Shown here one piece after another: positions 1-64,000 of a stretch of DNA of 64,000 nt (the stretch's first letter is position 1; each line of letters opens with the position of its first letter). The notes beneath the pieces were generated by a model. It saw nothing but the letters and a program-made list of their open reading frames with translations, did no database searches and was not told the DNA's origin. The translations under genes and the position numbers were made by a program. This stretch comes from a virus: IMG/VR virus record IMGVR_UViG_3300020152_000002, positions 1 to 64,000 of that record. One strand, 5' to 3'.

Positions 1-755
1 CCCGTGAAGCCGAAGATCGCCTGATGCGGGTCGCCGACCGCGACCAGACGGCCGCCGGGCTTGAGCATCTTCTTGGCGAGGGCGCGACGGGTCGGGTTCG
101 TGTCCTGCGCCTCGTCGATCAGCACCCAGTCGTTTTGCAGCATCCGCAGATCGCGTTGCAGCGGCAGGTAGACCATATCGTCGTAGTCGATGATCTCAAG
201 GTTCAGGTTCGAGCGGTTCAGCGCGACCTTCGACATGGCGATCACCTGATCCATCCGGGCGTTCTCCGGCAGGTTCTCGTCGAGACCGAAGTGCGAGATC
301 ATTTCGAGCCACGCGGCGTCGGTGATCTGCGCCAGCGGAACGCCCATGGCACCGAAGCCGCGTTGCTTCGCCATCGACACGATGCCGACGACAGCGCCAG
401 CCAGTTCACGCAGGTCTTCACGCTCGGAGATGATGTCGTTGACGATCTCGGCGACCTTCGTGGCATCGACGCGCAGGGCGTGACGCTGACCGTAGGTGAA
501 GCGAAGCTGCTTGTAACCCGCCGAGTGGAAGGTCGAAGCGAAGACGCCCTTGCGGCCCGCCACGCGCTCCTTGAGTTCCTTCGCCATCTTCGAGTTGTAG
601 GCACCGAGGAAGACGTAGCCGGACATCAGGTCCAGCGCCTTGACGATGGTCGTGGTCTTGCCAGCGCCAGCGACGGCTTCGACGAGCGCGTTGCCCTCGC
701 CGCCCGACACCCAGTCGAAGAAGCCATTTTGTTGCGGGGAAGGAATGAAGGTCAT
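1..755 (-). CDS. UvrD/Rep-type superfamily I helicase, 5' part (runs off the left edge)
   Basis: Manual translation from ATG 755: MTFIPSPQQ (Q motif), EAVAGAGKTT (Walker A), WVLIDEAQD (Walker B), VAVGDPHQAIFGFTG (motif III); GGGAGA RBS. Not in the ORF track because it has no stop in the window. Confidence 0.92.
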   Translation of the reverse strand, partial: MTFIPSPQQNGFFDWVSGGEGNALVEAVAGAGKTTTIVKALDLMSGYVFLGAYNSKMAKELKERVAGRKGVFASTFHSAGYKQLRFTYGQRHALRVDATKVAEIVNDIISEREDLRELAGAVVGIVSMAKQRGFGAMGVPLAQITDAAWLEMISHFGLDENLPENARMDQVIAMSKVALNRSNLNLEIIDYDDMVYLPLQRDLRMLQNDWVLIDEAQDTNPTRRALAKKMLKPGGRLVAVGDPHQAIFGFT

Positions 756-800
756 GTGAGCGGGTCTCCCTGTGCCGGTTGACAACGAATGTGATGACCC

Positions 801-829
801 TCTCTACGCACTCCCCATCACGCAGTCAA
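801..829 (-). promoter_or_regulatory. sigma70-like promoter for the helicase gene
   Basis: TTGACT-N17-TAGAGA on the minus strand in the intergenic gap. Confidence 0.65.
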
Positions 830-832
830 CAA

Positions 833-1273
833 CTAAAATAGCTCGTCGGGATCGTCCATGCCGAGTGCGATAGCGAACCCGCGAAGAACACCGCGAGCCT
901 CGGACTCCTTTTCGCGCATCTGCATCTCGTTACGCTGTCCGGGCAGGAACGCAGCCCGCAACAGCAAGGCCAGTTCTGGCTCATTGGCGTAGGCATACCA
1001 GAAGATGATCTCCGACCGCATATTGGTCGGGCTAGTGCCCGTCGTCCGCATCACGGGCTCAAGCGTGATCGACGTAACGCGCGACAACAGCTTCTCCGGG
1101 GACACGGCGGGCGTCCGGTAGAAGGGCTCGATCTTCTCGGGCACATGAAAGCTGATCGTCCGGCCCATGAACTCGCCCATGCGGTTTTCACGGGGATCAG
1201 GCGACAGCCAAGACGGGATGTTGAGGATAGTGAGCGGTTCGTGAAGCTCGCGGTCCATGACGACAACGCGCAT
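833..1273 (-). CDS. hypothetical protein
   Basis: 146-aa ORF packed in the leftward operon; ends DDPDELF. Confidence 0.75.
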   Translation of the reverse strand: MRVVVMDRELHEPLTILNIPSWLSPDPRENRMGEFMGRTISFHVPEKIEPFYRTPAVSPEKLLSRVTSITLEPVMRTTGTSPTNMRSEIIFWYAYANEPELALLLRAAFLPGQRNEMQMREKESEARGVLRGFAIALGMDDPDELF

Positions 1274-1284
1274 GTGAAACAGTC

Positions 1285-1533
1285 CTAGAGAATGGCGAAA
1301 GGGTCGTCCTCTGCCGGGGTTTCAGCGAGGCAAGCGAACGGGTCGGTCTCGGGCTCCTTGGCCGGTGCAGAACCCTCCGGCCGCCCCAGCGCATCCCACA
1401 GCAGGAAGGCGGCCTTGCGATCCCAGCTAGAGTCGCGCAGGCCCCGGATGCCACAGGAGTAGACCTTCTCGTCCGGCACACCGTCGAGCATCGCCGGGAA
1501 GTCATTGGCGAAGAACTTCTCGAACGGCGTCAT
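1285..1533 (-). CDS. hypothetical protein with DPFA motifs
   Basis: 82 aa; ATGA overlap with upstream gene; ends TDPFACL...EDDPFAIL. Confidence 0.75.
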   Translation of the reverse strand: MTPFEKFFANDFPAMLDGVPDEKVYSCGIRGLRDSSWDRKAAFLLWDALGRPEGSAPAKEPETDPFACLAETPAEDDPFAIL

Positions 1534-2111
1534 TGAATGTCGAACTCATCATCGGCCACGGGGGCAGCCATATCGCGCGGTTCCCACCAGCCCCCGATAC
1601 GCGGGCGCAGCGGATCGTCCGGTTTGACATCGACGATCAGACCGTCCCCGTCGATCATGTAGGTCGGCAGCGAGTAGGTCGTCGAGTAGCTGGGATCAGC
1701 GCGCATTTGCAGATAATCGTAGAACGCATCCATGGCGTCCTGAAAGCGCGTGATCTGTAGGATGCGCGCATACTCGCGCAGTTCGTCGTCGTCGTGCCAG
1801 TTCCGCAGCCTGTCGAACGGGATCATGTCGAAGCACGACGCCATGGACCACGCCTGATACGTCGAACTCAACACGCGCTCATACCAGTAGACGCCCATGG
1901 GCAGCAGCGTCCCCAGCCCATCATAGAACCCGGCCCTGATCACCGTCACGAAGCCCGGTTCTTCATTCAGGGCAGCGCCCGGCTTGAAGTGACGCAGGAA
2001 GCGCACGACGGATGGGATCAGATACAGGTCATAGCGGCGGGGGTCAGACATCGGATCATAGGTCGGCAGGATAGGATCGCCCCAAGGGGTGACGCCAAAT
2101 CCGTAGTTCAT
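1530..2111 (-). CDS. hypothetical protein
   Basis: 193 aa; GAGGGG RBS; ends ADDEFDIQ. Confidence 0.8.
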   Translation of the reverse strand: MNYGFGVTPWGDPILPTYDPMSDPRRYDLYLIPSVVRFLRHFKPGAALNEEPGFVTVIRAGFYDGLGTLLPMGVYWYERVLSSTYQAWSMASCFDMIPFDRLRNWHDDDELREYARILQITRFQDAMDAFYDYLQMRADPSYSTTYSLPTYMIDGDGLIVDVKPDDPLRPRIGGWWEPRDMAAPVADDEFDIQ

Positions 2112-2129
2112 GCCGTCCGGCCCCTCTCG

Positions 2130-2858
2130 TTACATCAGGCCCGCGAACGGGTCGGCCTTGGGCTTCTGGATGACTTCGCCCCACTCGTCCACTTCGGGCT
2201 CGCCCTCGGCGGCCGGAGCGGGCTCCGCAGGGGCACTCTCGGGCTCGGCCGCGCCCATGTCCAGATCGGCGAAGGGATCGGCCTCCGGCGCACTCTCGAC
2301 GGCGCTGGCGGTCGGCTCGCTGCCCATGTCCAGATCGGCGAACGGATCGGGCTCGGCGGCCGTCAGGTCCAGATCGCCGGACAGGTCGATGTCGGCCGCC
2401 GGGGGCTCGGTGTGAGCCGCGTCCGTCAGGTCCGGGGCCGCGCCGGTCGTGGCAGGCTTGGCCGCCGCCCGGCTCCGGGTGCTCGGCACCGTCGCCTTGG
2501 GAGTGCCGCTGCCGCCCTTGGGCAGCGTGTCGTTCTCCACGTCCTGCCTGAACATGGCGTAGCCGTCCGCCCGCCTGAACGCCCAGCGCACGATGCCTTC
2601 GACCGGGAACGGACAGTAGATGAACGGCCCGTAGCGGTTGTCGCGGCCCAGCGGGAACTCGCTGCCCTCGACGCCCAGTGGCGTCTCCATCTGGTGCGGA
2701 TAGTTGCCGTCGCCAGTGTGCGCCTTCCACCAGAGTTCGTTCTGCTGCTGGATGCGCTTCTTGTAGTCCTCCCACGGCTCCGTGTTGCCGAAGGAGTGCC
2801 AGTTCGGCGGTTCGGCTCCGTAGAGAAGATACGGGTTCTTGGTAGTCGGAGTGACCAT
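2130..2858 (-). CDS. hypothetical protein: folded N-terminus plus acidic disordered tail with repeated DPFADL
   Basis: 242 aa; DPFADLDMG twice, DEWGEVI, DPFAGLM. Confidence 0.85.
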   Translation of the reverse strand: MVTPTTKNPYLLYGAEPPNWHSFGNTEPWEDYKKRIQQQNELWWKAHTGDGNYPHQMETPLGVEGSEFPLGRDNRYGPFIYCPFPVEGIVRWAFRRADGYAMFRQDVENDTLPKGGSGTPKATVPSTRSRAAAKPATTGAAPDLTDAAHTEPPAADIDLSGDLDLTAAEPDPFADLDMGSEPTASAVESAPEADPFADLDMGAAEPESAPAEPAPAAEGEPEVDEWGEVIQKPKADPFAGLM

Positions 2859-2859
2859 A

Positions 2860-4686
2860 TCAGCCTCGCGGAAGGGGCGGGAGGAAGGACAGCAGGACGA
2901 CGAACATGACCAGCGCAGCGATGGCGCTGCCGAAGGCCATGGCGATCATCCACAGCGGGTTGACGGAGCGGATCGCCAGATGCTCGACTTCACCAACGAT
3001 CTGATGGTCCACGTTCGATCCAGCGGGATAGCTGTAGGAGCGCGTCGGCACCTTGCCCATCCCCTTGTTGATGAAGTCCGCGAACCACGCCTCGATCTCG
3101 GCCGTATCCTGCGGATCGTAGTCGCTGTCGATCATCGCCGTCAGCGTCATGGGGCGACCGTCGTAGCGCAGATGGTCCTTGTTGCGGATAACAAGCGCGC
3201 CGCCCGTGAAGTGCGTCATGCTGTCCTCGGGGCCGATCTCACGATGCGGGTCAGCGAAGCCGTGCCGGTCGATCCGTTGCCGCGTCGAACGCAGCACAGC
3301 TTCACGGGCTACCAGAGCGGCGTCGTCGCGTTGCACCATGCCGTCGTAGTCGTATTGGCCCAGCCGCTTGTCGATCCAGTCCACCATCGGCAGCGCATCG
3401 TCCTCGGCCTTGGCCGCAGCCGACGCCGCCGCGATGTTTTCCGGCGTGGCCGGAACGGGGATTTCGAGCGCGCCGATGATCTTGTCCAGCACGTTCAACT
3501 GGTGCTGCCAGTAGTCGTGATCGTCCTGCGTCTGCGCCTCGTCTCGCGCAATCGCCAGCGCCCGTCGCCAGTCGTTCTCGTGCGAGATGATGTCGGCGAT
3601 GGCGTCCGACCGGCTGTATTGATCCAGACCGACGCCGACGATGCTCTCGCGTTGCAGCCGGTCGTGAACGTCACCCAGCGTGGTCTCCGGCGGCAGGTGC
3701 CGCGCCAGACCTTCCTCGCGCAGTTCCTCCATTTCGAGCGCCACGCTGATGCGCTCGACGCCGCGCGCAATGCCCGGATGCCGGACGCCGCCAGTCCCCA
3801 AATGGTCGGCCAAGGAGTGCCGCTTGAACTGCCCGGCCGCCGACATGCGGCTCACCAGTTCACGCGAGTAGAAGGTTTCGCGCGATCCCTGCCGCTGATC
3901 CCGGATCAGTTCGAGATCGGCCCGAACGATTTCCTCCGGCGTGAAGTGCTCGCGGATCGCCTCGGCGATCTTCTGCGGCTCCACGTTGCCCAGCGCCGGG
4001 CTGGTCTTGTTATGGAAGTCACGCGCCAGTTGCAGCGTGATCCGGGCGACCTGATCGCCGTCCTTGGCGCGCTCGGCGAGGATGCCTTCGACCTGATCGT
4101 CATAGCGCGGCAGCAGAGGCAGATCGGCCTCCGAAACCATGTCGTTCGACGGGTCGCCGGGACCGCCGTCAACCGGGGGCTCGTGTTCTTGCTGCGCCAT
4201 GTCGGTGCTCTCCTGTGCGTCGCGCGTGTTCCGCATCTTGCGGTAGAGCGACCATGCGATGTTGCGGTTGGTTTCGTCGCGCTCGTAGATCAGTTCGAGC
4301 CACGACGGCTCGATCAGCTTTTCGGCGGCGAGCCACGCCCAGCCCTTCGGCGAGAACATCACCTGCGGAACCGACGTGGACAGTTTGAAGACGTAGCCCC
4401 AGTCGATCAGATTGCGGATCGCCGGGCCGACCGTCGTGGAGTTCAGGACCGTATCGCTCGTGTCGAACAGATGCCGCGTCTTCATCCCCGACGCATGACA
4501 GCGCCAGCGGCTCGGCTCCTTACCGACCGGGCGCGAACGCATCCGCACCTTGATCTCGGAACGCGCCAGCAGCGCCTCCATGGCGGCGCGACGAACTGGC
4601 GTCCACCAGCCCGGCATGTTGCTGGTGCCGTCGATATGAGTTTGGCGGTGTTCTTGAGTTGAGGCGCGGGTCACAGGATGTCCCAT
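2860..4686 (-). CDS. large hypothetical protein with a C-terminal transmembrane helix
   Basis: 608 aa with coding-like codon bias; hydrophobic C-terminus; start uncertain. Confidence 0.8.
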   Translation of the reverse strand: MGHPVTRASTQEHRQTHIDGTSNMPGWWTPVRRAAMEALLARSEIKVRMRSRPVGKEPSRWRCHASGMKTRHLFDTSDTVLNSTTVGPAIRNLIDWGYVFKLSTSVPQVMFSPKGWAWLAAEKLIEPSWLELIYERDETNRNIAWSLYRKMRNTRDAQESTDMAQQEHEPPVDGGPGDPSNDMVSEADLPLLPRYDDQVEGILAERAKDGDQVARITLQLARDFHNKTSPALGNVEPQKIAEAIREHFTPEEIVRADLELIRDQRQGSRETFYSRELVSRMSAAGQFKRHSLADHLGTGGVRHPGIARGVERISVALEMEELREEGLARHLPPETTLGDVHDRLQRESIVGVGLDQYSRSDAIADIISHENDWRRALAIARDEAQTQDDHDYWQHQLNVLDKIIGALEIPVPATPENIAAASAAAKAEDDALPMVDWIDKRLGQYDYDGMVQRDDAALVAREAVLRSTRQRIDRHGFADPHREIGPEDSMTHFTGGALVIRNKDHLRYDGRPMTLTAMIDSDYDPQDTAEIEAWFADFINKGMGKVPTRSYSYPAGSNVDHQIVGEVEHLAIRSVNPLWMIAMAFGSAIAALVMFVVLLSFLPPLPRG

Positions 4687-4895
4687 TGATGTTGCGTGAA
4701 GTCAGCGTGAAGGGCCACGATACACGCGGCGATCTTTTCCTGCAAGCCACCTTCGGGCTTGCCCGGTTCTACGATCCCGAGGATCGGCCGACCGGGGAGC
4801 GCGGGGTGCTCCACCCGGACGACGGCTGGCCCCCGGCCGAAGTCGAACTCGCGCACCGCGCAAGCCGCCACAAAGGCCGGGGGCACCGCCGTCAT
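4671..4895 (-). CDS. hypothetical protein
   Basis: 74 aa; TGATG coupling to the upstream gene; ends QWDIL. Confidence 0.6.
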   Translation of the reverse strand: MTAVPPAFVAACAVREFDFGRGPAVVRVEHPALPGRPILGIVEPGKPEGGLQEKIAACIVALHADFTQHQWDIL

Positions 4896-5221
4896 CAGGC
4901 GCTCTTGCGCGCCTTGGACGGCCGCGCCGACGACTCGGCGATGCTGCGGGCGCTGGTCTCGCCGTTCGGGTTGTCGGCGGCCCAGTCCGGCCGCGTCAGG
5001 GTGCCCGCGAGGAACTTGGCGGCCCAGCCGCCGGGACGGCGCTGCGCGGCGCGACGCATCGTGTCGAGTTCCGACGCCGACCGGCTACGATCCGGGTTGT
5101 GCAGCGTCCGGTAGTGGTCGATGTTCTCGTTCCAGCTTCGACGTGCGATGGCGGCGGCGTTGATGCCGCGCTCACGATGCTGCCGCAGTCCGAAGGTGCT
5201 GCGCTTTTTACGTCCGGCCAT
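4895..5221 (-). CDS. basic hypothetical protein
   Basis: 108 aa; AAGGAGA RBS. Confidence 0.75.
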   Translation of the reverse strand: MAGRKKRSTFGLRQHRERGINAAAIARRSWNENIDHYRTLHNPDRSRSASELDTMRRAAQRRPGGWAAKFLAGTLTRPDWAADNPNGETSARSIAESSARPSKARKSA

Positions 5222-5234
5222 GTGGTCTCCTTTT

Positions 5235-5537
5235 CTACTCGGTTTCGTAATCGCTTCGGCGGATCAGCCACTCATCGTCGCCTGCGCCTTTGACAGCGTG
5301 GAAGTATCCCGGATTGGACTTCGTGTCCATAGTCGCGTTGCCGATCAGCGCAAAAACTACGTCGCGCGGTTCGACAGCTTTGACTTCCCTTCCCCCGATC
5401 ATGGTGATGACGGCGTTGTAGGGTGGTATCGCTCCGCCCTCTCGGTGCCGGGGAGAACTGACGCCGAGCACATTGGCGGGATTTACCTGCACCGTGTGCA
5501 GCCTGCCCTCCGCCGTCTGGACATGGACCATCGTCAT
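5235..5537 (-). CDS. hypothetical protein
   Basis: Start re-called at MTMVHVQ (ATGA overlap). Confidence 0.65.
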   Translation of the reverse strand: MTMVHVQTAEGRLHTVQVNPANVLGVSSPRHREGGAIPPYNAVITMIGGREVKAVEPRDVVFALIGNATMDTKSNPGYFHAVKGAGDDEWLIRRSDYETE

Positions 5538-5923
5538 TGCGGCACCGACAAGGGCCAGTCGCGGGCGACGGTGAAAGCGCGCATCGGGATCAGACGACGC
5601 CACGGCTGATCCGTCAGGACAGCGACGAGTTCTTCCCAGCGCAGGCCCTCGGACGCCGCCACCTGTTCGAGCGTCCGGCCGCCGTGGTTGACCTTGCACC
5701 GCTCACGCTGCGCCGGGGTCGGCTTGAACGTGAACTGCCGCCAGCCGTCACCCAGCAGGGCGTGATAGTCGATCTCGTGGATCGGCATGACCACCCAGCC
5801 CTCAAGGCCCTGCGCGATCTCGGCCGCCTGCTTGTGATCGACGCGCGCATACTCCGGCGACGGCTGATGCGGAGCCCGCACCAGATCGCCCGTGGCCGGA
5901 TCGTGCCAGTAGTGGATCAGCAT
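5534..5923 (-). CDS. hypothetical protein
   Basis: 129 aa; operon packing. Confidence 0.7.
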   Translation of the reverse strand: MLIHYWHDPATGDLVRAPHQPSPEYARVDHKQAAEIAQGLEGWVVMPIHEIDYHALLGDGWRQFTFKPTPAQRERCKVNHGGRTLEQVAASEGLRWEELVAVLTDQPWRRLIPMRAFTVARDWPLSVPQ

Positions 5924-5925
5924 GG

Positions 5926-6156
5926 TCAGTCTTCCTTGTCTGCGAAACGCAGGAGTTGCAGTTTTAACCGCTCCATCAACCAGATGACGGTGCCGCCGTC
6001 TGCGATAGAGGATGCGAAGTATTCTTCCTCGTCTTCATCGTATCCCATGATGACGACGTTCTTGAGCTTGCCGCTCTCGATGGCTTCCCTCAAGACCAGC
6101 ACTGGATCGGTGTCCAGACGGGTCACTCCCGGAAAGCGAACAAGCTCTCCCGCCAT
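5926..6156 (-). CDS. small hypothetical phage protein
   Basis: 76 aa; TGATG coupling. Confidence 0.75.
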   Translation of the reverse strand: MAGELVRFPGVTRLDTDPVLVLREAIESGKLKNVVIMGYDEDEEEYFASSIADGGTVIWLMERLKLQLLRFADKED

Positions 6157-6422
6157 CAGACTTCGCCCGGCCCGACGACGTAGGGAATGCGGATCACCGG
6201 GTGCTTCACACAGTTGATCCCGATGCGAATGCTGCCGCCTGCGTTCAGGAGCGCGAGTTCTTCCGGCGTCGGCTTGTATTGACTGACCATGAACACGAGC
6301 CCGCTATACTCGTCTTCTTCGTCGCGCGTCGGAAGGACGCCGATAGCGCCCCGCTCATTGGCGTTCCAGCCATCGGGCTCTCCGTGGCTCCGGTTCGCGC
6401 CGGGGATGCGTTCAACGTCCAT
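6156..6422 (-). CDS. hypothetical phage protein
   Basis: 88 aa; GGAGAGG RBS. Confidence 0.75.
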   Translation of the reverse strand: MDVERIPGANRSHGEPDGWNANERGAIGVLPTRDEEDEYSGLVFMVSQYKPTPEELALLNAGGSIRIGINCVKHPVIRIPYVVGPGEV

Positions 6423-6609
6423 TGTCTTCTTCCTCTCCGCACCAGTCGCACTCGGCGCTGTTGCACAGTCCCATCTCGTGAAGTTCGGCCGGGCCGATGT
6501 CTTCCCCGTCTACATCGACGTAGCTGCCGCTCGCCGGGTCGATGAAGACTTCCGGGTCGTCGGTCGGCGTCAGGCCCGTTTTGGGCGTCAGGCTGACGCT
6601 ACTGGTCAT
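6412..6609 (-). CDS. small acidic protein with a Cys cluster
   Basis: 65 aa; H..CNSAECDWC; GGGGAG RBS. Confidence 0.65.
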   Translation of the reverse strand: MTSSVSLTPKTGLTPTDDPEVFIDPASGSYVDVDGEDIGPAELHEMGLCNSAECDWCGEEEDNGR

Positions 6610-6991
6610 CGTTCTCCCCGCCCGCGTTCGTGTCGCTGAACGGCTGATCGCCGACGCCCGCGAACTCGGGAAGCTCCTGATTGGAGTAATCGGCGACGAT
6701 CCATTCCGGCGTGTCGTCGATCCAGTGGATTTCGATGTCGAGCCCGGCGATGTTCTCCTGCGTCAGGCTGTCGCTCTCCGGGTCGATATACAGAGTGCCG
6801 TCGTCATTGATCTTGTTGACGGTGATCTGACCGCCCGCCACGTCCACGGCGACCGGCATAGCCTGCATGTCGGGACGACGCGGGTCTTTCAGCGGCTCGC
6901 CGGTCGTCTTGTCGATGACGACGAGATACTGGGTGATGGCCTGATCGTTCTTGTCAACGTCAGCTTTGAGGATGCCGCTCGGGATCGTCAT
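6599..6991 (-). CDS. acidic hypothetical protein
   Basis: Start re-called at MTIPSG after AAGGAAAG. Confidence 0.7.
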   Translation of the reverse strand: MTIPSGILKADVDKNDQAITQYLVVIDKTTGEPLKDPRRPDMQAMPVAVDVAGGQITVNKINDDGTLYIDPESDSLTQENIAGLDIEIHWIDDTPEWIVADYSNQELPEFAGVGDQPFSDTNAGGENDDQ

Positions 6992-7322
6992 GGCGCTCTT
7001 TCCTTGGCCGACCACGCGGCCTCTTGGGTGGAGGGACAGCATCGGTTGGCAGCGTTGCTTTCCGATACACTCGTTTGCCAGTCCTCGCATCTTGACGACG
7101 GGCGATCATCATACCGCGCCACGGGTCCACCGTGCTCGGTTCAACCTTCTGCCATGGCCCCCAGCTTGAGATCAGTCGCTCCCGCCCCTGAATGAACATG
7201 GTGCGGAACTCTGATCTCTGCCGAAACCACCATTCACCCGTATCCGGGTGCTCGGTGACTTGCCGCTCCGGCGTGACGCCGAAACGGGTTCGCCAGACAG
7301 GAAAGGCTTCGACCCTACGCAT
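6960..7322 (-). CDS. hypothetical protein with a C-terminal AT-hook-like motif
   Basis: 120 aa; PKRPRGRPRK. Confidence 0.6.
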   Translation of the reverse strand: MRRVEAFPVWRTRFGVTPERQVTEHPDTGEWWFRQRSEFRTMFIQGRERLISSWGPWQKVEPSTVDPWRGMMIARRQDARTGKRVYRKATLPTDAVPPPKRPRGRPRKERHDDPERHPQS

Positions 7323-7662
7323 CCTTGAACGGGTCCGTGAAGGCGACGAGTTCTTGCAGTTCCAGCTTGTCGCCGATCTGACGCAGGCTGACAGGCTTGG
7401 CGCGACAGGCGCGAGCGAAGGCGCTGCCGATCAGCGCCGTCTCCTTCGTGAAGCTCGGGCGGCCCTTGTGATCCGGGTGATGCCAGATCAACCCGGCGAC
7501 CGTCAGGACTTCTATCACCGCGTCCAGATCGGCCTCGCAGTTGAACGCCACAGGCCACACCCAGCGCCGCCGGTCGCCCTTGAAGCTGTATTGCAGAAAC
7601 CACAGCTTCATGCGGCGCTTCTCGATGTCTGCGAGCAAATCCTTGTCAGACTTGGACAGCAT
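7315..7662 (-). CDS. hypothetical protein
   Basis: 115 aa; GAGGGA RBS. Confidence 0.7.
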   Translation of the reverse strand: MLSKSDKDLLADIEKRRMKLWFLQYSFKGDRRRWVWPVAFNCEADLDAVIEVLTVAGLIWHHPDHKGRPSFTKETALIGSAFARACRAKPVSLRQIGDKLELQELVAFTDPFKDA

Positions 7663-8002
7663 CAGCTTCCCTCGTCAGCAGGAGCGACACCGGAATGACT
7701 TCCCAGTCGTCGGCGCTACGTCCGGCCACGGGGTCGCTTCGCAGGCCGGACACTTCCGGGCCGTCAAGGCTGTCGAAGCCCTGCCCGGACCATTCGACCC
7801 GGACGTAGCCCTTCACCCACCAGCGCAGGGCGTCTCCGGCCGCCTTGGGAGTGGCGAACAGGCGCGGGGTGCCGTTGTGGGTGTCGGGCTTGTCCGGGTT
7901 GACGTAGGTGCCCCCGGCGCGGCCCTTGAACCCCGGCATCAGCTTCCCGTCGCGCTTGCGCCGAAGGGCGTAGAAGCTCTGGCCCAGTTTCAGATCAGCC
8001 AT
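7646..8002 (-). CDS. hypothetical protein
   Basis: 118 aa; operon packing. Confidence 0.7.
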   Translation of the reverse strand: MADLKLGQSFYALRRKRDGKLMPGFKGRAGGTYVNPDKPDTHNGTPRLFATPKAAGDALRWWVKGYVRVEWSGQGFDSLDGPEVSGLRSDPVAGRSADDWEVIPVSLLLTREADAVQV

Positions 8003-8213
8003 TGTAACCCCATTGGAATGACGCGATCACCGCCAGCATGATCAGGACGACGCCGCCGAGCCCGACGATGCCCGACAGTATCCAGCTACAGATCGTTTGA
8101 TCCCACTGAACTTCACCCGCCACTTCGTTCCACCGTTGACCTTGGCGGAACACCGCCCGCGCCAGACCGCAGCACAGGACGCCGGGGATCAGGAAGCCGA
8201 GAACCTGCCACAT
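7995..8213 (-). CDS. small two-TM membrane protein
   Basis: Two hydrophobic segments in 72 aa. Confidence 0.65.
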   Translation of the reverse strand: MWQVLGFLIPGVLCCGLARAVFRQGQRWNEVAGEVQWDQTICSWILSGIVGLGGVVLIMLAVIASFQWGYNG

Positions 8214-8214
8214 G

Positions 8215-8541
8215 TCAGTCTTCCAGCGGTTCCAGACAGAGCGGATAGCCGAAGTCCGCCGCCTCGTCTATGATGACGACGATCCTGAACGCGCTACCCG
8301 TCGTGGACAGCCCCGGCATGTGGTTCTGGTTCGCCCGCAGGATCGCTTCGCGGCGTTCCTCGTTGCTGAACACGACATCCGGGTTCGGACGTTCGGCGTG
8401 ACCGAAGATGTTTGGCATGACGCCGCGTTCGGACGTATAGAACTTCCCGCTGCGCTTGAAGATGTAGAAGGTCGCGTTCTTTGCCGGGATCGGGACTGCG
8501 CCCTTGGCCGGTTCCAGATCGGTCAGGTTCTCAAGGTCCAT
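8215..8541 (-). CDS. hypothetical protein
   Basis: 108 aa; TGATG coupling. Confidence 0.75.
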   Translation of the reverse strand: MDLENLTDLEPAKGAVPIPAKNATFYIFKRSGKFYTSERGVMPNIFGHAERPNPDVVFSNEERREAILRANQNHMPGLSTTGSAFRIVVIIDEAADFGYPLCLEPLED

Positions 8542-9188
8542 CAGTTCATCCCTCCGGTGTAGTGTTCACCGCTGCCGCCGCATTCCTGGCAGCGTGATCC
8601 GTCCTTCGCGCGGCCGGTGCTTTCGCATTCGGTGCAGGGCGTCGAGACGACGATCTTGACCGGCTCGTATTCCATGCCCAGCAGGCGGCAGGCTTCCTTG
8701 CTCAAGGAGCCGTCAGGATCGCCGGGGTAGATGCCCGCCATCTGGTAGAGGAACAGCCCCTCGCGGACCCGCATCAGCAGCTTGCCAAGGTGGTTCTCAC
8801 CGTGGCCGCCGCAGACGCCCCAGTAGCAGTCGCCCCATGTGTTGCCTTCGATCAGTTCGACCGGCGGATTGACCGTCGCCAACAGCTTGTCGCGCAGATC
8901 GGTGTTCAGCAGGAACTTCGACCGCAGGACAGCGAGCATGATGTCGAGCTTCCGGTCGTGGAAGTCCGGCGACCAAAGGTGCTTGAACGCCTTGGCATGT
9001 TTCTTGGTCTCGCCCGGCGTCGGGAGCACCCTGATCTTCTCGCGGTGCGGGCTGCCGTCCGGGAACTTCGCGGCCTGATAGGCGTGTTCGCTCGTCGGAT
9101 AGACGACGCCTTCGTAAACACAGGTTGCGTAGTAGAAGTTGGACAGGTAGCGGTTCGGCCCGTCGAATGAAGTGATCGCCACCATCAC
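8541..9188 (-). CDS. NADAR (YbiA/DUF1768) family hydrolase with a C-terminal CxxC zinc ribbon
   Basis: LSNFY, YPTSEHAYQAAKF, LIEGNTWGDCYWG, GENHLGKLLMRVR are NADAR signature motifs; CTECESTG...CQECGGSG tail. Confidence 0.92.
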   Translation of the reverse strand: MMVAITSFDGPNRYLSNFYYATCVYEGVVYPTSEHAYQAAKFPDGSPHREKIRVLPTPGETKKHAKAFKHLWSPDFHDRKLDIMLAVLRSKFLLNTDLRDKLLATVNPPVELIEGNTWGDCYWGVCGGHGENHLGKLLMRVREGLFLYQMAGIYPGDPDGSLSKEACRLLGMEYEPVKIVVSTPCTECESTGRAKDGSRCQECGGSGEHYTGGMN

Positions 9189-9712
9189 CGTTCCTCGTGA
9201 TGCTCGTGCAGGTCCAGTGGACAGTGCCGCCCGGACAGCGCCGGTTCACCGTCACGAAGCTGCGGGCACTCCGCCCAGTTGCACTCCCCGTCGCTCGCGC
9301 CGTGGCACATGGTGCCCTTCGGGAAGTTGGCGACGGCCGCCTGCATCCCGGCGTGACCGTCGTGCCAAATCTGGTGCTCGTGAGAGCCCGGCGGATGCGG
9401 GTTGGCCTCGGGGCTGTCGCCACGCAGGAAGGCGTGACGACCGGCGCGCAGCAGGGCCTTGTTCGGCGTGTCGCCGGGGATCGCCACCAGCGTCTTAAGC
9501 GCCTCCGGGTCCAGCCTCGGCATCTTGATCTCGTAGCGGACTTCCGGCTGCACCACTTCCAGCGTCAACTCGCTGCCACAGGTGACGCACTCTGCCTTGA
9601 CGACCGGACGCGCGCCATTGCCTTCGCTCGCGCCTGTGAACAGGGCGAACGCCGACGCCCGACACTTCGGGCACCACAGCGGGTCGGACGGGTTATGACG
9701 CAGCCGGATCAT
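9185..9712 (-). CDS. zinc-binding hypothetical protein with an Rmf/CrpP-like motif
   Basis: CPKC..CVTC; GRHAFLRG..NPH..WHDG; C-terminal Cys/His cluster. Confidence 0.7.
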   Translation of the reverse strand: MIRLRHNPSDPLWCPKCRASAFALFTGASEGNGARPVVKAECVTCGSELTLEVVQPEVRYEIKMPRLDPEALKTLVAIPGDTPNKALLRAGRHAFLRGDSPEANPHPPGSHEHQIWHDGHAGMQAAVANFPKGTMCHGASDGECNWAECPQLRDGEPALSGRHCPLDLHEHHEER

Positions 9713-9897
9713 CAGCCCTCGCTCTCGTCGGCGGGGCGCGTCCATTGCTCGACTTCGGTCATCTCGAAGGAGCCGTAGGATCGCACCATGCGGTTGCCCT
9801 TAAGCTCCTTGATCTTCTTGTCGCGCTCGGACTTCGTGGAGAACCCTTCCCGGCGTTCCTCCCCGTCGAAGTCGTAGATCAAAACGTAGCGTTCCAT
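9712..9897 (-). CDS. small hypothetical protein
   Basis: MERYVLIY..., 61 aa; start uncertain. Confidence 0.6.
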   Translation of the reverse strand: MERYVLIYDFDGEERREGFSTKSERDKKIKELKGNRMVRSYGSFEMTEVEQWTRPADESEG

Positions 9898-9940
9898 GGC
9901 CGTCTCTCTTGCCAGCGTCATCGCCCGCTGGCTTGGCGTC

Positions 9941-10150
9941 TCACTGATACGGGTCGTTCGGTTCTTCGCGCCGACAGACCGCGCACCGGGTGTCCAGCTT
10001 GTTCGGCGTGAACCCCTCGGGACAGGTGCAGTAGCGTTTCGCATACCGCGTGAACTGGTCTTCCCGGAAGAACCAGATGTAGATGCAGGCCGCGAGGAAG
10101 ATCAGGACGCCGATCACCAGCGCCCATTCCTTGCCGGGTTCAACCGACAT
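9941..10150 (-). CDS. small membrane-anchored Cys-rich protein
   Basis: N-terminal TM, then CTC..CAVC; GGAGG RBS. Confidence 0.65.
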   Translation of the reverse strand: MSVEPGKEWALVIGVLIFLAACIYIWFFREDQFTRYAKRYCTCPEGFTPNKLDTRCAVCRREEPNDPYQ

Positions 10151-10403
10151 TGACGCCTCCGAACAGATACAGGGCGGCGACGATCACCGCCGACAGGATG
10201 ATGACGTGCAGCGCGTCGCGGGCGGCGCGCTTGGCGTCGTGACCGCGATAGCCGTAGTTCGTGCTGAACGACATGAAGCCGAGCAGCAGCGGCAGGATCA
10301 CGAGCAGCCAGCGCGGATCGCGGATGGCGAGCGCCGCCAGCGCACCGAAGACCGCCATGCCCGCGATGGGCGCGACGCGGTTGATCAGGAAACTACTGGT
10401 CAT
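10140..10403 (-). CDS. small multi-TM membrane protein
   Basis: Three hydrophobic segments; start at MTSSFL. Confidence 0.65.
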   Translation of the reverse strand: MTSSFLINRVAPIAGMAVFGALAALAIRDPRWLLVILPLLLGFMSFSTNYGYRGHDAKRAARDALHVIILSAVIVAALYLFGGVNVG

Positions 10404-10902
10404 CGGACACCGCCTTTCGGATGCGCGCGATCCAGCGGCCAAGGCGTTCGCGGATGCGCTGTTTCACGGGCTTGTAGATGGTCTGGACGATCTCGCCCGG
10501 CGTCAGGGCCTTCGGCCGCTGCGCGGTGTAGGGCACGTCCGCCAGCAGCACCGTGGGTTCGCCCTTGATCGGATCGCTGCCGAGAAGCTGCGTCGGCACT
10601 TCGACGAGGGCCAGCGCGTGATGGATGGCGGCCGTCACCGTCGTCTTGCCGGAGCCATGCGGACCCTCCACGAACACCGTCACCGGGCCGGGCACCGCCT
10701 TGACCGCCACGAACAGGTCGATCAGGTCGGCGGCTTGGCCGAGTATCTGCGGACTGGCTTGGAAGTCGCGGTCGAACTTCTTCCGCAGAGACGGATCACC
10801 AAGGTTGCCGAACTCGCCACTGTTTTGCAGCGAGTAGCGGACGGCGTTCCATTCCTTCTCGGTGAGCCGGACGTGCGCGGTGTCGTGTTTGAGGGCTGCC
10901 AT
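10393..10902 (-). CDS. hypothetical protein with a P-loop
   Basis: VFVEGPHGSGKTT Walker A; CAGGAG RBS. Confidence 0.75.
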   Translation of the reverse strand: MAALKHDTAHVRLTEKEWNAVRYSLQNSGEFGNLGDPSLRKKFDRDFQASPQILGQAADLIDLFVAVKAVPGPVTVFVEGPHGSGKTTVTAAIHHALALVEVPTQLLGSDPIKGEPTVLLADVPYTAQRPKALTPGEIVQTIYKPVKQRIRERLGRWIARIRKAVSDDQ

Positions 10903-10958
10903 GCCGTGCTTTGATCTCCTGCGTGAACGGGCTGCGTCGCCCTGACCGTGAGACCTAA

Positions 10959-10987
10959 GCCCTACGCCCAGCCCTTAGACCTGTCAA
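10959..10987 (-). promoter_or_regulatory. sigma70-like promoter
   Basis: TTGACA-N17-TAGGGC. Confidence 0.65.
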
Positions 10988-11017
10988 GCACCAGAAATCG
11001 GGCAAGCCCGGATACAC

Positions 11018-11045
11018 GAAACCCCCGATCCGAAGACCGGGGGCT
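11018..11045 (-). terminator. intrinsic terminator
   Basis: CCCCCGGTC-TTCG-GATCGGGGG followed by TTTCGT. Confidence 0.75.
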
Positions 11046-11230
11046 CGTTGGCGGAGCCTTGGTTGTTGGACCGGCGGCTCGCCGGGGAGATGTCGGGTCG
11101 TGGACGCTCCCCAGCGCCACGGCATCACGCCCGACTCATGCCCTTCGCCCTGTCGCTATCAGGCTCGGGTAATCCAAGGCCCGGAGGGGAGGCCGCGTAA
11201 GAGGCCAGCCGGACCAGCGACGGATCAGGC
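11018..11230 (-). ncRNA. candidate structured non-coding RNA (~210 nt)
   Basis: Own promoter (TTGACA 11264-11259, TAGGGT 11240-11235) and terminator; several nested helices; no credible ORF. Confidence 0.5.
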
Positions 11231-11237
11231 GGCGACC

Positions 11238-11747
11238 CTAGTCCGGCTCCGGCGAGCCTGTCAAGCGGGCCTGTTCTCGGGCCACATAGTCGGGGTCTGC
11301 GGGCCGGGGCCACCCCTGCTGCTGGGCCAGCAGCATCTTGGCGTCACGCTTCCGCTTGCGTTCCAGCTTGGCCTCGATCTTCGCCTGTCGCCGGGCTCGC
11401 TTCTCGGCCGCGTAGACCGGGTTGGCGTTCCGCTCCTGCCGCAGGCGCGTGTAGATCGGGATGGCGAGCGGAAGGATGCGCGCCTGTATGGCGAGTTCCT
11501 TCTTCGTCGGCATCCGGTTCCCCTTGCCGCCGTTACATGGACTGCAAGCTGCCAGCCCGTTTTTGATGCTGTTGCGACCGCCCTTCGACTTCGGGATGAC
11601 GTGATCGAACGTAGGCCAGACGGCAGGTGCATCGACTTCGATGTCCTCCGTCGTGAACTTGGCCGGGCAGTAGGCGCAAACCCCGCCTTGGGCTTCGACG
11701 AGCGCGAGAACGCGCATCGTCAAGGCTTGTGTGCTCTTTCTGCCCAC
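11238..11747 (-). CDS. HNH endonuclease
   Basis: CAYC...TFDHVIPKSKGG.N...NGLAACSPCNGGKG. Confidence 0.92.
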   Translation of the reverse strand: MGRKSTQALTMRVLALVEAQGGVCAYCPAKFTTEDIEVDAPAVWPTFDHVIPKSKGGRNSIKNGLAACSPCNGGKGNRMPTKKELAIQARILPLAIPIYTRLRQERNANPVYAAEKRARRQAKIEAKLERKRKRDAKMLLAQQQGWPRPADPDYVAREQARLTGSPEPD

Positions 11748-12070
11748 TAGGACGCTCTACGAATGAACCCGACGAACCGGCCGCCGATATAGACGCCGTG
11801 CTGCCACGCGCGTCGATAGTCCTGCGCCGAATAGAACGGCCCCATGCGGTAGCTCCACATGTAGACGCCCCGCTCGAAGTTGTAGCCGATGCCGAGCGGC
11901 TTGGACACCCATCGCCACTCGGCACCCTCCGGCGGGTCCATGCGCTGCGGCAGGGCCGCCAGAGCCCGCGCCCGGAGGCGCAGGACCGGGGCGACCGCCC
12001 GGCGGCGCTGGGCTGCCCACCAGACGATGAGAGCCAGCCGCCGGGCCTGCCAGATCGACCGATCAGCCAA
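11747..12070 (-). CDS. hypothetical protein
   Basis: 107 aa; overlaps both neighbours in operon fashion. Confidence 0.6.
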   Translation of the reverse strand: MADRSIWQARRLALIVWWAAQRRRAVAPVLRLRARALAALPQRMDPPEGAEWRWVSKPLGIGYNFERGVYMWSYRMGPFYSAQDYRRAWQHGVYIGGRFVGFIRRAS

Positions 12071-13031
12071 TGATCTGCCCCCACTCGTCGGTGACGGGCT
12101 CGCTGGACGGCGCAGCCTCGGCCAAGGGAGCCGACGCCGGGGCTGCCAGTTCTTCCTCGCTGAACCCGGCTTCGCGGGCGACCCGGAACATCACGTCGCG
12201 GTTGAAGTTGGACAGCGTGGCGTCGTTCAGGGCCTCCCGGATGTCCGACAGCAGCGCCTCGCGCTTCGTCTGGCGCTCCTTCATCATCCGCTCGCGTTCG
12301 GCGGCGCGCTCGGCCGCTTCCCGCTCCGCCTGTTCGGCGCGCAGGCGTCGGTCTTCGAGCCACAGACGGTCTTCTTCGAGGATCGCCGGGCGGGTCTTGA
12401 GGCGGCCTTGCTCGGACAGCGTGGGGAACAGCATCAGGGCTTCTTCCTTCGACCCGAAGTTCTTGGCGTCGTGCATGAACATCTTGTCGCTGCTGTCACT
12501 GATGCGCTTCTCGTAGCTCATCACCGCTCCGCTCACGCGCGGATTGCGCGGCTCGGCATCGCTGGCGCGCGTCTCGCGTTCCCAGCCGTGGATTTCCCAC
12601 AGTTGCCCCCAGCCGTTGTCGATGCAGATGAAACCGACGACCCGATCTTCTTCCTCGTCCGCCAGAATGCCGGTGTCGATCACCGGGTAGACGGACTTGT
12701 AGCCGTAGCGACGGACACCGTAGGGGTTGTTCTCATCGGACGCATCCACGCGCTCGCCGAGCGTAAAGCCGATGGGTTCCGCCTTGAGCTTGGCGGCCAG
12801 CATCTTCGACTGGCACTTCGAGCACGGCCGAAACGCCTTCTCGTAGTCCGTCATTCCATAGGGCAGCGTGTAGGTGCCGAAGCTCGACTTGAACCCCCGG
12901 CCGGTCTCGCCGCACCACGCGGTGAAGTTCACGCGCTCCGGGCCGGTCGTGCCGTCGCCGTTCTGCGACAGTTCCCCGGTGTCCTCGCGGCTCTTGACGA
13001 TATGATCGCGGCGTCCAGATGAGCGGGCCAT
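12063..13031 (-). CDS. hypothetical protein with a coiled coil
   Basis: 322 aa; AGGAGG RBS; E/R-rich helix; ends DEWGQIIG. Confidence 0.85.
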   Translation of the reverse strand: MARSSGRRDHIVKSREDTGELSQNGDGTTGPERVNFTAWCGETGRGFKSSFGTYTLPYGMTDYEKAFRPCSKCQSKMLAAKLKAEPIGFTLGERVDASDENNPYGVRRYGYKSVYPVIDTGILADEEEDRVVGFICIDNGWGQLWEIHGWERETRASDAEPRNPRVSGAVMSYEKRISDSSDKMFMHDAKNFGSKEEALMLFPTLSEQGRLKTRPAILEEDRLWLEDRRLRAEQAEREAAERAAERERMMKERQTKREALLSDIREALNDATLSNFNRDVMFRVAREAGFSEEELAAPASAPLAEAAPSSEPVTDEWGQIIG

Positions 13032-13073
13032 ATTGCAGCCTCCTATGATGACGTGGCGTTATTGCAGCCACCG

Positions 13074-13131
13074 AAAAAGGGTGCCGCCGAAGCGACACCC
13101 CTCTCTAGGACAGTTTGATGCGGACTGTCAA
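13074..13131 (-). promoter_or_regulatory. overlapping promoter and intrinsic terminator
   Basis: TTGACA-N18-TAGAGA (13131-13102) directly followed by GGGTGTCGC-TTCG-GCGGCACCC-TTTTT (13100-13074). Confidence 0.7.
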
Positions 13132-13427
13132 GCGCGGCGAAACTTGAAGCTCGCGTCGTAGGTTTCGTTGTAGGCGGGCTTGTCGTATTCGACCTTCCAG
13201 CCTGCGTCACGGTAGGCTTCTTCGACGTTCAGCCAGCCGTTGTCGAAGATTTCCTGCCGAACCATACCGCCCGCTTCCAGCTTCGCCAGCACGTCCTTTT
13301 GCAGGATGGTGGCGCTGCCGTTCGTGAACTTGAGCGCCAGCAGTTCGTTGAAGGCGTCGAACACCGCCTCCGGGATATGCTGGCGCTTCGCGGCTGCGAT
13401 GTCGTCGGGGGATAGCGGACCCGCCAT
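13128..13427 (-). CDS. hypothetical phage protein
   Basis: MAGPLSP...GWKVEYDKP; AAGGAG RBS; start re-called. Confidence 0.8.
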   Translation of the reverse strand: MAGPLSPDDIAAAKRQHIPEAVFDAFNELLALKFTNGSATILQKDVLAKLEAGGMVRQEIFDNGWLNVEEAYRDAGWKVEYDKPAYNETYDASFKFRRA

Positions 13428-13672
13428 CAGTCGTCTCCTTCCACGCTCTGTTGAACTTCGAGGACAGTGGCGAAGGTCTCGCCCCTGATCTTGCTGCCGA
13501 AGGGTTTGTAGCAGAAGCCGCCCTTGGCCGGGATGATCTCGCCCGTCTTCTTGCCGTCGATCTTGACCACGATCCTGTCGGCCCCGCGCTGAACCGGGCG
13601 CGGCGACTGATAGTATTCGATGGTGGCCCCGCCGACGATCCGGCAGCGCCGGATCAGCTTCGCGTTGTTGGC
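13427..13672 (-). CDS. small coding frame without a canonical start (readthrough, non-AUG start or pseudogene)
   Basis: 81 open codons in frame after the TAA of the upstream gene; typical codon usage; ends in TGATG coupling. Confidence 0.5.
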   Translation of the reverse strand, partial: ANNAKLIRRCRIVGGATIEYYQSPRPVQRGADRIVVKIDGKKTGEIIPAKGGFCYKPFGSKIRGETFATVLEVQQSVEGDD

Positions 13673-14194
13673 TTAGGCCCCCTCCATGGAACGGATGTTC
13701 AGGTCGGCGGCGGTCAGTTCCAGCACCTTCGGACCCTGATAGTTGACATCGCTGATGTCGCGGATCGTGCCCGACCAGTTGGCCTTGATTTCCTCGTAGA
13801 TCGCGCGGTTGGCCTCGGACATCGAGCCGTCCATCACGTCTTCCTCGGGCGTCGGCACTTCGCTGTGCCAGAGGACCACGCCGCCGATCTGGCGCGCGAA
13901 GACGCGCTCGCCCGCCGAGTTGATGCCGTGGATGATGCTGCGCGAGCGCACCGGGCGGAACAGCGGGGCCGCCTCGTCGATGACCATGCGGCCGGTGTCC
14001 TCGTCGAACAGGCTGTGATCGCCGTCGCGCAGACCAGACTTGAAGCAGTCGAAGGCGAACTGACCCGCATCGTCGTTCGAGAAGGTGGCGACGCTGTTGC
14101 CGACGCCCGCCTGATAGCCGGGGGTGCATTCATACATCGGGGCGTCGGTGATCTTGACAGCGCCACCGAGGGCCTTGTGAGCGAACAGTTTCAT
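13673..14194 (-). CDS. hypothetical protein
   Basis: 173 aa; GGGAGA RBS. Confidence 0.8.
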   Translation of the reverse strand: MKLFAHKALGGAVKITDAPMYECTPGYQAGVGNSVATFSNDDAGQFAFDCFKSGLRDGDHSLFDEDTGRMVIDEAAPLFRPVRSRSIIHGINSAGERVFARQIGGVVLWHSEVPTPEEDVMDGSMSEANRAIYEEIKANWSGTIRDISDVNYQGPKVLELTAADLNIRSMEGA

Positions 14195-14230
14195 AGGTGC
14201 GGGTCTCCCTGTGCGGTTGATAACGTCCTA

Positions 14231-14259
14231 CCTATGGACTGCGTGATTAGGACTGTCAA
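14231..14259 (-). promoter_or_regulatory. sigma70-like promoter
   Basis: TTGACA-N17-CATAGG; downstream leader matches the helicase leader. Confidence 0.6.
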
Positions 14260-14726
14260 TGCCCCTGCGCGATTTTCTGCGTTTCTTCCAGATGCTCGAT
14301 GACTTCGTTCGCCTGCGCTTTGGACAGCGAACTGATCCAGTCCCACACCTTCATCTCCCAGTCGGCGGGTCCGAGATGCGGGATGTCGCGGTCGTCTTCG
14401 CGCAGCTTCCAGCAGTTCCATGTCGAATAGGACAGCGCCTTGAGGATCGCCCATATCTTCGACCGCTGCTGATCGGTAACGGGCGTCTCATCCGCAGGCG
14501 GCGGCTCCGGCAATGCGACCAGATAGGTCAGCGCATCCTTGGCTTCGACGAAGGTCAGTTGCGCGATCCAGTCAGCAACCGGCACCTTGTCGCGCCAGTC
14601 CAGATGCGGGATCGGATACAGGCTGCGGTCCACGTCTCCGCAGACGGCCGGGTTCCCGGCGCGCAGGCGCATCAGCGAGGCGATGTAGTCCTTCTGGCCC
14701 TGCGAGGCGAACTTCACTTCCGTCAT
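14256..14726 (-). CDS. hypothetical protein with an internal duplication
   Basis: MTEVKFASQGQK...DWIAQLTFVEAKDAL versus VTDQQRSKI...DWISSLSKAQANEVI. Confidence 0.7.
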   Translation of the reverse strand: MTEVKFASQGQKDYIASLMRLRAGNPAVCGDVDRSLYPIPHLDWRDKVPVADWIAQLTFVEAKDALTYLVALPEPPPADETPVTDQQRSKIWAILKALSYSTWNCWKLREDDRDIPHLGPADWEMKVWDWISSLSKAQANEVIEHLEETQKIAQGH

Positions 14727-15007
14727 CGTGATCCCGGCCCTAGTCCTATGGCGCACCTGCGGCCATGCTCGATGATCTGGTCCAAGATCGTCGGCTCCCT
14801 TTGGCCGATGACCGTGATCTCCACCTTGTCGCCGACTTGGATGCCAACGTGCCCGCCGCGCGCTGCGCGCTCCGGCGAAACATGCACCTTGATCTTCGCT
14901 TCGCCCGATCCCGAGCAATCAAGGCAGATCGCCACGCCGTTCTTGACGCCCTTCGGCATCGGGTCGCGTGGGATGTATCCCAGCCCCTTGCATGGCTCGC
15001 ACTTCAT
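14723..15007 (-). CDS. DnaJ-type zinc-finger small protein
   Basis: CEPCKGLG..CLDCSGSG. Confidence 0.7.
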   Translation of the reverse strand: MKCEPCKGLGYIPRDPMPKGVKNGVAICLDCSGSGEAKIKVHVSPERAARGGHVGIQVGDKVEITVIGQREPTILDQIIEHGRRCAIGLGPGSR

Positions 15008-15879
15008 TTGATGTCCTTGTCACTGTCCGGCGCATAGCCGTAACGCAGGTGCCCGTGCCGGTCGTCACAGACGACGATCACTTCGCAGCGCAGTTCTTCC
15101 ATCGTCTGTTTCAGGTTGTTGATGGCGTGTCTGGACAGCGTGATCGAGCAGTCATAGCGACCGCTGCCATACATGGCATCGGCGACCCGGCGGGCTATGA
15201 ACTCCGGGCAGCCGAAGCCGACGACCGCACCGCCGATCATGTCGGCTTCCTGACGATCCGGCCAAGGGTGGTCATCGACCGGAGTGCGATCCACATAGCG
15301 GGGCGACAGGGTGCCAGTGTAGCGGATGCTGATGGCGATGCCCCAGTCCGTCGATGACGGCTTGCGGCCGTAAGGCGCGGGCAGCGCCGCCATGATCGGT
15401 GTGTAGCCGAGCAGCATCCGCATCAGGATCATCAGTTCGATCTTGGCGTAGTCGCCGAAGATCAGCACGTCCTGACGGCAGTATTCCCGGACCTTCTGAT
15501 TGAACCTGCGAGCCGCCCGGCCGTAGATGTCGTCGATCCTGTTCTCGTGGACGACGTGACCGTTGTGGAAGACGTATCGTTGACCCTCGCGGAAACCTGC
15601 GAGCGACTGCATGAAGGACTTCGTTCCCTGCCGCGTATAGTCGCGCATCTTGCCGGGATAACGTCCGGTGTCGGTGCCCTTGACGTAGCGGTCCTTGAAC
15701 TCGTCGTAGCTCCCCGGCGGAGTGTCGAACGCCGCCATCGCCATGATGTCGCGCAGGTAGCTCGGGCCTTCGACCAGACGGCCGGTTGGCGACGCCCGCA
15801 GCGGATTGTCGCTGTCGCACTCGTCGCAGATCGCGTCGGCGCAGTTGTGGCAGCCCGGCTTGACGTGCGTCTTAGTCAT
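15004..15879 (-). CDS. hypothetical protein
   Basis: 291 aa; N-terminal CHNC..CDEC; internal GDYAKIELMIL. Confidence 0.75.
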   Translation of the reverse strand: MTKTHVKPGCHNCADAICDECDSDNPLRASPTGRLVEGPSYLRDIMAMAAFDTPPGSYDEFKDRYVKGTDTGRYPGKMRDYTRQGTKSFMQSLAGFREGQRYVFHNGHVVHENRIDDIYGRAARRFNQKVREYCRQDVLIFGDYAKIELMILMRMLLGYTPIMAALPAPYGRKPSSTDWGIAISIRYTGTLSPRYVDRTPVDDHPWPDRQEADMIGGAVVGFGCPEFIARRVADAMYGSGRYDCSITLSRHAINNLKQTMEELRCEVIVVCDDRHGHLRYGYAPDSDKDIK

Positions 15880-16066
15880 CCGGCATCTCCCGATGCAACG
15901 CCAAGGCCATGTTGATCAGGTCGCCCTTCTCCATGCGGCCGAGCCCTTGTGGCTCCGGCCTGCCCAGCGCACGGGACATGCTGCGGATGTTGCCTTCGGC
16001 GACGCGCCTGTGCCGCTTCGAGTAGTAGGCGTGGCTGACCGACGTGACTGTAGTGACAGTCCCCAT
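15872..16066 (-). CDS. small hypothetical protein
   Basis: 64 aa; TGATG coupling. Confidence 0.55.
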   Translation of the reverse strand: MGTVTTVTSVSHAYYSKRHRRVAEGNIRSMSRALGRPEPQGLGRMEKGDLINMALALHREMPDD

Positions 16067-16302
16067 CAGTTGCCGTTCGCCTCGGCGTTCGTCGGGCGAC
16101 CCTTGTAGGTCTCGGCCCAGTGGATCATGCCGTCGTCGTCCGCGATCAGGTATTCGTCACGGAACAGGTTGTCGATGGCGTTGCGCGCCAGATCGTCGGC
16201 GAACGTCTCCTTGAAGCCGGTCAGCAGCCCGGAGCGCGTCTGCGGCCCGTGCTTCTCGATCCATTGGCGGGCGTATCGTTGCTCGTTCAGCGAGGACGCC
16301 AT
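16066..16302 (-). CDS. small hypothetical protein (possibly winged-helix-like)
   Basis: 78 aa; AAGGAG RBS. Confidence 0.7.
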   Translation of the reverse strand: MASSLNEQRYARQWIEKHGPQTRSGLLTGFKETFADDLARNAIDNLFRDEYLIADDDGMIHWAETYKGRPTNAEANGN

Positions 16303-16342
16303 GTTGCTGTCTCCTTCGTTCTGTGACCAGTCGTGAGCCTCG

Positions 16343-16371
16343 GCTATAAACCGGGCAAGCCCGATTGTCTA
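16343..16371 (-). promoter_or_regulatory. promoter with a palindrome in the spacer
   Basis: TAGACA-N17-TATAGC; spacer contains CGGGCTTGCCCG. Confidence 0.6.
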
Positions 16372-16671
16372 GGCCGCCTGCGGCTTGGGTGGCCGGAACT
16401 CGTAGCCCTCCGCCTCGGCCCAGTGTCGCGCCTCGGCGATAGCGGGTTCGGGCTCGCCATAGCGGCCGTCGCCGGTCTCCCAAGGCTCCGGGAAGCCCGG
16501 CCCATCCCACAGCAGGATCGCCGCCCAGCCGCTTCCCAGCTTGCCGACTTCGATCCAGAACTTCGGCTTCTCCTTGACCTGATCGTCGAGTTGCTGCGCG
16601 CCGGACTGGACGTTCTCGGTCAGCTTCGTCTTGAACGGGTCGAACATCGGGTGTGACTTAGCGGACTTCAT
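16369..16671 (-). CDS. hypothetical protein
   Basis: Start at MKSAKS after GGAGGA. Confidence 0.7.
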   Translation of the reverse strand: MKSAKSHPMFDPFKTKLTENVQSGAQQLDDQVKEKPKFWIEVGKLGSGWAAILLWDGPGFPEPWETGDGRYGEPEPAIAEARHWAEAEGYEFRPPKPQAA

Positions 16672-17089
16672 CAGCTTCCTCCGTCTTCGCAGCCGGGTCC
16701 GCCGTGAGCAGCTTGACGGCCGCACCGATGGCCCGACGCATCCGGCTCTCCCATTCGCTGCGGTAGGTGGTCAGGCCCAGCGATCCGGCGTTGCCCGTCC
16801 ACGCCAGATGACCGTCGCCGCGATCCGGGAAGAACGCCTCAAGGGCGGCCTCCACGATGTCGTCGCGCCCGGCTGCGGGACCGTGCCAGCGTTCGACCGC
16901 CCACGTCTTGCGCGGGTCTGGCCCGAGTCCGTCGTTCAGGTCGCGGCCGGTTTGCAGAACCAAGTCCTCGTAGGACTTGCGCCAGTAGGCGCGATCACGG
17001 GACAGCTTGTCCAGCGTGTCGTTCCGTTTCAGCCACCAGACGGTGATCATGCCGCCGATGAAGGCAGCGACGATGAGGGCGATGGTCAT
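16658..17089 (-). CDS. membrane-anchored hypothetical protein
   Basis: N-terminal TM MTIALIVAAFIGGMITVWWL. Confidence 0.7.
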   Translation of the reverse strand: MTIALIVAAFIGGMITVWWLKRNDTLDKLSRDRAYWRKSYEDLVLQTGRDLNDGLGPDPRKTWAVERWHGPAAGRDDIVEAALEAFFPDRGDGHLAWTGNAGSLGLTTYRSEWESRMRRAIGAAVKLLTADPAAKTEEADEVR

Positions 17090-17355
17090 GTGCTCGCTCC
17101 GGGGTCCGGGAACCGCGTCGAGCGATCCCAAATGATGCCGTCTTCGTGCATGAAGGCGACGCGGTATTCGTCCCGGTTGATCTTGTCGCGCGGGAAGGCG
17201 TTCTCGATCCTGTAGGTCACGAGATAGCCGGTGCCGATCACCAGCATCCCCAGTGCTTGCAGCGCGTGGCTGGCTCGACTGGGATGCTCCTTGCGGATCA
17301 GCGCCATCAGCGCGTCACGCCGGGCCTGATCGTGAACCTTCACCGGCTTGGTCAT
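17086..17355 (-). CDS. hypothetical protein
   Basis: MTKPVKV; ATGA overlaps. Confidence 0.65.
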   Translation of the reverse strand: MTKPVKVHDQARRDALMALIRKEHPSRASHALQALGMLVIGTGYLVTYRIENAFPRDKINRDEYRVAFMHEDGIIWDRSTRFPDPGAST

Positions 17356-17774
17356 CGGTAGACCCACAGCAGGGTCGCGCCGACGCTCACCGCCAGCAGG
17401 ACGCCGCCGATGAACCAGCGGGCGATCCGCCAGAACTGGGCAGCGTCGGCGACCCGGCGCGCATGGTCTGCGGCGACGCGCTCTTGCTCCGCCTTGAAGG
17501 CCGCCGCGCGCATCTCCTTCGCCTTGTCCGTGTCCAGCAGGATGTCGCACCGGAACGGGCCGCCGAAGCCGAAGCTGACGTTGATCTTCGAGCCGCACCG
17601 GGCGCACTCGTAGTTCGTGGACATGCCGCCGCTTGGCCCCTCGTAGAACTCCCCGACCGTCCCGCAGCACGGGCAGGTGTTGTTCCGGGCGGCAGCGACG
17701 TTCGGCTCGCCGTAGGTGCTGGCTTCGACTGCCAACATGCGCTGCGCCGCAGCGGGTGCTTCACGAAGGCTCAT
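17352..17774 (-). CDS. zinc-ribbon protein with a C-terminal TM
   Basis: CPCC..GPSGGMSTN.ECARC; hydrophobic end; AAGGAG RBS. Confidence 0.7.
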   Translation of the reverse strand: MSLREAPAAAQRMLAVEASTYGEPNVAAARNNTCPCCGTVGEFYEGPSGGMSTNYECARCGSKINVSFGFGGPFRCDILLDTDKAKEMRAAAFKAEQERVAADHARRVADAAQFWRIARWFIGGVLLAVSVGATLLWVYR

Positions 17775-18142
17775 CGACGTTGCTCCTTGTATTTGACATA
17801 CGCCGCCGGGAAGTCCGGGTAGCGCCCTTCCAGAAAGTCGATCTTTTTCTTCCGGCGTTCTTGAATGTCCTTCAACGTGCTGCGCCCAGCCCAAGGTGGG
17901 CAGTATTCGCCGTCGAACAGCGTCCGGTGTTTGATGTAGGTCTGAAACGCCGACGCCTTCCAGTGCAGCGCGTCGTTCCAGCCTTGACGCCACTCGGCGT
18001 TGAACTCCTTCGGCCCGTCTTCGAGCTTCACGCCGTCGCCATACGCCTTGTTGCCTGCCGCCCGCGCTCGCATGGCCGGAGACATGTCGGGCACGTCTTC
18101 GAGCAGAGCTTCCAGCCGCTCTTGCTGGGTCAGGCCCGTCAT
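17771..18142 (-). CDS. hypothetical protein with an Rmf/CrpP-like motif
   Basis: GNKAYGDG...EWRQGWNDA. Confidence 0.7.
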   Translation of the reverse strand: MTGLTQQERLEALLEDVPDMSPAMRARAAGNKAYGDGVKLEDGPKEFNAEWRQGWNDALHWKASAFQTYIKHRTLFDGEYCPPWAGRSTLKDIQERRKKKIDFLEGRYPDFPAAYVKYKEQRR

Positions 18143-18300
18143 CGGCGCACCTTGTCCCACGGCTTCGCGGGCTTCTCGAAGCGGACAGCGATCCGCTTCC
18201 CGGCGCGCTCGGCGGCTCGCATCTGCGCCCGCTGCGCGGCTGCCTTCTGGTCGAACTGGACGACGAGAGGCGGCGGTGTGATCGTCAGGCGTTGCGTCAC
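18139..18300 (-). CDS. small basic protein
   Basis: GTG start overlapping the upstream stop. Confidence 0.45.
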   Translation of the reverse strand: MTQRLTITPPPLVVQFDQKAAAQRAQMRAAERAGKRIAVRFEKPAKPWDKVRR

Positions 18301-18491
18301 GAGCAAGCCCTGTGCAGAGCCCGGCCGTCCCGGACGACGCCAGCCTCGGCCAAGGTGCTGACGCACTCCTGCCGGGGATCGGGCTGCGCCGGGTAGGCGC
18401 GGAAGGCCAGCACCGCCACGACCGCAGCGATGAGGAACAGGGCCGACAGGATCGCGCCTGCGCCGCCGTTGGTTTGAGCCTGTGTGTTCAT
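18297..18491 (-). CDS. small membrane protein
   Basis: One TM and two Cys; GGGAGG RBS. Confidence 0.6.
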   Translation of the reverse strand: MNTQAQTNGGAGAILSALFLIAAVVAVLAFRAYPAQPDPRQECVSTLAEAGVVRDGRALHRACS

Positions 18492-18492
18492 G

Positions 18493-18708
18493 TCAGTCGG
18501 GCCTCCCCTCGTTGTCGATGATGAACTTCTCGATCCGGTCGGCGTGACGGGCGTGGAAGGTGCCTTGATAGCCGCCTTGACCAGACCAGCCGCCCGCTGA
18601 TGGGATCGGCGAGATGCCCTCGGTGATGAGCCAGTCCATGAAGCGACGGGACAGCTTCTCGTCGCTCTGGATGGTCACGAGGACCGAACGGGTGACGGCG
18701 GCCCCCAT
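18493..18708 (-). CDS. small hypothetical protein
   Basis: TGATG coupling. Confidence 0.55.
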   Translation of the reverse strand: MGAAVTRSVLVTIQSDEKLSRRFMDWLITEGISPIPSAGGWSGQGGYQGTFHARHADRIEKFIIDNEGRPD

Positions 18709-19388
18709 CAGAAGCTCGGGTTCTGGTCGTTGTGCCAGCCGGAGACCAGCGACCACATGCCGTCATACTTCCAGCTTTCGGTCTTGCGCCGACGCCAGAA
18801 CTTCCGCTCCTTACCGTTGTGGTCCCGCGTCGTGATGATGCGGTTGTCCTTGCCGGTGATGCTGACGATCCGGCCGCACTGGTAGTAGTCGCCGTTGAAA
18901 CCGTAGCTGACCGGCTCGCCGACTTGGAAGGCGCGCATGACGGCGTAACGCGGGCTGACGCTCTCGCCGCGATCCACGGGCCAGTGCGGGCACTTCGTCA
19001 CGTCGGCGAGATAGGCGGCGACGCGGCTGGCGTCGTCGAAGCTGGTCTGACGGGTGCCGGTGCCCAAGTCCCAGCCGTTGCACAGGCTGGCGTATTCCTC
19101 GGGCTTGCGGTCGTCGTGAACCCGGCGGACGCCGAACAGATCGAGCAGATGGTCGTTGAAGCCCCTGAACCACGCCGGGCGCTTGTGGCCGGGGTCGCCC
19201 CACGAGACCATCTTGTGCGGGTTCCCGCCGACGAACTCCGCCGACAGAATGTGCTCCTTGGTCACGGGGTCCGCCATGTTCAGGCCGCCCTTCTCCGAAC
19301 GGTCCAGAGCGTCGTGGACGGCCTTCGCGCCAGCCTCATAGGCGGCAGCGGTTTCGGCCTTCATGGTCTCGATCTCTTGCGGGGTCAT
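18708..19388 (-). CDS. hypothetical protein
   Basis: Start MTPQEIE after AGGAGGG. Confidence 0.8.
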   Translation of the reverse strand: MTPQEIETMKAETAAAYEAGAKAVHDALDRSEKGGLNMADPVTKEHILSAEFVGGNPHKMVSWGDPGHKRPAWFRGFNDHLLDLFGVRRVHDDRKPEEYASLCNGWDLGTGTRQTSFDDASRVAAYLADVTKCPHWPVDRGESVSPRYAVMRAFQVGEPVSYGFNGDYYQCGRIVSITGKDNRIITTRDHNGKERKFWRRRKTESWKYDGMWSLVSGWHNDQNPSF

Positions 19389-19453
19389 GGTCCCTCCTGT
19401 GAATGGCCTGTCTCGGCCCGACGTGAATGCCCGAAGGCGGTTGTGAAGCGTCA

Positions 19454-19495
19454 CCCATAAAGAAGGCCGGGCAGGCTGTCAACCTACCCGGCCTT
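19454..19495 (-). promoter_or_regulatory. terminator hairpin containing a promoter -35 box
   Basis: Hairpin AAGGCCGGGTAGG...CCTGCCCGGCCTT-CTTTAT; TTGACA-N17-TATGGG. Confidence 0.65.
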
Positions 19496-19521
19496 GAAAA
19501 GTGCAGCGTGTTGAGGACTGT

Positions 19522-20064
19522 TTACTTCTTGCGCGGCTTGCGACCGGCGGGACCGTCCGGCTCGCTGCCCACGTCGTCCAGAGCGCCTTCCGCCTGCATC
19601 GCCTCGGCGGCTTCGCCAGCGTCGTGAACGCCGTCGCCTTCGGTCTGCATCTCGACGACTTCTTCACGGGTGTCGATCTCATCGAGCGACAGCGAGCCCT
19701 CGCCTTCGGCTCCGCCCTCCGGCGCAGCGGTGTCGATCTCGGGCAGCGCCTCGCCCGTGCCGTCGCCGACGATGGCTTCGCCGCCGACCGCATCGGCGTG
19801 TTGGATGCCCGCCCGTAGCGGCTCGCTCTCGGGCTCGCCCGGCAGCAGGTTGTCGCTGACCGACGTGTTGCGGCTGGACGCCACGCGGACGGCGGTGCTG
19901 TCGGCGATCTTGCGGGCGATCAGCCGGTCATCGGCGCTGGTCGGCCGGATCGCACCGAAGGCGGCGGCCTCGGCGATGTCCTGCTGGACGTTCTCGGCGA
20001 GGCGGCGACCCTTCGTGTAGACCGAACCGTTCGGGCGCTGGAAGGTGCAAGTCAGGAGCTTCAT
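19522..20064 (-). CDS. hypothetical protein with an acidic disordered C-terminus
   Basis: 180 aa; GGAGGA RBS. Confidence 0.8.
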   Translation of the reverse strand: MKLLTCTFQRPNGSVYTKGRRLAENVQQDIAEAAAFGAIRPTSADDRLIARKIADSTAVRVASSRNTSVSDNLLPGEPESEPLRAGIQHADAVGGEAIVGDGTGEALPEIDTAAPEGGAEGEGSLSLDEIDTREEVVEMQTEGDGVHDAGEAAEAMQAEGALDDVGSEPDGPAGRKPRKK

Positions 20065-20130
20065 GGCTTCCTCCGGGGAATGGGGCGTCAGGATAGGCAG
20101 ATCAGGTGTGGGTTCTCAAGGCAGGGCGGG

Positions 20131-20316
20131 TCAAAGGATGTCCCATGCGGGATCGTCCGCCGGAACCATAGGCTCGGGCGGCTCGTAGGGATCGTCACGC
20201 AGCAGCGGACGCCACGGGCGACTGGGCCGCTCAAGCAGGTAGACTTGGGGGACCAGTTCGGCGTCCATCATGTCAGCGATCAGTTCCATCATCTCCGGTG
20301 CCAGTTGCGCCGCCAT
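20131..20316 (-). CDS. small hypothetical protein
   Basis: 61 aa; ends ADDPAWDIL. Confidence 0.55.
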   Translation of the reverse strand: MAAQLAPEMMELIADMMDAELVPQVYLLERPSRPWRPLLRDDPYEPPEPMVPADDPAWDIL

Positions 20317-20388
20317 GCCCGCGCAACGCGGGCTGGCCCGGTCAGGTTCCGATCAGAGGGAATAGCCGGACACAGCGTGTCCGGCGTA

Positions 20389-21876
20389 TCACAGGATGTC
20401 GAACTCGTCGTCCGTGGCCGATATGTCGGGCGTGATGCGGTAGCCACCGCCATCCTTCGTGAAGGGAGGCGTCGGCGCTTCGATGATCCGCTCGGCTTCG
20501 CGCGCCACGGCGATCATGCTGTCCAGCGCAGCGGTGGTCGCCTCGGTCTCGGCGGCAGGCTTGATACGCAGGGCCATGATGCGTCCTTGCGGACCCCCGT
20601 CGCGGACGACCGTCACGCCCGGCGCACGAGCAGCCTTCTCGGCTTCGCGCTGCACTTCGTCAGACGGCCCGACAGGGATATAGCCATCTTCGTCGGCGGC
20701 ATGGAGCATCACCGGATCAGGCGGCGATCCGGTCATCTCACCGAGAATGTCCCACGGGTTTGTGGCCGTCTGGTAGATCGGCGTCCCGTCAGGCCATGCG
20801 CCAAACGACAGGTCCAGATCGGAAGGACCGTCACTCCCGGCAGGCGGATCAGACGGCAACATGATGTCCACGCCAGAGCCCTCGTAGGCGCTGTCGTCCG
20901 GCGCGAGTTCTCCGGTCGCCTCGGCGCGGATCGCGGCAGCCAGCATCGGCACGACGTGCTTCCCGGCGTCGGTCAGCCGCCAGTCGAACTTGCCCTTGCG
21001 CCGGATCAGGCCGAGCACGGCGAGCAGGCGGCAATGCTTGGCCGGACGCATCACGTCGGACAGGCCGGAGGCGAGCCAGTCCTGAAACCGCTGCGGACAC
21101 AGACGCGCAAGGGTGAAGCCGTCGCGCTCGCCGGAGGCCAGAGCAGCGGTGACGGCGCGCATCTCGTAAGAGCACCGCCAGTAGTCCACGTCGCCGTCAC
21201 GCACGAGTTGGATCATGCCCGCACCGTCCTCGGTCATGTTGAACGGACGAAGCTGGCGACCGTCCATGTGCGACGACTTCCACGCGACGCCGGGAAGGAT
21301 CGTCGTCTGCGTTAGGAAGGCGCATAGCTCGGGAGCGTATTCGACCGTGACGCGCGTCTCCGGCGTGAAGGACCGTCCTCCCTGTTTGCGCTGGGCCAGT
21401 TCGTCGAAGGCGAGTAGCAGTTCATTGGAGGGAATGAGACCATCCCCCCTCGGCGCAGGGAGCAATACCCCCAGCGCCTCGAACATGATGCCCCCCGGCA
21501 GTTTTGCGATGGGGGGTGGTCCAGACAGCCAGTCGAGGATGCCCTGCGGTAGCTCGGCCAAGACATCGGCCAAGGGAAAGAGCGGGGGAAGCGTCCGGCG
21601 GTCGCGGCTCATCGGCGGGAGCGCCTTGGCCCACGCTAGGCCGAAGGCGTTCAGCTTGAAGGCGCTCTCCGGGGGCCTGCCGTCGTTTATGCGGGAATCG
21701 GCGAGCGTTATTTGCGCCATGTTCCAGTCGGTCAGCTTGGTCTCGGACTTGGCGAACTGGCTGGTGCTGGCGGGGAGCGGATGCGGGTATTCCGCGTAGC
21801 ACTCCGCAAGGGCCTGATGGGTGTAGCGGTCGAGCCGAACCCAAGCCCGGCCTTGCTTTATTTGGATCATGGACAT
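20389..21876 (-). CDS. large hypothetical protein, first gene of the leftward arm
   Basis: 495 aa; acidic tail ending TDDEFDIL. Confidence 0.85.
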   Translation of the reverse strand: MSMIQIKQGRAWVRLDRYTHQALAECYAEYPHPLPASTSQFAKSETKLTDWNMAQITLADSRINDGRPPESAFKLNAFGLAWAKALPPMSRDRRTLPPLFPLADVLAELPQGILDWLSGPPPIAKLPGGIMFEALGVLLPAPRGDGLIPSNELLLAFDELAQRKQGGRSFTPETRVTVEYAPELCAFLTQTTILPGVAWKSSHMDGRQLRPFNMTEDGAGMIQLVRDGDVDYWRCSYEMRAVTAALASGERDGFTLARLCPQRFQDWLASGLSDVMRPAKHCRLLAVLGLIRRKGKFDWRLTDAGKHVVPMLAAAIRAEATGELAPDDSAYEGSGVDIMLPSDPPAGSDGPSDLDLSFGAWPDGTPIYQTATNPWDILGEMTGSPPDPVMLHAADEDGYIPVGPSDEVQREAEKAARAPGVTVVRDGGPQGRIMALRIKPAAETEATTAALDSMIAVAREAERIIEAPTPPFTKDGGGYRITPDISATDDEFDIL

Positions 21877-21911
21877 GGTGACGGGTCTCTGATGCGGGAT
21901 GTGAACCTTAT

Positions 21912-21940
21912 TTGTTACGCGGTGTCGGGGGCCGGGTCAA
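21912..21940 (-). promoter_or_regulatory. leftward arm promoter
   Basis: TTGACC-N17-TAACAA. Confidence 0.55.
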
Positions 21941-22250
21941 CAGAGGGGGTTTGGAGGGCGATTTCGGGGGTCGGAGATGGTGGTTATGCGTTTATTCTAG
22001 GGGTGCGCCAAGTCGGGCTTACAAGTAGCAGGTGACGACATTAATAGGTAGTATATGTGTGGGGTGAGATTAAATGATGCGCCCTGACATCGCTATCGGG
22101 GTTGACGGCAAAAAAGCCGATGGTGTGGTGGAAGTGTAAAAATAGTTCTCCCTATGGGACTATATTATTCTTCTCAATAAAATAAAATAAAGATAAAAGC
22201 TAAAACCGGCTGTCCTTGGCCGCAGATCGTGCTCGCAGTCCGCATCACGC

Positions 22251-22330
22251 CGGAAAACGCAGAAGGTGATGCAGAAAATCGGTTTCAAACCTGCGCGGAA
22301 AACGCAGAAGGTGAATCGGAAAATCGGTTT
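22251..22330. repeat. two-copy direct repeat, 45-bp period
   Basis: CGGAAAACGCAGAAGGTGA...AAAATCGGTTT at 22251 and 22296. Confidence 0.85.
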
Positions 22331-22382
22331 GGAGGCTAGGATCGAACGGAAAATGGTAAATCTGAATAAAAGCGGGCATCAC

Positions 22383-22750
22383 GTTAACCTTAACACGCCG
22401 TTAACCTTAAAAAGTAGGGTTAACGCAGCATTAAGGTTAATCGGCCGGTAAGGTTAATCACACAGTAACCTTAAAAGTTAAGGTTAATCGGGTAAGGCGA
22501 AGAAGTAAGGTTAATCGGCATAAAACTGTTAACCCTACTTCGCTGTTAAGGTTAATCAGGGGTTAACATTCACGCCTTGTTAACCTGAATAGTTAAGGTT
22601 AACCCGGTTAAGCAGTCCTGTTAACGCTACCAAACATGGTTAACCGCATTAACCACCGCCGTTAATCACGTCTGTTTACGCAATCTTAACGAATCTGTGC
22701 CCATGGGGAGCCACGGTTAATGTTCCATGAATGACCGGAACATTAACCAG
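22383..22750. repeat. AT-rich array of TTAA/TAAGGTTAA motifs including CtrA-type boxes
   Basis: More than 25 TTAA; perfect TTAA-N7-TTAA at 22390, 22420 and 22552. Confidence 0.8.
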
Positions 22751-22941
22751 TCCGCAGAACGCAGCCGGAACAAAACGTAGACGTTTGCGAACTCCGATTT
22801 TTTCGACCCGTGACACCGGAGACGGCAGAAAACCGCTCCACGGGCTTAAAAACGGCCTTTCTGGGCATTCTCATTATGGGACACCTTTTCGGCGTCCTTT
22901 TTACGCCGTCCGCATCAAAAAGCGGGTTTTCGCAGTCCGCA

Positions 22942-22974
22942 TTAGTTGACTGTTAAGCGGCGCGCGCGTAGAAC
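22942..22974 (+). promoter_or_regulatory. rightward early promoter overlapped by a CtrA-like box
   Basis: TTGACT-N17-TAGAAC; TTAG-N7-TTAA spans the -35. Confidence 0.65.
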
Positions 22975-23112
22975 CGTCATGTTAGGTCTTTGACATCGTT
23001 TATCCCTCCCGCGTCCGGCTAGTCCGGCGCGGCTTTGTGCATCCCTTCGCGGGAACTGACACAGACTAACCGGCCGCAATGACGCGGCCTGATCATCTAG
23101 GGAAACACACAG

Positions 23113-23292
23113 ATGCAACACCGCCTTTTGACCGAAACCGCGACGTTCAAGCCGACTGCGGCCTTTGAACCGCTCGCCAAGCTCGCCAGCGTTCAACGCG
23201 ACAACCGCCGCGAACGCCTCTCGACTGTCGCCCTTGCGGCCGTCGCCTTCATCGCCGCTTTCGCGGCCGTCTACATCGCCACGGGGTTCTAA
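23113..23292 (+). CDS. 59-aa protein with a C-terminal TM (not in the ORF track)
   Basis: AGGGAAAC RBS; MQHRLLT...VALAAVAFIAAFAAVYIATGF. Confidence 0.65.
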   Translation: MQHRLLTETATFKPTAAFEPLAKLASVQRDNRRERLSTVALAAVAFIAAFAAVYIATGF

Positions 23293-23297
23293 GCGCC

Positions 23298-23543
23298 ATG
23301 CAATCGCACTACTTGCTGAACATCGCCAAGCGGACGGATCAGACGCGCTTTTATGACGGCGCGCATCATCCGGTTTACGCGCACTTCGCGGCCGTCCGCC
23401 TTCCGCAGATGAAGGCGCATGAAGCGGAAGCCGTCGCCGTCGCCGAAGACTTCGCGCGCCGGTTCCCGTCGCCGGACTTCCGGCTTTCCCTGACTTACTG
23501 GGAAGGGCGCGGGTTCGGCGTCGCCTTTGAGGGTTCGGAATAA
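23298..23543 (+). CDS. hypothetical early protein
   Basis: 81 aa; TAATG coupling to the next gene. Confidence 0.7.
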   Translation: MQSHYLLNIAKRTDQTRFYDGAHHPVYAHFAAVRLPQMKAHEAEAVAVAEDFARRFPSPDFRLSLTYWEGRGFGVAFEGSE

Positions 23544-23713
23544 TGGCAACCCTTCACGTCTGGCGAAACGGCGCTTTCCGCGCCGTCGCCTTGGCCGTCG
23601 CGTCGCCTCTTGAGGCGTCGCAGGCTTCGCGCGCCGTTCGCGGCGCTTTCGTCGCGTGGCGAGATCGGAACGGCTGGCGGTTCTACCGCAACGGCCGCCG
23701 CATCGCCGTCTAA
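23543..23713 (+). CDS. 56-aa hypothetical protein (not in the ORF track)
   Basis: MATLHVWRNG...YRNGRRIAV; TAATG overlap. Confidence 0.6.
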   Translation: MATLHVWRNGAFRAVALAVASPLEASQASRAVRGAFVAWRDRNGWRFYRNGRRIAV

Positions 23714-23751
23714 CCCTTCACACAACCGGAACCGCGAAAGGAAACCGGACC

Positions 23752-23940
23752 ATGAGCAAGAGCTTTCATTCCCGCCTTCGGGACGCGCTAGACGACGCGC
23801 ATTGCGGCGAAGGCCGCTTGAGCACGGTTGAGCACTATCGGCTTAAGCGCGCCATGCGCGAAGCCAATATGCGCGGCCGTCAGTTTCAGGACGCCGAAGA
23901 ACTCGCCGAGTTCATCGCAGGCGGGAGGCGCTTTCAATGA
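23752..23940 (+). CDS. hypothetical early protein
   Basis: MSKSFH after AAGGAAAC. Confidence 0.7.
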   Translation: MSKSFHSRLRDALDDAHCGEGRLSTVEHYRLKRAMREANMRGRQFQDAEELAEFIAGGRRFQ

Positions 23941-24581
23941 GGCGCGTCGGAACCTTGGCGGAGGAATACCGCCGCAACCGTCAAACCGGCGCTTCCGCGC
24001 TTACCGCCTATCAATGGGCGAAGTCCGCGCGCGAAACGTCCGCGTTCTGGTATCGCGCCGAAGGCGTCAGCAAATACAAAACCAGCTTTTGCAACGCGGA
24101 CGGCGCGGAAGTTTGGGAGATCGAAAGCAAGTCCGGCGCTATCCGCGCGGAAATCGCCATCATGCCGGATTATGACGGCGGGTTAGACTTCGATCACGGA
24201 ACGGAAGATTACGCGAGCTTCCGCCGTTACTTCCGCGAAACTGCCAAACTGGGCAAACACGCGGCGCACGTCGCGGCCGTCAAAGCCTTGCGGCAGTATG
24301 AAGAAGACCAGAAAGGCGAGAACAACGGCAGTTGCTACGGCGTCGCCGTCCGCGTCTTTCACAACGTCCCGCGCTTAGAGGCTGGCGAGCCGATAGGCGA
24401 GGACTCGCTTTGGGGTATCTGCGTCAACGACGACGCGGAAGGCGAGCGTTATCTTTGGGAATGCGCCGCCCAAGTCTACGCCGAAGCAACTAGCGGCCTT
24501 TGCCGCAAGATCAGGGACGCGCGCCGCGAAGCGTTCCGCGCCATCATGGCGGAAGCCTTCGCGGCTAACTTCGCCGTCTAA
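23937..24581 (+). CDS. hypothetical early protein
   Basis: 214 aa; ATGA overlap. Confidence 0.8.
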   Translation: MRRVGTLAEEYRRNRQTGASALTAYQWAKSARETSAFWYRAEGVSKYKTSFCNADGAEVWEIESKSGAIRAEIAIMPDYDGGLDFDHGTEDYASFRRYFRETAKLGKHAAHVAAVKALRQYEEDQKGENNGSCYGVAVRVFHNVPRLEAGEPIGEDSLWGICVNDDAEGERYLWECAAQVYAEATSGLCRKIRDARREAFRAIMAEAFAANFAV

Positions 24582-24618
24582 CCCTTCACACAGTCGAGAC
24601 AGACAAGGAAACAAGCCA

Positions 24619-26046
24619 ATGGCTAAGGTCTTCAATAACAGCATGGTCGCGCACGTTTGGGCGCAAGGCGAACAGCCGTCCGGCCGTTCGCATAACGGCA
24701 ACTTCTACTTTGACGGCCGTATCCTCTACTCATACGGAAGTCACTTCGCGGTTGGCGTCCGCATGAACAACGCGCAAGCCGTCCTGAACTCGGATAGCTA
24801 TTCGATCAGCACGACGGGAATGCAAAGCGACGCCAGCCGCGCGACTATCCATTTCGAGACAGTCCGCGTTCCGAAGCTACAGGACATCGCGCGAGACCTT
24901 TCTTACATCGCCAATAACGGCGTGAAGGGCGGCCGAAGCGCGGACGCCGTGGCGGCCGTCATCCGGCATATCGAAACTCACGCGGCGGCGCTGCAATACA
25001 GGGCGCGCGGCGCTTGGGATTACAGCAAGTCGGAATATCCCGAAGCTGGCGAGGCGACGGCGGCCGAAACGCTCTTGCGGTTCTGCGGCATTCCGAAGGC
25101 GCGAGCCGCAGCCGCGATCAAGCGCGGACTGGCGAGCGCCGAAAAGCGCGCCAAGGCGGAAGCGGCTGATCAGCGGAAGCGCGACAAGGCGGAAGCCGTC
25201 GCCTTCGCGGACATGACGCCGAATGAGTTTGACGCGGTTATGGAGCGGCGTTTTCACGTCCGGCCGTTCAACGGCAACCGTTCAAACGACATCTATCAGG
25301 CGGAGGCTTTGCAGCGCGTCAGCAAGGCGCTTTTCCGCATGATCAAAACGGCGAAGGCGGAAAAGCTATCCGCCGCGCGCCTTGGCCGTTTGAAGGCGCA
25401 TCGCGCGGGAGTTCTCGCCACGCTCAAAGCCTATAACGACGACGCGGCGGAATACGTCGCGCGGCAACACGCCGAACGCTTCGCCAACTGGGAAGCGCGC
25501 TACACGGCCGCGAAGGATGACGCCGAACGGCTCGCCGTCTGGCGGACAAACGGCGTCAGTTCGGCCGCCTATGCGGAAGGCTCGCCAGAGCGCGCCAAGC
25601 TAGAAGCGGCGGAAGCCGAAGGGCGCGCGCTGGATAGCGCCGACAGAATGGCGAAGGAACGCGAGCAACGCGAAGCGTGGTTGCGTGGCGAGGGTCCGGC
25701 GCGCGTGTATCTGTCGGGACCGAACGGGACGGCGCTAGTTCGCCGCTCGCCAGACGGCGAACGGCTGGAAACGTCGCAGGGCGCGGACGTGCCTTGGGAT
25801 CACGCCGTCAAAGCCTTCCGCTTCATCCGTCTGTGTGTGGAGCGCGGCGAAGGCTTCAAGAGCAACGGCCGAACCGTCCGCGTCGGTCACTTCCGCGTGG
25901 ATGAGATCACGGCGGAAGGCGACATGCGCGCCGGTTGCCATCGCTTCTCTTGGGAAGCCATGCGCGAGCTTGCGGAGCGTGAAGGCGTCTTTGAGCTTCC
26001 GCCGTCTGCGGAGGCAGTCGAGACGCGCGAAGGCGTCGCGCATTGA
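24619..26046 (+). CDS. hypothetical early protein (YSYGxHF N-terminal domain)
   Basis: 475 aa; AAGGAAAC RBS; helical centre. Confidence 0.85.
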   Translation: MAKVFNNSMVAHVWAQGEQPSGRSHNGNFYFDGRILYSYGSHFAVGVRMNNAQAVLNSDSYSISTTGMQSDASRATIHFETVRVPKLQDIARDLSYIANNGVKGGRSADAVAAVIRHIETHAAALQYRARGAWDYSKSEYPEAGEATAAETLLRFCGIPKARAAAAIKRGLASAEKRAKAEAADQRKRDKAEAVAFADMTPNEFDAVMERRFHVRPFNGNRSNDIYQAEALQRVSKALFRMIKTAKAEKLSAARLGRLKAHRAGVLATLKAYNDDAAEYVARQHAERFANWEARYTAAKDDAERLAVWRTNGVSSAAYAEGSPERAKLEAAEAEGRALDSADRMAKEREQREAWLRGEGPARVYLSGPNGTALVRRSPDGERLETSQGADVPWDHAVKAFRFIRLCVERGEGFKSNGRTVRVGHFRVDEITAEGDMRAGCHRFSWEAMRELAEREGVFELPPSAEAVETREGVAH

Positions 26047-26172
26047 ACGTCTGTGACAACGCCAGACGCGACGCGCATCTAATGGCGAGGCGGGAACGTG
26101 ACCGCCTCGCCATGCAAGCGACGCTTAAGCAGGCAAGGGCGGCCGTCCTAAGCAGCCGTCAGAACGCAGGGG

Positions 26173-26187
26173 TTAAGGGCGGGTTAA
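26173..26187. promoter_or_regulatory. CtrA-type box
   Basis: TTAA-GGGCGGG-TTAA. Confidence 0.5.
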
Positions 26188-26672
26188 TCGGCCTAGCCGT
26201 TGCGGTCATAACGTGGCCTTTTAGTCACATGAAGCAGTAAGCCAGTAGAGGCAGAGTAGAGCGCAAGTAATCGCAGCCAATGAGCGAAGCGGTTACTTGC
26301 GTTCATCTGTTCAATGTCAGTTGAGCACAAGTAAGAGGGAAGATGAGCCAAGCATTCAAAACCCGAATCCCCCAATGGCACAGTAGAGCGGGGTTCGGCC
26401 GGGCTCGACAGCGAATGTGTCTACGCAACCCGTAAAATAGTTCAAAAAGGATCGCCAAAAGTGCAAAACAAGGCAGTCCTGAATAAAAAGCATGTGTTCG
26501 CTGTATTTTAATCGCAGAATGCCCCAAATCGCCCTAATAGACCGCCTTCGAGCGCAGATTTTTCAGAAATAGGAGCCGAAAAAGCTCCAAATGCGCCAAT
26601 CTGAATAAAATCCCCGCCTTGCCCGGCCCAAATCGCCTTGACGCCGCAGCGTCCGGCAAGCATTTTCGGCGC

Positions 26673-27371
26673 ATGTCCGCTCTCGCCCTCCAATCCGACG
26701 ACTACATGCGCGTCGAACCGCTCGGCCCCGCCGAGAAGGCGGAGATCGTAGACGCGCTCTACAAGCACTTCTCGATGCAGAAGGTCGTCGAAGCCACAGG
26801 CTACGATCTGCGGCGGATTATGACCGCCATCGACGAAGACCCGGAGTTCTCGAACGCCATGGCGCTCGCCGAACGGCACCTGTCGGTGATCGGTGAGGAC
26901 GAGCTTAAGCGCCGCGCGATCCACGGGGTCGATAGCGTCGTGGTCGCCAACGGCCGCGTCGTCTATCAGGTCGTGGACGGCGTTCGCCGCCCGATGGTCG
27001 AGACCAAATACAGCGACGCGCTGCTCAAGACCTATCTCGAAGCCAACCGGCGCGACAAGTTCGGTGCCAAGCTCGAAGTGACCACCACGCACAAGGGCGT
27101 CATCGCCCTGCCTGCGTTCTCGCCCGAGATGATGCAGCTTCTCTTGGCCGATGCCAGAGGGGAGCGCGTCGAACTGATCGTGGATCAGGAGATGGACGCC
27201 GAGGACAAGCCGGAAGTGATCGACGCCGAATACAGCGTCGTCGGGGAAGCCGCCAACACGGACGCCGAGTTCGAGCGCGCCGATGATGAGACGATCCGTC
27301 AGCGCGTCCGGGAGATGACCCGCGAGACGGTCCCGGAGTCGGCCACGGAAGACGGCTTCGACATCCTGTGA
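26673..27371 (+). CDS. terS: terminase small subunit
   Basis: Directly upstream of TerL; ELKRRAIHG...KYSDALL motif; ends EDGFDIL; start re-called at ATG 26673. Confidence 0.8.
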   Translation: MSALALQSDDYMRVEPLGPAEKAEIVDALYKHFSMQKVVEATGYDLRRIMTAIDEDPEFSNAMALAERHLSVIGEDELKRRAIHGVDSVVVANGRVVYQVVDGVRRPMVETKYSDALLKTYLEANRRDKFGAKLEVTTTHKGVIALPAFSPEMMQLLLADARGERVELIVDQEMDAEDKPEVIDAEYSVVGEAANTDAEFERADDETIRQRVREMTRETVPESATEDGFDIL

Positions 27372-28900
27372 AAATCCGGGTCTCGCCAGAGCTATACGCC
27401 GCCTATCAGGCTGCGAAGAAGGCGTTCGACAACGCCGCGTGGCGTCCAAACAGCGTCGCCCAGTGCCTCGCCATCAACTGTCAGGAGCCCGAGCTACTGC
27501 TTGAGGGCAACCGAGGCGGCGGCAAGACGATCACGCTGCTGATGACCTACGCCGTCTACGTCGATAAGGGGTTCGGCGCGGCGTGGCGCGGGATCATCTT
27601 CCGTAACACCTACAAGGCGCTGGAAGACATCATCAACCAGTCCAAAAAAGTGTTCTGGCGCATCTGGCCTGACGCGACCTTCAACGAGACGGAGCGTCTG
27701 TGGCGCTTCCCGAACGGTGAAAGCCTCAAGTTCTCGCAGTTCGCAACTCCCGACGACTATAACACATGGCACGGTCAGGAGTTTCCCTTCATCGGATGGG
27801 AAGAACTGACGAACTATCCGACCGACGCCTGCTATCGGTCGATGATGTCGTGTAACCGCTCTAGCTCGCCGGGCATTCCGAAGATCATCCGCGCGACGAC
27901 CAACCCGTCCGGTCCCGGCAAGCGGTGGGTGAAGAACCGCTGGCAACTGCCGACCATGCGGAACCAGTGTCTCGTCGATCTCAAGGACGAGGACGGTTAC
28001 GAAGTCCCGAACAGGATGTCTCTGCACTTCAAGTTCGAGGACAACCTTGATCTGGTGCGCGTGGACCCGAAATACATGTCGCGGGTGCGGCAGTCGGCGG
28101 CGAACGCCGAAATCCGCAAGGCGTGGGTGGAAGGCGACTGGAACTCGAAGTCGGGCGGGTTCTTCGACGAGTGCTTCGAGCCGTCGATCCACATGATCCC
28201 GAAGTTCGTCATCCCGGAGGGCTGGAAGCTGTTCCGGGCTCTCGACTGGGGCTACAACGCGCCCTACAGCTACGGCGTCTACGCCGAGTGCCCGGAAACC
28301 ACCATCGTCGATCTCGAACCCGAGCGGAAGATCATCAACGGCGTCGCGCACGACATCCCGCGCCAGATGTTGTTCATCAGGGGCGACATCGTGCGGGTGT
28401 TCGAGGACTACGGCTGGGTGCCGACCAGTGGTCAGAACAAAGGCGTCCGGTTGTCACCGGCAGCGGCGGCCGAACGGTTCAAGATGCTCGAAATGAAGTG
28501 GGGCATCCATAAGCTGATCAAGGGCGGCGTCGCCGGGGTCGATCTCTGGAACACGCAGACCGACGACAACGCCCCGATCCACCAGTTCGAGCTACGCGAT
28601 CTCGACATGGACAAGGCAGACGTGAGCCGGGGTAGCCGGAAAGGCGGCCTGATGACGCTCGTCTCCTACCTAGAGAACGCGGTGCCCAAGGCAGTAGACG
28701 GGATGCGTCTTCCGAGGGAGAACCCGGCGCTGTTCTTCATCGAAGCCAACAACGCGCAGGCTCTACGCATCCTCTCCGAGATCACACCCGACCCGGAGAA
28801 CCCCGATGACTTCCACAAGGACGCGGAAGACCATATCATCGACGAAATCCGCTACATTCTGTCCCGGCGGGACCAGTCGGTCAGGCAGCATCACGCCTGA
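27368..28900 (+). CDS. terL: terminase large subunit
   Basis: EGNRGGGKT Walker A, FIGWEEL Walker B, ATTNPSG, ALDWG nuclease, EDHIIDEIRY. Confidence 0.95.
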   Translation: MKIRVSPELYAAYQAAKKAFDNAAWRPNSVAQCLAINCQEPELLLEGNRGGGKTITLLMTYAVYVDKGFGAAWRGIIFRNTYKALEDIINQSKKVFWRIWPDATFNETERLWRFPNGESLKFSQFATPDDYNTWHGQEFPFIGWEELTNYPTDACYRSMMSCNRSSSPGIPKIIRATTNPSGPGKRWVKNRWQLPTMRNQCLVDLKDEDGYEVPNRMSLHFKFEDNLDLVRVDPKYMSRVRQSAANAEIRKAWVEGDWNSKSGGFFDECFEPSIHMIPKFVIPEGWKLFRALDWGYNAPYSYGVYAECPETTIVDLEPERKIINGVAHDIPRQMLFIRGDIVRVFEDYGWVPTSGQNKGVRLSPAAAAERFKMLEMKWGIHKLIKGGVAGVDLWNTQTDDNAPIHQFELRDLDMDKADVSRGSRKGGLMTLVSYLENAVPKAVDGMRLPRENPALFFIEANNAQALRILSEITPDPENPDDFHKDAEDHIIDEIRYILSRRDQSVRQHHA

Positions 28901-28954
28901 TCAGCGTGACGGCGGCTTGAAAACCCATCCACCCCTCGCGTAGGCTCCCCGCCC

Positions 28955-30514
28955 ATGGCCCGACAACCCAAGTCCGTCGTAGACAATGCCCGGAGGCAGG
29001 CCCGCCAGACCAAGGCGGCGCTGGACCCCTCCACGCCTTCGCTCGACTACAAGGCGCTGCAAGGCGACTGGAACCTGATCTCGACGGTGCTGGGCGGCAC
29101 GAAGTCGATGCGCGCGGCCGGGAAGTCCCTGCTGCCGCAGCACGAAGGCGAGAGCGATCTGCGCTACAAGGATCGCCTGAACAGCGCCACCTTCACGAAC
29201 TACACGGCGCTGACGCTCGATCACTGGTGCGGCAAGCCGTTCTCGAAGCCCGCCGTCATCTCGAAGGACAGCGACCCCGACATCATCAAACTAGCGGCCG
29301 ACATCGACCTGTGTGGCTCCGAACTGACGGTGGTCCTGAAAGACTGGTTCACGAAGGGCATGGCGAAGCGCCGTGCCTACTGCCTCGTCGAGTATCCGAA
29401 GGTGCCGGATCACATTCGGGCTCGCGGCGTGACCTTGGCCGACGAACAGCGTCTCAATCTGCGCCCTTACTGGGTGATCATCCCGGCGGAGGCGATGATC
29501 GCGCCCCGCAAGGAGCGGGTGAACGGCGAAGACATCTTCACGAACGTCCGCTTCTACGACAACGAGACCTACTACGACGGTTTCGAGGAAAAGGTGCGGG
29601 TCCGCATCCGCGAGATCGAACGTGCGGTCCTCGAACGCGACGAGTTCGGCGACGAAGTGAGCGTCGTCGTGCGGACGCGCCTTCACGTCAAGAAGGATCG
29701 CAACGAGTGGGACACGAAGGACTGGGAAACGGTCGATGCGCCGGATAACCTGATCACGCTCGTCGAGTTCGACACCGGCAAGCTCGAACTGCTCGATCTC
29801 GCCTACCTGAACATCACGCACTGGCAGTCGGCGTCGGATCAACGCAACTGCCTGACCACCGCGCGCTTCCCGATCCTCGCGGCCAAGGGCGTCGCGGCGG
29901 ATACGGTCGTGACCATCGGCCCCTACGCCTTCCTCGCGTCGAAGGACTCGAACAGCGAGTTCTACTACGTCGAGCACGGAGGCGCGGCGCTGGACGCCGG
30001 GCAGACCGATCTCGACAAGCTCACCGAAGACATGGCGCTCTACGGGGCGGAGATGCTGAAACAGCGTCCCGACCGGGAGACCGCAACATCTCGGGTTCTG
30101 GACCAAGCAGAAAACACAGCCCCCTTGCAGGTGCATGTGTTCAACTTCATCAGCGCCGTCAACATGGCGCTGTATTACACCGCTCGTTGGCTGGACAAGC
30201 CCGAGAACACGGTGGCGCGCATCGAGATGGATACTGACTTTGCGCTGTCGGCGGAAGCGACGCAAAAAGTCGATCACTTGAAGGAACTTCGCAAGTCGGG
30301 GGACATTTCACGCAAGCAACTTCTCACTGGCATGAAAGAGGCCAAGGCTCTGCCCGACAGCTTCGACATCACCGCCAATGAGTCGGAGCTTGACGCGGAA
30401 GCCGATGCCAAGGCCACAAAGGCGGCGGACGCGGCGAAGAAGCTGGCAGCCGCCAGTCCACCCAAACCCGCTCCGGGTAGTCCGGGCGGGAAGACCCCGG
30501 AGAAAGACCAATGA
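28955..30514 (+). CDS. portal protein (DUF4055-like)
   Basis: After TerL; LPQHEGES..Y..RL..A.F.NYT, RPYW, LDLAYLNITHWQSASD. Confidence 0.9.
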   Translation: MARQPKSVVDNARRQARQTKAALDPSTPSLDYKALQGDWNLISTVLGGTKSMRAAGKSLLPQHEGESDLRYKDRLNSATFTNYTALTLDHWCGKPFSKPAVISKDSDPDIIKLAADIDLCGSELTVVLKDWFTKGMAKRRAYCLVEYPKVPDHIRARGVTLADEQRLNLRPYWVIIPAEAMIAPRKERVNGEDIFTNVRFYDNETYYDGFEEKVRVRIREIERAVLERDEFGDEVSVVVRTRLHVKKDRNEWDTKDWETVDAPDNLITLVEFDTGKLELLDLAYLNITHWQSASDQRNCLTTARFPILAAKGVAADTVVTIGPYAFLASKDSNSEFYYVEHGGAALDAGQTDLDKLTEDMALYGAEMLKQRPDRETATSRVLDQAENTAPLQVHVFNFISAVNMALYYTARWLDKPENTVARIEMDTDFALSAEATQKVDHLKELRKSGDISRKQLLTGMKEAKALPDSFDITANESELDAEADAKATKAADAAKKLAAASPPKPAPGSPGGKTPEKDQ

Positions 30515-31194
30515 ACAAGACCCCCTACGTCGGCATGACTGTCGTCGTCCATGATCGCGGCCGTCCGCAGGCCGGGCGCGATGTCCACCCCGCCATCATC
30601 ACGCAGGTCGTGAACGAAGGTGCGGGCACCATCGCCGTCCGCGTCCTGCCCGAACAGGGCGTGGACTACCCGATCAAGGCCATCAACTACATGCACGGCG
30701 ACGCCTACATGGAGGGCCTGTCGTGGCGCTGGCCCGAAGACCCGTCCAAGGTCCAGACCGGCGCTGGCGAGGCCCGCACCCCGGCTCCGCAGGACGTGGC
30801 GGCCCCGACGCCGGGCGACCACGAGCCCCGCACCGTCGCCGGGAAGGAAGTCGCCAAGCCGGGCGACGCTCCGCAGGCCGGTCAGTCCAGCGACGTGACG
30901 GGCGAAGGCTCGCTCGCGGCGCAGGACGGCAACGCCGACGCGGCGGAAGGGGAGGGCGGCGACGATCCGTTCGCCAACCTGACCGACACCCCGCAGGACG
31001 GCAAGAAGCCCGCTGACGGTGCCGACAGCGCCTCGGTCGCCAACGCGGCCGGGAACGTCGCCGACACCGCCGCCGGAGCCGACGCCAACACGTCCGACGC
31101 GACGAAGGGCAGCCTGACGGCCGCCTCGGAAGGCGCGCAGAAGGCGGGCGACAAGGCCGCCGACAAGAAGGACGACGGCAAGAAGGCCAAGTAA
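30511..31194 (+). CDS. small beta domain plus disordered tail
   Basis: PYVG..V...PAIITQV...SWRWP, then an acidic/Ala tail with DDPFANL. Confidence 0.8.
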   Translation: MNKTPYVGMTVVVHDRGRPQAGRDVHPAIITQVVNEGAGTIAVRVLPEQGVDYPIKAINYMHGDAYMEGLSWRWPEDPSKVQTGAGEARTPAPQDVAAPTPGDHEPRTVAGKEVAKPGDAPQAGQSSDVTGEGSLAAQDGNADAAEGEGGDDPFANLTDTPQDGKKPADGADSASVANAAGNVADTAAGADANTSDATKGSLTAASEGAQKAGDKAADKKDDGKKAK

Positions 31195-31205
31195 GCGTCT
31201 CGGAA

Positions 31206-31233
31206 GGCCGTCCCGGTTAGCGCCGGGACGGCC
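31206..31233 (+). terminator. intergenic hairpin
   Basis: GGCCGTCCCGG-TTAGCG-CCGGGACGGCC; no U-tract. Confidence 0.45.
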
Positions 31234-31257
31234 GACCACCCTCACGAGGACATCACC

Positions 31258-31446
31258 ATGGACCGTCTGGTTCGCATCATCTTTCTCATCGTTCTTCTCG
31301 CCGTCATCGCCCTGTGTATCTGGCTACCGTCGCTGCTGCCGATGAACTGGCGCGCGGTCATCGGGTGGATCACGCTGTCCGGGGTCGGTATCGCGGCGGT
31401 GATCCTTCTCGTCGCGTGGAGCTACGCGACAGCCATGCGGTCATAG
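31258..31446 (+). CDS. two-TM protein, holin candidate
   Basis: GAGGA RBS; two TMs; directly upstream of the endolysin. Confidence 0.6.
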   Translation: MDRLVRIIFLIVLLAVIALCIWLPSLLPMNWRAVIGWITLSGVGIAAVILLVAWSYATAMRS

Positions 31447-31455
31447 GAGCCGACC

Positions 31456-32061
31456 ATGAACCTGAACCCATTCGCAAACTGGAAAGCCCCCGGCGCGGCG
31501 AACGCCGTCCCCGGTGAAGGCCAGAAGGTCAATCCGGCCGCGCCGTTCGCAGCGGCCTATTGGATCGCGTGGGCGCTGCTGCAAGTCGGCACCCGTGAGA
31601 TCGTCGGCCCGCGCCACTCCCCCGTCATCATGGGCTGGATCAGGGAACTCGGCGCGAAGGCGCTGGGCATTCAGGTCAACGACGACGAGACGCCGTGGTG
31701 CGGCACATTCGCCGCCATGGTGATGAAGATGGCGAGGCTGTCCATTCCGGCCATCGCCGTGAGAGCGTCCCAGTGGGGCAGGGCTGGAAACTGGGGCCGC
31801 GAACTGCTGGCACCGCGTCCGGGCTGCATCATGGTCTTCACGCGCAACGGCGGCGGTCACGTCGGCTTCTACATGGGGGAGACCCGGACGCACTTCCGCA
31901 TTCTCGGCGGCAATCAGTCCAACAGCGTCAGCGAGACGTGGATCGCCAAGGATCGCTTGGCCGAAGGTGGGATGCGCTGGCCCAAGGGTGTGCCCCTGCC
32001 CGCCGCGCATCGCATCCATCTCAAGAGCGACGGCAAGCCCGCTTCGACCAACGAAGCGTAA
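31456..32061 (+). CDS. endolysin, TIGR02594/NlpC-P60-like peptidase
   Basis: DDETPWCG..GHVGFY..LGGNQSNSV. Confidence 0.88.
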   Translation: MNLNPFANWKAPGAANAVPGEGQKVNPAAPFAAAYWIAWALLQVGTREIVGPRHSPVIMGWIRELGAKALGIQVNDDETPWCGTFAAMVMKMARLSIPAIAVRASQWGRAGNWGRELLAPRPGCIMVFTRNGGGHVGFYMGETRTHFRILGGNQSNSVSETWIAKDRLAEGGMRWPKGVPLPAAHRIHLKSDGKPASTNEA

Positions 32062-32158
32062 AAGCCCTCTCGACAGATGCGGCCCTAGTCGTCTAGGGTC
32101 GCATCACTTCATTCACCACCCCCGTTACGCACGGTTCAGATCAGGGTAAGCACTCCCC

Positions 32159-32980
32159 ATGGAAGACTTCTACTTCGAGGACAACGCGGAACTCCCGGAG
32201 GCGGAGTTCGAGAGCAAAGTCCCGGCGGACTTCCGCTTCGCCTACACGAAGGGCGACGGCGGCACCTACAAGCTGAACGACCAATACGCCGCCGCCGCCA
32301 AGCTGATCGACGGCCGGGGTCGGACGCTCAAGCAGGCGAAGGCCACGAACCAGTCGGTCGGCCTCGAAAGCAAGCAGCGCCGCGAAACCCTCGAAAAGTG
32401 GGCCGCCGAGACCGGCTTCGAGTCGCCGGAAGCGGCGAAGGAAGCCATCGCCGCCATGCAGGAGAAGATCAACTCCAAGTCGGCGATCAAGCCGGAGGAA
32501 GTTCGCGCCGCCATCGAGAAGGAGTTCACCGGCAAGCTCGAAGCGTCCGAGAAGAAGGCGGAAGCCATGTTCTCGACGCTGGAAAAGCACCTGCGCGACA
32601 AGGACGCCCTGTCGGCCATCGCCGAGCACAAGGGCAACGCGAAGCTGCTGATGCCGCTGATCCTCGCGCAGACCAAGGTCGTGCAGGACGAAGACACCGG
32701 GGAGTATTTCACCGCTGTCCTGAACGCGAAGGGCGAAGTCCGCGCCGGAGCGGACGGCGGCCCGCTGTCCATCAGCAAGCTCGTCGCCGAGATGAAGGAA
32801 GACAAGGACTTGGCGTCCGCCTTCGAGGGCTCGCAGAAGAACGGTGGCGGCACCGATCCGAAGCAGCAGCAACAGCGCGGCCCGCATCAGCCGACCAACC
32901 AGCAGCGTCGGGAAGGCGGCGAAGATCGCGCCCAGCGCGGCATCAGCAAGATCAGCGCGGGGCTCGCGCAACGCCGCTGA
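32159..32980 (+). CDS. capsid scaffolding protein
   Basis: Charged helical protein immediately before the capsid gene; ends KISAGL. Confidence 0.8.
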   Translation: MEDFYFEDNAELPEAEFESKVPADFRFAYTKGDGGTYKLNDQYAAAAKLIDGRGRTLKQAKATNQSVGLESKQRRETLEKWAAETGFESPEAAKEAIAAMQEKINSKSAIKPEEVRAAIEKEFTGKLEASEKKAEAMFSTLEKHLRDKDALSAIAEHKGNAKLLMPLILAQTKVVQDEDTGEYFTAVLNAKGEVRAGADGGPLSISKLVAEMKEDKDLASAFEGSQKNGGGTDPKQQQQRGPHQPTNQQRREGGEDRAQRGISKISAGLAQRR

Positions 32981-33046
32981 TCGAGGCTTGACGGCAAAAT
33001 CGTTAACGAGCCGACTTGAAAACGGCCGTTAACCATGACAAGGATC

Positions 33047-33078
33047 AGGGCGCGCTCACAACGCGCCCTGTTTCGTTT
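33047..33078 (+). terminator. hairpin/terminator in the capsid leader
   Basis: CAGGGCGCG...CGCGCCCTG-TTTCGTTT. Confidence 0.55.
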
Positions 33079-33079
33079 C

Positions 33080-33129
33080 CGGGGGGATACCCGGCGCAGG
33101 GAGCGGGACGGCACGGGGGGATACCCGGC
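33080..33129 (+). repeat. 16-nt direct repeat in the capsid leader
   Basis: CGGGGGGATACCCGGC at 33080 and 33114. Confidence 0.8.
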
Positions 33130-33173
33130 ATGTCCACAAGAGCGGTGAAAACCCCTTTCTGTGGAGACATCCC

Positions 33174-34115
33174 ATGGCGTCCGTGACGCTCGAAGAAGCC
33201 GGTAAGCTGGCGGAAGACCAACTCGTTCAAGGCGTGATCGAGGAAATCATCGACTCGAACCCCATGTTCGAGATTTTCCCGTTCGAGGGCATCGACGGCA
33301 ACTCGCTGGCCTTCAACCGCGAGAACACGCTGGGCGACGTGCAGGTGCTCGGCGTCGGCGGCACCATCACCGCCAAGAACCCCGCGACGTTCACCCGCGT
33401 CAACGCCAACCTGACCACGATCCTCGGCGACGCCGAAGTCAACGGCCTCATTCAGGCCACCCGGTCGGGCAACGTGGACCAGAAGGCGCAGCAGATCGCG
33501 TCCAAGGCCAAGTCGGCGGCCCGCAAGTATCAGGACATGATGATCAACGGCACCGGCGTCGGTGACGAGTTCGTCGGCCTGCGCGGTCTGGTCGCCAACA
33601 GCCAGAAGGTCAACGCCAAGACGGCGGGCGACGACACGAACGGCGGCGTCCTGACGTTCGAGCTTCTCGACGAACTGCTGGACATGATCAAGGACAAGGA
33701 CAGCCGTCCCGACTTCCTGATGATGTCGGCGCGTGAACGCCGTCGCGTTCAGCAACTCCTGCGCGCCATGGGCGGTGCGTCTCCGGCCGATGTCTACACG
33801 ATGCCGTCCGGCGAGCAGATCATCGCCTACAACAACGTCCCCATCTTCATCAACGACTACATCCCGACGAACCTGACGCGCGGCAACCGTTCGGACGCCT
33901 CGGTCATCTTCGCCGGGACGTGGGACGACGGCTCGCTGACCCACGGCATCTCGGGCCTGACCGCCCGGAACGCGGCGGGCATCAGCATCGTGGAAGTCGG
34001 CCAGTCCGAGACCAAGGACGAGGAAATCACCCGCGTCCGCTGGTATTGCGGGATGGCGAACTTCTCGCAGAAGGGCCTCGCCATGCTGCAATACGTCGTG
34101 CCGCCGACCAGCTAA
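33174..34115 (+). CDS. major capsid protein
   Basis: MASVTLEEA..LV.GVIE.I...PF.GI.GN...ILGDAEV...ITRVRWYCG; YuA-like capsid; GGAGA RBS. Confidence 0.92.
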   Translation: MASVTLEEAGKLAEDQLVQGVIEEIIDSNPMFEIFPFEGIDGNSLAFNRENTLGDVQVLGVGGTITAKNPATFTRVNANLTTILGDAEVNGLIQATRSGNVDQKAQQIASKAKSAARKYQDMMINGTGVGDEFVGLRGLVANSQKVNAKTAGDDTNGGVLTFELLDELLDMIKDKDSRPDFLMMSARERRRVQQLLRAMGGASPADVYTMPSGEQIIAYNNVPIFINDYIPTNLTRGNRSDASVIFAGTWDDGSLTHGISGLTARNAAGISIVEVGQSETKDEEITRVRWYCGMANFSQKGLAMLQYVVPPTS

Positions 34116-34225
34116 GGCGGCTTGCGCCCACGGCGGGTCTGGCCCTATGGTCAGGCCCGCCGCTCGGGCGTTCTTTCGCGTTCGTGTAGGCTTTCAACCA
34201 ACCCTCATTGAGAGAGGCACCAGAG

Positions 34226-34810
34226 ATGGCCCTGTTCAAAGTGGTTCTGCAAAGCGGAGCCTTCACGACGCTGGGCGGCAACAACGCCATGATCGTCGAA
34301 GCGGACAACGCCGCCGACGCCAAGGCCGCCGCCATGAACTATTCCGGCGACGACGCCGCCCCGTGGGATCAGGCGGTCGCCACCGAGATCACCCCCGACG
34401 CCACCTTCGCCGGGCTCCGGCTCGAAGTCCGCATCACGGCGGATGCGGACAACGGCTTCGACGAAGACGTGGTGATCGACTACACCGTGCCGGAAGGCGC
34501 GTCCGCCGATACCGTCGATGAGATCGGCGCGCTGCTGGTGGCGGAGATGAACGCTCACGCCGATCTGGCGGGCGTCACCTACACGTCGGGCTCCGACACC
34601 GTGACCATCGTGGAGGCCAACAACGTCGGCCTGTCCGCAATCTCCGCCAAGGTCTACGCGACCGGCGCGGCCGGTGAATACGAAGTCACCGGCATGGCCC
34701 CCACGGTCGGCGCGGTCGGTCTCGACGCCTCGTCGGATCGCACCATCGTCCTGACCCCGCTGGGCAACGGCCGTCCGGTCGTCGTCACCGGCTACAAGAC
34801 GGGCATCTGA
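34226..34810 (+). CDS. putative capsid decoration protein
   Basis: Follows the capsid gene; Ala/Thr/Val-rich; start re-called after GAGAGG. Confidence 0.7.
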   Translation: MALFKVVLQSGAFTTLGGNNAMIVEADNAADAKAAAMNYSGDDAAPWDQAVATEITPDATFAGLRLEVRITADADNGFDEDVVIDYTVPEGASADTVDEIGALLVAEMNAHADLAGVTYTSGSDTVTIVEANNVGLSAISAKVYATGAAGEYEVTGMAPTVGAVGLDASSDRTIVLTPLGNGRPVVVTGYKTGI

Positions 34811-34818
34811 TACTGCCC

Positions 34819-35466
34819 ATGAAAGCCGAGAACCAATCCATGCTGATCGCGGAAGCGCAAGGTCAGCAGACAATCCAAGCCCTGTTCATGCAGACCGGGC
34901 CGAAGGAACAGGGCGTCATTCTCAACTGCCAGTTCGAGCGCGACCCGGAAGACGGCAAGCTCTACTACGTCTTCACCGGGACGGCCGATCACTACATGCA
35001 GTTCCGGTCGCTGATGGCCGACTACGCCGTCCGGCCGGTCCACGAGATCGAGGGCCACCGCCTGAACCCGAAGACGCACGAGGCCGCCGCCCAAGAAGCG
35101 GGCGAGGCCGCGCCGGTCGTGGACACCGCCCCGGCGGAGTCGAAGTCGGCGGCCGACACGGGCGACAACCCGCCGGAGCTTTCCGCCACCGAAGGCGAGA
35201 TCGTCCGGCCCGAAGGAGACGCCGATGTCGCATCGGTTCACAGTCCCGGCCAACCTGCCGACAGCGGGCAATCCTCGCCCGCTCCGGGTGGTGAAGCCAG
35301 CGGGGCCAGCGCCGGGGATCACGCTGATGACCGGAGCGGACATGCTGGGGAACCCGGAGCTTCGGATCGGGGTGCCGGGGGAGAAGCCGCCGCCGCGAAC
35401 GGTGCTGGCACCGTCAGCGGAGAAGTGAAGCCGGGCTCGGCGAGCGATCCGTTCGCTGACCTTTAA
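34819..35466 (+). CDS. hypothetical protein with an acidic disordered tail
   Basis: 215 aa; ends ASDPFADL. Confidence 0.8.
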   Translation: MKAENQSMLIAEAQGQQTIQALFMQTGPKEQGVILNCQFERDPEDGKLYYVFTGTADHYMQFRSLMADYAVRPVHEIEGHRLNPKTHEAAAQEAGEAAPVVDTAPAESKSAADTGDNPPELSATEGEIVRPEGDADVASVHSPGQPADSGQSSPAPGGEASGASAGDHADDRSGHAGEPGASDRGAGGEAAAANGAGTVSGEVKPGSASDPFADL

Positions 35467-35496
35467 CGCAGTCCTGAACACAGAGGGAGAAGGCCG

Positions 35497-35913
35497 ATGG
35501 CCTCGCTGATCTACAACAAGGCCATCGACGCGCTGGTTCGCGCAGGCATCAACTTCGCGTCGGACACCTTCAAGGTGATGCTGGTCACGTCCAGCTACAC
35601 GCCGAACAAGGACACCCACGAGGATCGCGCCGACGTGACCAACGAAGTCACCGGCACCGGCTACACCGCCGGGGGCGTCGCCACGACTCCGACGATCACG
35701 CTGGACACGACCAACGACCGGGTGGACATCACCTTCTCGAACGTCTCGTGGGCCTCGGCGACCATCACCGCTCGGGCGGCCGTGATCTACAAGTCCACGG
35801 GCACCGCCGCGAACGACACCCTGATCGCCTATGTGGACTTCGGCAGCGACGTGTCCTCGACCAACGCCGCCTTCGCCGTCACCTTCTCGTCGGCGCTGCG
35901 GTTCCAGAACTGA
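35497..35913 (+). CDS. small virion fibre/filament subunit-like protein
   Basis: DTFKVMLVTSSY...NEVTGTGYTAGG...TITARAAVIY; GAGGGAG RBS. Confidence 0.75.
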   Translation: MASLIYNKAIDALVRAGINFASDTFKVMLVTSSYTPNKDTHEDRADVTNEVTGTGYTAGGVATTPTITLDTTNDRVDITFSNVSWASATITARAAVIYKSTGTAANDTLIAYVDFGSDVSSTNAAFAVTFSSALRFQN

Positions 35914-35946
35914 TCTAGCTTTCTCGGTTCCGGCCGGGATACGATG

Positions 35947-35985
35947 AAGGCGGGTAGGCTCCAATCGGGCTTGCCCGCCTTTTTC
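35947..35985 (+). terminator. intrinsic terminator
   Basis: AAGGCGGGTAGGCTC-CAATC-GGGCTTGCCCGCCTT-TTT. Confidence 0.7.
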
Positions 35986-36013
35986 ATTCACGCATCAGCA
36001 TAGGGAGAGCATC

Positions 36014-39000
36014 ATGGCGGACTTGCCTGACGGCGATACGACGCTCTCCTATACCGGCTCGGCAGTCGAATACGACATCACCGAAGACGGCTTCATTCAT
36101 TTCAAGCTGTGGGGCGGCGCTGGCGCAGGCGGCGGGTTTTTTAGCGCCACCAGTGCGAACGCCTCGAAGGGCGGAGGCGGCGGGTTTGTCAGAGGCAAGC
36201 TCGAAGTCCAAGCTGGCGATGTCGTCAAAATCGAAGTCGGGCAAGGCGGTCAAAAAGGCAACGGCAACGCGCAGGCATTCGGCAGCGTCAACGGCGACGC
36301 GGGCTTGGGTGGTTGGCCGGATGGCGGCAATGGTGGCAGCAACCCCTACTCCGTAAATGGCGGTGGCGGCGGATCGACCCGCCTCTACATCAACAACGTC
36401 CTGATGGCGGCCGCAGGTGGCGGTGGCGGATCGGGCGGGGTGGATGGTCGCGGTCCCGGCGCGGGCGGCGGCCTCAACGGCGCTGATGGTCAAGACCCTA
36501 CAAACACCGGCTGCGGCACGGGTGGCTCGCAGTTGGCGGGCGGCGTCAATGGTTTCGCTCCGGCGACCACGAACTATCATGGCGCGTCGCTTGACGGAGG
36601 CAACGGCTGGCCCTCTGGCGTGTCGTCGATCTCGACCAGCAGCGACGCAACCGGCGGCGGTGGTGGGGGCGGCTATTATGGCGGTGGTGGCGGCGGCCGT
36701 GCCGGGGGATATTGTTCGAGCGGCGGTGGCGGCTCTAGCTACGCGGACGCTTCGGCTACGGACGTTGTTCACGAGCAAGGATCGCTGCACCTAGCGGGAG
36801 GCAATACCGACCCGGACTATGCAGCCGGGATCGGTGTCGGCGGCACGACATCGACGGTAACAACGTCGATCACGGCAGGCGGCAACGGTCGCGCTGTCCT
36901 TGAGTTCGCCAAGCCGCTCGACGTTTCAGAGCCGGTAGTGATTGGCTACTCGGGCGCTGCCGAAGTTTACGAAGTCCTCGAAGACGGCTTCCTTGAGATC
37001 AAGTCGTGGGGCGCTGGCGGCGGTGGCGGTATCGTTCACAGCAGCATTCAGACGACGGGCTATCGCACGGGCGGCGGCGGGTATGCGCGCGGCGTCCTGC
37101 CGGTGTCGGCAGGCGACATCATCCGCGTCGAAGTCGGGCAAGGTGGACGCCGCGCCGAGAGTGAGACGACAGGATCGGCAGGCGGTTGGCCGGATGGCGG
37201 GCGAGGCACCCAAGGCGCGTCTGGCGCTGGCGGGAACTTCTACCGTGGCGGCGGTGGCGGGGGCTCGTCGCGGGTCTACCTGAACGACGTGCTGATCCTC
37301 GTCGCTGGGGCCTCCGGGGGCGGCTGCCGGGGCTATGGCGGCGCTGGTGGGGGTGAGACTGGCGGGACGGCCTTCGGCGGGGCCACAGGCGGCTCCCAGT
37401 CGGCCGGGGGATCGGTCGGCGGGGCCTTCCTGCGCGGCGCTGACGCTCCGATTGCGCCGACGACCGGGGCAAGCTCGGGCGGCGGTGGGGGCGGCTACTA
37501 TGGCGGCGGCTACGACGGTGACGATACGAACGTCAACGGTGGCGGTGGCGGGTCCAGCTATCGCAACACTTCGGTCGCTGCCTTCGGCGAAGTGGCCCAA
37601 GGCACGAATGGTAGCGCAGGCACGGCCGCGAAGACGGATGACCCGGATTACGTCGCCAACGCCGGTCGCGGTGGTCAGACCTATGCGGGTCCGGCGACAA
37701 CGACGCACGGTGATAACGGCCTTGTCGTCATCCGTGGAAACGACGGTGCAGACTATGCGCTCGTTCAGGAAGAACAGACTGGCATCGCCGCCACGGGAGC
37801 CTCGCAAGAGTGGGTGATCCCCGCGAATGGCGTGTTCAAGGCGGACATGTGGGGCGCAGGCGGTGGCGGAGCTTACTCCGGCCTCGTCGGGGGTCCATAT
37901 CCACCCGGCGGCGCAGGCGGTCATACCTACGTCGAAGTGCCGGTGCTCGAAGGCGACGTGTTGCGCGTCGATGTCGGCAAGGGCGGTCTGCGCGGTCGCC
38001 AGCCGAACAATCCAGCGGGAGGCGGTTGGCCGGATGGCGGCAGCGCCGGGAGCAACACGAGCAGTTCGTCCGCCTGCGGATCGGGCGGTGGTTCGACGCG
38101 CATCTTCGTCAATGACATCCTCGTCGCTGTCGCTGGCGGCGGTGGAGGCGGCGGCATTCCGGGTCGCGGCGCGACGCCGGGCGCAGGTGGCGGCGAGAGC
38201 GGCACAACGTCAGTCGATAGTTCGTCGGCCGTCAATGCGGCCACGGGCGGATCGCAGTCTGCCGGGGGCGTCAATGTCTCCTACCCGACCGACGCGGGTT
38301 ATCAGGGCGGATACCTTCAAGGCGGCAACGGTCGTCCGGCCGGGATCGCGGTCGGCACCGAAGACAGCCGTAACGCGGCGGGAGGCGGCGGAGGCTACTA
38401 TGGGGGTGGCGGTGCTGGCCTGACCGGCAGCTACTTCCGCGCTGGCGGTGGCGGCTCGGGCTATGTTCAAGACGGGCTTGCCGGGGAAACGACGGCAGGC
38501 TCGGCGGGAGTTCCGCCAGAGACCAGCAACCCGAACTACCCCGGCGGCAACGTCGGTTACGGAGGCAACGGCACTGGCTCGCTGGGCACTGTCCAGAACG
38601 GCTACGACGGGTTTGTCAGCTACTACTATGAACCGCTGTCCTACGTCGTTGGCGAGATCGGCACGGTCACGCGCAGCGGCGTCATCGACGCCACGGTTAC
38701 AGGCGCGGTGGACAAGTCCGCCGACATCGGCACGGTGGCGATCTCTGCAATCACCGGGATCGGTGATGGCGGAACGGTCGTCAACGCGCTGCTGGGGCCT
38801 ATCGAAGTCGCCATCACCGCGCCTATCGGTGTCGGCCGAGTGCAGAACGGGTGGGAAGGAGACTTGCCCGGCCCGGTGACGATCACGGCCCCCTCCGCCA
38901 TCGCCGATACGGCCGTGTATGCGATTGGCGGAATCGGCACCATCACGATCCTGTCCCTGATCGAAGGCGCTCCCGAACAGGAAGCCAACGTCGTCCTTGA

Positions 39001-40261
39001 TCTCGTCTTCGAGTTCGACGGCGGGGTGGAGATCACGACGGAACTGGAAGCGTCGGCGACGGGGCTGGCGGCGCTCGACGGCAGCTTTGGCGATGCCGTT
39101 GTCATCGCGCCGGTCAACGGCTTCTATTCGTCGGAAGACCAAGACACCGAAGTCGAGTTCGGCGGTGAGATCGTCGTCGTGCCGCTGGAAGGCTACGCGG
39201 CGCAAGCCATCGTCGAGCCCGAGCTTCCCCACGCCTTCACCACCGAGAGCCTGCTTGAGGCGTCGGCGACCGGCGCGGCTGCGATCTCGGCGCGCATCAG
39301 CTTCATCCCGGAGAACGGGCAAGGCGGGGGCGTCGGGATCGGCAAGATCGAAGCGACGCCTTCGACGCCGGACATGGAGACCAGCGGAGATGTCGGTCGT
39401 GTCTCTATCGACCCGATCCTCGGCGTTGGTCTGTCCGGCGACGACGTGGTGCTGGCGGTCGGTATCATGCCGGATCGCGTGTCGCTAGAATGGACGAACA
39501 CGAACGACAATCAGGCAACCGGGCAGGGGGCGGCTTTCGCTGTCCTGAACGCTGGCGGAAGCTCGAACCCGGCTGACAACTATCTGTTCCGCGTCTGGCG
39601 AAACACGAACATCGACGGGTCTGCGGTCGGCGCAGCAGATGTCACCGCCGACATCACCGCGACTGTCACCTTCGCGTCGCCTCAAGGCGTCACGGTTCGC
39701 GGGCAGAGCATCCTTGCCCCCATCGGAACGATCTTCGTTCGTCGGACCCTTGGCGGAGCCGGTGATGACCCGGCATTCGAGGGCGACGCGCTGGCGGGTG
39801 CTGATCTGGTTGACATGCCGGTCATCATCACGCCGCCGGAGAGCGAATACGGCGTCGAAGGCGAGGCGACCGGGCAAGGCCAACTGACCATCGTGATCCT
39901 GCCGCCGGAGGGCTCGGCGGACGTGGGGCAGGAGATCGGCTTCGATCTGCCCGGCCCCATCGTCCTGACGGCCCCGGAGGGCGCTGGCTGGACCGTGGAC
40001 GCCGAGTCCACCGCCGAAGCGGACCTGACGGCCGTCGTGACCCTGCTGCCGCCCGAGGCGCAGCCCACGATCAGCCTGACGGTCGCCCTGCCCGGCCCCG
40101 TGGCCGTTTCCCCGGTGACGACGGCCTTCCGGGTGATCGCTACGGCCGGGACGGCGTTGTTCGTTCGGCAGGTGAGCGGCGAGGCCGTTTTCCGCCGAGT
40201 TGAAAACGCAGTCGCGGTCGTAGAGGATAGGATCGAAAGAACTGCCGTCATCCGGGGCTGA
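36014..40261 (+). CDS. giant glycine-rich virion fibre/adhesin with three polyglycine domains
   Basis: Three repeats of WGAGG...GGWPDGG...GGGGGYYGGG...GGGGS, then ~540 aa of beta-rich repeats. Confidence 0.85.
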   Translation: MADLPDGDTTLSYTGSAVEYDITEDGFIHFKLWGGAGAGGGFFSATSANASKGGGGGFVRGKLEVQAGDVVKIEVGQGGQKGNGNAQAFGSVNGDAGLGGWPDGGNGGSNPYSVNGGGGGSTRLYINNVLMAAAGGGGGSGGVDGRGPGAGGGLNGADGQDPTNTGCGTGGSQLAGGVNGFAPATTNYHGASLDGGNGWPSGVSSISTSSDATGGGGGGGYYGGGGGGRAGGYCSSGGGGSSYADASATDVVHEQGSLHLAGGNTDPDYAAGIGVGGTTSTVTTSITAGGNGRAVLEFAKPLDVSEPVVIGYSGAAEVYEVLEDGFLEIKSWGAGGGGGIVHSSIQTTGYRTGGGGYARGVLPVSAGDIIRVEVGQGGRRAESETTGSAGGWPDGGRGTQGASGAGGNFYRGGGGGGSSRVYLNDVLILVAGASGGGCRGYGGAGGGETGGTAFGGATGGSQSAGGSVGGAFLRGADAPIAPTTGASSGGGGGGYYGGGYDGDDTNVNGGGGGSSYRNTSVAAFGEVAQGTNGSAGTAAKTDDPDYVANAGRGGQTYAGPATTTHGDNGLVVIRGNDGADYALVQEEQTGIAATGASQEWVIPANGVFKADMWGAGGGGAYSGLVGGPYPPGGAGGHTYVEVPVLEGDVLRVDVGKGGLRGRQPNNPAGGGWPDGGSAGSNTSSSSACGSGGGSTRIFVNDILVAVAGGGGGGGIPGRGATPGAGGGESGTTSVDSSSAVNAATGGSQSAGGVNVSYPTDAGYQGGYLQGGNGRPAGIAVGTEDSRNAAGGGGGYYGGGGAGLTGSYFRAGGGGSGYVQDGLAGETTAGSAGVPPETSNPNYPGGNVGYGGNGTGSLGTVQNGYDGFVSYYYEPLSYVVGEIGTVTRSGVIDATVTGAVDKSADIGTVAISAITGIGDGGTVVNALLGPIEVAITAPIGVGRVQNGWEGDLPGPVTITAPSAIADTAVYAIGGIGTITILSLIEGAPEQEANVVLDLVFEFDGGVEITTELEASATGLAALDGSFGDAVVIAPVNGFYSSEDQDTEVEFGGEIVVVPLEGYAAQAIVEPELPHAFTTESLLEASATGAAAISARISFIPENGQGGGVGIGKIEATPSTPDMETSGDVGRVSIDPILGVGLSGDDVVLAVGIMPDRVSLEWTNTNDNQATGQGAAFAVLNAGGSSNPADNYLFRVWRNTNIDGSAVGAADVTADITATVTFASPQGVTVRGQSILAPIGTIFVRRTLGGAGDDPAFEGDALAGADLVDMPVIITPPESEYGVEGEATGQGQLTIVILPPEGSADVGQEIGFDLPGPIVLTAPEGAGWTVDAESTAEADLTAVVTLLPPEAQPTISLTVALPGPVAVSPVTTAFRVIATAGTALFVRQVSGEAVFRRVENAVAVVEDRIERTAVIRG

Positions 40262-40264
40262 TCC

Positions 40265-40636
40265 GTGGCTGATCTCACCAGCGTTCCTACTCAAATCGAC
40301 TTCACGATGCCGTCCGGCGACAGCCGCACGATCAAGGTCAAGTGCATCGGTTCGGATAAGTCGCCGTTCTCGTTGGCGGAAGCCAATCAGATCAGGTGGC
40401 AGATCGCGCGCTCGGTGCGCGGTCCTGCGATGCTGTCGAAAGACCTGTCCGAAGGCGTCGAGATCGTGCAGGATGGCGACGACTGGTATATTCAGGTGGA
40501 GATCGACCCGGCTGACACCGAAGGCATGAAGGGCGACTACTATCACGAGTGCGAAGTGCGTTTCACGGATGGCGCAGTTCTCACTCCATTCGCGGGCGTC
40601 GTGACGGTCGTGGAAGACTTGGTGAGGGACACCTAA
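40265..40636 (+). CDS. BppU-N/Ig-like virion protein
   Basis: GDSRTI...IDPADT...YYHECEV...G.VTV. Confidence 0.65.
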   Translation: MADLTSVPTQIDFTMPSGDSRTIKVKCIGSDKSPFSLAEANQIRWQIARSVRGPAMLSKDLSEGVEIVQDGDDWYIQVEIDPADTEGMKGDYYHECEVRFTDGAVLTPFAGVVTVVEDLVRDT

Positions 40637-41169
40637 TGGCGATCACGCTTCGCATCCAGAACGACACCGGCCGCACCGAGAACGCGAACAGCTACATCGA
40701 CGTGGAGTGGTTTCAGGAGTATGCCGCCGAGAGCGGCTACGATGTCGAAGGCACGTTCGACGACGAGGAAGATCAGAAGGTTCATCTCGTCCGCGCCTTC
40801 CGCTACATGAACACCCGGTTCAACTACAAGGGCGAGATGACTGCCTACGATCAGTCGTCCGCTTTCCCGCGCTACAACCTGACGGATCGCAACGGCTACC
40901 TGATCTCCGGCGTCCCGCTCGCCGCCAAGCAGGCGCAGGCCGAGTATGCGTGGCTGTCGAAGACGCTGGACGGCGGCCTGAACCCGACCCCGACGCGGGA
41001 CGCAACCGGCGCTCGCATTACGCAGGTGAGCGAACGGGTCGGGCCGATCAGCGAGAGCAAGTCGTTCGCCAGTGGCGGGGCCTTCGAGATGCCGGAGTAT
41101 CCGGTGCCTGACGGCATCCTTCGCGCTGCCGGGTTCATCGTGACCGGCGGAACCATCATTCGGGGATAG
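40636..41169 (+). CDS. head-tail adaptor (DnaT-like family)
   Basis: TG..NANSYI...FPR...GVP...AQAEYA...VGPISE; TAATG start. Confidence 0.8.
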   Translation: MAITLRIQNDTGRTENANSYIDVEWFQEYAAESGYDVEGTFDDEEDQKVHLVRAFRYMNTRFNYKGEMTAYDQSSAFPRYNLTDRNGYLISGVPLAAKQAQAEYAWLSKTLDGGLNPTPTRDATGARITQVSERVGPISESKSFASGGAFEMPEYPVPDGILRAAGFIVTGGTIIRG

Positions 41170-41171
41170 TA

Positions 41172-41567
41172 GTGTCGGAATACAGTTCCGCCATCGACCT
41201 AGCTGCCCGTCTGATCATCAAGAAGGGCCGCGAAGTCATCTTCCGTCACAAGGTGGCGGCACCGACCGATGGAACGCCATCGGGGGCGGACGATGAGCCG
41301 TGGAACAAGGCTGACCCTAGCTGGCCCACGCAGAAGCTCAAGATGGTCTTTCTGGACTACGAGCAGAAAGAGATCGACGGGACCAACATCAAATCCGGCG
41401 ACAAGAAGGTGCTGATGTTCGCCAAGGGCGTCAAATACCAACCGAACACGTCGGATCAGATCGTCGAGCTTCCGAAGCACGGCGGCAAGACGTGGAACAT
41501 CGTCGATGTCGATAAGCTGCAACCGGGCGAAGAAGTCGTCATGTATACGCTGCAAGTGAGGCGGTAA
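41172..41567 (+). CDS. head-tail stopper/joining protein
   Basis: A.RLI.K.GR...IDGT.I..GD...Y.LQVRR. Confidence 0.8.
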   Translation: MSEYSSAIDLAARLIIKKGREVIFRHKVAAPTDGTPSGADDEPWNKADPSWPTQKLKMVFLDYEQKEIDGTNIKSGDKKVLMFAKGVKYQPNTSDQIVELPKHGGKTWNIVDVDKLQPGEEVVMYTLQVRR

Positions 41568-42064
41568 TGGCGTCCTATACACCCGCAGAAGCTCGCCGCT
41601 GGATTTTGAAGACCTTTCAGGCGACATGGGCCGACCCCGACAAGGGTTGGCGCGGTATCAAGGATGAGATGGGTGATCCGATCTCCTTGGCCGCCGAACC
41701 GCGTATCGACTGGGAGAACGTCGAAGACGAGAACACGCCGGACGTAACAGAGCCGCATCTGTTCGTCTACGTCCGGCACTACGCTTCAAATCCGGCCACG
41801 GTTGGAGGCGAGACGCGCAAGATCGTGACCCGCCGGGGCTTCGTGCTGGTGCGGGTTTGGGTTCCTGCCGACAGTGGCTTGAAAACCGCCGACGCCATCA
41901 GCTACGTTGTCAAGACGGCTTTCGAGCGGAAGCGTGGCGTGGGTGCTGGATCGGGGATCATCTTCCGGTCGTGGCGGCCTACCGAAGCGGGTCCGCAGAA
42001 GAACGGCACCTTCCTGACCGTTTCGACGGTTGACTTTGAATACGACGAGATCACAGGGGTCTAA
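41567..42064 (+). CDS. tail terminator protein
   Basis: Position before the tail tube; IDWEN...V.V.VP..SG...DFEYDE. Confidence 0.75.
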   Translation: MASYTPAEARRWILKTFQATWADPDKGWRGIKDEMGDPISLAAEPRIDWENVEDENTPDVTEPHLFVYVRHYASNPATVGGETRKIVTRRGFVLVRVWVPADSGLKTADAISYVVKTAFERKRGVGAGSGIIFRSWRPTEAGPQKNGTFLTVSTVDFEYDEITGV

Positions 42065-42067
42065 CCG

Positions 42068-43948
42068 ATGGTCAACAAGGTTGACGCGAACTTCACCGGC
42101 CTGCGCTACGCCAAGGAAGTGCAGGGCCAGCCCGGCGTCCTGCCCGGCGAGGAAGGCAACTCCGGCTCGCCGATCTGGCTTGAGCTTGAGCCGAACAGCT
42201 ACTCGGACTTCGGCGCGGAAGTCACCACGACCGCCCGCTCGCCGATCACCGCCGGGCGGCAGAAGAAGAAGGGCCGCGTCACCGATCTCGACGCCAACGG
42301 CGGCTTCCAGATCGACTTCACCGGCAACAACATGGTGGACCTTCTGGACACCTTCATGTTCGCCGACTGGCGCGCTGCCGCCACCGTCACTCGCATCGAG
42401 AGCGTGACCGGCGCGACCGACCGCTACACGAAGACCGGCGCGTTCGGCTCGGGCTTCGCGGCCGGTGATCTGGTCTTCGCGTCGGGCTTCGTGCTCGACG
42501 CCAACAACGGGCTCAAGGCGATCTCCGCCGTCAACGCCGACTACATCACGGTCGGCGACGGTCTGGTGGATGAAGCCGCCACCGTGCAACCGGCCGATCT
42601 CGCCGGTTACGTCTTCGGCATCGTGATCGAAGCCGATGGCGACAACGGCTACGGCAGCGACGTGGAAGTCAGCTACACCGCCGAAGCGGGCGACGACATC
42701 GACGACGTGGGCAACGCCCTCGTCGCGCTGCTGGCGGCGCACACCCCGGCGGTGACGGCGACCTACACCGCCGCCACCGATGTCCTGCAAATCGCCTCGG
42801 CGGAGAACGCTGGTGACAGCGTGATCACCGCGACGGTCACGGACCCGCAGGGCTATGTGCAGACGGGCATGGCCCCGACCATCGAAGCGGCGACCGGCAC
42901 CCCCGCCGACACGCGCGACGTGGACTGGACGGCCGCCGCGACCGCCGTGGACTACATCGAATACGGCAAGCTGCAACGCATCGGCGTTCAGTCCGCCGCT
43001 GGCGATCTGGACGTTGACGCCGCCACCGATCCGCTGCACCCGGCGCTGACCAGCACGACGCTGGACTTCACCGACTACGGTCTGATCCCCGGTCAGTGGG
43101 TCTACATCGGCGGCGACGCGGCGGGCACCCGGTTCACGAACGCCGGGAACAACGGCTTCGCCCGCGTCTTCTCGGTGTCGGCGAACCGGCTGGCGTTCGA
43201 CAAGACGCAGAACACGATGGTCAACGAGGCCAACGCCGCGCAGACCGTCCGCCTGTTCTTCCCGGACCTGATCAAGAACGAGGCCGACCCGGACCTGATC
43301 GTGACCAAGACGGTCCAGTTCGAGCGGAAGGTCGTCGTCGGCTACGAATACCTGATGGGTTCGCACGGCAACGAACTGACGATCAACATGCAGACCGCCG
43401 ACAAGATCACGGTGGATATGGCGTTCGTCTCGTTCGACGCCGACCCGACCGAGAGCCGGAAGCCGGGTTCGTTCCCGCCGATCCGCACCGCGCCGGAAGC
43501 GTTCAACACGACCAGCGATGTCGTCCGCATCCGTGCGTCGAAGCAAGGCAGCGCCTCGCCGCTGTTCGGCTTCGTGCAGGAGATGTCGCTGTCCATCAAC
43601 AACAACGTCGAGCCGTTGAAGGCCATCGGCGTCCTCGGGGCCTTCGACGCCAGCATTGGCGACTTTGAAGTCACCGGGGACATCACGGCCTACTTCAACG
43701 ACATCGAAGCGGTGCAAGCCGTCCGCAACTCGGACAGCCTGTCCATCGACTTCGCGCTGGCCTTCGACAACCAAGGCTGGCTGTTCGACGTGCCGCTGTT
43801 CACCGGCTCGAACGGGATGCTGAACGTGGAGAAGGATCAGGCCATCACGATCCCGGTGGGGATCGAGGCGGCCGAAGACCCCGATCTGCACACCACCCTG
43901 ATCGTCTGCTGGTTCCCCTACCTGCCCTCGGTGGCGATGGCGAACTAG
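42068..43948 (+). CDS. major tail tube protein with an inserted ~110-aa domain
   Basis: KVDANFTGLRYA.E...LEPNSYSDFG...RSPI..RQ.KKG..TDLDA.GGF (YuA-like tube). Confidence 0.9.
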   Translation: MVNKVDANFTGLRYAKEVQGQPGVLPGEEGNSGSPIWLELEPNSYSDFGAEVTTTARSPITAGRQKKKGRVTDLDANGGFQIDFTGNNMVDLLDTFMFADWRAAATVTRIESVTGATDRYTKTGAFGSGFAAGDLVFASGFVLDANNGLKAISAVNADYITVGDGLVDEAATVQPADLAGYVFGIVIEADGDNGYGSDVEVSYTAEAGDDIDDVGNALVALLAAHTPAVTATYTAATDVLQIASAENAGDSVITATVTDPQGYVQTGMAPTIEAATGTPADTRDVDWTAAATAVDYIEYGKLQRIGVQSAAGDLDVDAATDPLHPALTSTTLDFTDYGLIPGQWVYIGGDAAGTRFTNAGNNGFARVFSVSANRLAFDKTQNTMVNEANAAQTVRLFFPDLIKNEADPDLIVTKTVQFERKVVVGYEYLMGSHGNELTINMQTADKITVDMAFVSFDADPTESRKPGSFPPIRTAPEAFNTTSDVVRIRASKQGSASPLFGFVQEMSLSINNNVEPLKAIGVLGAFDASIGDFEVTGDITAYFNDIEAVQAVRNSDSLSIDFALAFDNQGWLFDVPLFTGSNGMLNVEKDQAITIPVGIEAAEDPDLHTTLIVCWFPYLPSVAMAN

Positions 43949-43954
43949 CCGGGC

Positions 43955-44013
43955 TTGCCAGCCTTCTAACGGCCGGATATGTTGAGGGCCGCCCTAGTCG
44001 GGGCGGCCCTTTT
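43955..44013 (+). promoter_or_regulatory. overlapping promoter and terminator
   Basis: TTGCCA-N17-TATGTT, then AGGGCCGCCC-TAGTCG-GGGCGGCCCT-TTT. Confidence 0.65.
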
Positions 44014-44039
44014 CACGTCACCATCACAGGACAGTCCCA

Positions 44040-44546
44040 GTGGCGAAGCAACCAGCTTTCAACCCGTTCGCGCAGTATGAAGTGAACGAAGACCTTGAGA
44101 CGGCGGGCGTCTGGCTCGTCGATCCGTTCCACCGTATGCGCGTCGCTCGCGCGGGCGGTCGGAACACGAAGTTCAACACGATCTACGAGGCGCTGACGAA
44201 GCCCTACAAGCGCGCCATCCAGACGAAGACGCTGCCCAAGGACATCGACCTTGAACTGTCCCGCGAACTCTACGCGAAGGCGGTCATCACCGGCTGGTCC
44301 GTGGCCGAGATCGAGCAGAAGGACGGCCGCAACGTCGCCAAGCGCGATGAGAAGGGCGAGATCATCTGGATCGACGGCAAGATGTTCGACCCGGTGACGT
44401 TCGAGATCATCGACGTGTCGGTGGAGAAGATCGTCGAGACCTTCCGCGTGAAGCCGGAGCTTTACAGCTACGTCGTCGAGCGCGCCAACGACGTGACCAC
44501 CTTCCGCGACGAAGACGCGGACGAAGCCGACGTGGGAAACTCCTAG
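44040..44546 (+). CDS. tail assembly chaperone (G)
   Basis: E..GVW...VARAGG.N; slippery GGGAAAC at 44534-44540. Confidence 0.85.
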   Translation: MAKQPAFNPFAQYEVNEDLETAGVWLVDPFHRMRVARAGGRNTKFNTIYEALTKPYKRAIQTKTLPKDIDLELSRELYAKAVITGWSVAEIEQKDGRNVAKRDEKGEIIWIDGKMFDPVTFEIIDVSVEKIVETFRVKPELYSYVVERANDVTTFRDEDADEADVGNS

Positions 44547-44956
44547 CGTTCCTCGAATACCGCTTCAAATACGGGGACAACGAAAAGAGCATGATCGAGC
44601 AGTCATTGCGGGGACACGGCAAGTTGCCGGACCCGATAATGAACGCTCCTGAACTGTTCCCTTGGTTGTCCCCGTATTACGACGCATTCGAGGAACTGGT
44701 GGGAGAGCGCCGGTTTGACGGGATGACCGGCGAACACAGTCCGATCCCGTGGACTGCCATCGACCGCTACGCCCTGCGGCACCGGCACGGCGTCGGACGT
44801 GATTTCCCGACTCTGCTGCGGTATATCCGGGAGCTAGACTTCAAGCACCGGAAGCTCATCCGGGACAGCAGGCCGAAGCCGCAGGATCGCGGCGGCAATA
44901 AGTCGGGCAAGCCCGCTTCTGTCCCCAAGAGAAGGCCGCCGCGTCGCAGAAGGTAA
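44534..44956 (+). CDS. tail assembly chaperone -1 frameshift extension (T)
   Basis: The -1 frame is open from G GGA AAC into the 44591 ORF (PIPWTAI..YA). Confidence 0.8.
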   Translation, partial: GKLLAFLEYRFKYGDNEKSMIEQSLRGHGKLPDPIMNAPELFPWLSPYYDAFEELVGERRFDGMTGEHSPIPWTAIDRYALRHRHGVGRDFPTLLRYIRELDFKHRKLIRDSRPKPQDRGGNKSGKPASVPKRRPPRRRR

Positions 44957-44968
44957 TCGGAGGCGGCG

Positions 44969-45394
44969 ATGGTCTCGCGCGTAGGCTCAAACCAGTTCAG
45001 TAAGCGCCTGCGTCTCCGCAAAGAACAGTTCAAGGGCGCGTCCGAAAGGATGCTCAAGAACGCCGCCCGCGCCGCACTCGAAGTGATGGTGGCGAATACT
45101 CGGGTCGATACGTCGCGGGCCGTCTCCAACTGGATCGTTACCCGCGACGGCCCATCCTCTGACTTCATTCCTGCTTATTCGCCGGGCAAGAAGGGCTCGA
45201 CGGCCGCCCTGTCCATGGCCGAAGCTCTCGCCATGGGGCGGGCCGAGATCGAGGCATTCGACATCAACGCGGACCTCGACTTGTTTATCACGAATAACAC
45301 CCCGTATCTTCGCTACATCGAAGGCTCTGCCCTTACTGCCATGGGGCAGCAGGCCGCGAAATCAGCACTCGTCGGGGCAAGACTGTTCAGCTAA
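44969..45394 (+). CDS. HK97 gp10-like tail completion protein
   Basis: TRVDTSRAVSNW...FITNNTPY. Confidence 0.8.
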   Translation: MVSRVGSNQFSKRLRLRKEQFKGASERMLKNAARAALEVMVANTRVDTSRAVSNWIVTRDGPSSDFIPAYSPGKKGSTAALSMAEALAMGRAEIEAFDINADLDLFITNNTPYLRYIEGSALTAMGQQAAKSALVGARLFS

Positions 45395-48300
45395 TGGCCG
45401 AAGAAGTCTTCAAGGTCAGGTTTACGCAGGATGGCGCAAAGGAGATCGTTCGCTCCTTTGACGACTTCATCCGTGGAGCCGATACTGCGGAGGAAGCCGC
45501 ACAACGTCTGGTCAAGGCGACCAATGACGTGCGCCGGTCTGCTGACCCGGCCCAGCGAGCCTACGACAAACTGGCAGGGTCGATGCACACCCTGCGCCGC
45601 GCTGAACAAGCCGGTATCATCAGTGCGGGAGAACGGGCGCGTCTTCAAGATCGCCTGACCATCACGTCGCAGGCCCAGCTTCGGCCAATCGGTTCGCTGA
45701 TCTCGAAGATCGGCGAGGAAACGCGGGCGTGGGGGCGGTCGAACGTCGAGCGTCAGGCGACGCTCCGCACGATCAGTCAAGTCGAGAGCATGATGCGTCG
45801 CGGCATTGCCGTGACCGATCAGGAGCGGGCTGCGATCCAGCAGGCGAACACCGCCTACTATCGGAAGCGCGAGAGCCTGCGTGAAGTCGCCGAAGCGGAA
45901 GCGGCGGCTGCCGCTGCCGCGAAGAAGTCGGCGGCGGAACAGGCGACGGCGACAAACCGGATGATCCGGGAAAACGCGCAACTGCTGTCGTCCTACGAAC
46001 AGACCTATCGCAACTCCGGCAACGCCGTCGAGAGCGCCATCGCCAAGCAGAACGCCGCCATCGCCAGCGCGGCCGACGCCTACCGCCGTGGCGTCATCAG
46101 CGGTGAGCAGCTTGTCGAAGTCGAAGGCCGCATCCGTCGTCAATACGAAGAGGCCATCGACCCGACCACGCGCATCGCCCGGTTGACGCGGGAACGCGCG
46201 CAGTATCTCACTGGCCTCGCCAACAGCGGTCGCAATCTGGCGCAGGTGGAGCGCGAGCTTGCCCGGCTCGACGCGCAGGGGATCACGGTCGGCCAAGCCC
46301 GCATCCGGCAGCTTCGCCAAGAGGCGCAGGCGGTGGATCGTCTGCAAAATGGCTACGAGAGCATCGGCCGACTGCAAACGGTGTTCAGCCGGGTTCTCGG
46401 CGGTGTCGGGCTCGGCATGGCCGCTGCCTTCTTCACGCGGTCGCTCGACGACGTGACGACCTACAACAACCGGCTGCGGCTGGTGGCGACTTCGCAGGAG
46501 AACGCGAACCGCCTGTTCGACGAGGCCGTGGGCATCGCCAACAGGTCACGCTCGGCGCTGGGCGACGTGGTGGAGGCTTACGGCCGGATCGCGCGCTCGA
46601 CCCGTGAACTGGGACTGTCCCAGCAAGACGCCCTGAACATCACGGAAGCCGTCACGAAGTCCTTCCGCATCTCCGGCGCGTCCATTCAGGAAGCGTCCGC
46701 ATCGGCGGTTCAGTTCGGTCAGGCCCTCGCGTCGAACCGACTGGGCGGTGATGAACTGCGCTCGATCCTCGAACAAGCGCCGCGTCTGGCGCAGGCCGTC
46801 GTGGATGGGATCAACCTGCTGAACTCGACCGATCCTTCGACGCTGCCCAAGGCGCTGCGGGATGAGATCGCCAAGACCGGCCGCATCTCCATCGGCACGA
46901 TGCGTCAGATCGCCAAGGAAGGTCTGCTGACCAGCGATGTCGTGGCCCGTGCGGTGATGACGCAGCAGGGCGCGATCAACAGCGAGTTCGCACGGACGAT
47001 CCCGACCATCGCCGAGAGCTTCGTCGTTCTCAAGAACAACTGGCTGGCCTTCCTGAACGACTTCAACAAGGGGTCCAGCGTCGCCGCGATCATCGCGGGC
47101 GGCGTCATGCTGATCGGTCGGAACCTTGAGACCATCATTCCCATCGCGGCGACGCTCGCTGCGATGATGGCGACGGTGTTTGTCGTCAAGACCATTCAGG
47201 ACTTCGTGAACGTCATCCGGGCGGTGCCGGGGTGGATCGGCGTAGCCACGGCGGCGACACAGGCGAACACCGTGGCGACCGGCGCGAACACCGGGGCTAT
47301 CACGGCGCAGTCCGGCACCCTCGGAACGAACACCGCCGCCATCATCGCCGAGACCGAAGCTCTCGCCGCCAACAGCGCCGCCCAAGGGGCCAACGCCGGA
47401 GCCCGCGCAGGGGCCGGTGCGGCTGCCGCTGGCGGCCGTGTCGTTCAGGGCGGGGGTGCTGCCGTCAACGCGGTCGCCAACGGCATGACGGCGGCTGGCG
47501 TGGCCGCTGCTGCCGCCGCCCCGCGCGTGACCCTGATGCAGCGCGCCACGTCGGCCCTCGGGATGGCTGCGCGGGTGACGCTCGGCTTCGTTCTGGCGCT
47601 CGCCGCCGGGGTCGGCACCTTCGTCCTCGCGGCGGCTGCCGGGCTCGGGCTGGTGATCGGCCTGTGGGCGCTTCTGCGCGACAGGACGGAAGACGCGACC
47701 GAACAACTGCTGATCTACGGAGAAGGCGCAACGCAGAAGGCGATCAAGGGTCAGGTCGGCTTCTTCGATGTCGCGCTTGGTCTGTGGGATACGCTGTCCG
47801 GCAAGGTGGATGAAGTTTCGCAGTCCCAGTTGCAGCACCAGCAACAAGTCCGCGATCAAGGCATCACCGCCGCGCAGGAACGCACCGAAGCCGAAATCCA
47901 AGCTGAACAAGAGCGGCTGGACGCCAGCGCCGTTGCTGCCGCGAGCACGATGTCTGTCTACGCGCAGATGAATGAGGGTATCATCAAAGACTTCATCGGC
48001 ATGGTCGGTGATCTGGTCCGTGGCGCGACCTACATCAGCGAGACTTTCGGAACGGTGTTCAACTGGATCGGGGCCGCAGCCTCGAACATGGTCAACGCCA
48101 TCGGTCAACGGATCGCCCAGTTCTACAACCGCTTCGTTCTGCCCATCGTGAACCAAGCCGCCCGGTTCGGCATCGGCAGCGGAGGCACGGCGCTGTCCGA
48201 AGCGAACAACCAGCAAGACCTTGGCGCTGTCTGGCGGCAGGGCGACCGCAACGCCGTCATGGCGGCCGGTCAAGCTGGCAACGCCACCGAAGAACTGCTG

Positions 48301-50376
48301 GCCCGGTCGATCCTGTCTCGCGCTGCCCGCTCGCAGGGTGCCGGACGCGCCGGGCTTGAAGGCCCGACCACGCCGACGCTCACCAGCCCCTCCGGCGGAG
48401 ATGACGCGCGCCGTCGTAACCGCGAGCTTGAAGAAGCCCGCCGTCGCTACCGTCAGCTTCGGGATGAACTGGACCCTCTCGCCAAGATCACCGACGACTA
48501 CGCGGCCGATCAGGCGACCCTCAACGAGGCCCTGCAACGCGGCTTCATCACGGCGTCGCAACACGCCGACCTGATGGGCCGCCTGACGGCGCGCTACAAT
48601 GACGCCATCGACCCGCTGTCGAAGTATGTCCGTGAGTCGAACGCCGAACTGGCGATCCTACAACTGTCGGTCGGCGAGCGCGAACTGGCGACGGCGATCA
48701 TGGAGCGTGAGCGTTCCGAGCGGGAGCGCCTGCGCCGCGACCTGACCGCCGACGAGCGCGCCCGGATCGCCGAGATCGAAGGAATGCGGATCGCGGCCGA
48801 GCGCCGGGCGTCCATGGTGGACGGCATCATGGACGCGGCCCGCGCCCGTGAGATCGAGCTTGGCTATCTTGGGCAGACGCCGCAGATGATCGAAGCCGAG
48901 CAGCGCGCCCGTGGCTATCTCGACGAGGCGCTGCGGAACAACGTCGAAGGGGCGCAAGCCCTGTTCGAGCAAGCTGTCCAGCAAGAGCTTGAGTTCATCC
49001 GTCTGCGTGACGCCGGTCGTCGCGTCGATGAGATGTATCTGTCCATGACGGAGAGCAGCCGGACGCTGGCGCAGGACACCGCCGCGCTGAATACGCTGTT
49101 CGGTCAGGGTCGTATCAGCCTCGAACGCTATAACCGCGAACTTCGCAATCTGGCGCTCAATGATCTGGCCGAACAGACGGGCGGCGGCGCTGGACGTGAA
49201 CGCGCGATCCTCAATCTCAAGAACCGCACGGAGGACATGGCGTCCGGCGTGGAGACGGCGTTCAACAACGCCTTCCAGTCGATTGAGGACGGGTTCGCCG
49301 GGCTGTTCGCGGGTGCCGAGTTCGACGCCTCGCAACTGTTCAGCAACATCGCGTCCGACGCCGCGCGCATCTTCTACAGGGCTGCCATCGACCCGCTCGT
49401 CACGCGGCTTGGTCAGCAGGCCGGGCTTGCCGGGTTCGGCGACAGCGCGCAAGCGACGGCGGCTGCCGCTGCCCAGCAACAGCAGATCGAGAGCGCCCGC
49501 ACGGCTGTCGCCGCGCAGGGGGAGCAAACGCGCGCTGCCTTGGCCGGGCTGACGGCTCCTACGCAGATCAGCGAAGCCGCCACGACGCAGGCTGGCGTGG
49601 AAGCCGCCCGGACCACCGCCGCGACGACGGGCGTCCAGACGCGCGCCGCGCTCGAAGCTGCCGCCCAGCCGGGGCTCGTGTCGGCCGCCGCCGGACAGCA
49701 GGCCGCTATCGAGACGGCCAAGACGGCGGCCACGGGCACGGGCGTCGCCACCCGCGTCGGGATCGAGGCTGGGGCGCAGGGAACGCTCGCCGGGGTCAAG
49801 GCTGGCGACGTGGCCCTGCATACCGGCGCAGAGACGGCGAAGACGGCCGCCACGGTCGCCGGAGCCGCCACCCGCACCGCGACCGAAGCCTCGGCCGCTG
49901 CGACGACCAAGGGGTTGTCGATCACCAGCGCCCTCACCGAGATCGGGGCCAACGCTGTGAGGGCCGCCACGGGGGCCTACGCGGCTATCGCGGGCATCCC
50001 GGTCGTCGGGCCGGTGCTCGCGCCCGCTGCGGCTGCTGCGGCGCTCTACGGGGTCTACGCGCTGGGCCGGAAGATGTTCTCGGCCGAGCAGGGCTTCGGC
50101 AGCGTCCCCTATGACGGCGCAGTCACCGAACTTCACAAGGAAGAAATGGTGCTGCCCGCCAAGTATGCGAACCCGCTGCGTGACAATCTGGTCAACGGCG
50201 ACGGCTTCGGCGGCGGTGAACAGGCTCCGCCGGAAGTCAACATCGACCAGCAGTTCGTGAACGTCCTTGACCCGGCGGCCATGGTGGATGCTATGGAGTC
50301 GAACCGTGGCGTCCGCGCCGTGCTCAACATCATTCAGTCCAACCCCGAAGCCATCAAACGCGCTCTGTCGGTGTAA
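45394..50376 (+). CDS. tape measure protein
   Basis: 1660 aa helical; QFGQALAS..L.GDELRSILEQAP; C-terminal LHKEEMVLPA. Confidence 0.95.
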   Translation: MAEEVFKVRFTQDGAKEIVRSFDDFIRGADTAEEAAQRLVKATNDVRRSADPAQRAYDKLAGSMHTLRRAEQAGIISAGERARLQDRLTITSQAQLRPIGSLISKIGEETRAWGRSNVERQATLRTISQVESMMRRGIAVTDQERAAIQQANTAYYRKRESLREVAEAEAAAAAAAKKSAAEQATATNRMIRENAQLLSSYEQTYRNSGNAVESAIAKQNAAIASAADAYRRGVISGEQLVEVEGRIRRQYEEAIDPTTRIARLTRERAQYLTGLANSGRNLAQVERELARLDAQGITVGQARIRQLRQEAQAVDRLQNGYESIGRLQTVFSRVLGGVGLGMAAAFFTRSLDDVTTYNNRLRLVATSQENANRLFDEAVGIANRSRSALGDVVEAYGRIARSTRELGLSQQDALNITEAVTKSFRISGASIQEASASAVQFGQALASNRLGGDELRSILEQAPRLAQAVVDGINLLNSTDPSTLPKALRDEIAKTGRISIGTMRQIAKEGLLTSDVVARAVMTQQGAINSEFARTIPTIAESFVVLKNNWLAFLNDFNKGSSVAAIIAGGVMLIGRNLETIIPIAATLAAMMATVFVVKTIQDFVNVIRAVPGWIGVATAATQANTVATGANTGAITAQSGTLGTNTAAIIAETEALAANSAAQGANAGARAGAGAAAAGGRVVQGGGAAVNAVANGMTAAGVAAAAAAPRVTLMQRATSALGMAARVTLGFVLALAAGVGTFVLAAAAGLGLVIGLWALLRDRTEDATEQLLIYGEGATQKAIKGQVGFFDVALGLWDTLSGKVDEVSQSQLQHQQQVRDQGITAAQERTEAEIQAEQERLDASAVAAASTMSVYAQMNEGIIKDFIGMVGDLVRGATYISETFGTVFNWIGAAASNMVNAIGQRIAQFYNRFVLPIVNQAARFGIGSGGTALSEANNQQDLGAVWRQGDRNAVMAAGQAGNATEELLARSILSRAARSQGAGRAGLEGPTTPTLTSPSGGDDARRRNRELEEARRRYRQLRDELDPLAKITDDYAADQATLNEALQRGFITASQHADLMGRLTARYNDAIDPLSKYVRESNAELAILQLSVGERELATAIMERERSERERLRRDLTADERARIAEIEGMRIAAERRASMVDGIMDAARAREIELGYLGQTPQMIEAEQRARGYLDEALRNNVEGAQALFEQAVQQELEFIRLRDAGRRVDEMYLSMTESSRTLAQDTAALNTLFGQGRISLERYNRELRNLALNDLAEQTGGGAGRERAILNLKNRTEDMASGVETAFNNAFQSIEDGFAGLFAGAEFDASQLFSNIASDAARIFYRAAIDPLVTRLGQQAGLAGFGDSAQATAAAAAQQQQIESARTAVAAQGEQTRAALAGLTAPTQISEAATTQAGVEAARTTAATTGVQTRAALEAAAQPGLVSAAAGQQAAIETAKTAATGTGVATRVGIEAGAQGTLAGVKAGDVALHTGAETAKTAATVAGAATRTATEASAAATTKGLSITSALTEIGANAVRAATGAYAAIAGIPVVGPVLAPAAAAAALYGVYALGRKMFSAEQGFGSVPYDGAVTELHKEEMVLPAKYANPLRDNLVNGDGFGGGEQAPPEVNIDQQFVNVLDPAAMVDAMESNRGVRAVLNIIQSNPEAIKRALSV

Positions 50377-50381
50377 TCATC

Positions 50382-51323
50382 ATGTCGTGGATCACAGGAA
50401 CAGCTACCGATCTGAAAGACCTTCTTGAACAGGTCAAGGATCATGCCGTCAGCGAGGGGTGGACTGTCCATTACTCGACCGGCGGTGCTGCGCCGAATAC
50501 CGACATGTGCTTCTTTGAAGGTCCGGGTTACGGCAGCGGCTATGAATGCTACTTCGGCATTCGCACGTTCGAGAACGCTCCGAACAACCACTACTGTCTC
50601 GAACTGCGCGGACAGACGGCATATGACGGCGCAAAAGGCTGGGCGGATCAACCCGGCCGGTCGCCGAACACGACGTTCACCCGCCTGTGGAATGGCACGA
50701 TGACCTACTGGCTGGCGATCTCGGATCGCCGGATGCTGCTGATCGTCAAGTGCTCGAACACCTATCATTCGCTCTACGCCGGGTTCTTCAACCCCTTCGC
50801 CAATCCCGTCGAATACCCCTATCCCATGTATATCGCGGGCGACGCCCCGGATGTCGGGCCATTCGGTGCGACGGACGTGAATGCGCGCTCGGTGGCCTTC
50901 CCCGGTCGCGGTGGAGCCTACATGCGCGATCCGGCGGGGAACTGGCGCGTGGTCGCCGTCTGGAACGATGACGAGAGCTTCGACTTCCAGCGCGGCGCGA
51001 CCGGCGTCTTCACCGTCTGGCCCTACCTGTCCTACGTCACGAACTCGGACAACCCGGTGAACCAATACGCCTACCCGCCCTACGCTCGGGCGGAGGCGCT
51101 GCCGGGCGTCAGCGACAGCATGTTCATGTCGAACTGCTACATCATCGGCACCGATGACGAGGCGGGCGTCATGGGTGTGCTCGAAGGTGTCTACTGGGTG
51201 CCCGGCAACACGATCTCCGCCGAACAGCAGCTTACGGTGGACGGCAACACCTATCGCGTCTTCATCGCCATCTCGCGGTCGGTCGAAAGTCCGTCGCAGT
51301 TCTACGCCGTGAGGGAGGCGTAA
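50382..51323 (+). CDS. virion structural protein (tail)
   Basis: MSW.TGTA; YPYP.YIAG; G.LEGVYWV. Confidence 0.75.
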   Translation: MSWITGTATDLKDLLEQVKDHAVSEGWTVHYSTGGAAPNTDMCFFEGPGYGSGYECYFGIRTFENAPNNHYCLELRGQTAYDGAKGWADQPGRSPNTTFTRLWNGTMTYWLAISDRRMLLIVKCSNTYHSLYAGFFNPFANPVEYPYPMYIAGDAPDVGPFGATDVNARSVAFPGRGGAYMRDPAGNWRVVAVWNDDESFDFQRGATGVFTVWPYLSYVTNSDNPVNQYAYPPYARAEALPGVSDSMFMSNCYIIGTDDEAGVMGVLEGVYWVPGNTISAEQQLTVDGNTYRVFIAISRSVESPSQFYAVREA

Positions 51324-51324
51324 C

Positions 51325-52356
51325 ATGTCTTTCCAAACCGGCACCTTCGATAACACCGACACGTTGGCGGATGTCTTCGCGCTTCTGGCGTCGTTCGCGG
51401 GCTCGAACGACTGGACGGTTCATACGTCCACTGGCATCGACTTCCACGCTTCGCAGGACGAATGTCACGTCAGCCTCGTAGGCACCACCACGAGCACCAT
51501 GAACGACCAGTTCGGGCCGTCCGGCAGCGCGACTACCCCGGATCATCGCATCAACGGGCGGCTACGGGCTACCGCAGCGGCCTACAGCGCCTCGGACGTG
51601 ACCGGCAACAACGGCCGGGTTGTCTCGAATGACTGGACGCCACCCTACGCGAACTACTGGCTGTTCTCGAATGCAGACGGCGAAGCCCCCTACATCCATC
51701 TCGTCGTGCAGCGCGCGGACGGCCGCTTCAACCATCTGTCGTTCGGCGTGGTCGATAAGAAGGGTGCTTCGTATACCGGCGGTGCATTCCTTCACGGCAC
51801 CTACTGGCAATGGGGCTTTTCCGCCAACACGGAGAGCGGAGGCGCGAACGGCTCGAACCTGTCTACCGCCGCGCATCTCTATTTCGGCTCCCTGAATAAC
51901 CAGATCAACTTTGCCGGGCATAATATCTTTCTCGGCGACGTGGACGCTGATCTGATCATTCACAACAATACCGTCGTCAACTTCACTCGCGGTAAGCTGG
52001 CCCCGCTGTTCGACGCCACGAAGTCTCTGGCGGGGCATACTTCGTCGGTCTATGCGCGCTGGCTTGGCCCGTTCTTCCATCTCGGCCCGCATCCGATCAA
52101 CGGCGTAACGCCGCTGATGGAAGTTCCGGTCATGCGCTTCAACACCGAGAGTTCCCGGCTGCAATATCTCGGCTCTCTACCGGACTGGCGCTATTGCTCG
52201 ATGATCGGGCGCGATGAAGGGGAGACTGTCAACTTCTCGTCCGATGAGTGGCTGATCTTCCCGCTCAAACGCGCCCTGCCATGGAACCCGGAACCGTTTG
52301 CCGCCAAGAGCGTCACGTCCGGCCCCTACGGTGTGGCGATCAAGAAGAACGTCTAG
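51325..52356 (+). CDS. virion structural protein (tail)
   Basis: MSFQTGT; FNHLSFG..K; DEW..FP; GPYG.A. Confidence 0.75.
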   Translation: MSFQTGTFDNTDTLADVFALLASFAGSNDWTVHTSTGIDFHASQDECHVSLVGTTTSTMNDQFGPSGSATTPDHRINGRLRATAAAYSASDVTGNNGRVVSNDWTPPYANYWLFSNADGEAPYIHLVVQRADGRFNHLSFGVVDKKGASYTGGAFLHGTYWQWGFSANTESGGANGSNLSTAAHLYFGSLNNQINFAGHNIFLGDVDADLIIHNNTVVNFTRGKLAPLFDATKSLAGHTSSVYARWLGPFFHLGPHPINGVTPLMEVPVMRFNTESSRLQYLGSLPDWRYCSMIGRDEGETVNFSSDEWLIFPLKRALPWNPEPFAAKSVTSGPYGVAIKKNV

Positions 52357-52359
52357 GCC

Positions 52360-54096
52360 ATGAGCATCGGCCGGAAGTTCAGCGAGCCGGTCACGGTCTA
52401 CGATGCCTACGGGCGTCCGACGCCGGAGCCTGTGCTGGTCCATGCCTCCGTCGCCGAAGCGTCGGAGCGTTTCGCGTTCGCGGGTGACGGCGTTCTTGAG
52501 ACGCCGACCGACACCCCCTACGCAGGCATCGGCATCCGGTTCGTCAGCAGCTTCTTCGGCACCTACTATAACCGCGTCTACGCCATTCCGCGTTCGCTGG
52601 CGTTGGTCGATCCTGACAACGGCGATCCGAACACCTTCTACCTGTGGAACGCCTCGTTCGAGACGGTTGAACTGACCGACATCGCGGCCTCGGGAAACAC
52701 GGGCCTGACGCTCTCGTTCGATGTCGGTCTCGTTCTCGACGAGATGGTCCTTGGGGAAGTCGCGGTGATCGTCACTCCGGCTGCCCCCGTGGCCGCCGAT
52801 GCGGACTACAGCTTCACCTTCGACAACGGCTTCGTCGCGCCGTTCTTCGTGAGCCTGCTGCGGACGAACCTGCTGTTGCTCGCACCCGAAGTGCCGGTCA
52901 ACCAGACCCTCGAATGGAAGACCAACATCCTGACCGCGCGTGACGGCACCGAGCAGCGGTTCGGCGTTCGCCAGCTTGCCCGCGAGAGCCTGTCCTACAA
53001 GTTCATCTACGAGAGCACCGATCAGGAGCGCGAAGTCTACGCGCAGTTCTTCGCAAAGGGCGGTGAAGTCTTCTCGGTTCCGATCTGGCATGACCCGATC
53101 CGCCTGATGGAGGCAGCGACCGCAGGCGCGACGCAGGTGAAGATCGACACCGCCCGCTATGACGTGGGCGCTGACGATCAGCTTTATATCGAGCACGATG
53201 ACGGCTCCTACGAGATCGTGCGGGTCGAAGCCGTCCAGTTCGACGGCACCACCATCTCGCTTTACACGGCGCTGCTGGCGGACGTGCCGACGACCCGTCG
53301 CATTTATCGGGTGACGACCGTCTATCTGCCTAGTCGGCCGACTCTCCGCCGGGGAGCATACCAGCACCTTGAAACGACGCTCGACCTTCGGCTGACGACC
53401 GCCCGCGAACTCTATACCGGCGACGCCGTGGCCGTTGAGATCGGGCAGACGACGCAGCTTCGGGATCGGGTGATCTCGTCCACGGTCTATACGCTGGGTG
53501 GCGTTCCCATCATGCACGGTCGTCCTCTCGTTGAAGGCACCGTCGATGAGAGCTTCGACTGGAACTACGAAGTGCTGGACTACGAGACCGGCGTGTTCGA
53601 CCAGACGACACCGCTGGATAAAGCGGCTGTCACCTATGAGCGTATGTTCTACGCGCGCTATCCCTACCAGAAGTTCTTCTACAACTATGCCATGGACCAC
53701 ATGCACGGCCAACGTCGGCCAGTGTGGCTCCCGACGTGGCAGCAAGAACTCAATGGTCGCGTCACCAGCGCCATCGGGACGACGGTCATCATCGGCGACG
53801 AACGCTACTTCGACGACTTCCCGGCCGACAGCAGTCACCGGGGACTCTGGTTCCGCTGGACACAGGGCTGGCTTGCCCGGCGCGTGGTCGCGGTCGCCAA
53901 GGACGGGGAGGGCAACACGGTCGTCGAGATCGAGCCCGCCCTGCCCCTCGACTTCCCGGCAAGCCCGCCTTATCAGGTTGGGTTCCTCGTGCTGGCGAGG
54001 CTCGGGTCCGACGAAGTGCAAATCGAGCACCGGGCGGCCTATAGTCTGCTGAACATGACGTTCCAGTCCACGAACAGCACCGACGAAGGGGTGTAG
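52360..54096 (+). CDS. minor tail / distal tail protein
   Basis: LEWKTNIL...GTEQR; G...PVWLPTW; LARLGSD. Confidence 0.75.
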   Translation: MSIGRKFSEPVTVYDAYGRPTPEPVLVHASVAEASERFAFAGDGVLETPTDTPYAGIGIRFVSSFFGTYYNRVYAIPRSLALVDPDNGDPNTFYLWNASFETVELTDIAASGNTGLTLSFDVGLVLDEMVLGEVAVIVTPAAPVAADADYSFTFDNGFVAPFFVSLLRTNLLLLAPEVPVNQTLEWKTNILTARDGTEQRFGVRQLARESLSYKFIYESTDQEREVYAQFFAKGGEVFSVPIWHDPIRLMEAATAGATQVKIDTARYDVGADDQLYIEHDDGSYEIVRVEAVQFDGTTISLYTALLADVPTTRRIYRVTTVYLPSRPTLRRGAYQHLETTLDLRLTTARELYTGDAVAVEIGQTTQLRDRVISSTVYTLGGVPIMHGRPLVEGTVDESFDWNYEVLDYETGVFDQTTPLDKAAVTYERMFYARYPYQKFFYNYAMDHMHGQRRPVWLPTWQQELNGRVTSAIGTTVIIGDERYFDDFPADSSHRGLWFRWTQGWLARRVVAVAKDGEGNTVVEIEPALPLDFPASPPYQVGFLVLARLGSDEVQIEHRAAYSLLNMTFQSTNSTDEGV

Positions 54097-54099
54097 GTT

Positions 54100-54900
54100 T
54101 TGACGTTCCTCGCTGACGAGACCAGCGTAGACAAGGGGCAGCCGATTGAACTGTATAGGTTCGTCGGCTCTCTGGACGTTTATACCTACACGTCTGGCAA
54201 TCGTCCGATCACCTACAACTCCGAAGTCTACCGTCCGGTCCCGATGCAGCGCAGCGAGATCAAGCTGGGCGACGTGACTGAACGGAACGAGTTGAAGGTC
54301 ACAATGCCGATCAGCGTAAAGCTGGTGCGTGATTATGGCTTCGACATTCCGCCGCCTGAACTGACGCTTTCCATCTTCCGCGTTCACGGCGTCAGTGGCG
54401 CGATCCAGCCGTGGTTCCGAGGCAGCGTCGTCTCAATCACCATGGAGGGCAACAAAGCCTCCGTGGCGATCCCGTCGATCTTCTCGGCTTACATGTCGTC
54501 CGAGTTCCCGAACATCATGTATCAGAGCCAATGCAACTGGCCTCTGTATTCGCCGGGCTGCGGCGTGAACCGCGACGACTACCGGCTGGACACCGTTATC
54601 AACGCCATCATCGACGAGACCAAGATCGTCGTGGAGGACGCGGCTGACTACGCGAACGGATGGTTCAAGGCAGGTGAAATCGTCACGGCGCAGGAGCGCC
54701 GACTGATCGTCGAGCACAGCGGGTCTCAACTGACCCTGAACTATCCCTTCCGCTCGATGACGCAGGGCATGAATGTCACGGCCTACGCCGGGTGCGACCA
54801 CAGCATTCAGACGTGCCACGAGAAGTTCGACAATCTGGTCAACTTCTTCGGGTTCCCCTACACGCCATCTCTCAACCCCTTCCTCGTGGGGCTGCGCTAA
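54100..54900 (+). CDS. DUF2163/BR0599 family tail hub protein
   Basis: G.PIELYRF; YQ..C...LY...CGV; AGCD....C..KF.N..NF.GFP..P..NPF. Confidence 0.88.
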   Translation: MTFLADETSVDKGQPIELYRFVGSLDVYTYTSGNRPITYNSEVYRPVPMQRSEIKLGDVTERNELKVTMPISVKLVRDYGFDIPPPELTLSIFRVHGVSGAIQPWFRGSVVSITMEGNKASVAIPSIFSAYMSSEFPNIMYQSQCNWPLYSPGCGVNRDDYRLDTVINAIIDETKIVVEDAADYANGWFKAGEIVTAQERRLIVEHSGSQLTLNYPFRSMTQGMNVTAYAGCDHSIQTCHEKFDNLVNFFGFPYTPSLNPFLVGLR

Positions 54901-56939
54901 TGTGGATTGCTCTGATCGTCGCGGTCGGGTTCTTCCTGCTGGCGCAGTTGATGATCCCGACGCAGAAAGCGAAGGCTGGCACCTTCGACGACTTCGACTT
55001 CCCGCGCATCGACGACGGGTCGCCGGTCTACTACATCGCGGGTCGCGTCAAAGTCGATAGCGCAAACCTGCTGTGGTATGGCGACTTCTCATCTAAGCCT
55101 ATCAAGAAGAAGTCCGGCCTGTTCAAGAAGTCCACGGTTGGCTACAAATACTTCCTCGGTTTCCAGCTTGGCATCTGCCTCGGGCCGGGCGTGAAGTTGC
55201 TGCGCGTCTGGTTCGGGCAGGAAGAACCCGGCTACGTCAACACGGGCGGCAATACCGGCGGCTCCTTCACGATGAAGGACGAAGACGCTTTCGGCGGCGA
55301 GACCGGCGGTGGCGGCTACGATCTGCAATGCACCTACTATCCCGGCTCATCGACGCAGACAGCCGATCCTTACCTGCAACAGCATCTTGATCTGGTGCCG
55401 GGCTGGCGCGGGCTCGCCTATCTGGTCATGCACGGCTACATCGGCAACTCGACGAACCTGCAAGCTGTGTCCGTCGAAGTCGAGCGTGTCCCGGACCCGC
55501 TGGGCCTCGGGCCGAAGGCGCTCATCGGCACCGAAGGCGACGTGAACCCGGCGAACGTCATCTACGAAATGCTGACCAACAACTTCGGCGCGCTGGGCAT
55601 CAATCCGGTGCGCCTGAACGTGGCGTCGTTCGTCAGCGCCGGGAACATCTTCTTTGACGAGGACGAGGGTATCAGCGTCGGCTTCGGCGGTTCGACCGGC
55701 AAGATCGCTGATGCCTTTGCCGACATCCTGCGTCAAGTCGATGCGACGATGTATGACGACCCGGTGGACGGTCAGGTCTATCTCAAGCTGCTGCGGCCGG
55801 ACTACGATGTCTCCGAACTGCCGGTGCTCGACGCTTCGTCGATCATGGAAGTCGCCAGCTACGCGATCAACCTGTGGGGTGACACGAAGAACAAGGTCCG
55901 CGTGACCTACACCGACCGCTCCCGGAACTACAAGAACGATGCGGTTGCCGTGGCCGAAGACATGGCGAACATCGCCTTCCAAGGCAACGAAGTGAAGCCG
56001 TCTACTTCGGAGTATCCGCACGTCAAGCGGTCGGCCCATGCCGCGCGTAAAGCCACCCGCGATCTGGCGATCCTCTCCACTCCCATCGCCAACATCCGTC
56101 TCACGTCTCTGCGTTTCGAGATGGGCCTGCGTCCCGGCTCGCCGGTCAAGATGAGCTATGGCGAGTATGAGATCGAGCAACTGATCCTGCGCGTGAAGTC
56201 GGTCAATCTCGGCGATCTGACGAACAACCGTCTCGTCATCGAACTTACGTCCGACAAACACGCCCGGTCGCTGACGATCTACGGTGTTCCGGGTCCGTCG
56301 CTGTTCGAGCGCCCTGTGCTGTCGGCGCAGTCGATCACCGTGGCGAAGACGCTGGAAGCGCCGATCTGGTTTGTGCGCGCACAGGACGACATCATTGACG
56401 AAGAAGCGCCTCGCGTGATGGCGCTGCCGAAACGGCCGTCCGGCACCCAGCAGGCGTATCGTCTCTACGCCAAGGTCGCGGGTGAAGCTGCCTACGAAGA
56501 AATCGACAGCGAAGTGGCCTACCCGGAACACGGGACGCTTCACGCCAACTATCCGCTTTCCTACGCCTACGACAACACCGTGGGCCTCGAACTGGCGACG
56601 CTCGACGAGCCCGACGTGTTGACGCAGGCGACGGTGGCGCAGATCACCCAGCAGGGCGTCAACCTGATCCTCGTGGACGACGAGATCATGGCGTTCGAGA
56701 CCTACGAGACGAACGGCTCCGGCCGGTATGTGCTCAAGGGCGTCCACCGGGCCTTGCTCGATACCGTCCCGGCCGCGCATAGTGCCGGGGCGAAGGTGGT
56801 CTGGCTGACGGCCGACAACGTGGGGACGCGCGAGTTCGCGGTCGGCGACGACGTGAGCCTCGTGCTGGCGTCTATCGCCCCCCGTGGCAGCCAGAACGAG
56901 ACCACAGGCGTCACCATGTCCGTTCCGGGGGAACTCTGA
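54900..56939 (+). CDS. tail tip / central tail hub protein (GTA/YuA type)
   Basis: TAATG start; N.LWYGDF, VGYKY, DVNPA.VIYE, DDEI.AF, RALLDT.P..H..GA. Confidence 0.85.
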   Translation: MWIALIVAVGFFLLAQLMIPTQKAKAGTFDDFDFPRIDDGSPVYYIAGRVKVDSANLLWYGDFSSKPIKKKSGLFKKSTVGYKYFLGFQLGICLGPGVKLLRVWFGQEEPGYVNTGGNTGGSFTMKDEDAFGGETGGGGYDLQCTYYPGSSTQTADPYLQQHLDLVPGWRGLAYLVMHGYIGNSTNLQAVSVEVERVPDPLGLGPKALIGTEGDVNPANVIYEMLTNNFGALGINPVRLNVASFVSAGNIFFDEDEGISVGFGGSTGKIADAFADILRQVDATMYDDPVDGQVYLKLLRPDYDVSELPVLDASSIMEVASYAINLWGDTKNKVRVTYTDRSRNYKNDAVAVAEDMANIAFQGNEVKPSTSEYPHVKRSAHAARKATRDLAILSTPIANIRLTSLRFEMGLRPGSPVKMSYGEYEIEQLILRVKSVNLGDLTNNRLVIELTSDKHARSLTIYGVPGPSLFERPVLSAQSITVAKTLEAPIWFVRAQDDIIDEEAPRVMALPKRPSGTQQAYRLYAKVAGEAAYEEIDSEVAYPEHGTLHANYPLSYAYDNTVGLELATLDEPDVLTQATVAQITQQGVNLILVDDEIMAFETYETNGSGRYVLKGVHRALLDTVPAAHSAGAKVVWLTADNVGTREFAVGDDVSLVLASIAPRGSQNETTGVTMSVPGEL

Positions 56940-58984
56940 TGGAAGGCCGGGCTCTCCGCCCCTACCCGCCTGTCGTCGTCAGCTTTGACGGCGAGCTTGC
57001 GCCTGCCTCCGTCGAAAACCTGACGCCCATCGTCGTCGAGTGGAAGCGCCGAGATCGCCGCAAGCAGATCATCGCCCTGCCGAGCGATCCCGACGAGGAT
57101 GTTGAAAGCGGCACCGAGTTCTGCGTTCGTCACGGCCCGCCCGGCTTCCAGACGGTCACTGTCCTCGGCACAGCGTCCGAGACCAGCGGCGACTTCAATC
57201 TGGACTTCGCGGGTTACAGCCGCATCGAAATCTTCGCGCGGCGCGACGGGTATGAGAGCACGGCATTCGTCTTCGACACGACGGCGGAGAACGGGGCTGG
57301 GGCCTCCGTCGCCGGATTGCTGGGCACCGTGGCCGTCACTGGCGCTGTCGAAGGCGCTGTGACCGTTCAGGTCGAAGCCGAACTGCCGACCATCGACATC
57401 CAGTTCACGGAGCCGGTGGAGCTTGAAGTCGAACTGCCCGAAGCGATCACCGTCACGCCGGTCGAAGGGTCGGTGGACACTATCGTCGAGATCACCGAGA
57501 ACTTCATCATCGGCGTGTCGTCGCTGCTGGAAGTTACGGTAGACATCAGCGTTGAAGCCGCAGGCGACATCGGCACAATCACGGCCACGGTTCCGACTGT
57601 CACTCTTGAGGCCGGAGCCGACAAGGTGGCGGGCACGGGCATCTACGCCTTCCCGGCCGTCGTGCTCGATGAAGTCCTCGGGTTCGCGGAGGGTGAGATC
57701 GTCGAGCCGACAACCACCATGGCAACGCCGATTTGGGGCAACAACGGGCGCATGGCGGGCAGCGTTCCGTTCTCTACGGGCAGCGTCACGCGCTACGTCA
57801 ACCCGCTGGGCCAGTTGCTCCCCTACGCCGACTTCGCCTACACGCCGCATACGACCGAAGGCGCTTGGCGTCATCCGATTGGCGCGGACGGAACGCTGGA
57901 CCGCCTCAACATCAACGTCTCGGCTAACGGCCGCAGTTCCGACACCGTGTTCACGCTGACTGTCAACGGTGTCGATACGACGCAAACTGTGACTGTCGGC
58001 GGGGGCGTGACCGGAGACGTGCTGACCGCTGGTGATCCGGTCGCCGTGGTGGCTGGCGATCTGCTGGGCCTCAAAGTCGTGACCGGCGCAGGCGGTGGCA
58101 CCCTGTCGCTGGCCTGCACCAGCATGTCGTTCGAGGCAGACGAGGGAGTGGTCATGCACCACTCCATGATGGGCGATCTCGCCATGAACCAAGCGCCGTC
58201 CACGGGCGCGCGGGGCGGCCCGATCCATGGCACGGTCGAAGGCAACAGCTTCGGCGAGTCGTGGGATGGTTCGCCGATCTCGTCGGGCAACAACTATTCC
58301 GCCCGTGTCCACACCGCAGGCGTTGTCAGCCGTCTTGTCGTTTACGTTCCCACGAACACGTCTTCTGTGGATCAGACGTTCACGCTCTGGAAGAACGGTG
58401 TCGCAACCGACCTGTTCGTGACTATCCCGGCGGGCACGACAGGACAGTTCTCGAACAACGCCGACGAGATCGCTGTCGAGCCCGGCGACAGGCTTCATTA
58501 TCGACTGGTAGCGACAGCAGGCGGCGGAACAGGGTCGTCCCGGTTCGGCTGGGCACAGTGTATCATCTCGCGGGATGTCGCGGCCTACGACGTGTATGTC
58601 GCGCAGCGAGCATCCGATACGCTGCAAGGTTATAGCGGCTCGCAGCACTTCTTTGGCCTTGCGCTCATCAACCCGAATACGAGCGACAACGACACTGGCA
58701 GCCACACTCGTCAAAACCTGCCAGTTGGCGGCGTCGTGGACAAGCTGTGGGTGCGTTACAATCACTCGGGCGGCGGCACGTCAGGATACAGCTACACGCT
58801 GCGTAAGGGCGGGGCCAACACGGCGCTGGCGGCGAACGCCCCGGCGAGCACCGGAAGCGGCACGGCGGAAGATACGACGCACACCGTCAACTTCGCGGAC
58901 GGCGACCGCGTGTCGGTCGGCTTCCAAGCGGAGTCGTTCAGCCAGTGGCCGCAGGCATGGGGCTTCACGGTCTCGGCCGCCTGA
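56939..58984 (+). CDS. tail fibre / receptor-binding protein
   Basis: RALRPYPP and W.RRDR N-terminus, beta-rich stalk, three repeated C-terminal modules (TL..NG..T...VT). Confidence 0.75.
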   Translation: MEGRALRPYPPVVVSFDGELAPASVENLTPIVVEWKRRDRRKQIIALPSDPDEDVESGTEFCVRHGPPGFQTVTVLGTASETSGDFNLDFAGYSRIEIFARRDGYESTAFVFDTTAENGAGASVAGLLGTVAVTGAVEGAVTVQVEAELPTIDIQFTEPVELEVELPEAITVTPVEGSVDTIVEITENFIIGVSSLLEVTVDISVEAAGDIGTITATVPTVTLEAGADKVAGTGIYAFPAVVLDEVLGFAEGEIVEPTTTMATPIWGNNGRMAGSVPFSTGSVTRYVNPLGQLLPYADFAYTPHTTEGAWRHPIGADGTLDRLNINVSANGRSSDTVFTLTVNGVDTTQTVTVGGGVTGDVLTAGDPVAVVAGDLLGLKVVTGAGGGTLSLACTSMSFEADEGVVMHHSMMGDLAMNQAPSTGARGGPIHGTVEGNSFGESWDGSPISSGNNYSARVHTAGVVSRLVVYVPTNTSSVDQTFTLWKNGVATDLFVTIPAGTTGQFSNNADEIAVEPGDRLHYRLVATAGGGTGSSRFGWAQCIISRDVAAYDVYVAQRASDTLQGYSGSQHFFGLALINPNTSDNDTGSHTRQNLPVGGVVDKLWVRYNHSGGGTSGYSYTLRKGGANTALAANAPASTGSGTAEDTTHTVNFADGDRVSVGFQAESFSQWPQAWGFTVSAA

Positions 58985-59043
58985 CTAGAAATCTGATGCG
59001 CCGGGGTGGTAGGTTCGGCGATCCTTGCGCCCCGGAAGCTGCC

Positions 59044-59550
59044 GTGCCCCGCCCGAACTCGCTCACGAACTGGATCAAGCTGCCCGTCGATCTCAAGCGG
59101 GTCGGCGAATGGATCAGCATGTTGCGCGATCTCGCGGCTCTGCTGTTCATCCCGTTCCTGTGCCTCTACGGCGCGATCATGGTCTATGTCCTCGTCCGGT
59201 TCTTCGGGAACCCGGAGCGGCCGGAGAGCGTGGTGCTGGCGGTCGTGAACTATCTCGGCGCGGCGCTGGTCGGCCTGTGCGTCCTGATCGGGCTGGGCGT
59301 CCTCTGGCTTCAACGCCGGAACATCCCGACCATGACGATCACGACGCCCATGGGCACCGTCAACATCGGCTCTGGCGACGCCGCACAGGCCGGGCTTGCC
59401 GGAGCGGTCATCGACGCCATCACCCCGCCTGACGCGCCCTCCGTGGCCGCCGCTGCGGCCGGTGGAGCACCCCCGCCGTCCAAGCCTGCGGCCACGGCTG
59501 CCGCCGACGCGGAGTTCGAGCCCGAACCGCCCGCCGGAGGGAAGTCCTGA
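59044..59550 (+). CDS. two-TM membrane protein, holin candidate
   Basis: Two TMs plus a Pro/Ala tail; directly upstream of the spanins; start uncertain. Confidence 0.6.
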   Translation: MPRPNSLTNWIKLPVDLKRVGEWISMLRDLAALLFIPFLCLYGAIMVYVLVRFFGNPERPESVVLAVVNYLGAALVGLCVLIGLGVLWLQRRNIPTMTITTPMGTVNIGSGDAAQAGLAGAVIDAITPPDAPSVAAAAAGGAPPPSKPAATAAADAEFEPEPPAGGKS

Positions 59551-60101
59551 TGCTGAACTGGATCGCAGACCGCATCTTCGGGCCGCTGTTCGACGGCCTG
59601 CTGACGTGGGCACCGTGGCTCTGGCTGGCCCTGTGCGCCACGGTGGCGCTCTACCTCTTTTTCGCCATGCCGCTCGTGTTCAAGCGGCGCTGGCAGGCCA
59701 TCGTCGCTGCCGCCGTCGTCGGGTTCGTCGCGCTGTGGGTGTGGCAACACTTCGACGAGTTCGCAGACTTGAAGCGCCAGAACGACGAACTGGTTCAACA
59801 GAACGAAGAACTCGAAGGCCGAGTGGACAATCTCGGTCAAAGCATCAGCAACTATGAGACCGCAGTCGGCAATCTCGAACGTCGTCAACGTCAGATCAGA
59901 GCCGAGATCACCGCAGCCCGACAAGGGCTCGACAGTGAGACCATTCAGAGGGAAGTCAACAATGATCCGGGGCAAGCTGCTGTCGATCTGTCTGATCGCT
60001 GGAATAGCTTTGGCAGGATGTCAGACGAGGCCACAAGCGGGTTCGGCCGTCCAACGGCTTCCGCTACCGGCCCCAGCGCCGACGCAGACGCAGGAAGTTG
60101 A
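59550..60101 (+). CDS. i-spanin (Rz-like)
   Basis: N-terminal TMs followed by a coiled coil; overlaps a lipoprotein gene. Confidence 0.75.
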   Translation: MLNWIADRIFGPLFDGLLTWAPWLWLALCATVALYLFFAMPLVFKRRWQAIVAAAVVGFVALWVWQHFDEFADLKRQNDELVQQNEELEGRVDNLGQSISNYETAVGNLERRQRQIRAEITAARQGLDSETIQREVNNDPGQAAVDLSDRWNSFGRMSDEATSGFGRPTASATGPSADADAGS

Positions 60102-60276
60102 GTGGGGCATCCTACAGCCGGGGGAACAGCCGTCAGAGACGGTCGTTACCCTCACCTTGCCCATGTTTGATCGTCTCGTGTCCAACGAAGCTGAACAGTT
60201 GCGTTGGATCAAGGAAGCTGTAGAACAGCTTCGCTACTACAGAGGCGAACAACCGGGGGCCACGCAGCAGCGATGA
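59962..60276 (+). CDS. o-spanin lipoprotein (Rz1-like)
   Basis: MIRGKLLSICLIAGIALAGC lipobox; Pro-rich; overlaps the i-spanin. Confidence 0.8.
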   Translation: MIRGKLLSICLIAGIALAGCQTRPQAGSAVQRLPLPAPAPTQTQEVEWGILQPGEQPSETVVTLTLPMFDRLVSNEAEQLRWIKEAVEQLRYYRGEQPGATQQR

Positions 60277-60740
60277 CCAAGCCTATGATCCTCGTCCACT
60301 TCGATCACTTCCGCGAGACCTTCCCGTTTCGGGCTCTCGAATGGCTGATGGCCGTCGTCCTGATCGGGTGGGGCCTTGTGCTGCTGCACCCTGACTACTC
60401 GGCCGATCAGTCCGCGTGGGCGAATACGCTGTTCGCTCACGTCTCGTCTCAACTTTTTGGTCAAGCCTGCCTCGTCGTAGGCTTGATTAGGTTCACCGCC
60501 CTGCTTATCAATGGTCTGTGGTGGAGGACGCCGTTTGCACGTCTTGTAACAACCTTCGCCGCCAACTTCCTGTGGGTCGCCATCGTCTTCGGGCTGGCTG
60601 CGTCGGACACGTTGAATACTGGCTGGGCTGTGTATCCCGCCTTTGTAGTCGCCGAGTTCTATAACGCCTTCCGTTCCGCCGACGACTCCCGCAAAAGTTG
60701 GCTGGAACGAAAGGCAGCGCGAGTTGGACGGTCTCGATAA
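60273..60740 (+). CDS. four-TM membrane protein
   Basis: RALEW...LLING.W..TP..R; ATGA overlap. Confidence 0.75.
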   Translation: MTKPMILVHFDHFRETFPFRALEWLMAVVLIGWGLVLLHPDYSADQSAWANTLFAHVSSQLFGQACLVVGLIRFTALLINGLWWRTPFARLVTTFAANFLWVAIVFGLAASDTLNTGWAVYPAFVVAEFYNAFRSADDSRKSWLERKAARVGRSR

Positions 60741-61131
60741 GCTCCCGGCATGGATACAGGTCGCGGTCTTTCTTGGCGTCCTGATCGCCACCACCGTCGC
60801 CTCTGCCTCCGGGTGGATGCGCGACAAGTGGTTTAAGCGCCCATCCTCCGCCCCCTCGCCTACGCTCCCCACGAAAGATGCCGTCGTGATGTCGGCCGCT
60901 ATCGCGGACAGTCAGGCCATCAACAATCTGGCTACCGGCATCAACCGGCTCGTGGACTTCCTTGAACAGGACCGCGAAGATCAGGAGCGCAGGGACCGCG
61001 CCCTGCGGACGTGCATCCAAGAGCTTCTGGACAGCAACGACCGGGTGGCGGGGCTCTTGAGGCAGGCCCTCCATCCGTTCGGCTTCGGCGGCGTCGCCCG
61101 GCCGGGGGACAGGCCGCCGGACGGCTCTTGA
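60724..61131 (+). CDS. single-TM coiled-coil protein (holin/antiholin-like)
   Basis: N-terminal TM; last gene of the late operon. Confidence 0.65.
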   Translation: MDGLDKLPAWIQVAVFLGVLIATTVASASGWMRDKWFKRPSSAPSPTLPTKDAVVMSAAIADSQAINNLATGINRLVDFLEQDREDQERRDRALRTCIQELLDSNDRVAGLLRQALHPFGFGGVARPGDRPPDGS

Positions 61132-61220
61132 CGGAACGGCCGGGCCGTGGGATAGGGAGATCGTCTAGGCCGGGCTGCGCGCTCGTTCTTGGTCATGTGG
61201 GAAGCCAACTCCTGTGACGT

Positions 61221-61262
61221 TCAGCCCCGCCGGTCTTCGGATCGGCGGGGCTGATGCGTTTT
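61221..61262. terminator. terminator between convergent arms
   Basis: TCAGCCCCGCCGGTC-TTCG-GATCGGCGGGGCTGA. Confidence 0.8.
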
Positions 61263-61278
61263 CGGGCTTGCCCGATTT

Positions 61279-61563
61279 TTAAGCGTCGTCCCCGTAAAGC
61301 AGGATCATGTAGTTGTCACCGTGGCACCGCTTCGGTTTACAGTGGCAGACCAAATCCCTTCCGCGCAGGTATTCCAGCCAAGCAGGGTTCTCGGCGGCAC
61401 GGTTACGCGCATATACTAGGTGCAGATCGCAGACATCATCGCGGGTGGTTCCATGGACACCGATGACGAAGGGATTGCCGTAGGCCGTCCCTCTGTCGAT
61501 ACACACCGCGTCGGCCGGGTAGCCGTCACGCTTCATGTTCAAGACGCGAGGGCGGTCAGCCAC
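61279..61563 (-). CDS. DUF4326 domain protein
   Basis: IDRGT.YGNPF.IG...LRGRDLVCHCKPKRCHGD. Confidence 0.85.
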   Translation of the reverse strand: MADRPRVLNMKRDGYPADAVCIDRGTAYGNPFVIGVHGTTRDDVCDLHLVYARNRAAENPAWLEYLRGRDLVCHCKPKRCHGDNYMILLYGDDA

Positions 61564-62161
61564 CGGCTCGCTGTCCTTGACCGAACCGAAACCGCGACCG
61601 GCTGTCGATGAAGCCCTCGTCTTGCAACAGGGCCTCCACGGGCGACAGAGCGATGGCGTCGATTCCGGGCGTCGCCTCTGCCAGCAGATCGGCGTAGGCC
61701 CCCGCCACGGTCGGCCGGGCCAGCAGATCGTAGAGAGCCCGCACCGTGGCCGCATCCCGGCGAGGAACAGCCGGGCAAGCTCGGGTCAGGATGCAGCGCC
61801 GGTCCAGCGTCTCGTGCGTCACAGCGCCCCTCTCGGGCAGGCTGGGCAGGAACAGGCCGGGGACCAGCCAAACGCGCTCCACGCAGCCGATCAGGGCATA
61901 GCTGCGGCCACCTGCCAGCCACCGCTTCTGCCCCCACTCCCGCTGCCCGCGCTCGAACCTGATCTCGCCTCCGGCGATCCGCTTCCGGGGCTGGTGCAGC
62001 AGCTTGGTCTCAAGGTGGAAGGAGCCGCCGTCATAGCAGCCTTCGATGTCCGGCGTCGCCTTGCCGACGACGTTCTCTACACGCTGGGCGTGGAACTTGG
62101 GACTGCTGAAATCTGGATGGCGCTTAAGCCAGTCCCACAGGATGCCTTCGGACGACGCCAT
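61556..62161 (-). CDS. PD-(D/E)xK nuclease, VRR-NUC/resolvase-like
   Basis: RVEN....TPD..GC......LETK....R..Q..W. Confidence 0.75.
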   Translation of the reverse strand: MASSEGILWDWLKRHPDFSSPKFHAQRVENVVGKATPDIEGCYDGGSFHLETKLLHQPRKRIAGGEIRFERGQREWGQKRWLAGGRSYALIGCVERVWLVPGLFLPSLPERGAVTHETLDRRCILTRACPAVPRRDAATVRALYDLLARPTVAGAYADLLAEATPGIDAIALSPVEALLQDEGFIDSRSRFRFGQGQRAGG

Positions 62162-62165
62162 GGCG

Positions 62166-62735
62166 TCACCGCGCCGCGAACCAGTCGGCGTAGGACATGT
62201 CCCGGTCGATCTGCTGGAACACCTTCGCGTAGATGAACTGATACAGGTGCTTTTGCAGCGTGACGCCGATGTCGTTGATCAGGTCTTCGACGCCGGTCAG
62301 TTCATCCACCTTGAAGTCGGTCGGAACGCGCGGCTGTTGACCGGGAACGCGCAGGCGGAAGACGAAGCCGCCGTTCTCCTTGATCAGATCGGCTTCGTTC
62401 TGGTGCCGCACGTCGTCGCAGATGATCAGCGCCTTGGACTGCCCCGCCATGACGAACTGTTGGAGCCACAGGTTTCCGTTCGTCAGGTCTCGGGCCACCT
62501 TGCCGATGCCCTCCATGAACTGACGCGGCGACGCTCCGCAGAGCGCCGGGTGCGGCTGTTCCTTGAGGACGGGATCGCGCAGGACTTCCATCGGGACGCC
62601 GAGCACGACCATGATCTCCCTGATCTTGTCGGCGAACGAGATGCAGGTGAACCCATGGCCCTGCGTGAAGTAGTGCGACAGCGTGGTCTTCCCGCTGCCG
62701 ACGTATCCGGCGATGCCGATGATCAGGCGCGACAT
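62166..62735 (-). CDS. deoxynucleoside monophosphate kinase
   Basis: IIGIAG..GSGKTT, SFAD.I, SPRQFM..IG, DDVR..NEA..I...GG. Confidence 0.88.
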   Translation of the reverse strand: MSRLIIGIAGYVGSGKTTLSHYFTQGHGFTCISFADKIREIMVVLGVPMEVLRDPVLKEQPHPALCGASPRQFMEGIGKVARDLTNGNLWLQQFVMAGQSKALIICDDVRHQNEADLIKENGGFVFRLRVPGQQPRVPTDFKVDELTGVEDLINDIGVTLQKHLYQFIYAKVFQQIDRDMSYADWFAAR

Positions 62736-62744
62736 GACGATCCC

Positions 62745-63092
62745 TTACGGCAGCGGAACTTCGACGGGCTTGTAAACTCCGTCTTTCCGGTCCCACTTGA
62801 GGACTTGCAGCCGGGGGCAGTCGGTCAGGCTGTAGACGACGATGGCGGCGAGACCGCACAGCACCGGATCGCCGCTGAACACGAGATAGTCCACTTCGGC
62901 GTTGAACTCGGACAGCTTCTCGTTCAGCAAGTCCAGTTCGTCGCGGCCTTCCAGTTCCTCCATCTGCTTCTTCGTCGCAGGCAGCAAGAAGTGGACAGCG
63001 CCGTAGGGATACAGCGACGAGTAGTCGTGGCTGGCGTAGGTGCCATCCTTCTGCTTGTAGCGGCTTTCTTGGACGACGAATACTCGTGACAT
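62745..63092 (-). CDS. hypothetical phage protein
   Basis: VFVVQE...YG...DYL...GDP...LKWDR...Y. Confidence 0.75.
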   Translation of the reverse strand: MSRVFVVQESRYKQKDGTYASHDYSSLYPYGAVHFLLPATKKQMEELEGRDELDLLNEKLSEFNAEVDYLVFSGDPVLCGLAAIVVYSLTDCPRLQVLKWDRKDGVYKPVEVPLP

Positions 63093-64000
63093 TAGACGTA
63101 TGACTCCTGTAGCAGTCGCTTCAACTCGACGAGGCCCGTGCCTGCGATCAGGTCTGCTACGTTGATCTTGTTTGAGAGAGCGTTGAGGATGTAGCTGTCG
63201 ATGCTATTCAAGCCGATGATGTCGATTAGGTCAACGGGGAGCTTGCCGATTTGGGTGCCCCGCTCGCTCGCCTGATCGCGCTGGATCAGGTCGAAGGTGT
63301 GCGACCCCCAAATGATCGTGTTGCAGAAGGACAGGTCGCCCCCGACGCCGCCGGACAGGGCATGGCCGAAGATGACCTTCTTGGTCTCGCTCCGGCCGAA
63401 GTCGTAGATCGTCTGGATATGGCTGCCCCCGGATTTGCCGTGGACTTCCGAGAACCCGATGTCGGCCGCCTCTAGCAGCTTCCGCATGACATCGAACTCG
63501 TAGTGGTATTGAAGCCATATGATGACCTTGCCCTGCGCCTTCTCGACTTCGTTCATTATCAGATTGAAGCGAGGGTTTTCTTCCGGCGGGACCAGTTCGA
63601 TCAGCCCATCCGTCTTCGTGATCAGGAAGCCGCTGCCTACCTGCTGTAGCTTCTGGAAGAACACGCCGCCGTCAAGGATTTCACCGTCAAGGACGGGGTT
63701 CTCTTGCAGCGTGTCGTAGACCTTCTGCTGCTTGTCCGTCATCTCGAACAAGCGTTCGATGTTCAGGGGCTTGTGAAGCTCCGGGACATCTTCACGACGC
63801 AGCACGGTAGTCCACTTCTCGATCCGTCGCGTCAGTTCTTCTTCGTTCTGCGGCCCGAGGAACTTCACATACGGACGGCCTGCCCGCGTCTTCGTAACTT
63901 CCCACAGACCGAAGTAGTTCTTGAACTCCTCATACGTCGTGAAGCCGAGCGCCCCCTTCTCAAGAAGCTCGAACTCGCTGTAGGCGTTCATCGGGTTGCC
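63092..64000 (-). CDS. SNF2-like helicase, C-terminal part (starts beyond the right edge)
   Basis: KLQQV.SGF, KVIIW, GGVG.DL, R.Q..ER helicase C motifs. Confidence 0.85.
   Translation of the reverse strand, partial: GNPMNAYSEFELLEKGALGFTTYEEFKNYFGLWEVTKTRAGRPYVKFLGPQNEEELTRRIEKWTTVLRREDVPELHKPLNIERLFEMTDKQQKVYDTLQENPVLDGEILDGGVFFQKLQQVGSGFLITKTDGLIELVPPEENPRFNLIMNEVEKAQGKVIIWLQYHYEFDVMRKLLEAADIGFSEVHGKSGGSHIQTIYDFGRSETKKVIFGHALSGGVGGDLSFCNTIIWGSHTFDLIQRDQASERGTQIGKLPVDLIDIIGLNSIDSYILNALSNKINVADLIAGTGLVELKRLLQESYV

Follow-up and report, generated by a model that had tools for sequence, protein, structure and literature searches.

Why should otherwise unrelated proteins of one phage, from its replication enzymes through to the small subunit of its terminase (TerS), end in nearly the same short acidic peptide? 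The window analysed here, a stretch of 64,000 nucleotides, corresponds to bases 1-64000 of a complete 87.6-kb (87,606-bp) Brevundimonas phage genome, whose nearest relatives are phage Delta and its kin; genome-wide counts refer to the 112 gene calls over all 87,606 bp. A C-terminal tail of acidic [DE]x[FW][DA][ID]L type was found on 13 of the 112 called proteins, nine of them encoded inside the window, and early, replication and late gene blocks were all represented, in agreement with the initial annotation, which had described such tails on unrelated proteins. The same device is present on about one in nine proteins of a cultured phage and extends from replication to DNA packaging, head proteins and early ORFans. 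In the tips, phenylalanine or tryptophan lies three to four residues before the end and the final residue is Leu, Gln, Arg or Met, the sole Phe-final end being a variant encoded at 833-1273.

Tail-bearing genes within the window

Most carriers in the window are early genes on the minus strand. The 82-aa early protein encoded at 1285..1533 ends in EDDPFAIL (DDPFAIL at 1288-1308) and contains an internal TDPFACL (1324-1344); its orthologues, of 215-219 aa and only 33-34% identity, retain both DDPFACL and the terminal DDPFAIL. The 193-aa early protein at 1530..2111 ends in ADDEFDIQ (DDEFDIQ at 1533-1553), and orthologues with 90% identity end in DDEFDI. The product of 2130..2858 (242 aa, early) has an N-terminal body followed by an acidic disordered tail with three motif copies, namely DPFADLDMG at 2322-2348 and 2253-2279 and a terminal KADPFAGLM (ADPFAGLM at 2133-2153); both internal copies were retained in its three GenBank orthologues (3/3), which end in ADPFDL. 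Two smaller early proteins, of 74 aa (4671..4895) and 61 aa (20131..20316), end in QHQWDIL (4674-4694) and ADDPAWDIL (DDPAWDIL at 20134-20154), respectively; orthologues of the former end in QDQWDIL (2/3) or SQEFDI (1/3), and those of the latter in [DN][VP]WDIL (4/4). The gene that opens the leftward early block (20389..21876, 495 aa) ends in DDEFDIL (20392-20412) and holds an internal NPWDIL at 20743-20760; in its orthologues (40-46% identity), the DEFDIL end was found in 4/4 and an internal NP[WF]DIL in 3/4. The DDPDELF end (tail codons 836-856) of a 146-aa early ORFan at 833..1273 on the same strand is possibly a variant of the tail; orthologues with 82-85% identity have DPDDLF at the C-terminus, and the product matched no Pfam or PHROG family.

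On the plus strand, TerS (26619..27371; phrog_4044, E 7e-17), for which an ATG further downstream than the TTG at 26619 may be the true start, ends in EDGFDIL (27348-27368), and all four orthologues end in [GE]FDIL. The 215-aa head-region protein at 34819..35466 has a small body at its N-terminus, followed by a linker rich in Gly, Ala and Ser and the tail SDPFADL (35443-35463); its orthologues end in PDPFADL (4/4), and no Pfam or PHROG family matched the product. The 227-aa protein encoded after the portal gene (30511..31194, plus strand) is without a terminal tail and carries an internal DDPFANL (30961-30981) and a long low-complexity region; DAFADL occupies the equivalent site in three of four orthologues and is absent from the fourth. 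The eight C-termini listed by the initial annotation were all recovered at the coordinates given there, and its internal copies (DPFADLDMG twice, TDPFACL, NPWDIL and DDPFANL) were present as well.

Enrichment and conservation of the peptide

The pattern put forward by the initial annotation matched 7 of the 112 C-termini, compared with a mean of 0.01 (maximum 1) when the last 30 residues were shuffled per protein and a mean of 0.03 (maximum 2) for random internal cuts (5000 trials each); the chance expectation for ends of the acidic-tail type was about 0.01-0.05. The core [FW][DA][IDGN]L occurred 20 times in 27,007 residues, eight times exactly at the C-terminus and once more one residue off, and it ended none of the 1071 non-coding stop-to-stop frames of at least 40 aa. 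In a test free of any motif, 35 protein pairs had at least three of their last four residues in common, whereas random internal cuts gave a mean of 6.3 pairs and a maximum of 18 (1000 trials).

Selection on the peptide, as had been suggested, was evident from identities pooled over the 13 carriers with 3-4 orthologues each: the last six residues were 84% identical, the 30-residue linker 66% and the remaining protein 73%. Across five related genomes (Delta, Poludnitsa, BabaJaga and two IMG/VR fragments), all 13 carriers retained the tail, including those with bodies of as low as 33-46% identity. The accompanying claim of synonymous codon variation was borne out in part: three genes share the identical TTC GAC ATC CTG, a run of preferred codons, and the others vary synonymously (ATT, CTT, CTA, CTC).

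Matched tails in the replication module

The four carriers outside the window are a T7 gp2.5-type SSB (PF10991, E 1.3e-27) ending in GADEFQL, a DUF2800 nuclease (PF10926, E 2e-67), an 836-aa primase-helicase (PF09250 with PF19263; Prim-Pol, PriCT_2 and DUF5906) ending in DEWDIL, and a GapR-like protein (PF10073) ending in DDPFDIR. Besides this set, the carriers comprise TerS, one head-region protein and seven ORFans; those with a function assigned by Pfam or PHROG are replisome or DNA proteins.

We surveyed 80 IMG/VR loci around PolA homologues, of which 52 remained after dereplication at 70% PolA identity. The tails of SSB, nuclease and primase were similar within a locus and different between loci; one locus had DEFDL, DFSDL and DFGDL, and another GGWDD and AGWDD (L050 and L088, respectively). 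For SSB and nuclease, the tail score was 5.56 in the same locus versus 3.58 across loci, a value reached in 28 of 20,000 permutations (52 loci). The nuclease-primase score was reached in 594 of 20,000 permutations (n=22), and SSB-primase co-variation was not significant (3620/20,000, n=22). Other ORFs with an SSB-like tail were only about twofold more frequent in the wider family in the same locus (21/1186) than across loci (588/62,424). GenBank relatives agree with this pattern, as the tails are SFLD, SFLE and AFD in PA_LZ02 and DFE, QFE and DFDKE in ehaak_LB5, and in sister lineages that share this replication module the tails are quite different (SFLD, GWDD, DFE, ELGL). The nuclease is present in 1363 GenBank phage records, and the 52 lineages suggest that matched SSB and nuclease tails are a general, unremarked rule of a very large phage group.

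The AF2 model of the SSB (mean pLDDT 90) matched Enc34 ORF6 (5odl, E 4e-12) and T7 gp2.5 (1je5, E 4e-8). Its tail tip (residues 221-228) had a mean pLDDT of 59; in the modelled nuclease, pLDDT over residues 491-516 was 55, 50 and 43, with residues 511-516 below 50. The tips of both proteins are thus predicted to be free and disordered. The polymerase of this phage is a divergent family-A enzyme whose profile matches Taq and Klenow; T7 gp5 was absent among the best 60 solved chains listed for this profile.

A proposed shared docking peptide

Ghosh in 2009 and Marintcheva in 2008/2009 are said to have described docking of the acidic tails of T7 gp2.5 and gp4 on basic patches of gp5. Such tails are known to keep the T7 replisome assembled, where, to our knowledge, only two proteins share them. 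The initial annotation knew of no described system with this motif; none was found for this motif or this breadth of carriers, but the statement is too strong for the kind of system, because the T7 gp2.5 and gp4 tails dock on the polymerase (PMC12339929 and PMC5686142). In the available text of PMC12339929, the gp2.5 tail anchors on a basic patch at the front of the polymerase, and entry 6P7E contains a bound peptide from the gp4 tail.

Because the SSB, primase-helicase, nuclease and GapR-like protein of the Brevundimonas phage end in the same tail, we tie this tail to the T7 system, of which it looks, by analogy, like a much enlarged version. As in T7, a gp2.5-type SSB and a primase-helicase of one phage have a common acidic end, in which a single aromatic residue is key, and a linker predicted to be disordered, and a family-A polymerase is encoded beside them. 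Unlike T7, 13 carriers rather than two are involved, adding the nuclease, the GapR-like protein and TerS as well as the head-region protein and seven ORFans; the tip is Phe-final in T7, whereas here the aromatic residue is followed by D/A-I/D-L with Leu last; the Brevundimonas phage has internal and tandem copies; its primase-helicase is of the Prim-Pol/D5 type and no homologue of gp4; and docking on the polymerase is proposed here by analogy. By PF10991 and by fold, the SSB belongs to the same family as Enc34 ORF6 and other DUF2815 SSBs and likewise has an acidic disordered tail. In the portion of PMC5686142 at hand, however, the Enc34 tail is treated as a feature of the SSB only, and no matching tip on neighbouring replication proteins is reported there.

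The C-terminal peptide of bacterial SSB has a consensus of the DDDIPF type. According to excerpts of PMC7584906, this acidic-hydrophobic tip, which as in our phage stands at the end of a disordered linker, binds partners and its own OB fold, and partners concentrate with SSB; unlike the present case of 13 carriers and a different tip sequence, there is one carrier and about 18 readers.

We propose, with a probability of about one half, that the tail is a trans-acting short linear docking peptide with one shared receptor, which originated in the replisome and spread within the clade. One shared partner is the simplest account of the tails. We infer both the binding to one receptor and its identity; by analogy with T7 gp2.5 and gp4, it is probably a replisome component that the phage itself encodes. 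The peptide consists of a stretch of acidic residues, a single aromatic one (F or W) and an aliphatic tip, and a flexible linker would precede it. Its origin would be a replisome tail of phages in which a T7 gp2.5-type SSB and a DUF2800 nuclease occur together with a family-A DNA polymerase and a primase-helicase; there, SSB and nuclease, and in many cases the primase too, share one lineage-specific acidic-aromatic end. Following T7, the candidate receptor site would be basic and hydrophobic-pocketed, and would lie on a phage replisome protein, either the DNA polymerase or, in its DNA-binding groove, the SSB. In Delta-like Brevundimonas phages, the tail would then have been copied to TerS, the GapR-like DNA-binding protein, the head-region protein and seven ORFans, one with three copies, and all carriers would be brought to, or compete at, one site. 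If one reader exists, the tail would provide a handle for placing the seven ORFans in a process, a route to how replication couples to packaging, and a portable tag with which cargo could be delivered to phage DNA. With both phage Delta and its host, Brevundimonas subvibrioides, available as cultures, the question is directly testable.

Set against docking are the observations that a replisome role is not known for TerS, for the head-region protein or for the ORFans, that Pseudomonas phage PaMx28 has a related TerS without the tail of its own lineage, that the tip departs from that of T7, that SSB-like tails on other ORFs are only about twofold enriched within loci of the wider family, and that SSB and primase tails do not co-vary significantly.

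Alternative explanations

A more ambitious possibility, which we hold only tentatively, is that the tail is an address label gathering every carrier at one phage hub, a replication-and-packaging factory. Unoccupied OB grooves on the abundant T7-type SSB could serve as the hub, as could the polymerase, and replication enzymes, the nucleoid-type protein, TerS, and head-associated and host-takeover proteins would be concentrated on replicating DNA, with the 242-aa three-copy protein as a multivalent cross-linker or competitor. If true, the virus would have built a code for recruiting clients, one that links the copying of its genome with packaging and shifts in step within each phage lineage.

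It is rather unlikely that two motifs with two readers are present, [FW]DIL on replication and packaging proteins and DPFA-x-L on head-region and some early proteins. DPFADL, DPFAGLM, DPFANL and DPFACL do cluster on the genes with left-hand coordinates 1285, 2130, 30511 and 34819, and [FW]DIL on those at 4671, 20131 and 20389 as well as on TerS, the nuclease and the primase. However, the two groups are bridged by the ends DPFAIL (1285) and DDPAWDIL (20131), by the internal NPWDIL or NPFDIL of the 20389 gene, and by the GapR-like end, which is DDPFDIR here and TAFDIL in three relatives; moreover, the SSB and nuclease linkers contain DFGDL and AFGDL, and the 2130 orthologues end in ADPFDL.

C-termini that bind the T4 gp45 clamp provide a case of one peptide on many DNA-handling clients and one hub, and the tails might similarly bind the host beta clamp, in a phage lacking a clamp of its own, with DNA enzymes, TerS and early proteins all gathered on the DnaN ring as their hub. 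One hub with many clients is the typical clamp layout, and clamp motifs, in the accessible sections of PMC11139829, are likewise short peptides at termini or in disordered loops, consistent with the C-terminal and internal copies seen here. In addition, there is a loose resemblance between x-[FW]-D-I-L and QLDLF, Q-W-D-I-L is found in one carrier and the 833-1273 product ends in D-E-L-F. In favour, too, no phage DnaN was found with PF00712; a phage clamp had been among the partners suggested by the initial annotation. The host clamp is nonetheless improbable: the canonical motif, defined in PMC11139829 as Q-aliphatic-x-[LM]-[FL] with a six-residue form Q-aliphatic-x-[LM]-x-[FL], was found in the last ten residues of 0/112 proteins, and thus of 0/13 carriers; most tails have D, E, G, A or P where the motif has its Q; their flanks are strongly acidic; tails diverge among sister lineages, contrary to what a very conserved clamp pocket would predict; and in the first 50 kb of the same-host jumbo phage Kikimora, 0/102 genes had such an end.

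We also doubt that each tail merely mimics DNA in cis, shielding the DNA-binding surface of its own protein with no common receptor. In the part of PMC5686142 available, the SSB groove is filled by the tail in T7 gp2.5 and in the Enc34 SSB, and removal of the Enc34 tail unmasks dsDNA binding. The function-assigned carriers all bind DNA, and the proximal SSB tail (residues 191-210) is predicted with pLDDT 74-81 and has an F200 invariant in 52 sequences. Nevertheless, independent contacts would not give a near-identical tip of 4-6 residues across unrelated folds, nor do the predicted free tips of SSB and nuclease, the co-variation of tails of different proteins in one genome and the three consecutive copies on one carrier fit such shielding.

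That the tail marks proteins for sorting or turnover by some host machine, be it a protease adaptor, a polar organiser or a capsid-loading route, is very improbable: the breadth of carriers, head-region protein and early ORFans included, is all that favours it, whereas its presence on SSB and primase-helicase, both essential and abundant replication proteins, fits degradation or encapsidation poorly, tails differ among sister phage lineages, and D-E-F-D-I-L-stop, a narrow pattern scanned with GC-rich codons only and one genome per species, had 34 matches among 185,579 prokaryote species genomes and 0 in Caulobacterales. Degradation tags of the ssrA type have a non-polar tip ending in Ala-Ala and unstable carriers; unlike these, the tips described here end in IL, DL, LM, IQ or IR.

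Acidic-aromatic tails on 13 of 112 phage proteins

The 87,606-bp phage record, of which the window covers bases 1-64000, is complete and has terminal repeats. Its large terminase shares 88% identity with those of five Brevundimonas siphophages (vB_BsubS-Delta, Leszy, Poludnitsa, Fanboy and BabaJaga), and the relatives that follow these five show at most 39%. Gene calling over the whole genome, based on a codon-usage model built from its own long ORFs, gave 112 genes; the relatives have 111-119 annotated features, and the C-termini used here are independent of the choice of start codon.

The initial annotation had proposed that unrelated proteins of this phage end in nearly the same acidic-aromatic peptide, and every one of the eight C-terminal ends and all of the internal copies that it named were present. 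Counting a variant ending in ...DDPDELF (833-1273), the terminal tail is found on 13 of the 112 proteins. The regular expression suggested for an enrichment check matched seven of the 112 C-termini, far above the number obtained when the last 30 residues of each protein were shuffled 5,000 times (mean 0.01, maximum 1) or when random internal positions were used as mock ends (mean 0.03, maximum 2). Of the 20 occurrences of the core [FW][DA][IDGN]L in 27,007 residues, eight are exactly terminal, and none of 1,071 non-coding frames ended in this core. In a test that assumed no motif, at least three of the last four residues were common to 35 protein pairs (mock ends, mean 6.3, maximum 18). The accompanying claim that the codons differ synonymously held only in part, as TTC GAC ATC CTG, made of preferred codons, is identical in three genes, but the remaining genes do show synonymous differences.

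When the ten carriers in the window were searched against Pfam and PHROGs, only the small terminase TerS (26619-27371, + strand) was assigned to a family. The 193-aa and 495-aa early proteins (1530-2111 and 20389-21876, both - strand) gave either no usable match in the protein atlas or weak ones, with scores of at most 0.83 and TM <0.25 by query. Four of the 13 tails belong to proteins encoded beyond base 64000: a protein with a GapR-like DNA-binding domain (66961-67341, - strand; PF10073), ending in ...DDDPFDIR; an SSB of the Enc34/T7 gp2.5 type (67966-68652, - strand; PF10991, E 1e-27), ending in ...GADEFQL; a DUF2800 PD-(D/E)XK nuclease (69093-70643, - strand; E 2e-67), ending in ...GDAFDIL; and a Prim-Pol/PriCT_2/DUF5906 primase-helicase (73857-76367, + strand), ending in ...DEWDIL. 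The linkers preceding the tails have an acidic composition with many Pro, Gly, Ser and Ala residues; one early protein (2130-2858, - strand) has three motif copies in its acidic linker, and the 30511 gene has an internal copy only, without a terminal tail.

Conservation of the tails in the Delta-like clade

The conservation comparison was made with the whole genomes of Delta, Poludnitsa and BabaJaga and with two IMG/VR fragments. Every carrier with an orthologue in these close relatives had a tail of the same family there. The product of the 1285 gene shares 33-34% identity with its orthologues and differs from them by more than 130 residues in length, with DDPFAIL kept, and that of the 20389 gene shares 40-46% identity, with DEFDIL kept; the GapR-like protein ends in DDPFDIR in two genomes and in TAFDIL in three. 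Pooled identity was 84% over the last six residues versus 66% over the preceding 30 residues and 73% over the rest, and the internal motif copies were likewise conserved. The feature is real, conserved and statistically solid, and these alignments indicate that selection keeps the tail.

The tail has also been acquired in this clade by TerS, a head-region protein, the GapR-like protein and seven proteins that match no family. Because the TerS of PaMx28 ends in NEGEPSS while its lineage uses SFLD as the tail, the TerS tail is a clade-specific gain.

Lineage-specific tails in the wider phage family

The family-A DNA polymerase of this phage (704 aa, PF00476) had 1,819 homologues at E ≤1e-10 among 8,000 scored candidates. 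An alignment of 18 polymerase homologues yielded 80 IMG/VR loci with 10-kb flanks and 33-93% polymerase identity; searches with a single SSB or a single TerL returned one locus each, and a two-sequence SSB alignment returned two. Intermediate relatives (52-75% polymerase identity) exist on long contigs outside the surveyed loci. Of the 80 loci, 66 had the SSB, 64 the nuclease and 27 the primase.

The tails in these loci were lineage specific and resembled one another within a locus. Five ORFs of locus L050 end in DEFDL, DFSDL, DFGDL, SELDL and DEGDL, and four of L067 end in SLFD, DDLF, DDLFS and DELFGI; the tails are DDILG, SELGL and ALGLE in L038 and GGWDD and AGWDD in L088, and the SSB tail in Pamexvirus-like loci is SFLD. 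More than three carriers are thereby also found in lineages other than the Delta-like clade, as in L067 and L050. The same picture was seen in GenBank phages, with AFD on the primase of PA_LZ02 and SFLD and SFLE on two of its other proteins, DDFDDLD and SLLDF in RcMaeve, and GGDFE, GDQFE and VDFDKE in ehaak_LB5.

The resemblance was assessed by permutation, using the last six residues of each tail and the 52 loci that were left after dereplication at 70% polymerase identity. SSB and nuclease tails scored 5.56 within the same locus versus 3.58 across loci (n=52 loci), a difference reached by 28 of 20,000 permutations; for nuclease and primase (n=22 loci) the value was reached by 594 of 20,000, and for SSB and primase (n=22 loci) by 3,620 of 20,000, which is not significant. 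Other ORFs with an SSB-like tail numbered 21 of 1,186 within loci versus 588 of 62,424 across loci.

Such ends were found in none of the 102 genes in the first 50 kb of the jumbo phage Kikimora, which infects the same host species. A scan of 185,579 prokaryote species, each represented by one genome, for the narrow pattern D-E-F-D-I-L-stop gave 34 matches, none of them from Caulobacterales by title.

A proposed T7-type docking tail and its candidate receptor

Passages in PMC5686142 describe this SSB family as known for an acidic, disordered C-terminal tail, which in T7 has been implicated in contacting both polymerase and primase-helicase, and which in Enc34 crystals occupies a groove of the neighbouring SSB molecule. 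According to passages in PMC12339929, the T7 gp2.5 tail is anchored on the front basic patch of the polymerase, and entry 6P7E contains the gp4-tail peptide bound to T7 polymerase. Given these contacts of gp2.5 and gp4, an SSB and a primase-helicase with one tail beside a family-A polymerase constitute a described device, and this phage resembles T7 in having the same tail on both proteins and a polymerase of family A. We interpret the tail as a novel and greatly expanded form of the T7-type replisome docking tail, for which we infer a mechanism in trans on one shared receptor. Our search of the open-access literature found no paper on this motif or on shared tails beyond T7 gp2.5 and gp4, which does not prove that none exists.

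The AF2 model of the SSB (mean pLDDT 90) had DUF2815 proteins, Enc34 ORF6 and T7 gp2.5 as structural matches; its proximal tail (residues 191-210) was modelled at pLDDT 74-81 and its tip (residues 221-228) at 59. The nuclease tail (residues 491-516) was modelled by AF2 at pLDDT 55, 50 and 43, with the last six residues below 50, and such predicted free tips would fit a peptide working in trans. F200, within the D-F of ...AQDFGDL at the start of the SSB tail, is invariant in 52 aligned T7-type SSBs while the tip varies by lineage, so the SSB tail seems to consist of a constant proximal and a variable distal element.

The large differences in tails between lineages make a co-evolving, phage-encoded receptor likelier than a very conserved host pocket. 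A profile of the polymerase, used to look for a basic patch like that of T7, aligned with Taq and Klenow in the palm and fingers alone, and T7 gp5 was absent from the best 60 chains listed. A complex prediction without controls combined the 704-aa polymerase (alignment A3) and SSB residues 1-195 (alignment A4) with a partner made of nuclease residues 472-516; its scores, 0.10 and 0.07 where the mark is 0.32, speak neither in favour of binding nor against it. A PHROGs search of the small replication-module proteins returned no hub candidate.

It is possible that two motifs with two receptors are involved, although bridging forms argue for one motif family. The tails might instead act in cis as DNA mimics, a role consistent with the SSB literature that does not fit identical tips on unrelated folds. 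Tags for degradation or encapsidation would be hard to reconcile with the presence of the tail on the SSB and the primase. A clamp, one of the partners first suggested, is an unlikely receptor: none of the 112 proteins has the canonical clamp-binding motif (in the definition quoted from PMC11139829) within its last ten residues, and no PF00712 match was found in the phage.

Other features of the nuclease and the genome

C62, C320, C323 and C329 of the DUF2800 nuclease are invariant in 45 aligned sequences, a pattern that would suit an iron-sulphur cluster of the kind in Cas4/AddB-type nucleases. The first 47 residues of the nuclease were modelled at pLDDT <50; its real start may therefore be further downstream.

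A strongly coding frame (3-785, - strand) extends beyond the beginning of the record and probably continues at the other end (86693-87604, - strand); the probable counterpart of the two in Delta is a single 514-aa gene annotated 'DNA helicase', inside which the record seems to be cut. The 1.2 kb between the divergent early gene blocks (21877-23112) contain no ORF of at least 40 aa with a positive coding score. For a 725-aa gene after the primase (76352-78529, + strand), BLAST gave no orthologue in Delta, Poludnitsa or BabaJaga; the corresponding position in these phages is annotated with alpha and beta ribonucleotide reductase genes. The best matches of a 200-aa post-capsid protein (34208-34810, + strand), at 33-39% identity, are those proteins of the relatives that end in PYLPSVAMAG, which is also how the annotated 626-aa major tail protein of Delta ends; a tail-tube domain has apparently been duplicated beside the capsid gene.

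Follow-up and report, generated by a model that had tools for sequence, protein, structure and literature searches.

A possible stand-alone structured RNA gene in a recombination-prone promoter/terminator slot of a siphophage related to Brevundimonas phage Delta

Introduction

Small RNAs that are encoded by phages and end at a terminator include lambda oop RNA and prophage RNAs of the DicF/IpeX type. The small RNAs of alphaproteobacteria include the AbcR and alpha-r14 "cuckoo" types, which carry exposed C-rich motifs resembling anti-Shine-Dalgarno sequences. To our knowledge, few non-coding RNAs have been described from phages of alphaproteobacteria. In T4-type phages, PeSL (promoter-early stem-loop) cassettes flank small protein genes, according to the available text of PMC2839356.

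We analysed a window of 64,000 nucleotides (positions 1 to 64,000 of IMG/VR record IMGVR_UViG_3300020152_000002), which derives from the 87.6-kb genome of an uncultured siphophage related to Brevundimonas phage Delta. A preliminary description, made from the letters alone, had proposed that a gap next to an HNH endonuclease gene contains, on the minus strand, a promoter-to-terminator unit that is structured and non-coding. Sequence signals, conservation, compensatory base pairs and broken reading frames all agree with this proposal. We judge the chances to be evenly balanced that a structured, non-coding RNA of about 215 nt is encoded in the gap as a gene of its own, complete with promoter and terminator. 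Our best reading is that this RNA represents a new, narrowly distributed phage family located in a promoter/terminator slot prone to recombination.

Results

Organization of the locus

Read on the minus strand, a promoter-like site at the stop codon of the HNH gene is followed by about 215 nt and then by two hairpins, a strong one with the loop UUCG and a smaller one (Table 1). Both ends of the RNA are predicted, the 3' end being placed in the U-rich tail of terminator T1; the RNA would be about 237 nt long if T2 were the end point of transcription.

Table 1. Features of the HNH-adjacent gap and their coordinates in the window.
Feature	Coordinates	Strand	Description
Predicted non-coding RNA	11014..11230	-	about 215 nt; 5' end inferred 5-10 nt past the -10 element
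Domain 1	11152..11221	-	multiloop closed by helix P1; contains arm A, P3 and the junction CCUGAU (invariant)
Arm A	11178..11215	-	outer stem GGUCCGG/CCGGGCC; inner stem GGCC/GGCC, loop UCUUACGC
Hairpin P3	11164..11178	-	CUUGG-AUUAC-CCGAG; invariant in 6/6 aligned sequences
Conserved 130-nt core	11050..11179	-	P3, junction, linker AGGGCGAAGGGCAUGAG, domain 2, CUCCCC, P5, CA-rich CCAACAA...GGCUCCGCC
Domain 2, local model A	11092..11135	-	GUCGGG-CGUG (11135-11126) with CACG-A-CCCGAC (11102-11092)
C-rich CUCCCC and hairpin P5	11071..11089	-	CUCCCC (11089-11084); CCGGC/GCCGG (11085-11081 with 11075-11071)
HNH endonuclease gene	11238..11747	-	169 aa; upstream neighbour of the RNA
Promoter-like site P1	11235..11264	-	TTGACA(G) (11264-11259), 18-nt spacer, TAGGGT (11240-11235)
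Promoter-like site P2	10959..10987	-	TTGACA-N17-TAGGGC; conserved in Delta-like phages and L126
Terminator T1	11012..11046	-	GC-rich hairpin with UUCG loop, then UUUCGUGUAU; -21.2 kcal/mol
Second hairpin T2	10993..11010	-	CGGG-CUUG-CCCG, then AUUUCU; conserved in Delta and L126

Promoter-like sites and terminators

The promoter-like motif proposed within the 3' end of the HNH gene is indeed present, enriched and kept in relatives. Host housekeeping RNA polymerase would start at this site, P1, whose -10 element overlaps the end of the HNH ORF, the TAG of TAGGGT being the stop codon. The pattern TTGACA-N15-20-TAGGG matched only twice in the 64-kb window, both times at the gap (11264 and 10987), where 0.04 matches were expected by shuffling; two or more matches were obtained in none of 100 shuffles. 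The second match corresponds to P2, which has a 10-mer in common with P1. More broadly, P1 is one of a family of same-strand TTGACAG-N16-18-TA-rich sites, the others being located at 19482, 14259, 13131 and 10987. Site P1 is kept in three lineages, namely the window, the Delta-like phages and a further relative, contig L126: TTGACAG and TAGG(G/T)T are retained although the overlapping C-terminus of the HNH protein diverges. The -35 element fits the Caulobacter RpoD consensus TTGaCgS as quoted in PMC8144410, and the -10 element agrees with the quoted consensus GCtANAWC in its CTA core only.

Transcription from P1 would end at a two-part intrinsic terminator. The T1 hairpin, CCCCCGGUC-UUCG-GAUCGGGGG at 11043-11022, is followed by UUUCGUGUAU and is part of the MFE structure. 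Its stem letters differ in the three lineages with the pairing retained (-27.5 kcal/mol in Delta and -20.7 kcal/mol in L126), which upholds the UUCG terminator of the preliminary description. A strict terminator consensus scan of 9000-13500 returned no site and thus did not call T1; in our reading, extension of the stem consumes the U run. The 12-mer of T2 is present in 8 copies in the 87.6-kb genome, three of which (11010 on the minus strand, 61263 and 79220 on the plus strand) immediately follow a U-rich spacer that is itself preceded by a large GC hairpin. Because these three copies repeat the tandem layout, T2 looks like the standard second part of the two-part terminators of this phage. 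P2, right behind the terminator, would restart transcription into the downstream genes, and the RNA would thus be insulated from them.

Predicted fold of the RNA

The RNA is predicted to begin with a multiloop domain closed by helix P1, from which the invariant hairpin P3 and an arm that differs between lineages would emerge. A single-stranded, purine-rich linker and a second hairpin domain would follow, and exposed CUCCCC and CA-rich stretches would precede the terminator. Helix P1 (11221-11216 with 11157-11152) had a pairing probability of 0.93-0.97 in the window. Of its six pairs, two have both partners replaced in the Delta group relative to the window (U-A to C-G, and C-G to U-A), and four are invariant. 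Arm A is common to the window and L126; it is lacking in Delta, and Delta-like phages carry two short hairpins in its place. The outer stem of the arm reads GC GC UG CG CG GC GC in the window against GU CG AU CG CG GC GC in L126, giving two compensatory pairs, and the inner stem of L126 is one pair shorter, with one base fewer on each side. The 3' internal loop of the arm, UCCCCU, falls within the "CCUCCCCUCC" stretch. Hairpin P3 gives no covariation test because it does not vary among the six aligned sequences. In domain 2, the outer pairing of model A encloses the inner hairpin GCGCU-GGGG-AGCGU (11117-11104). In model A, one pair is compensatory (U-A to A-U), one is disrupted in the Delta group (C-G to C.U), and all others are invariant. 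The stem letters of P5 are retained across lineages while its loop varies from 3 to 7 nt, and the CUCCC at its 5' side has an alternative partner in the GGGAG of the domain 2 inner hairpin.

All pairings that had been picked out by eye were found in the sequence, and GUCGCU/AGCGAC, GUCGGG/CCCGAC and GGUCCGG/CCGGGCC show compensatory changes. The inner part of domain 2 fared less well, as Delta favours a long-range pairing there. In addition, GGUCCGG/CCGGGCC and CUUGG/CCGAG are not both formed at full length, because C11178 is common to both.

Conservation and covariation

Covariation and conservation with relatives exceeded chance, whereas thermodynamic stability did not. The folding energy of the RNA in the window corresponded to z = -1.45, and 16 of 200 shuffles folded as well. 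Folding energy did not separate the strands either, both being equally good (minus strand -1.45, -2.17 and -4.38, the first value being that of the window; opposite strand -1.16, -1.97 and -4.33). The G.U pairs of P3, arm A and the inner hairpin become A.C mismatches on the opposite strand.

The core is more conserved than the flanking genes. Its mean column identity over the window, Delta and Fanboy was 96%; windows of 40 nt were 88-93% identical to Delta, against about 55-82% in flanking and HNH coding sequence. Windows of 100 nt in the core had an identity of 0.92-0.94 to Delta-like phages, placing them in the top 3-6% genome-wide, and the core ranked in the top 2.1% (46/2190) of the 100-nt windows of the left 1-22 kb module. 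Among 26 pairs examined for covariation, 22 were invariant, three had changed on both sides yet remained paired, and one was broken (4/5 distinct sequences). This result was matched by 3 of 500 shuffles, and sliding the partners by 1-3 columns gave 0. The test is not circular, since only the window had been used in proposing the helices. The compensatory changes are few and amount to about five independent events, because only three lineages are available.

RNA-library contigs and searches for relatives

Contigs covering 10985-11267 and 10993-11143 with no differences were found in two soil metatranscriptome libraries. Their depth was 2.3-3.2 at the locus versus 3-4.7 on neighbouring genes, and neither ends nor strand are readable from the contigs. 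These contigs include the promoter region and may reflect DNA carry-over or read-through of the HNH message. Sequencing runs with shares under 0.2 were left out of this comparison.

The sequence matched no catalogued RNA family. None of the 4227 families of Rfam 15 matched the whole window at gathering scores, and none matched 10850-11350 at E values up to 10. The same search on Delta and L126 gave two weak hits only (E 1.5 and 2.3), both off the RNA loci. ARAGORN detected no tRNA or tmRNA gene in the window, in line with the earlier statement that the unit is not a tRNA. Covariance model R1 revealed no host copy in 151 Brevundimonas genomes: matches with E up to 0.1 occurred in 11 of them, the best (25.1 bits) inside a 410-aa ORF. 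The feature tables of Delta-like Brevundimonas phages list no RNA gene at the locus, the available text of the genome papers (PMC9437464, PMC10070969) mentions none here, and a literature search on sRNAs of Brevundimonas phages turned up no relevant paper among the matches listed.

Further copies were sought with short motifs. In IMG/VR, an 18-mer of the linker hit one stretch and a 15-mer of P3 hit 24; none of these 25 had a second RNA motif, and they were attributed to chance. A metagenome scan with a 21-mer returned no stretch, and a second one, with the P2 motif by which L126 had been recovered, returned that contig alone. An 18-mer scan of genome contigs yielded 93 stretches; in the second-motif check, which covered 137 loci, only L095 had one (a 9-mer), and its score of 13.7 bits (E 0.096) with the covariance model is at chance level. 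Protein-anchored searches of IMG/VR gave one distant locus (29% identity) with the HNH protein as query and the L126 contig only with a 322-aa neighbour. Matches by blastn to Arthrobacter and Mycobacterium phages, confined to the terminator hairpin and to 9-15% of the query, were attributed to chance likeness between terminators, and a repeat of a leader 15-mer at 20727-20713, within a coding region, was likewise attributed to chance.

A second conserved promoter-to-terminator unit, predicted to be non-coding, lies in the same genome at about 78.86-79.24 kb. It had no match to covariance model R1, and would mean that a phage of this type carries several such RNAs.

Possible mode of action

If a discrete RNA accumulates, it would most likely act in trans during infection. 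Its exposed C-rich or CA-rich segments would base-pair, or the RNA would bind or titrate a host or phage protein. No complementarity of at least 11 nt to phage messages was conserved in both the window phage genome and Delta, and we therefore propose no trans target. The message at 20425-20438 contains a perfect 14-nt complement of 11135-11122; this match is without a counterpart in Delta and was rejected as unsupported. Other features noticed by eye (a hammerhead-like CUGAU, box C/D-like words, pairing of the leader with T1 and CsrA-type GGA loops) were either unsupported or at chance level.

The gap could instead work in cis, either as the structured 3' end of the HNH operon or as a leader/attenuator setting passage via T1/T2 into the P-loop operon. 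We regard this as an unlikely explanation. Transcripts of the HNH gene must enter the region, and the competing folds of domain 2 could be the switch. These are two exclusive pairings that share one 5' strand, and the window and Delta differ in preference: model A had a pairing probability of 0.56-0.68 in the window, falling to 0.18-0.19 in Fanboy and 0.02-0.03 in Delta, the two phages in which the long-range model B wins over the local hairpin. Moreover, the strand used in model B sits just before the terminator. However, neither fold makes use of the stem of T1 in both lineages, nor was a conserved antiterminator pairing to this stem found, the candidates picked by eye being unconserved or at chance level. 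No riboswitch family matches. Finally, the conserved P2 intervenes between the terminators and the next gene, making downstream genes independent of read-through, and this next gene is a P-loop gene in the window but an ORFan of 220-230 aa in Delta and L126, although the window and Delta share the core. This is not the arrangement of a riboswitch or attenuator leader.

Exchange between lineages

The locus is a mosaic: in the window, the arm is of the L126 type and the core of the Delta type. L126 keeps promoter P1, the 5' hairpin (with its two compensatory pairs) and the terminators, around a body that is structured yet unrelated: local alignment with the window core scored 17, compared with 16.4 +/- 2.4 for shuffles. 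The presence of an unrelated body in the same slot shows that phages of this type can do without the core. Other differences lie nearby. A 663-nt gene behind P2 in Delta and L126 is missing from the window, and in one contig of a relative, positions 10739 and 10912 flank 787 letters of other sequence. The signals themselves are repeated in the genome, as seen with the 10-mer of P1 and P2 and the 8 copies of T2.

These observations would also fit conservation at the DNA level or of historical origin, the gap being a promoter/terminator cassette for modular shuffling whose core was exchanged recently and does not work as an RNA. We consider this explanation quite improbable, since recent exchange leaves unexplained the compensatory helix changes, three pairs in the core and two in arm A. 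Nor does it account for a wastewater RNA-library contig from a close relative, in which the changes listed for the RNA (at least two, a one-base insertion at 11062 and a substitution at 11190) are far outnumbered by those in the adjoining HNH stretch 11277-11700 (at least 19 base changes); 27 more base changes and 11 more indels fall outside this listing. Besides, shuffling is compatible with RNA function and the two are not mutually exclusive. The high identity between the window and Delta may come partly from recent exchange.

In the preferred reading, a structured RNA in an exchangeable position, the frame of promoter and terminator would stay while the arm or the whole body is exchanged among relatives, probably via recombination at the repeated regulatory signals. 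A bolder version, which we put forward tentatively and with little confidence, is a swappable RNA slot: unrelated structured RNAs would be swapped inside a fixed frame of P1, leader and two-part terminator, like protein "morons", and may be tuned to the host. Such cargo RNAs might be decoys for host defence or for an RNA-binding protein.

The HNH gene

The preliminary description had seen in the adjacent HNH gene a hint of a mobile unit. This idea was not supported: the HNH gene and the gap are found at the same place in all relatives, and the body is swapped independently. The protein matched Pfam HNH_5 (1.5e-11) and HNH (3.7e-9) and no other domain, and 20 of the 22 PHROG families that matched it are named HNH endonuclease. 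It is highly improbable, in our view, that this nuclease has the RNA as its cofactor or regulator, for instance as a guide, a scaffold for the basic C-terminal tail of the protein or an inhibitor limiting cutting. Such a role would fit the adjacency of RNA and HNH gene in all lineages, the location of the RNA promoter inside the HNH 3' end, the lysine/arginine-rich tail of the window and L126 proteins, and the fact that the arm type (A or B) tracks the HNH type. However, the arm physically adjoins the gene, so that linkage alone explains the latter correlation. The RNA body, in contrast, does not track the HNH protein: that of L126 has 76% amino acid identity to the window protein, versus 63% for Delta, and the L126 body is nevertheless unrelated. 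In addition, the 169 aa comprise an HNH domain only, and neither HEARO nor any other Rfam family matched.

Coding potential

We give almost no credence to a small protein encoded in the gap: ORFs of 50-74 aa can be drawn and, in the window as in Delta, the linker holds an AUG frame of 4 codons, but the longer frames run through P2 and both terminators, none of the starts has a Shine-Dalgarno-like sequence at a workable distance, and indels between lineages (1, 1, 3 and 1-2 nt) break every frame. No reading frame is therefore conserved, in agreement with the absence of a credible ORF noted at the outset.

Discussion

If the RNA is genuine, it would define a new RNA family with a defined core, and the locus would provide a clear example of RNA cargo exchanged modularly between fixed regulatory signals. 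If the gap is merely a regulatory spacer, the finding is an ordinary one. The prediction is directly testable, since both phage Delta and the bacterium it infects, B. subvibrioides ATCC 15264, can be cultivated.

As in phage small RNAs, the unit is short, with a predicted host-type promoter, an intrinsic terminator, no reading frame and exposed stretches beside hairpins. Unlike lambda oop and the DicF/IpeX types, to which it has no sequence or Rfam relationship, the RNA of about 215 nt, here predicted from sequence, includes a multiloop and exceeds typical base-pairing sRNAs in both length and branching. As in AbcR and alpha-r14, its C-rich motifs, UCCCCU in arm A and CUCCCC between hairpins, could pair with GGAG-type ribosome-binding sites. 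In contrast to these sRNAs, it had no Rfam match at E up to 10; the motifs are partly hidden in alternative folds, and arm A is absent from Delta-like phages. HEARO and the omega-RNA of IscB are likewise structured RNAs beside a gene for an HNH-domain protein, but the present locus had no Rfam hit, its protein of 169 aa has HNH only and no RuvC, and the RNA, which lies downstream, varies independently of the gene.

The layout resembles that of PeSL cassettes as set out in the available text of PMC2839356. Like them, the locus combines repeated sigma-70-like promoters with terminator stem-loops in an ORFan-rich region, and insertions, deletions and replacements between close relatives are bordered by these signals. 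Here this takes the form of a minus-strand promoter family, 8 T2 hairpins, gain or loss of a gene behind P2 and the swap of the body between P1 and T1. The T4-type phages that carry PeSL cassettes are unrelated to the siphophage of an alphaproteobacterium analysed here, and whereas their cassettes, in the same text, are associated with small protein genes, the cargo of the present slot is a conserved, structured non-coding sequence.

The gap behind the HNH gene

The uncultured virus record measures 87,606 bp and has direct terminal repeats; the window is its first 64 kb, with a G+C content of about 62-67%. Its nearest named relatives by blastn were the five Brevundimonas siphophages Delta, Fanboy, BabaJaga, Poludnitsa and Leszy, and the alignment to Delta covered 71% of the genome at a mean identity of 80%. 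The candidate RNA sits within a leftward block of small genes. A Pfam search of ten proteins neighbouring it gave no matches. Among the minus-strand genes, the 8541-9188/9185-9745 pair encodes a 215-aa protein with a NADAR domain (5.4e-21) and a 186-aa protein with a weak likeness to ribosome modulation factor (1.5e-4; 22.2 bits, below the cutoff of 27.9).

The gap comprises 335 nt between the HNH gene and the next gene, which begins at 10902 (minus strand). The HNH stop codon provides the first letters of the TAGGGT hexamer of the first promoter-like site.

Features of the gap and copies of the T2 hairpin
Feature	Position	Strand	Basis or remark
HNH gene	11238..11747	minus	Pfam HNH_5, 1.5e-11; stop codon TAG
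First promoter-like site	TTGACA 11264-11259, 18 nt, TAGGGT 11240-11235	minus	sequence reading
T1, GC-rich UUCG hairpin with U-rich tail	11043-11022	minus	-21.2 kcal/mol
T2, small hairpin CGGG-CUUG-CCCG with AUUUCU	11010-10993	minus	sequence reading
P2, second promoter-like site, TTGACA-N17-TAGGGC	10987-10959	minus	sequence reading
T2 12-mer, window	4754, 35966, 61263	plus	
T2 12-mer, window	11010, 16363, 44915	minus	
T2 12-mer, genome	79220	plus	
T2 12-mer, genome	83332	minus	

The pattern TTGACA-N15-20-TAGGG occurred at two places in the window, both at the gap, against 0.04 expected. The minus strand carries similar TTGACAG promoter-like sites at 19482, 14259 and 13131; these are of the TTGACAG-N16-18-TA(G/T)(G/A)G type and stand at the head of gene groups in the leftward block. 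A short hairpin, followed by (A/G)UUCAC(G)CAGGAG ahead of the start codon, is common to the leaders that follow the 19482 site and P2. The -35 element of the TTGACAG sites agrees with the Caulobacter RpoD consensus TTGaCgS (PMC8144410), the -10 element in its CTA core only. A strict consensus scan returned neither the promoter-like sites nor the terminator at the gap, so that these assignments depend on readings of motif, hairpin and recurrence. For three of the eight genomic copies of the T2 12-mer, a large GC hairpin comes immediately before, as at the candidate RNA, and a U run often trails the copies; this hairpin is probably a standard terminator module of the phage.

Structure and covariation

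All helices named in the preliminary description were found in the sequence, one base being common to the arm and to hairpin P3. The folding energy of the window RNA was not above that of shuffles (z = -1.45). The proposed helices were then compared on an alignment of the window with the Delta group (26 pairs), a test that is independent because the helices had been drawn from a single sequence. Twenty-two pairs were invariant, three had changed on both sides while remaining paired (two belonging to helix P1, the third to the outer stem of domain 2) and one was broken in the Delta group. This result was reached by 3 of 500 shuffles, and by none when the partners were slid by 1-3 columns. Against L126, an IMG/VR contig of a third lineage, arm A showed two further compensatory pairs and a matched shortening by one pair, and the T1 stem differed in sequence across the three lineages with pairing kept in all. 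The claim of a structured RNA finds support in this covariation, the events being few.

A long-range alternative joins the 5' strand of domain 2 to the GGCUCCGCC region, with an additional GGGAG/CUCCC helix. It was favoured by RNAalifold and by the Delta ensemble, whereas the window ensemble favoured the local hairpin (0.56-0.68). Indels lengthen the long-range helix both in Delta and in a phage closely related to that of the window, and the two folds of domain 2 may both exist. Folding energies did not discriminate between strands; the RNA was oriented by its promoter, its terminator and G.U pairs.

Conservation and mosaic structure

At the equivalent position, each of the five Delta-like phages has a gap of about 347 nt that carries no annotation and is more conserved in the alignment than the surrounding genes. 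In 40-nt windows the core (11175-11085) was 88-93% identical, the HNH coding region 55-82%. With scores of 0.92-0.94, the 100-nt core windows ranked in the top 3-6% genome-wide and in the top 2.1% (46/2190) for the 1-22 kb block. What differs between lineages is the arm inside the first multiloop, which forms one long hairpin (arm A) in the window and two short ones in Delta-like phages. The element was carried by 5 of the 50,697 records of the phage collection.

L126, recovered through the second promoter motif and identical to a metagenome contig (L127), retains both promoters, the first with its stop-codon overlap, as well as the leader, arm A and the two terminator hairpins. The L126 body of about 140 nt is unrelated to the window core (local alignment 17, against 16.4 +/- 2.4 in shuffles), and its RNA (227 nt with the body) is itself strongly structured (z = -4.38). 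Arm A is common with L126 and the core with Delta, so that the window is a mosaic in which an arm of the L126 type is combined with a core of the Delta type. Behind the second promoter, an ORFan of 220-230 aa is present in Delta, in the other Delta-like phages and in L126; the window lacks it. Its place, between that promoter and the P-loop gene, is 10903-10958 in the window, against L001:1839-2501 in Delta and L126:2145-2837; in a relative's wastewater contig, 10739 runs on to 10912 through 787 letters of other sequence.

Contigs from two small soil metatranscriptome libraries match 10985-11267 and 10993-11143 exactly. Their depth resembles that of contigs on neighbouring genes, and contigs reveal neither ends nor strand; they are compatible with transcription and fall short of showing a discrete RNA. 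From a close relative, a contig of a wastewater RNA library spans 10998-11700, with at least two differences in the RNA against at least 19 base changes in the HNH portion (11277-11700).

The same genome holds a second promoter-to-terminator non-coding unit outside the window (about 78856-79240, plus strand; L145:357-741), with TTGACAG-N17-ATACAG, about 330 nt and a two-part terminator as at the candidate RNA. Identity to each of the five Delta-like phages is 81-82% over about 397 nt, and in them the unit occupies the gap that separates DELTA_59 from DELTA_60 and carries no annotation. Its MFE z is -2.57, and it is unrelated to the covariance model of the candidate's core.

Searches for known classes, homologues and targets

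The Rfam search that had been proposed gave no family match. As had been stated, the element is not a tRNA (no tRNA or tmRNA was found) and holds no credible ORF, no reading frame being conserved among relatives. In 151 Brevundimonas genomes the core covariance model gave no convincing match; the best one (25.1 bits) falls inside a 410-aa ORF. Searches for short words in IMG/VR, in the metagenome collection and in species genomes gave chance matches or L126 only. The available text of two genome papers on Delta-like phages makes no mention of the RNA (PMC9437464, PMC10070969), and a full-text literature search on Brevundimonas, phage and sRNA gave nothing relevant among the papers listed.

No conserved complement of at least 11 nt to the RNA was found in phage messages; a base-pairing target, if any, would be short-seeded or host-encoded. 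A 14-nt perfect complement of 11135-11122 in the message of a 495-aa ORF (20425-20438) is not conserved in Delta and is probably due to chance. The RNA could equally well bind a protein.

Interpretation

On its simplest reading, the gap encodes a stand-alone non-coding RNA. The putative promoter is kept despite coding drift, the terminator is of the standard two-part kind and a putative restart promoter lies behind it; the core outconserves its surroundings, shows compensatory changes and has no reading frame. The restart promoter behind the terminator and the different downstream genes of the lineages argue against a leader or attenuator, though the two folds of domain 2 would suit one. The RNA is unlikely to be a specific partner of the HNH protein, as its body varies independently of HNH.

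The predicted RNA is a candidate new family, of narrow distribution, within phage small non-coding RNAs, and Delta with its host B. subvibrioides offers a direct way to test it. In T4-type phages, promoter/stem-loop cassettes shuffle genes (PMC2839356). Shuffling explains the variability of the slot, though not the compensatory changes; in its mosaic pattern and repeated signals, the slot of the candidate RNA resembles these cassettes.
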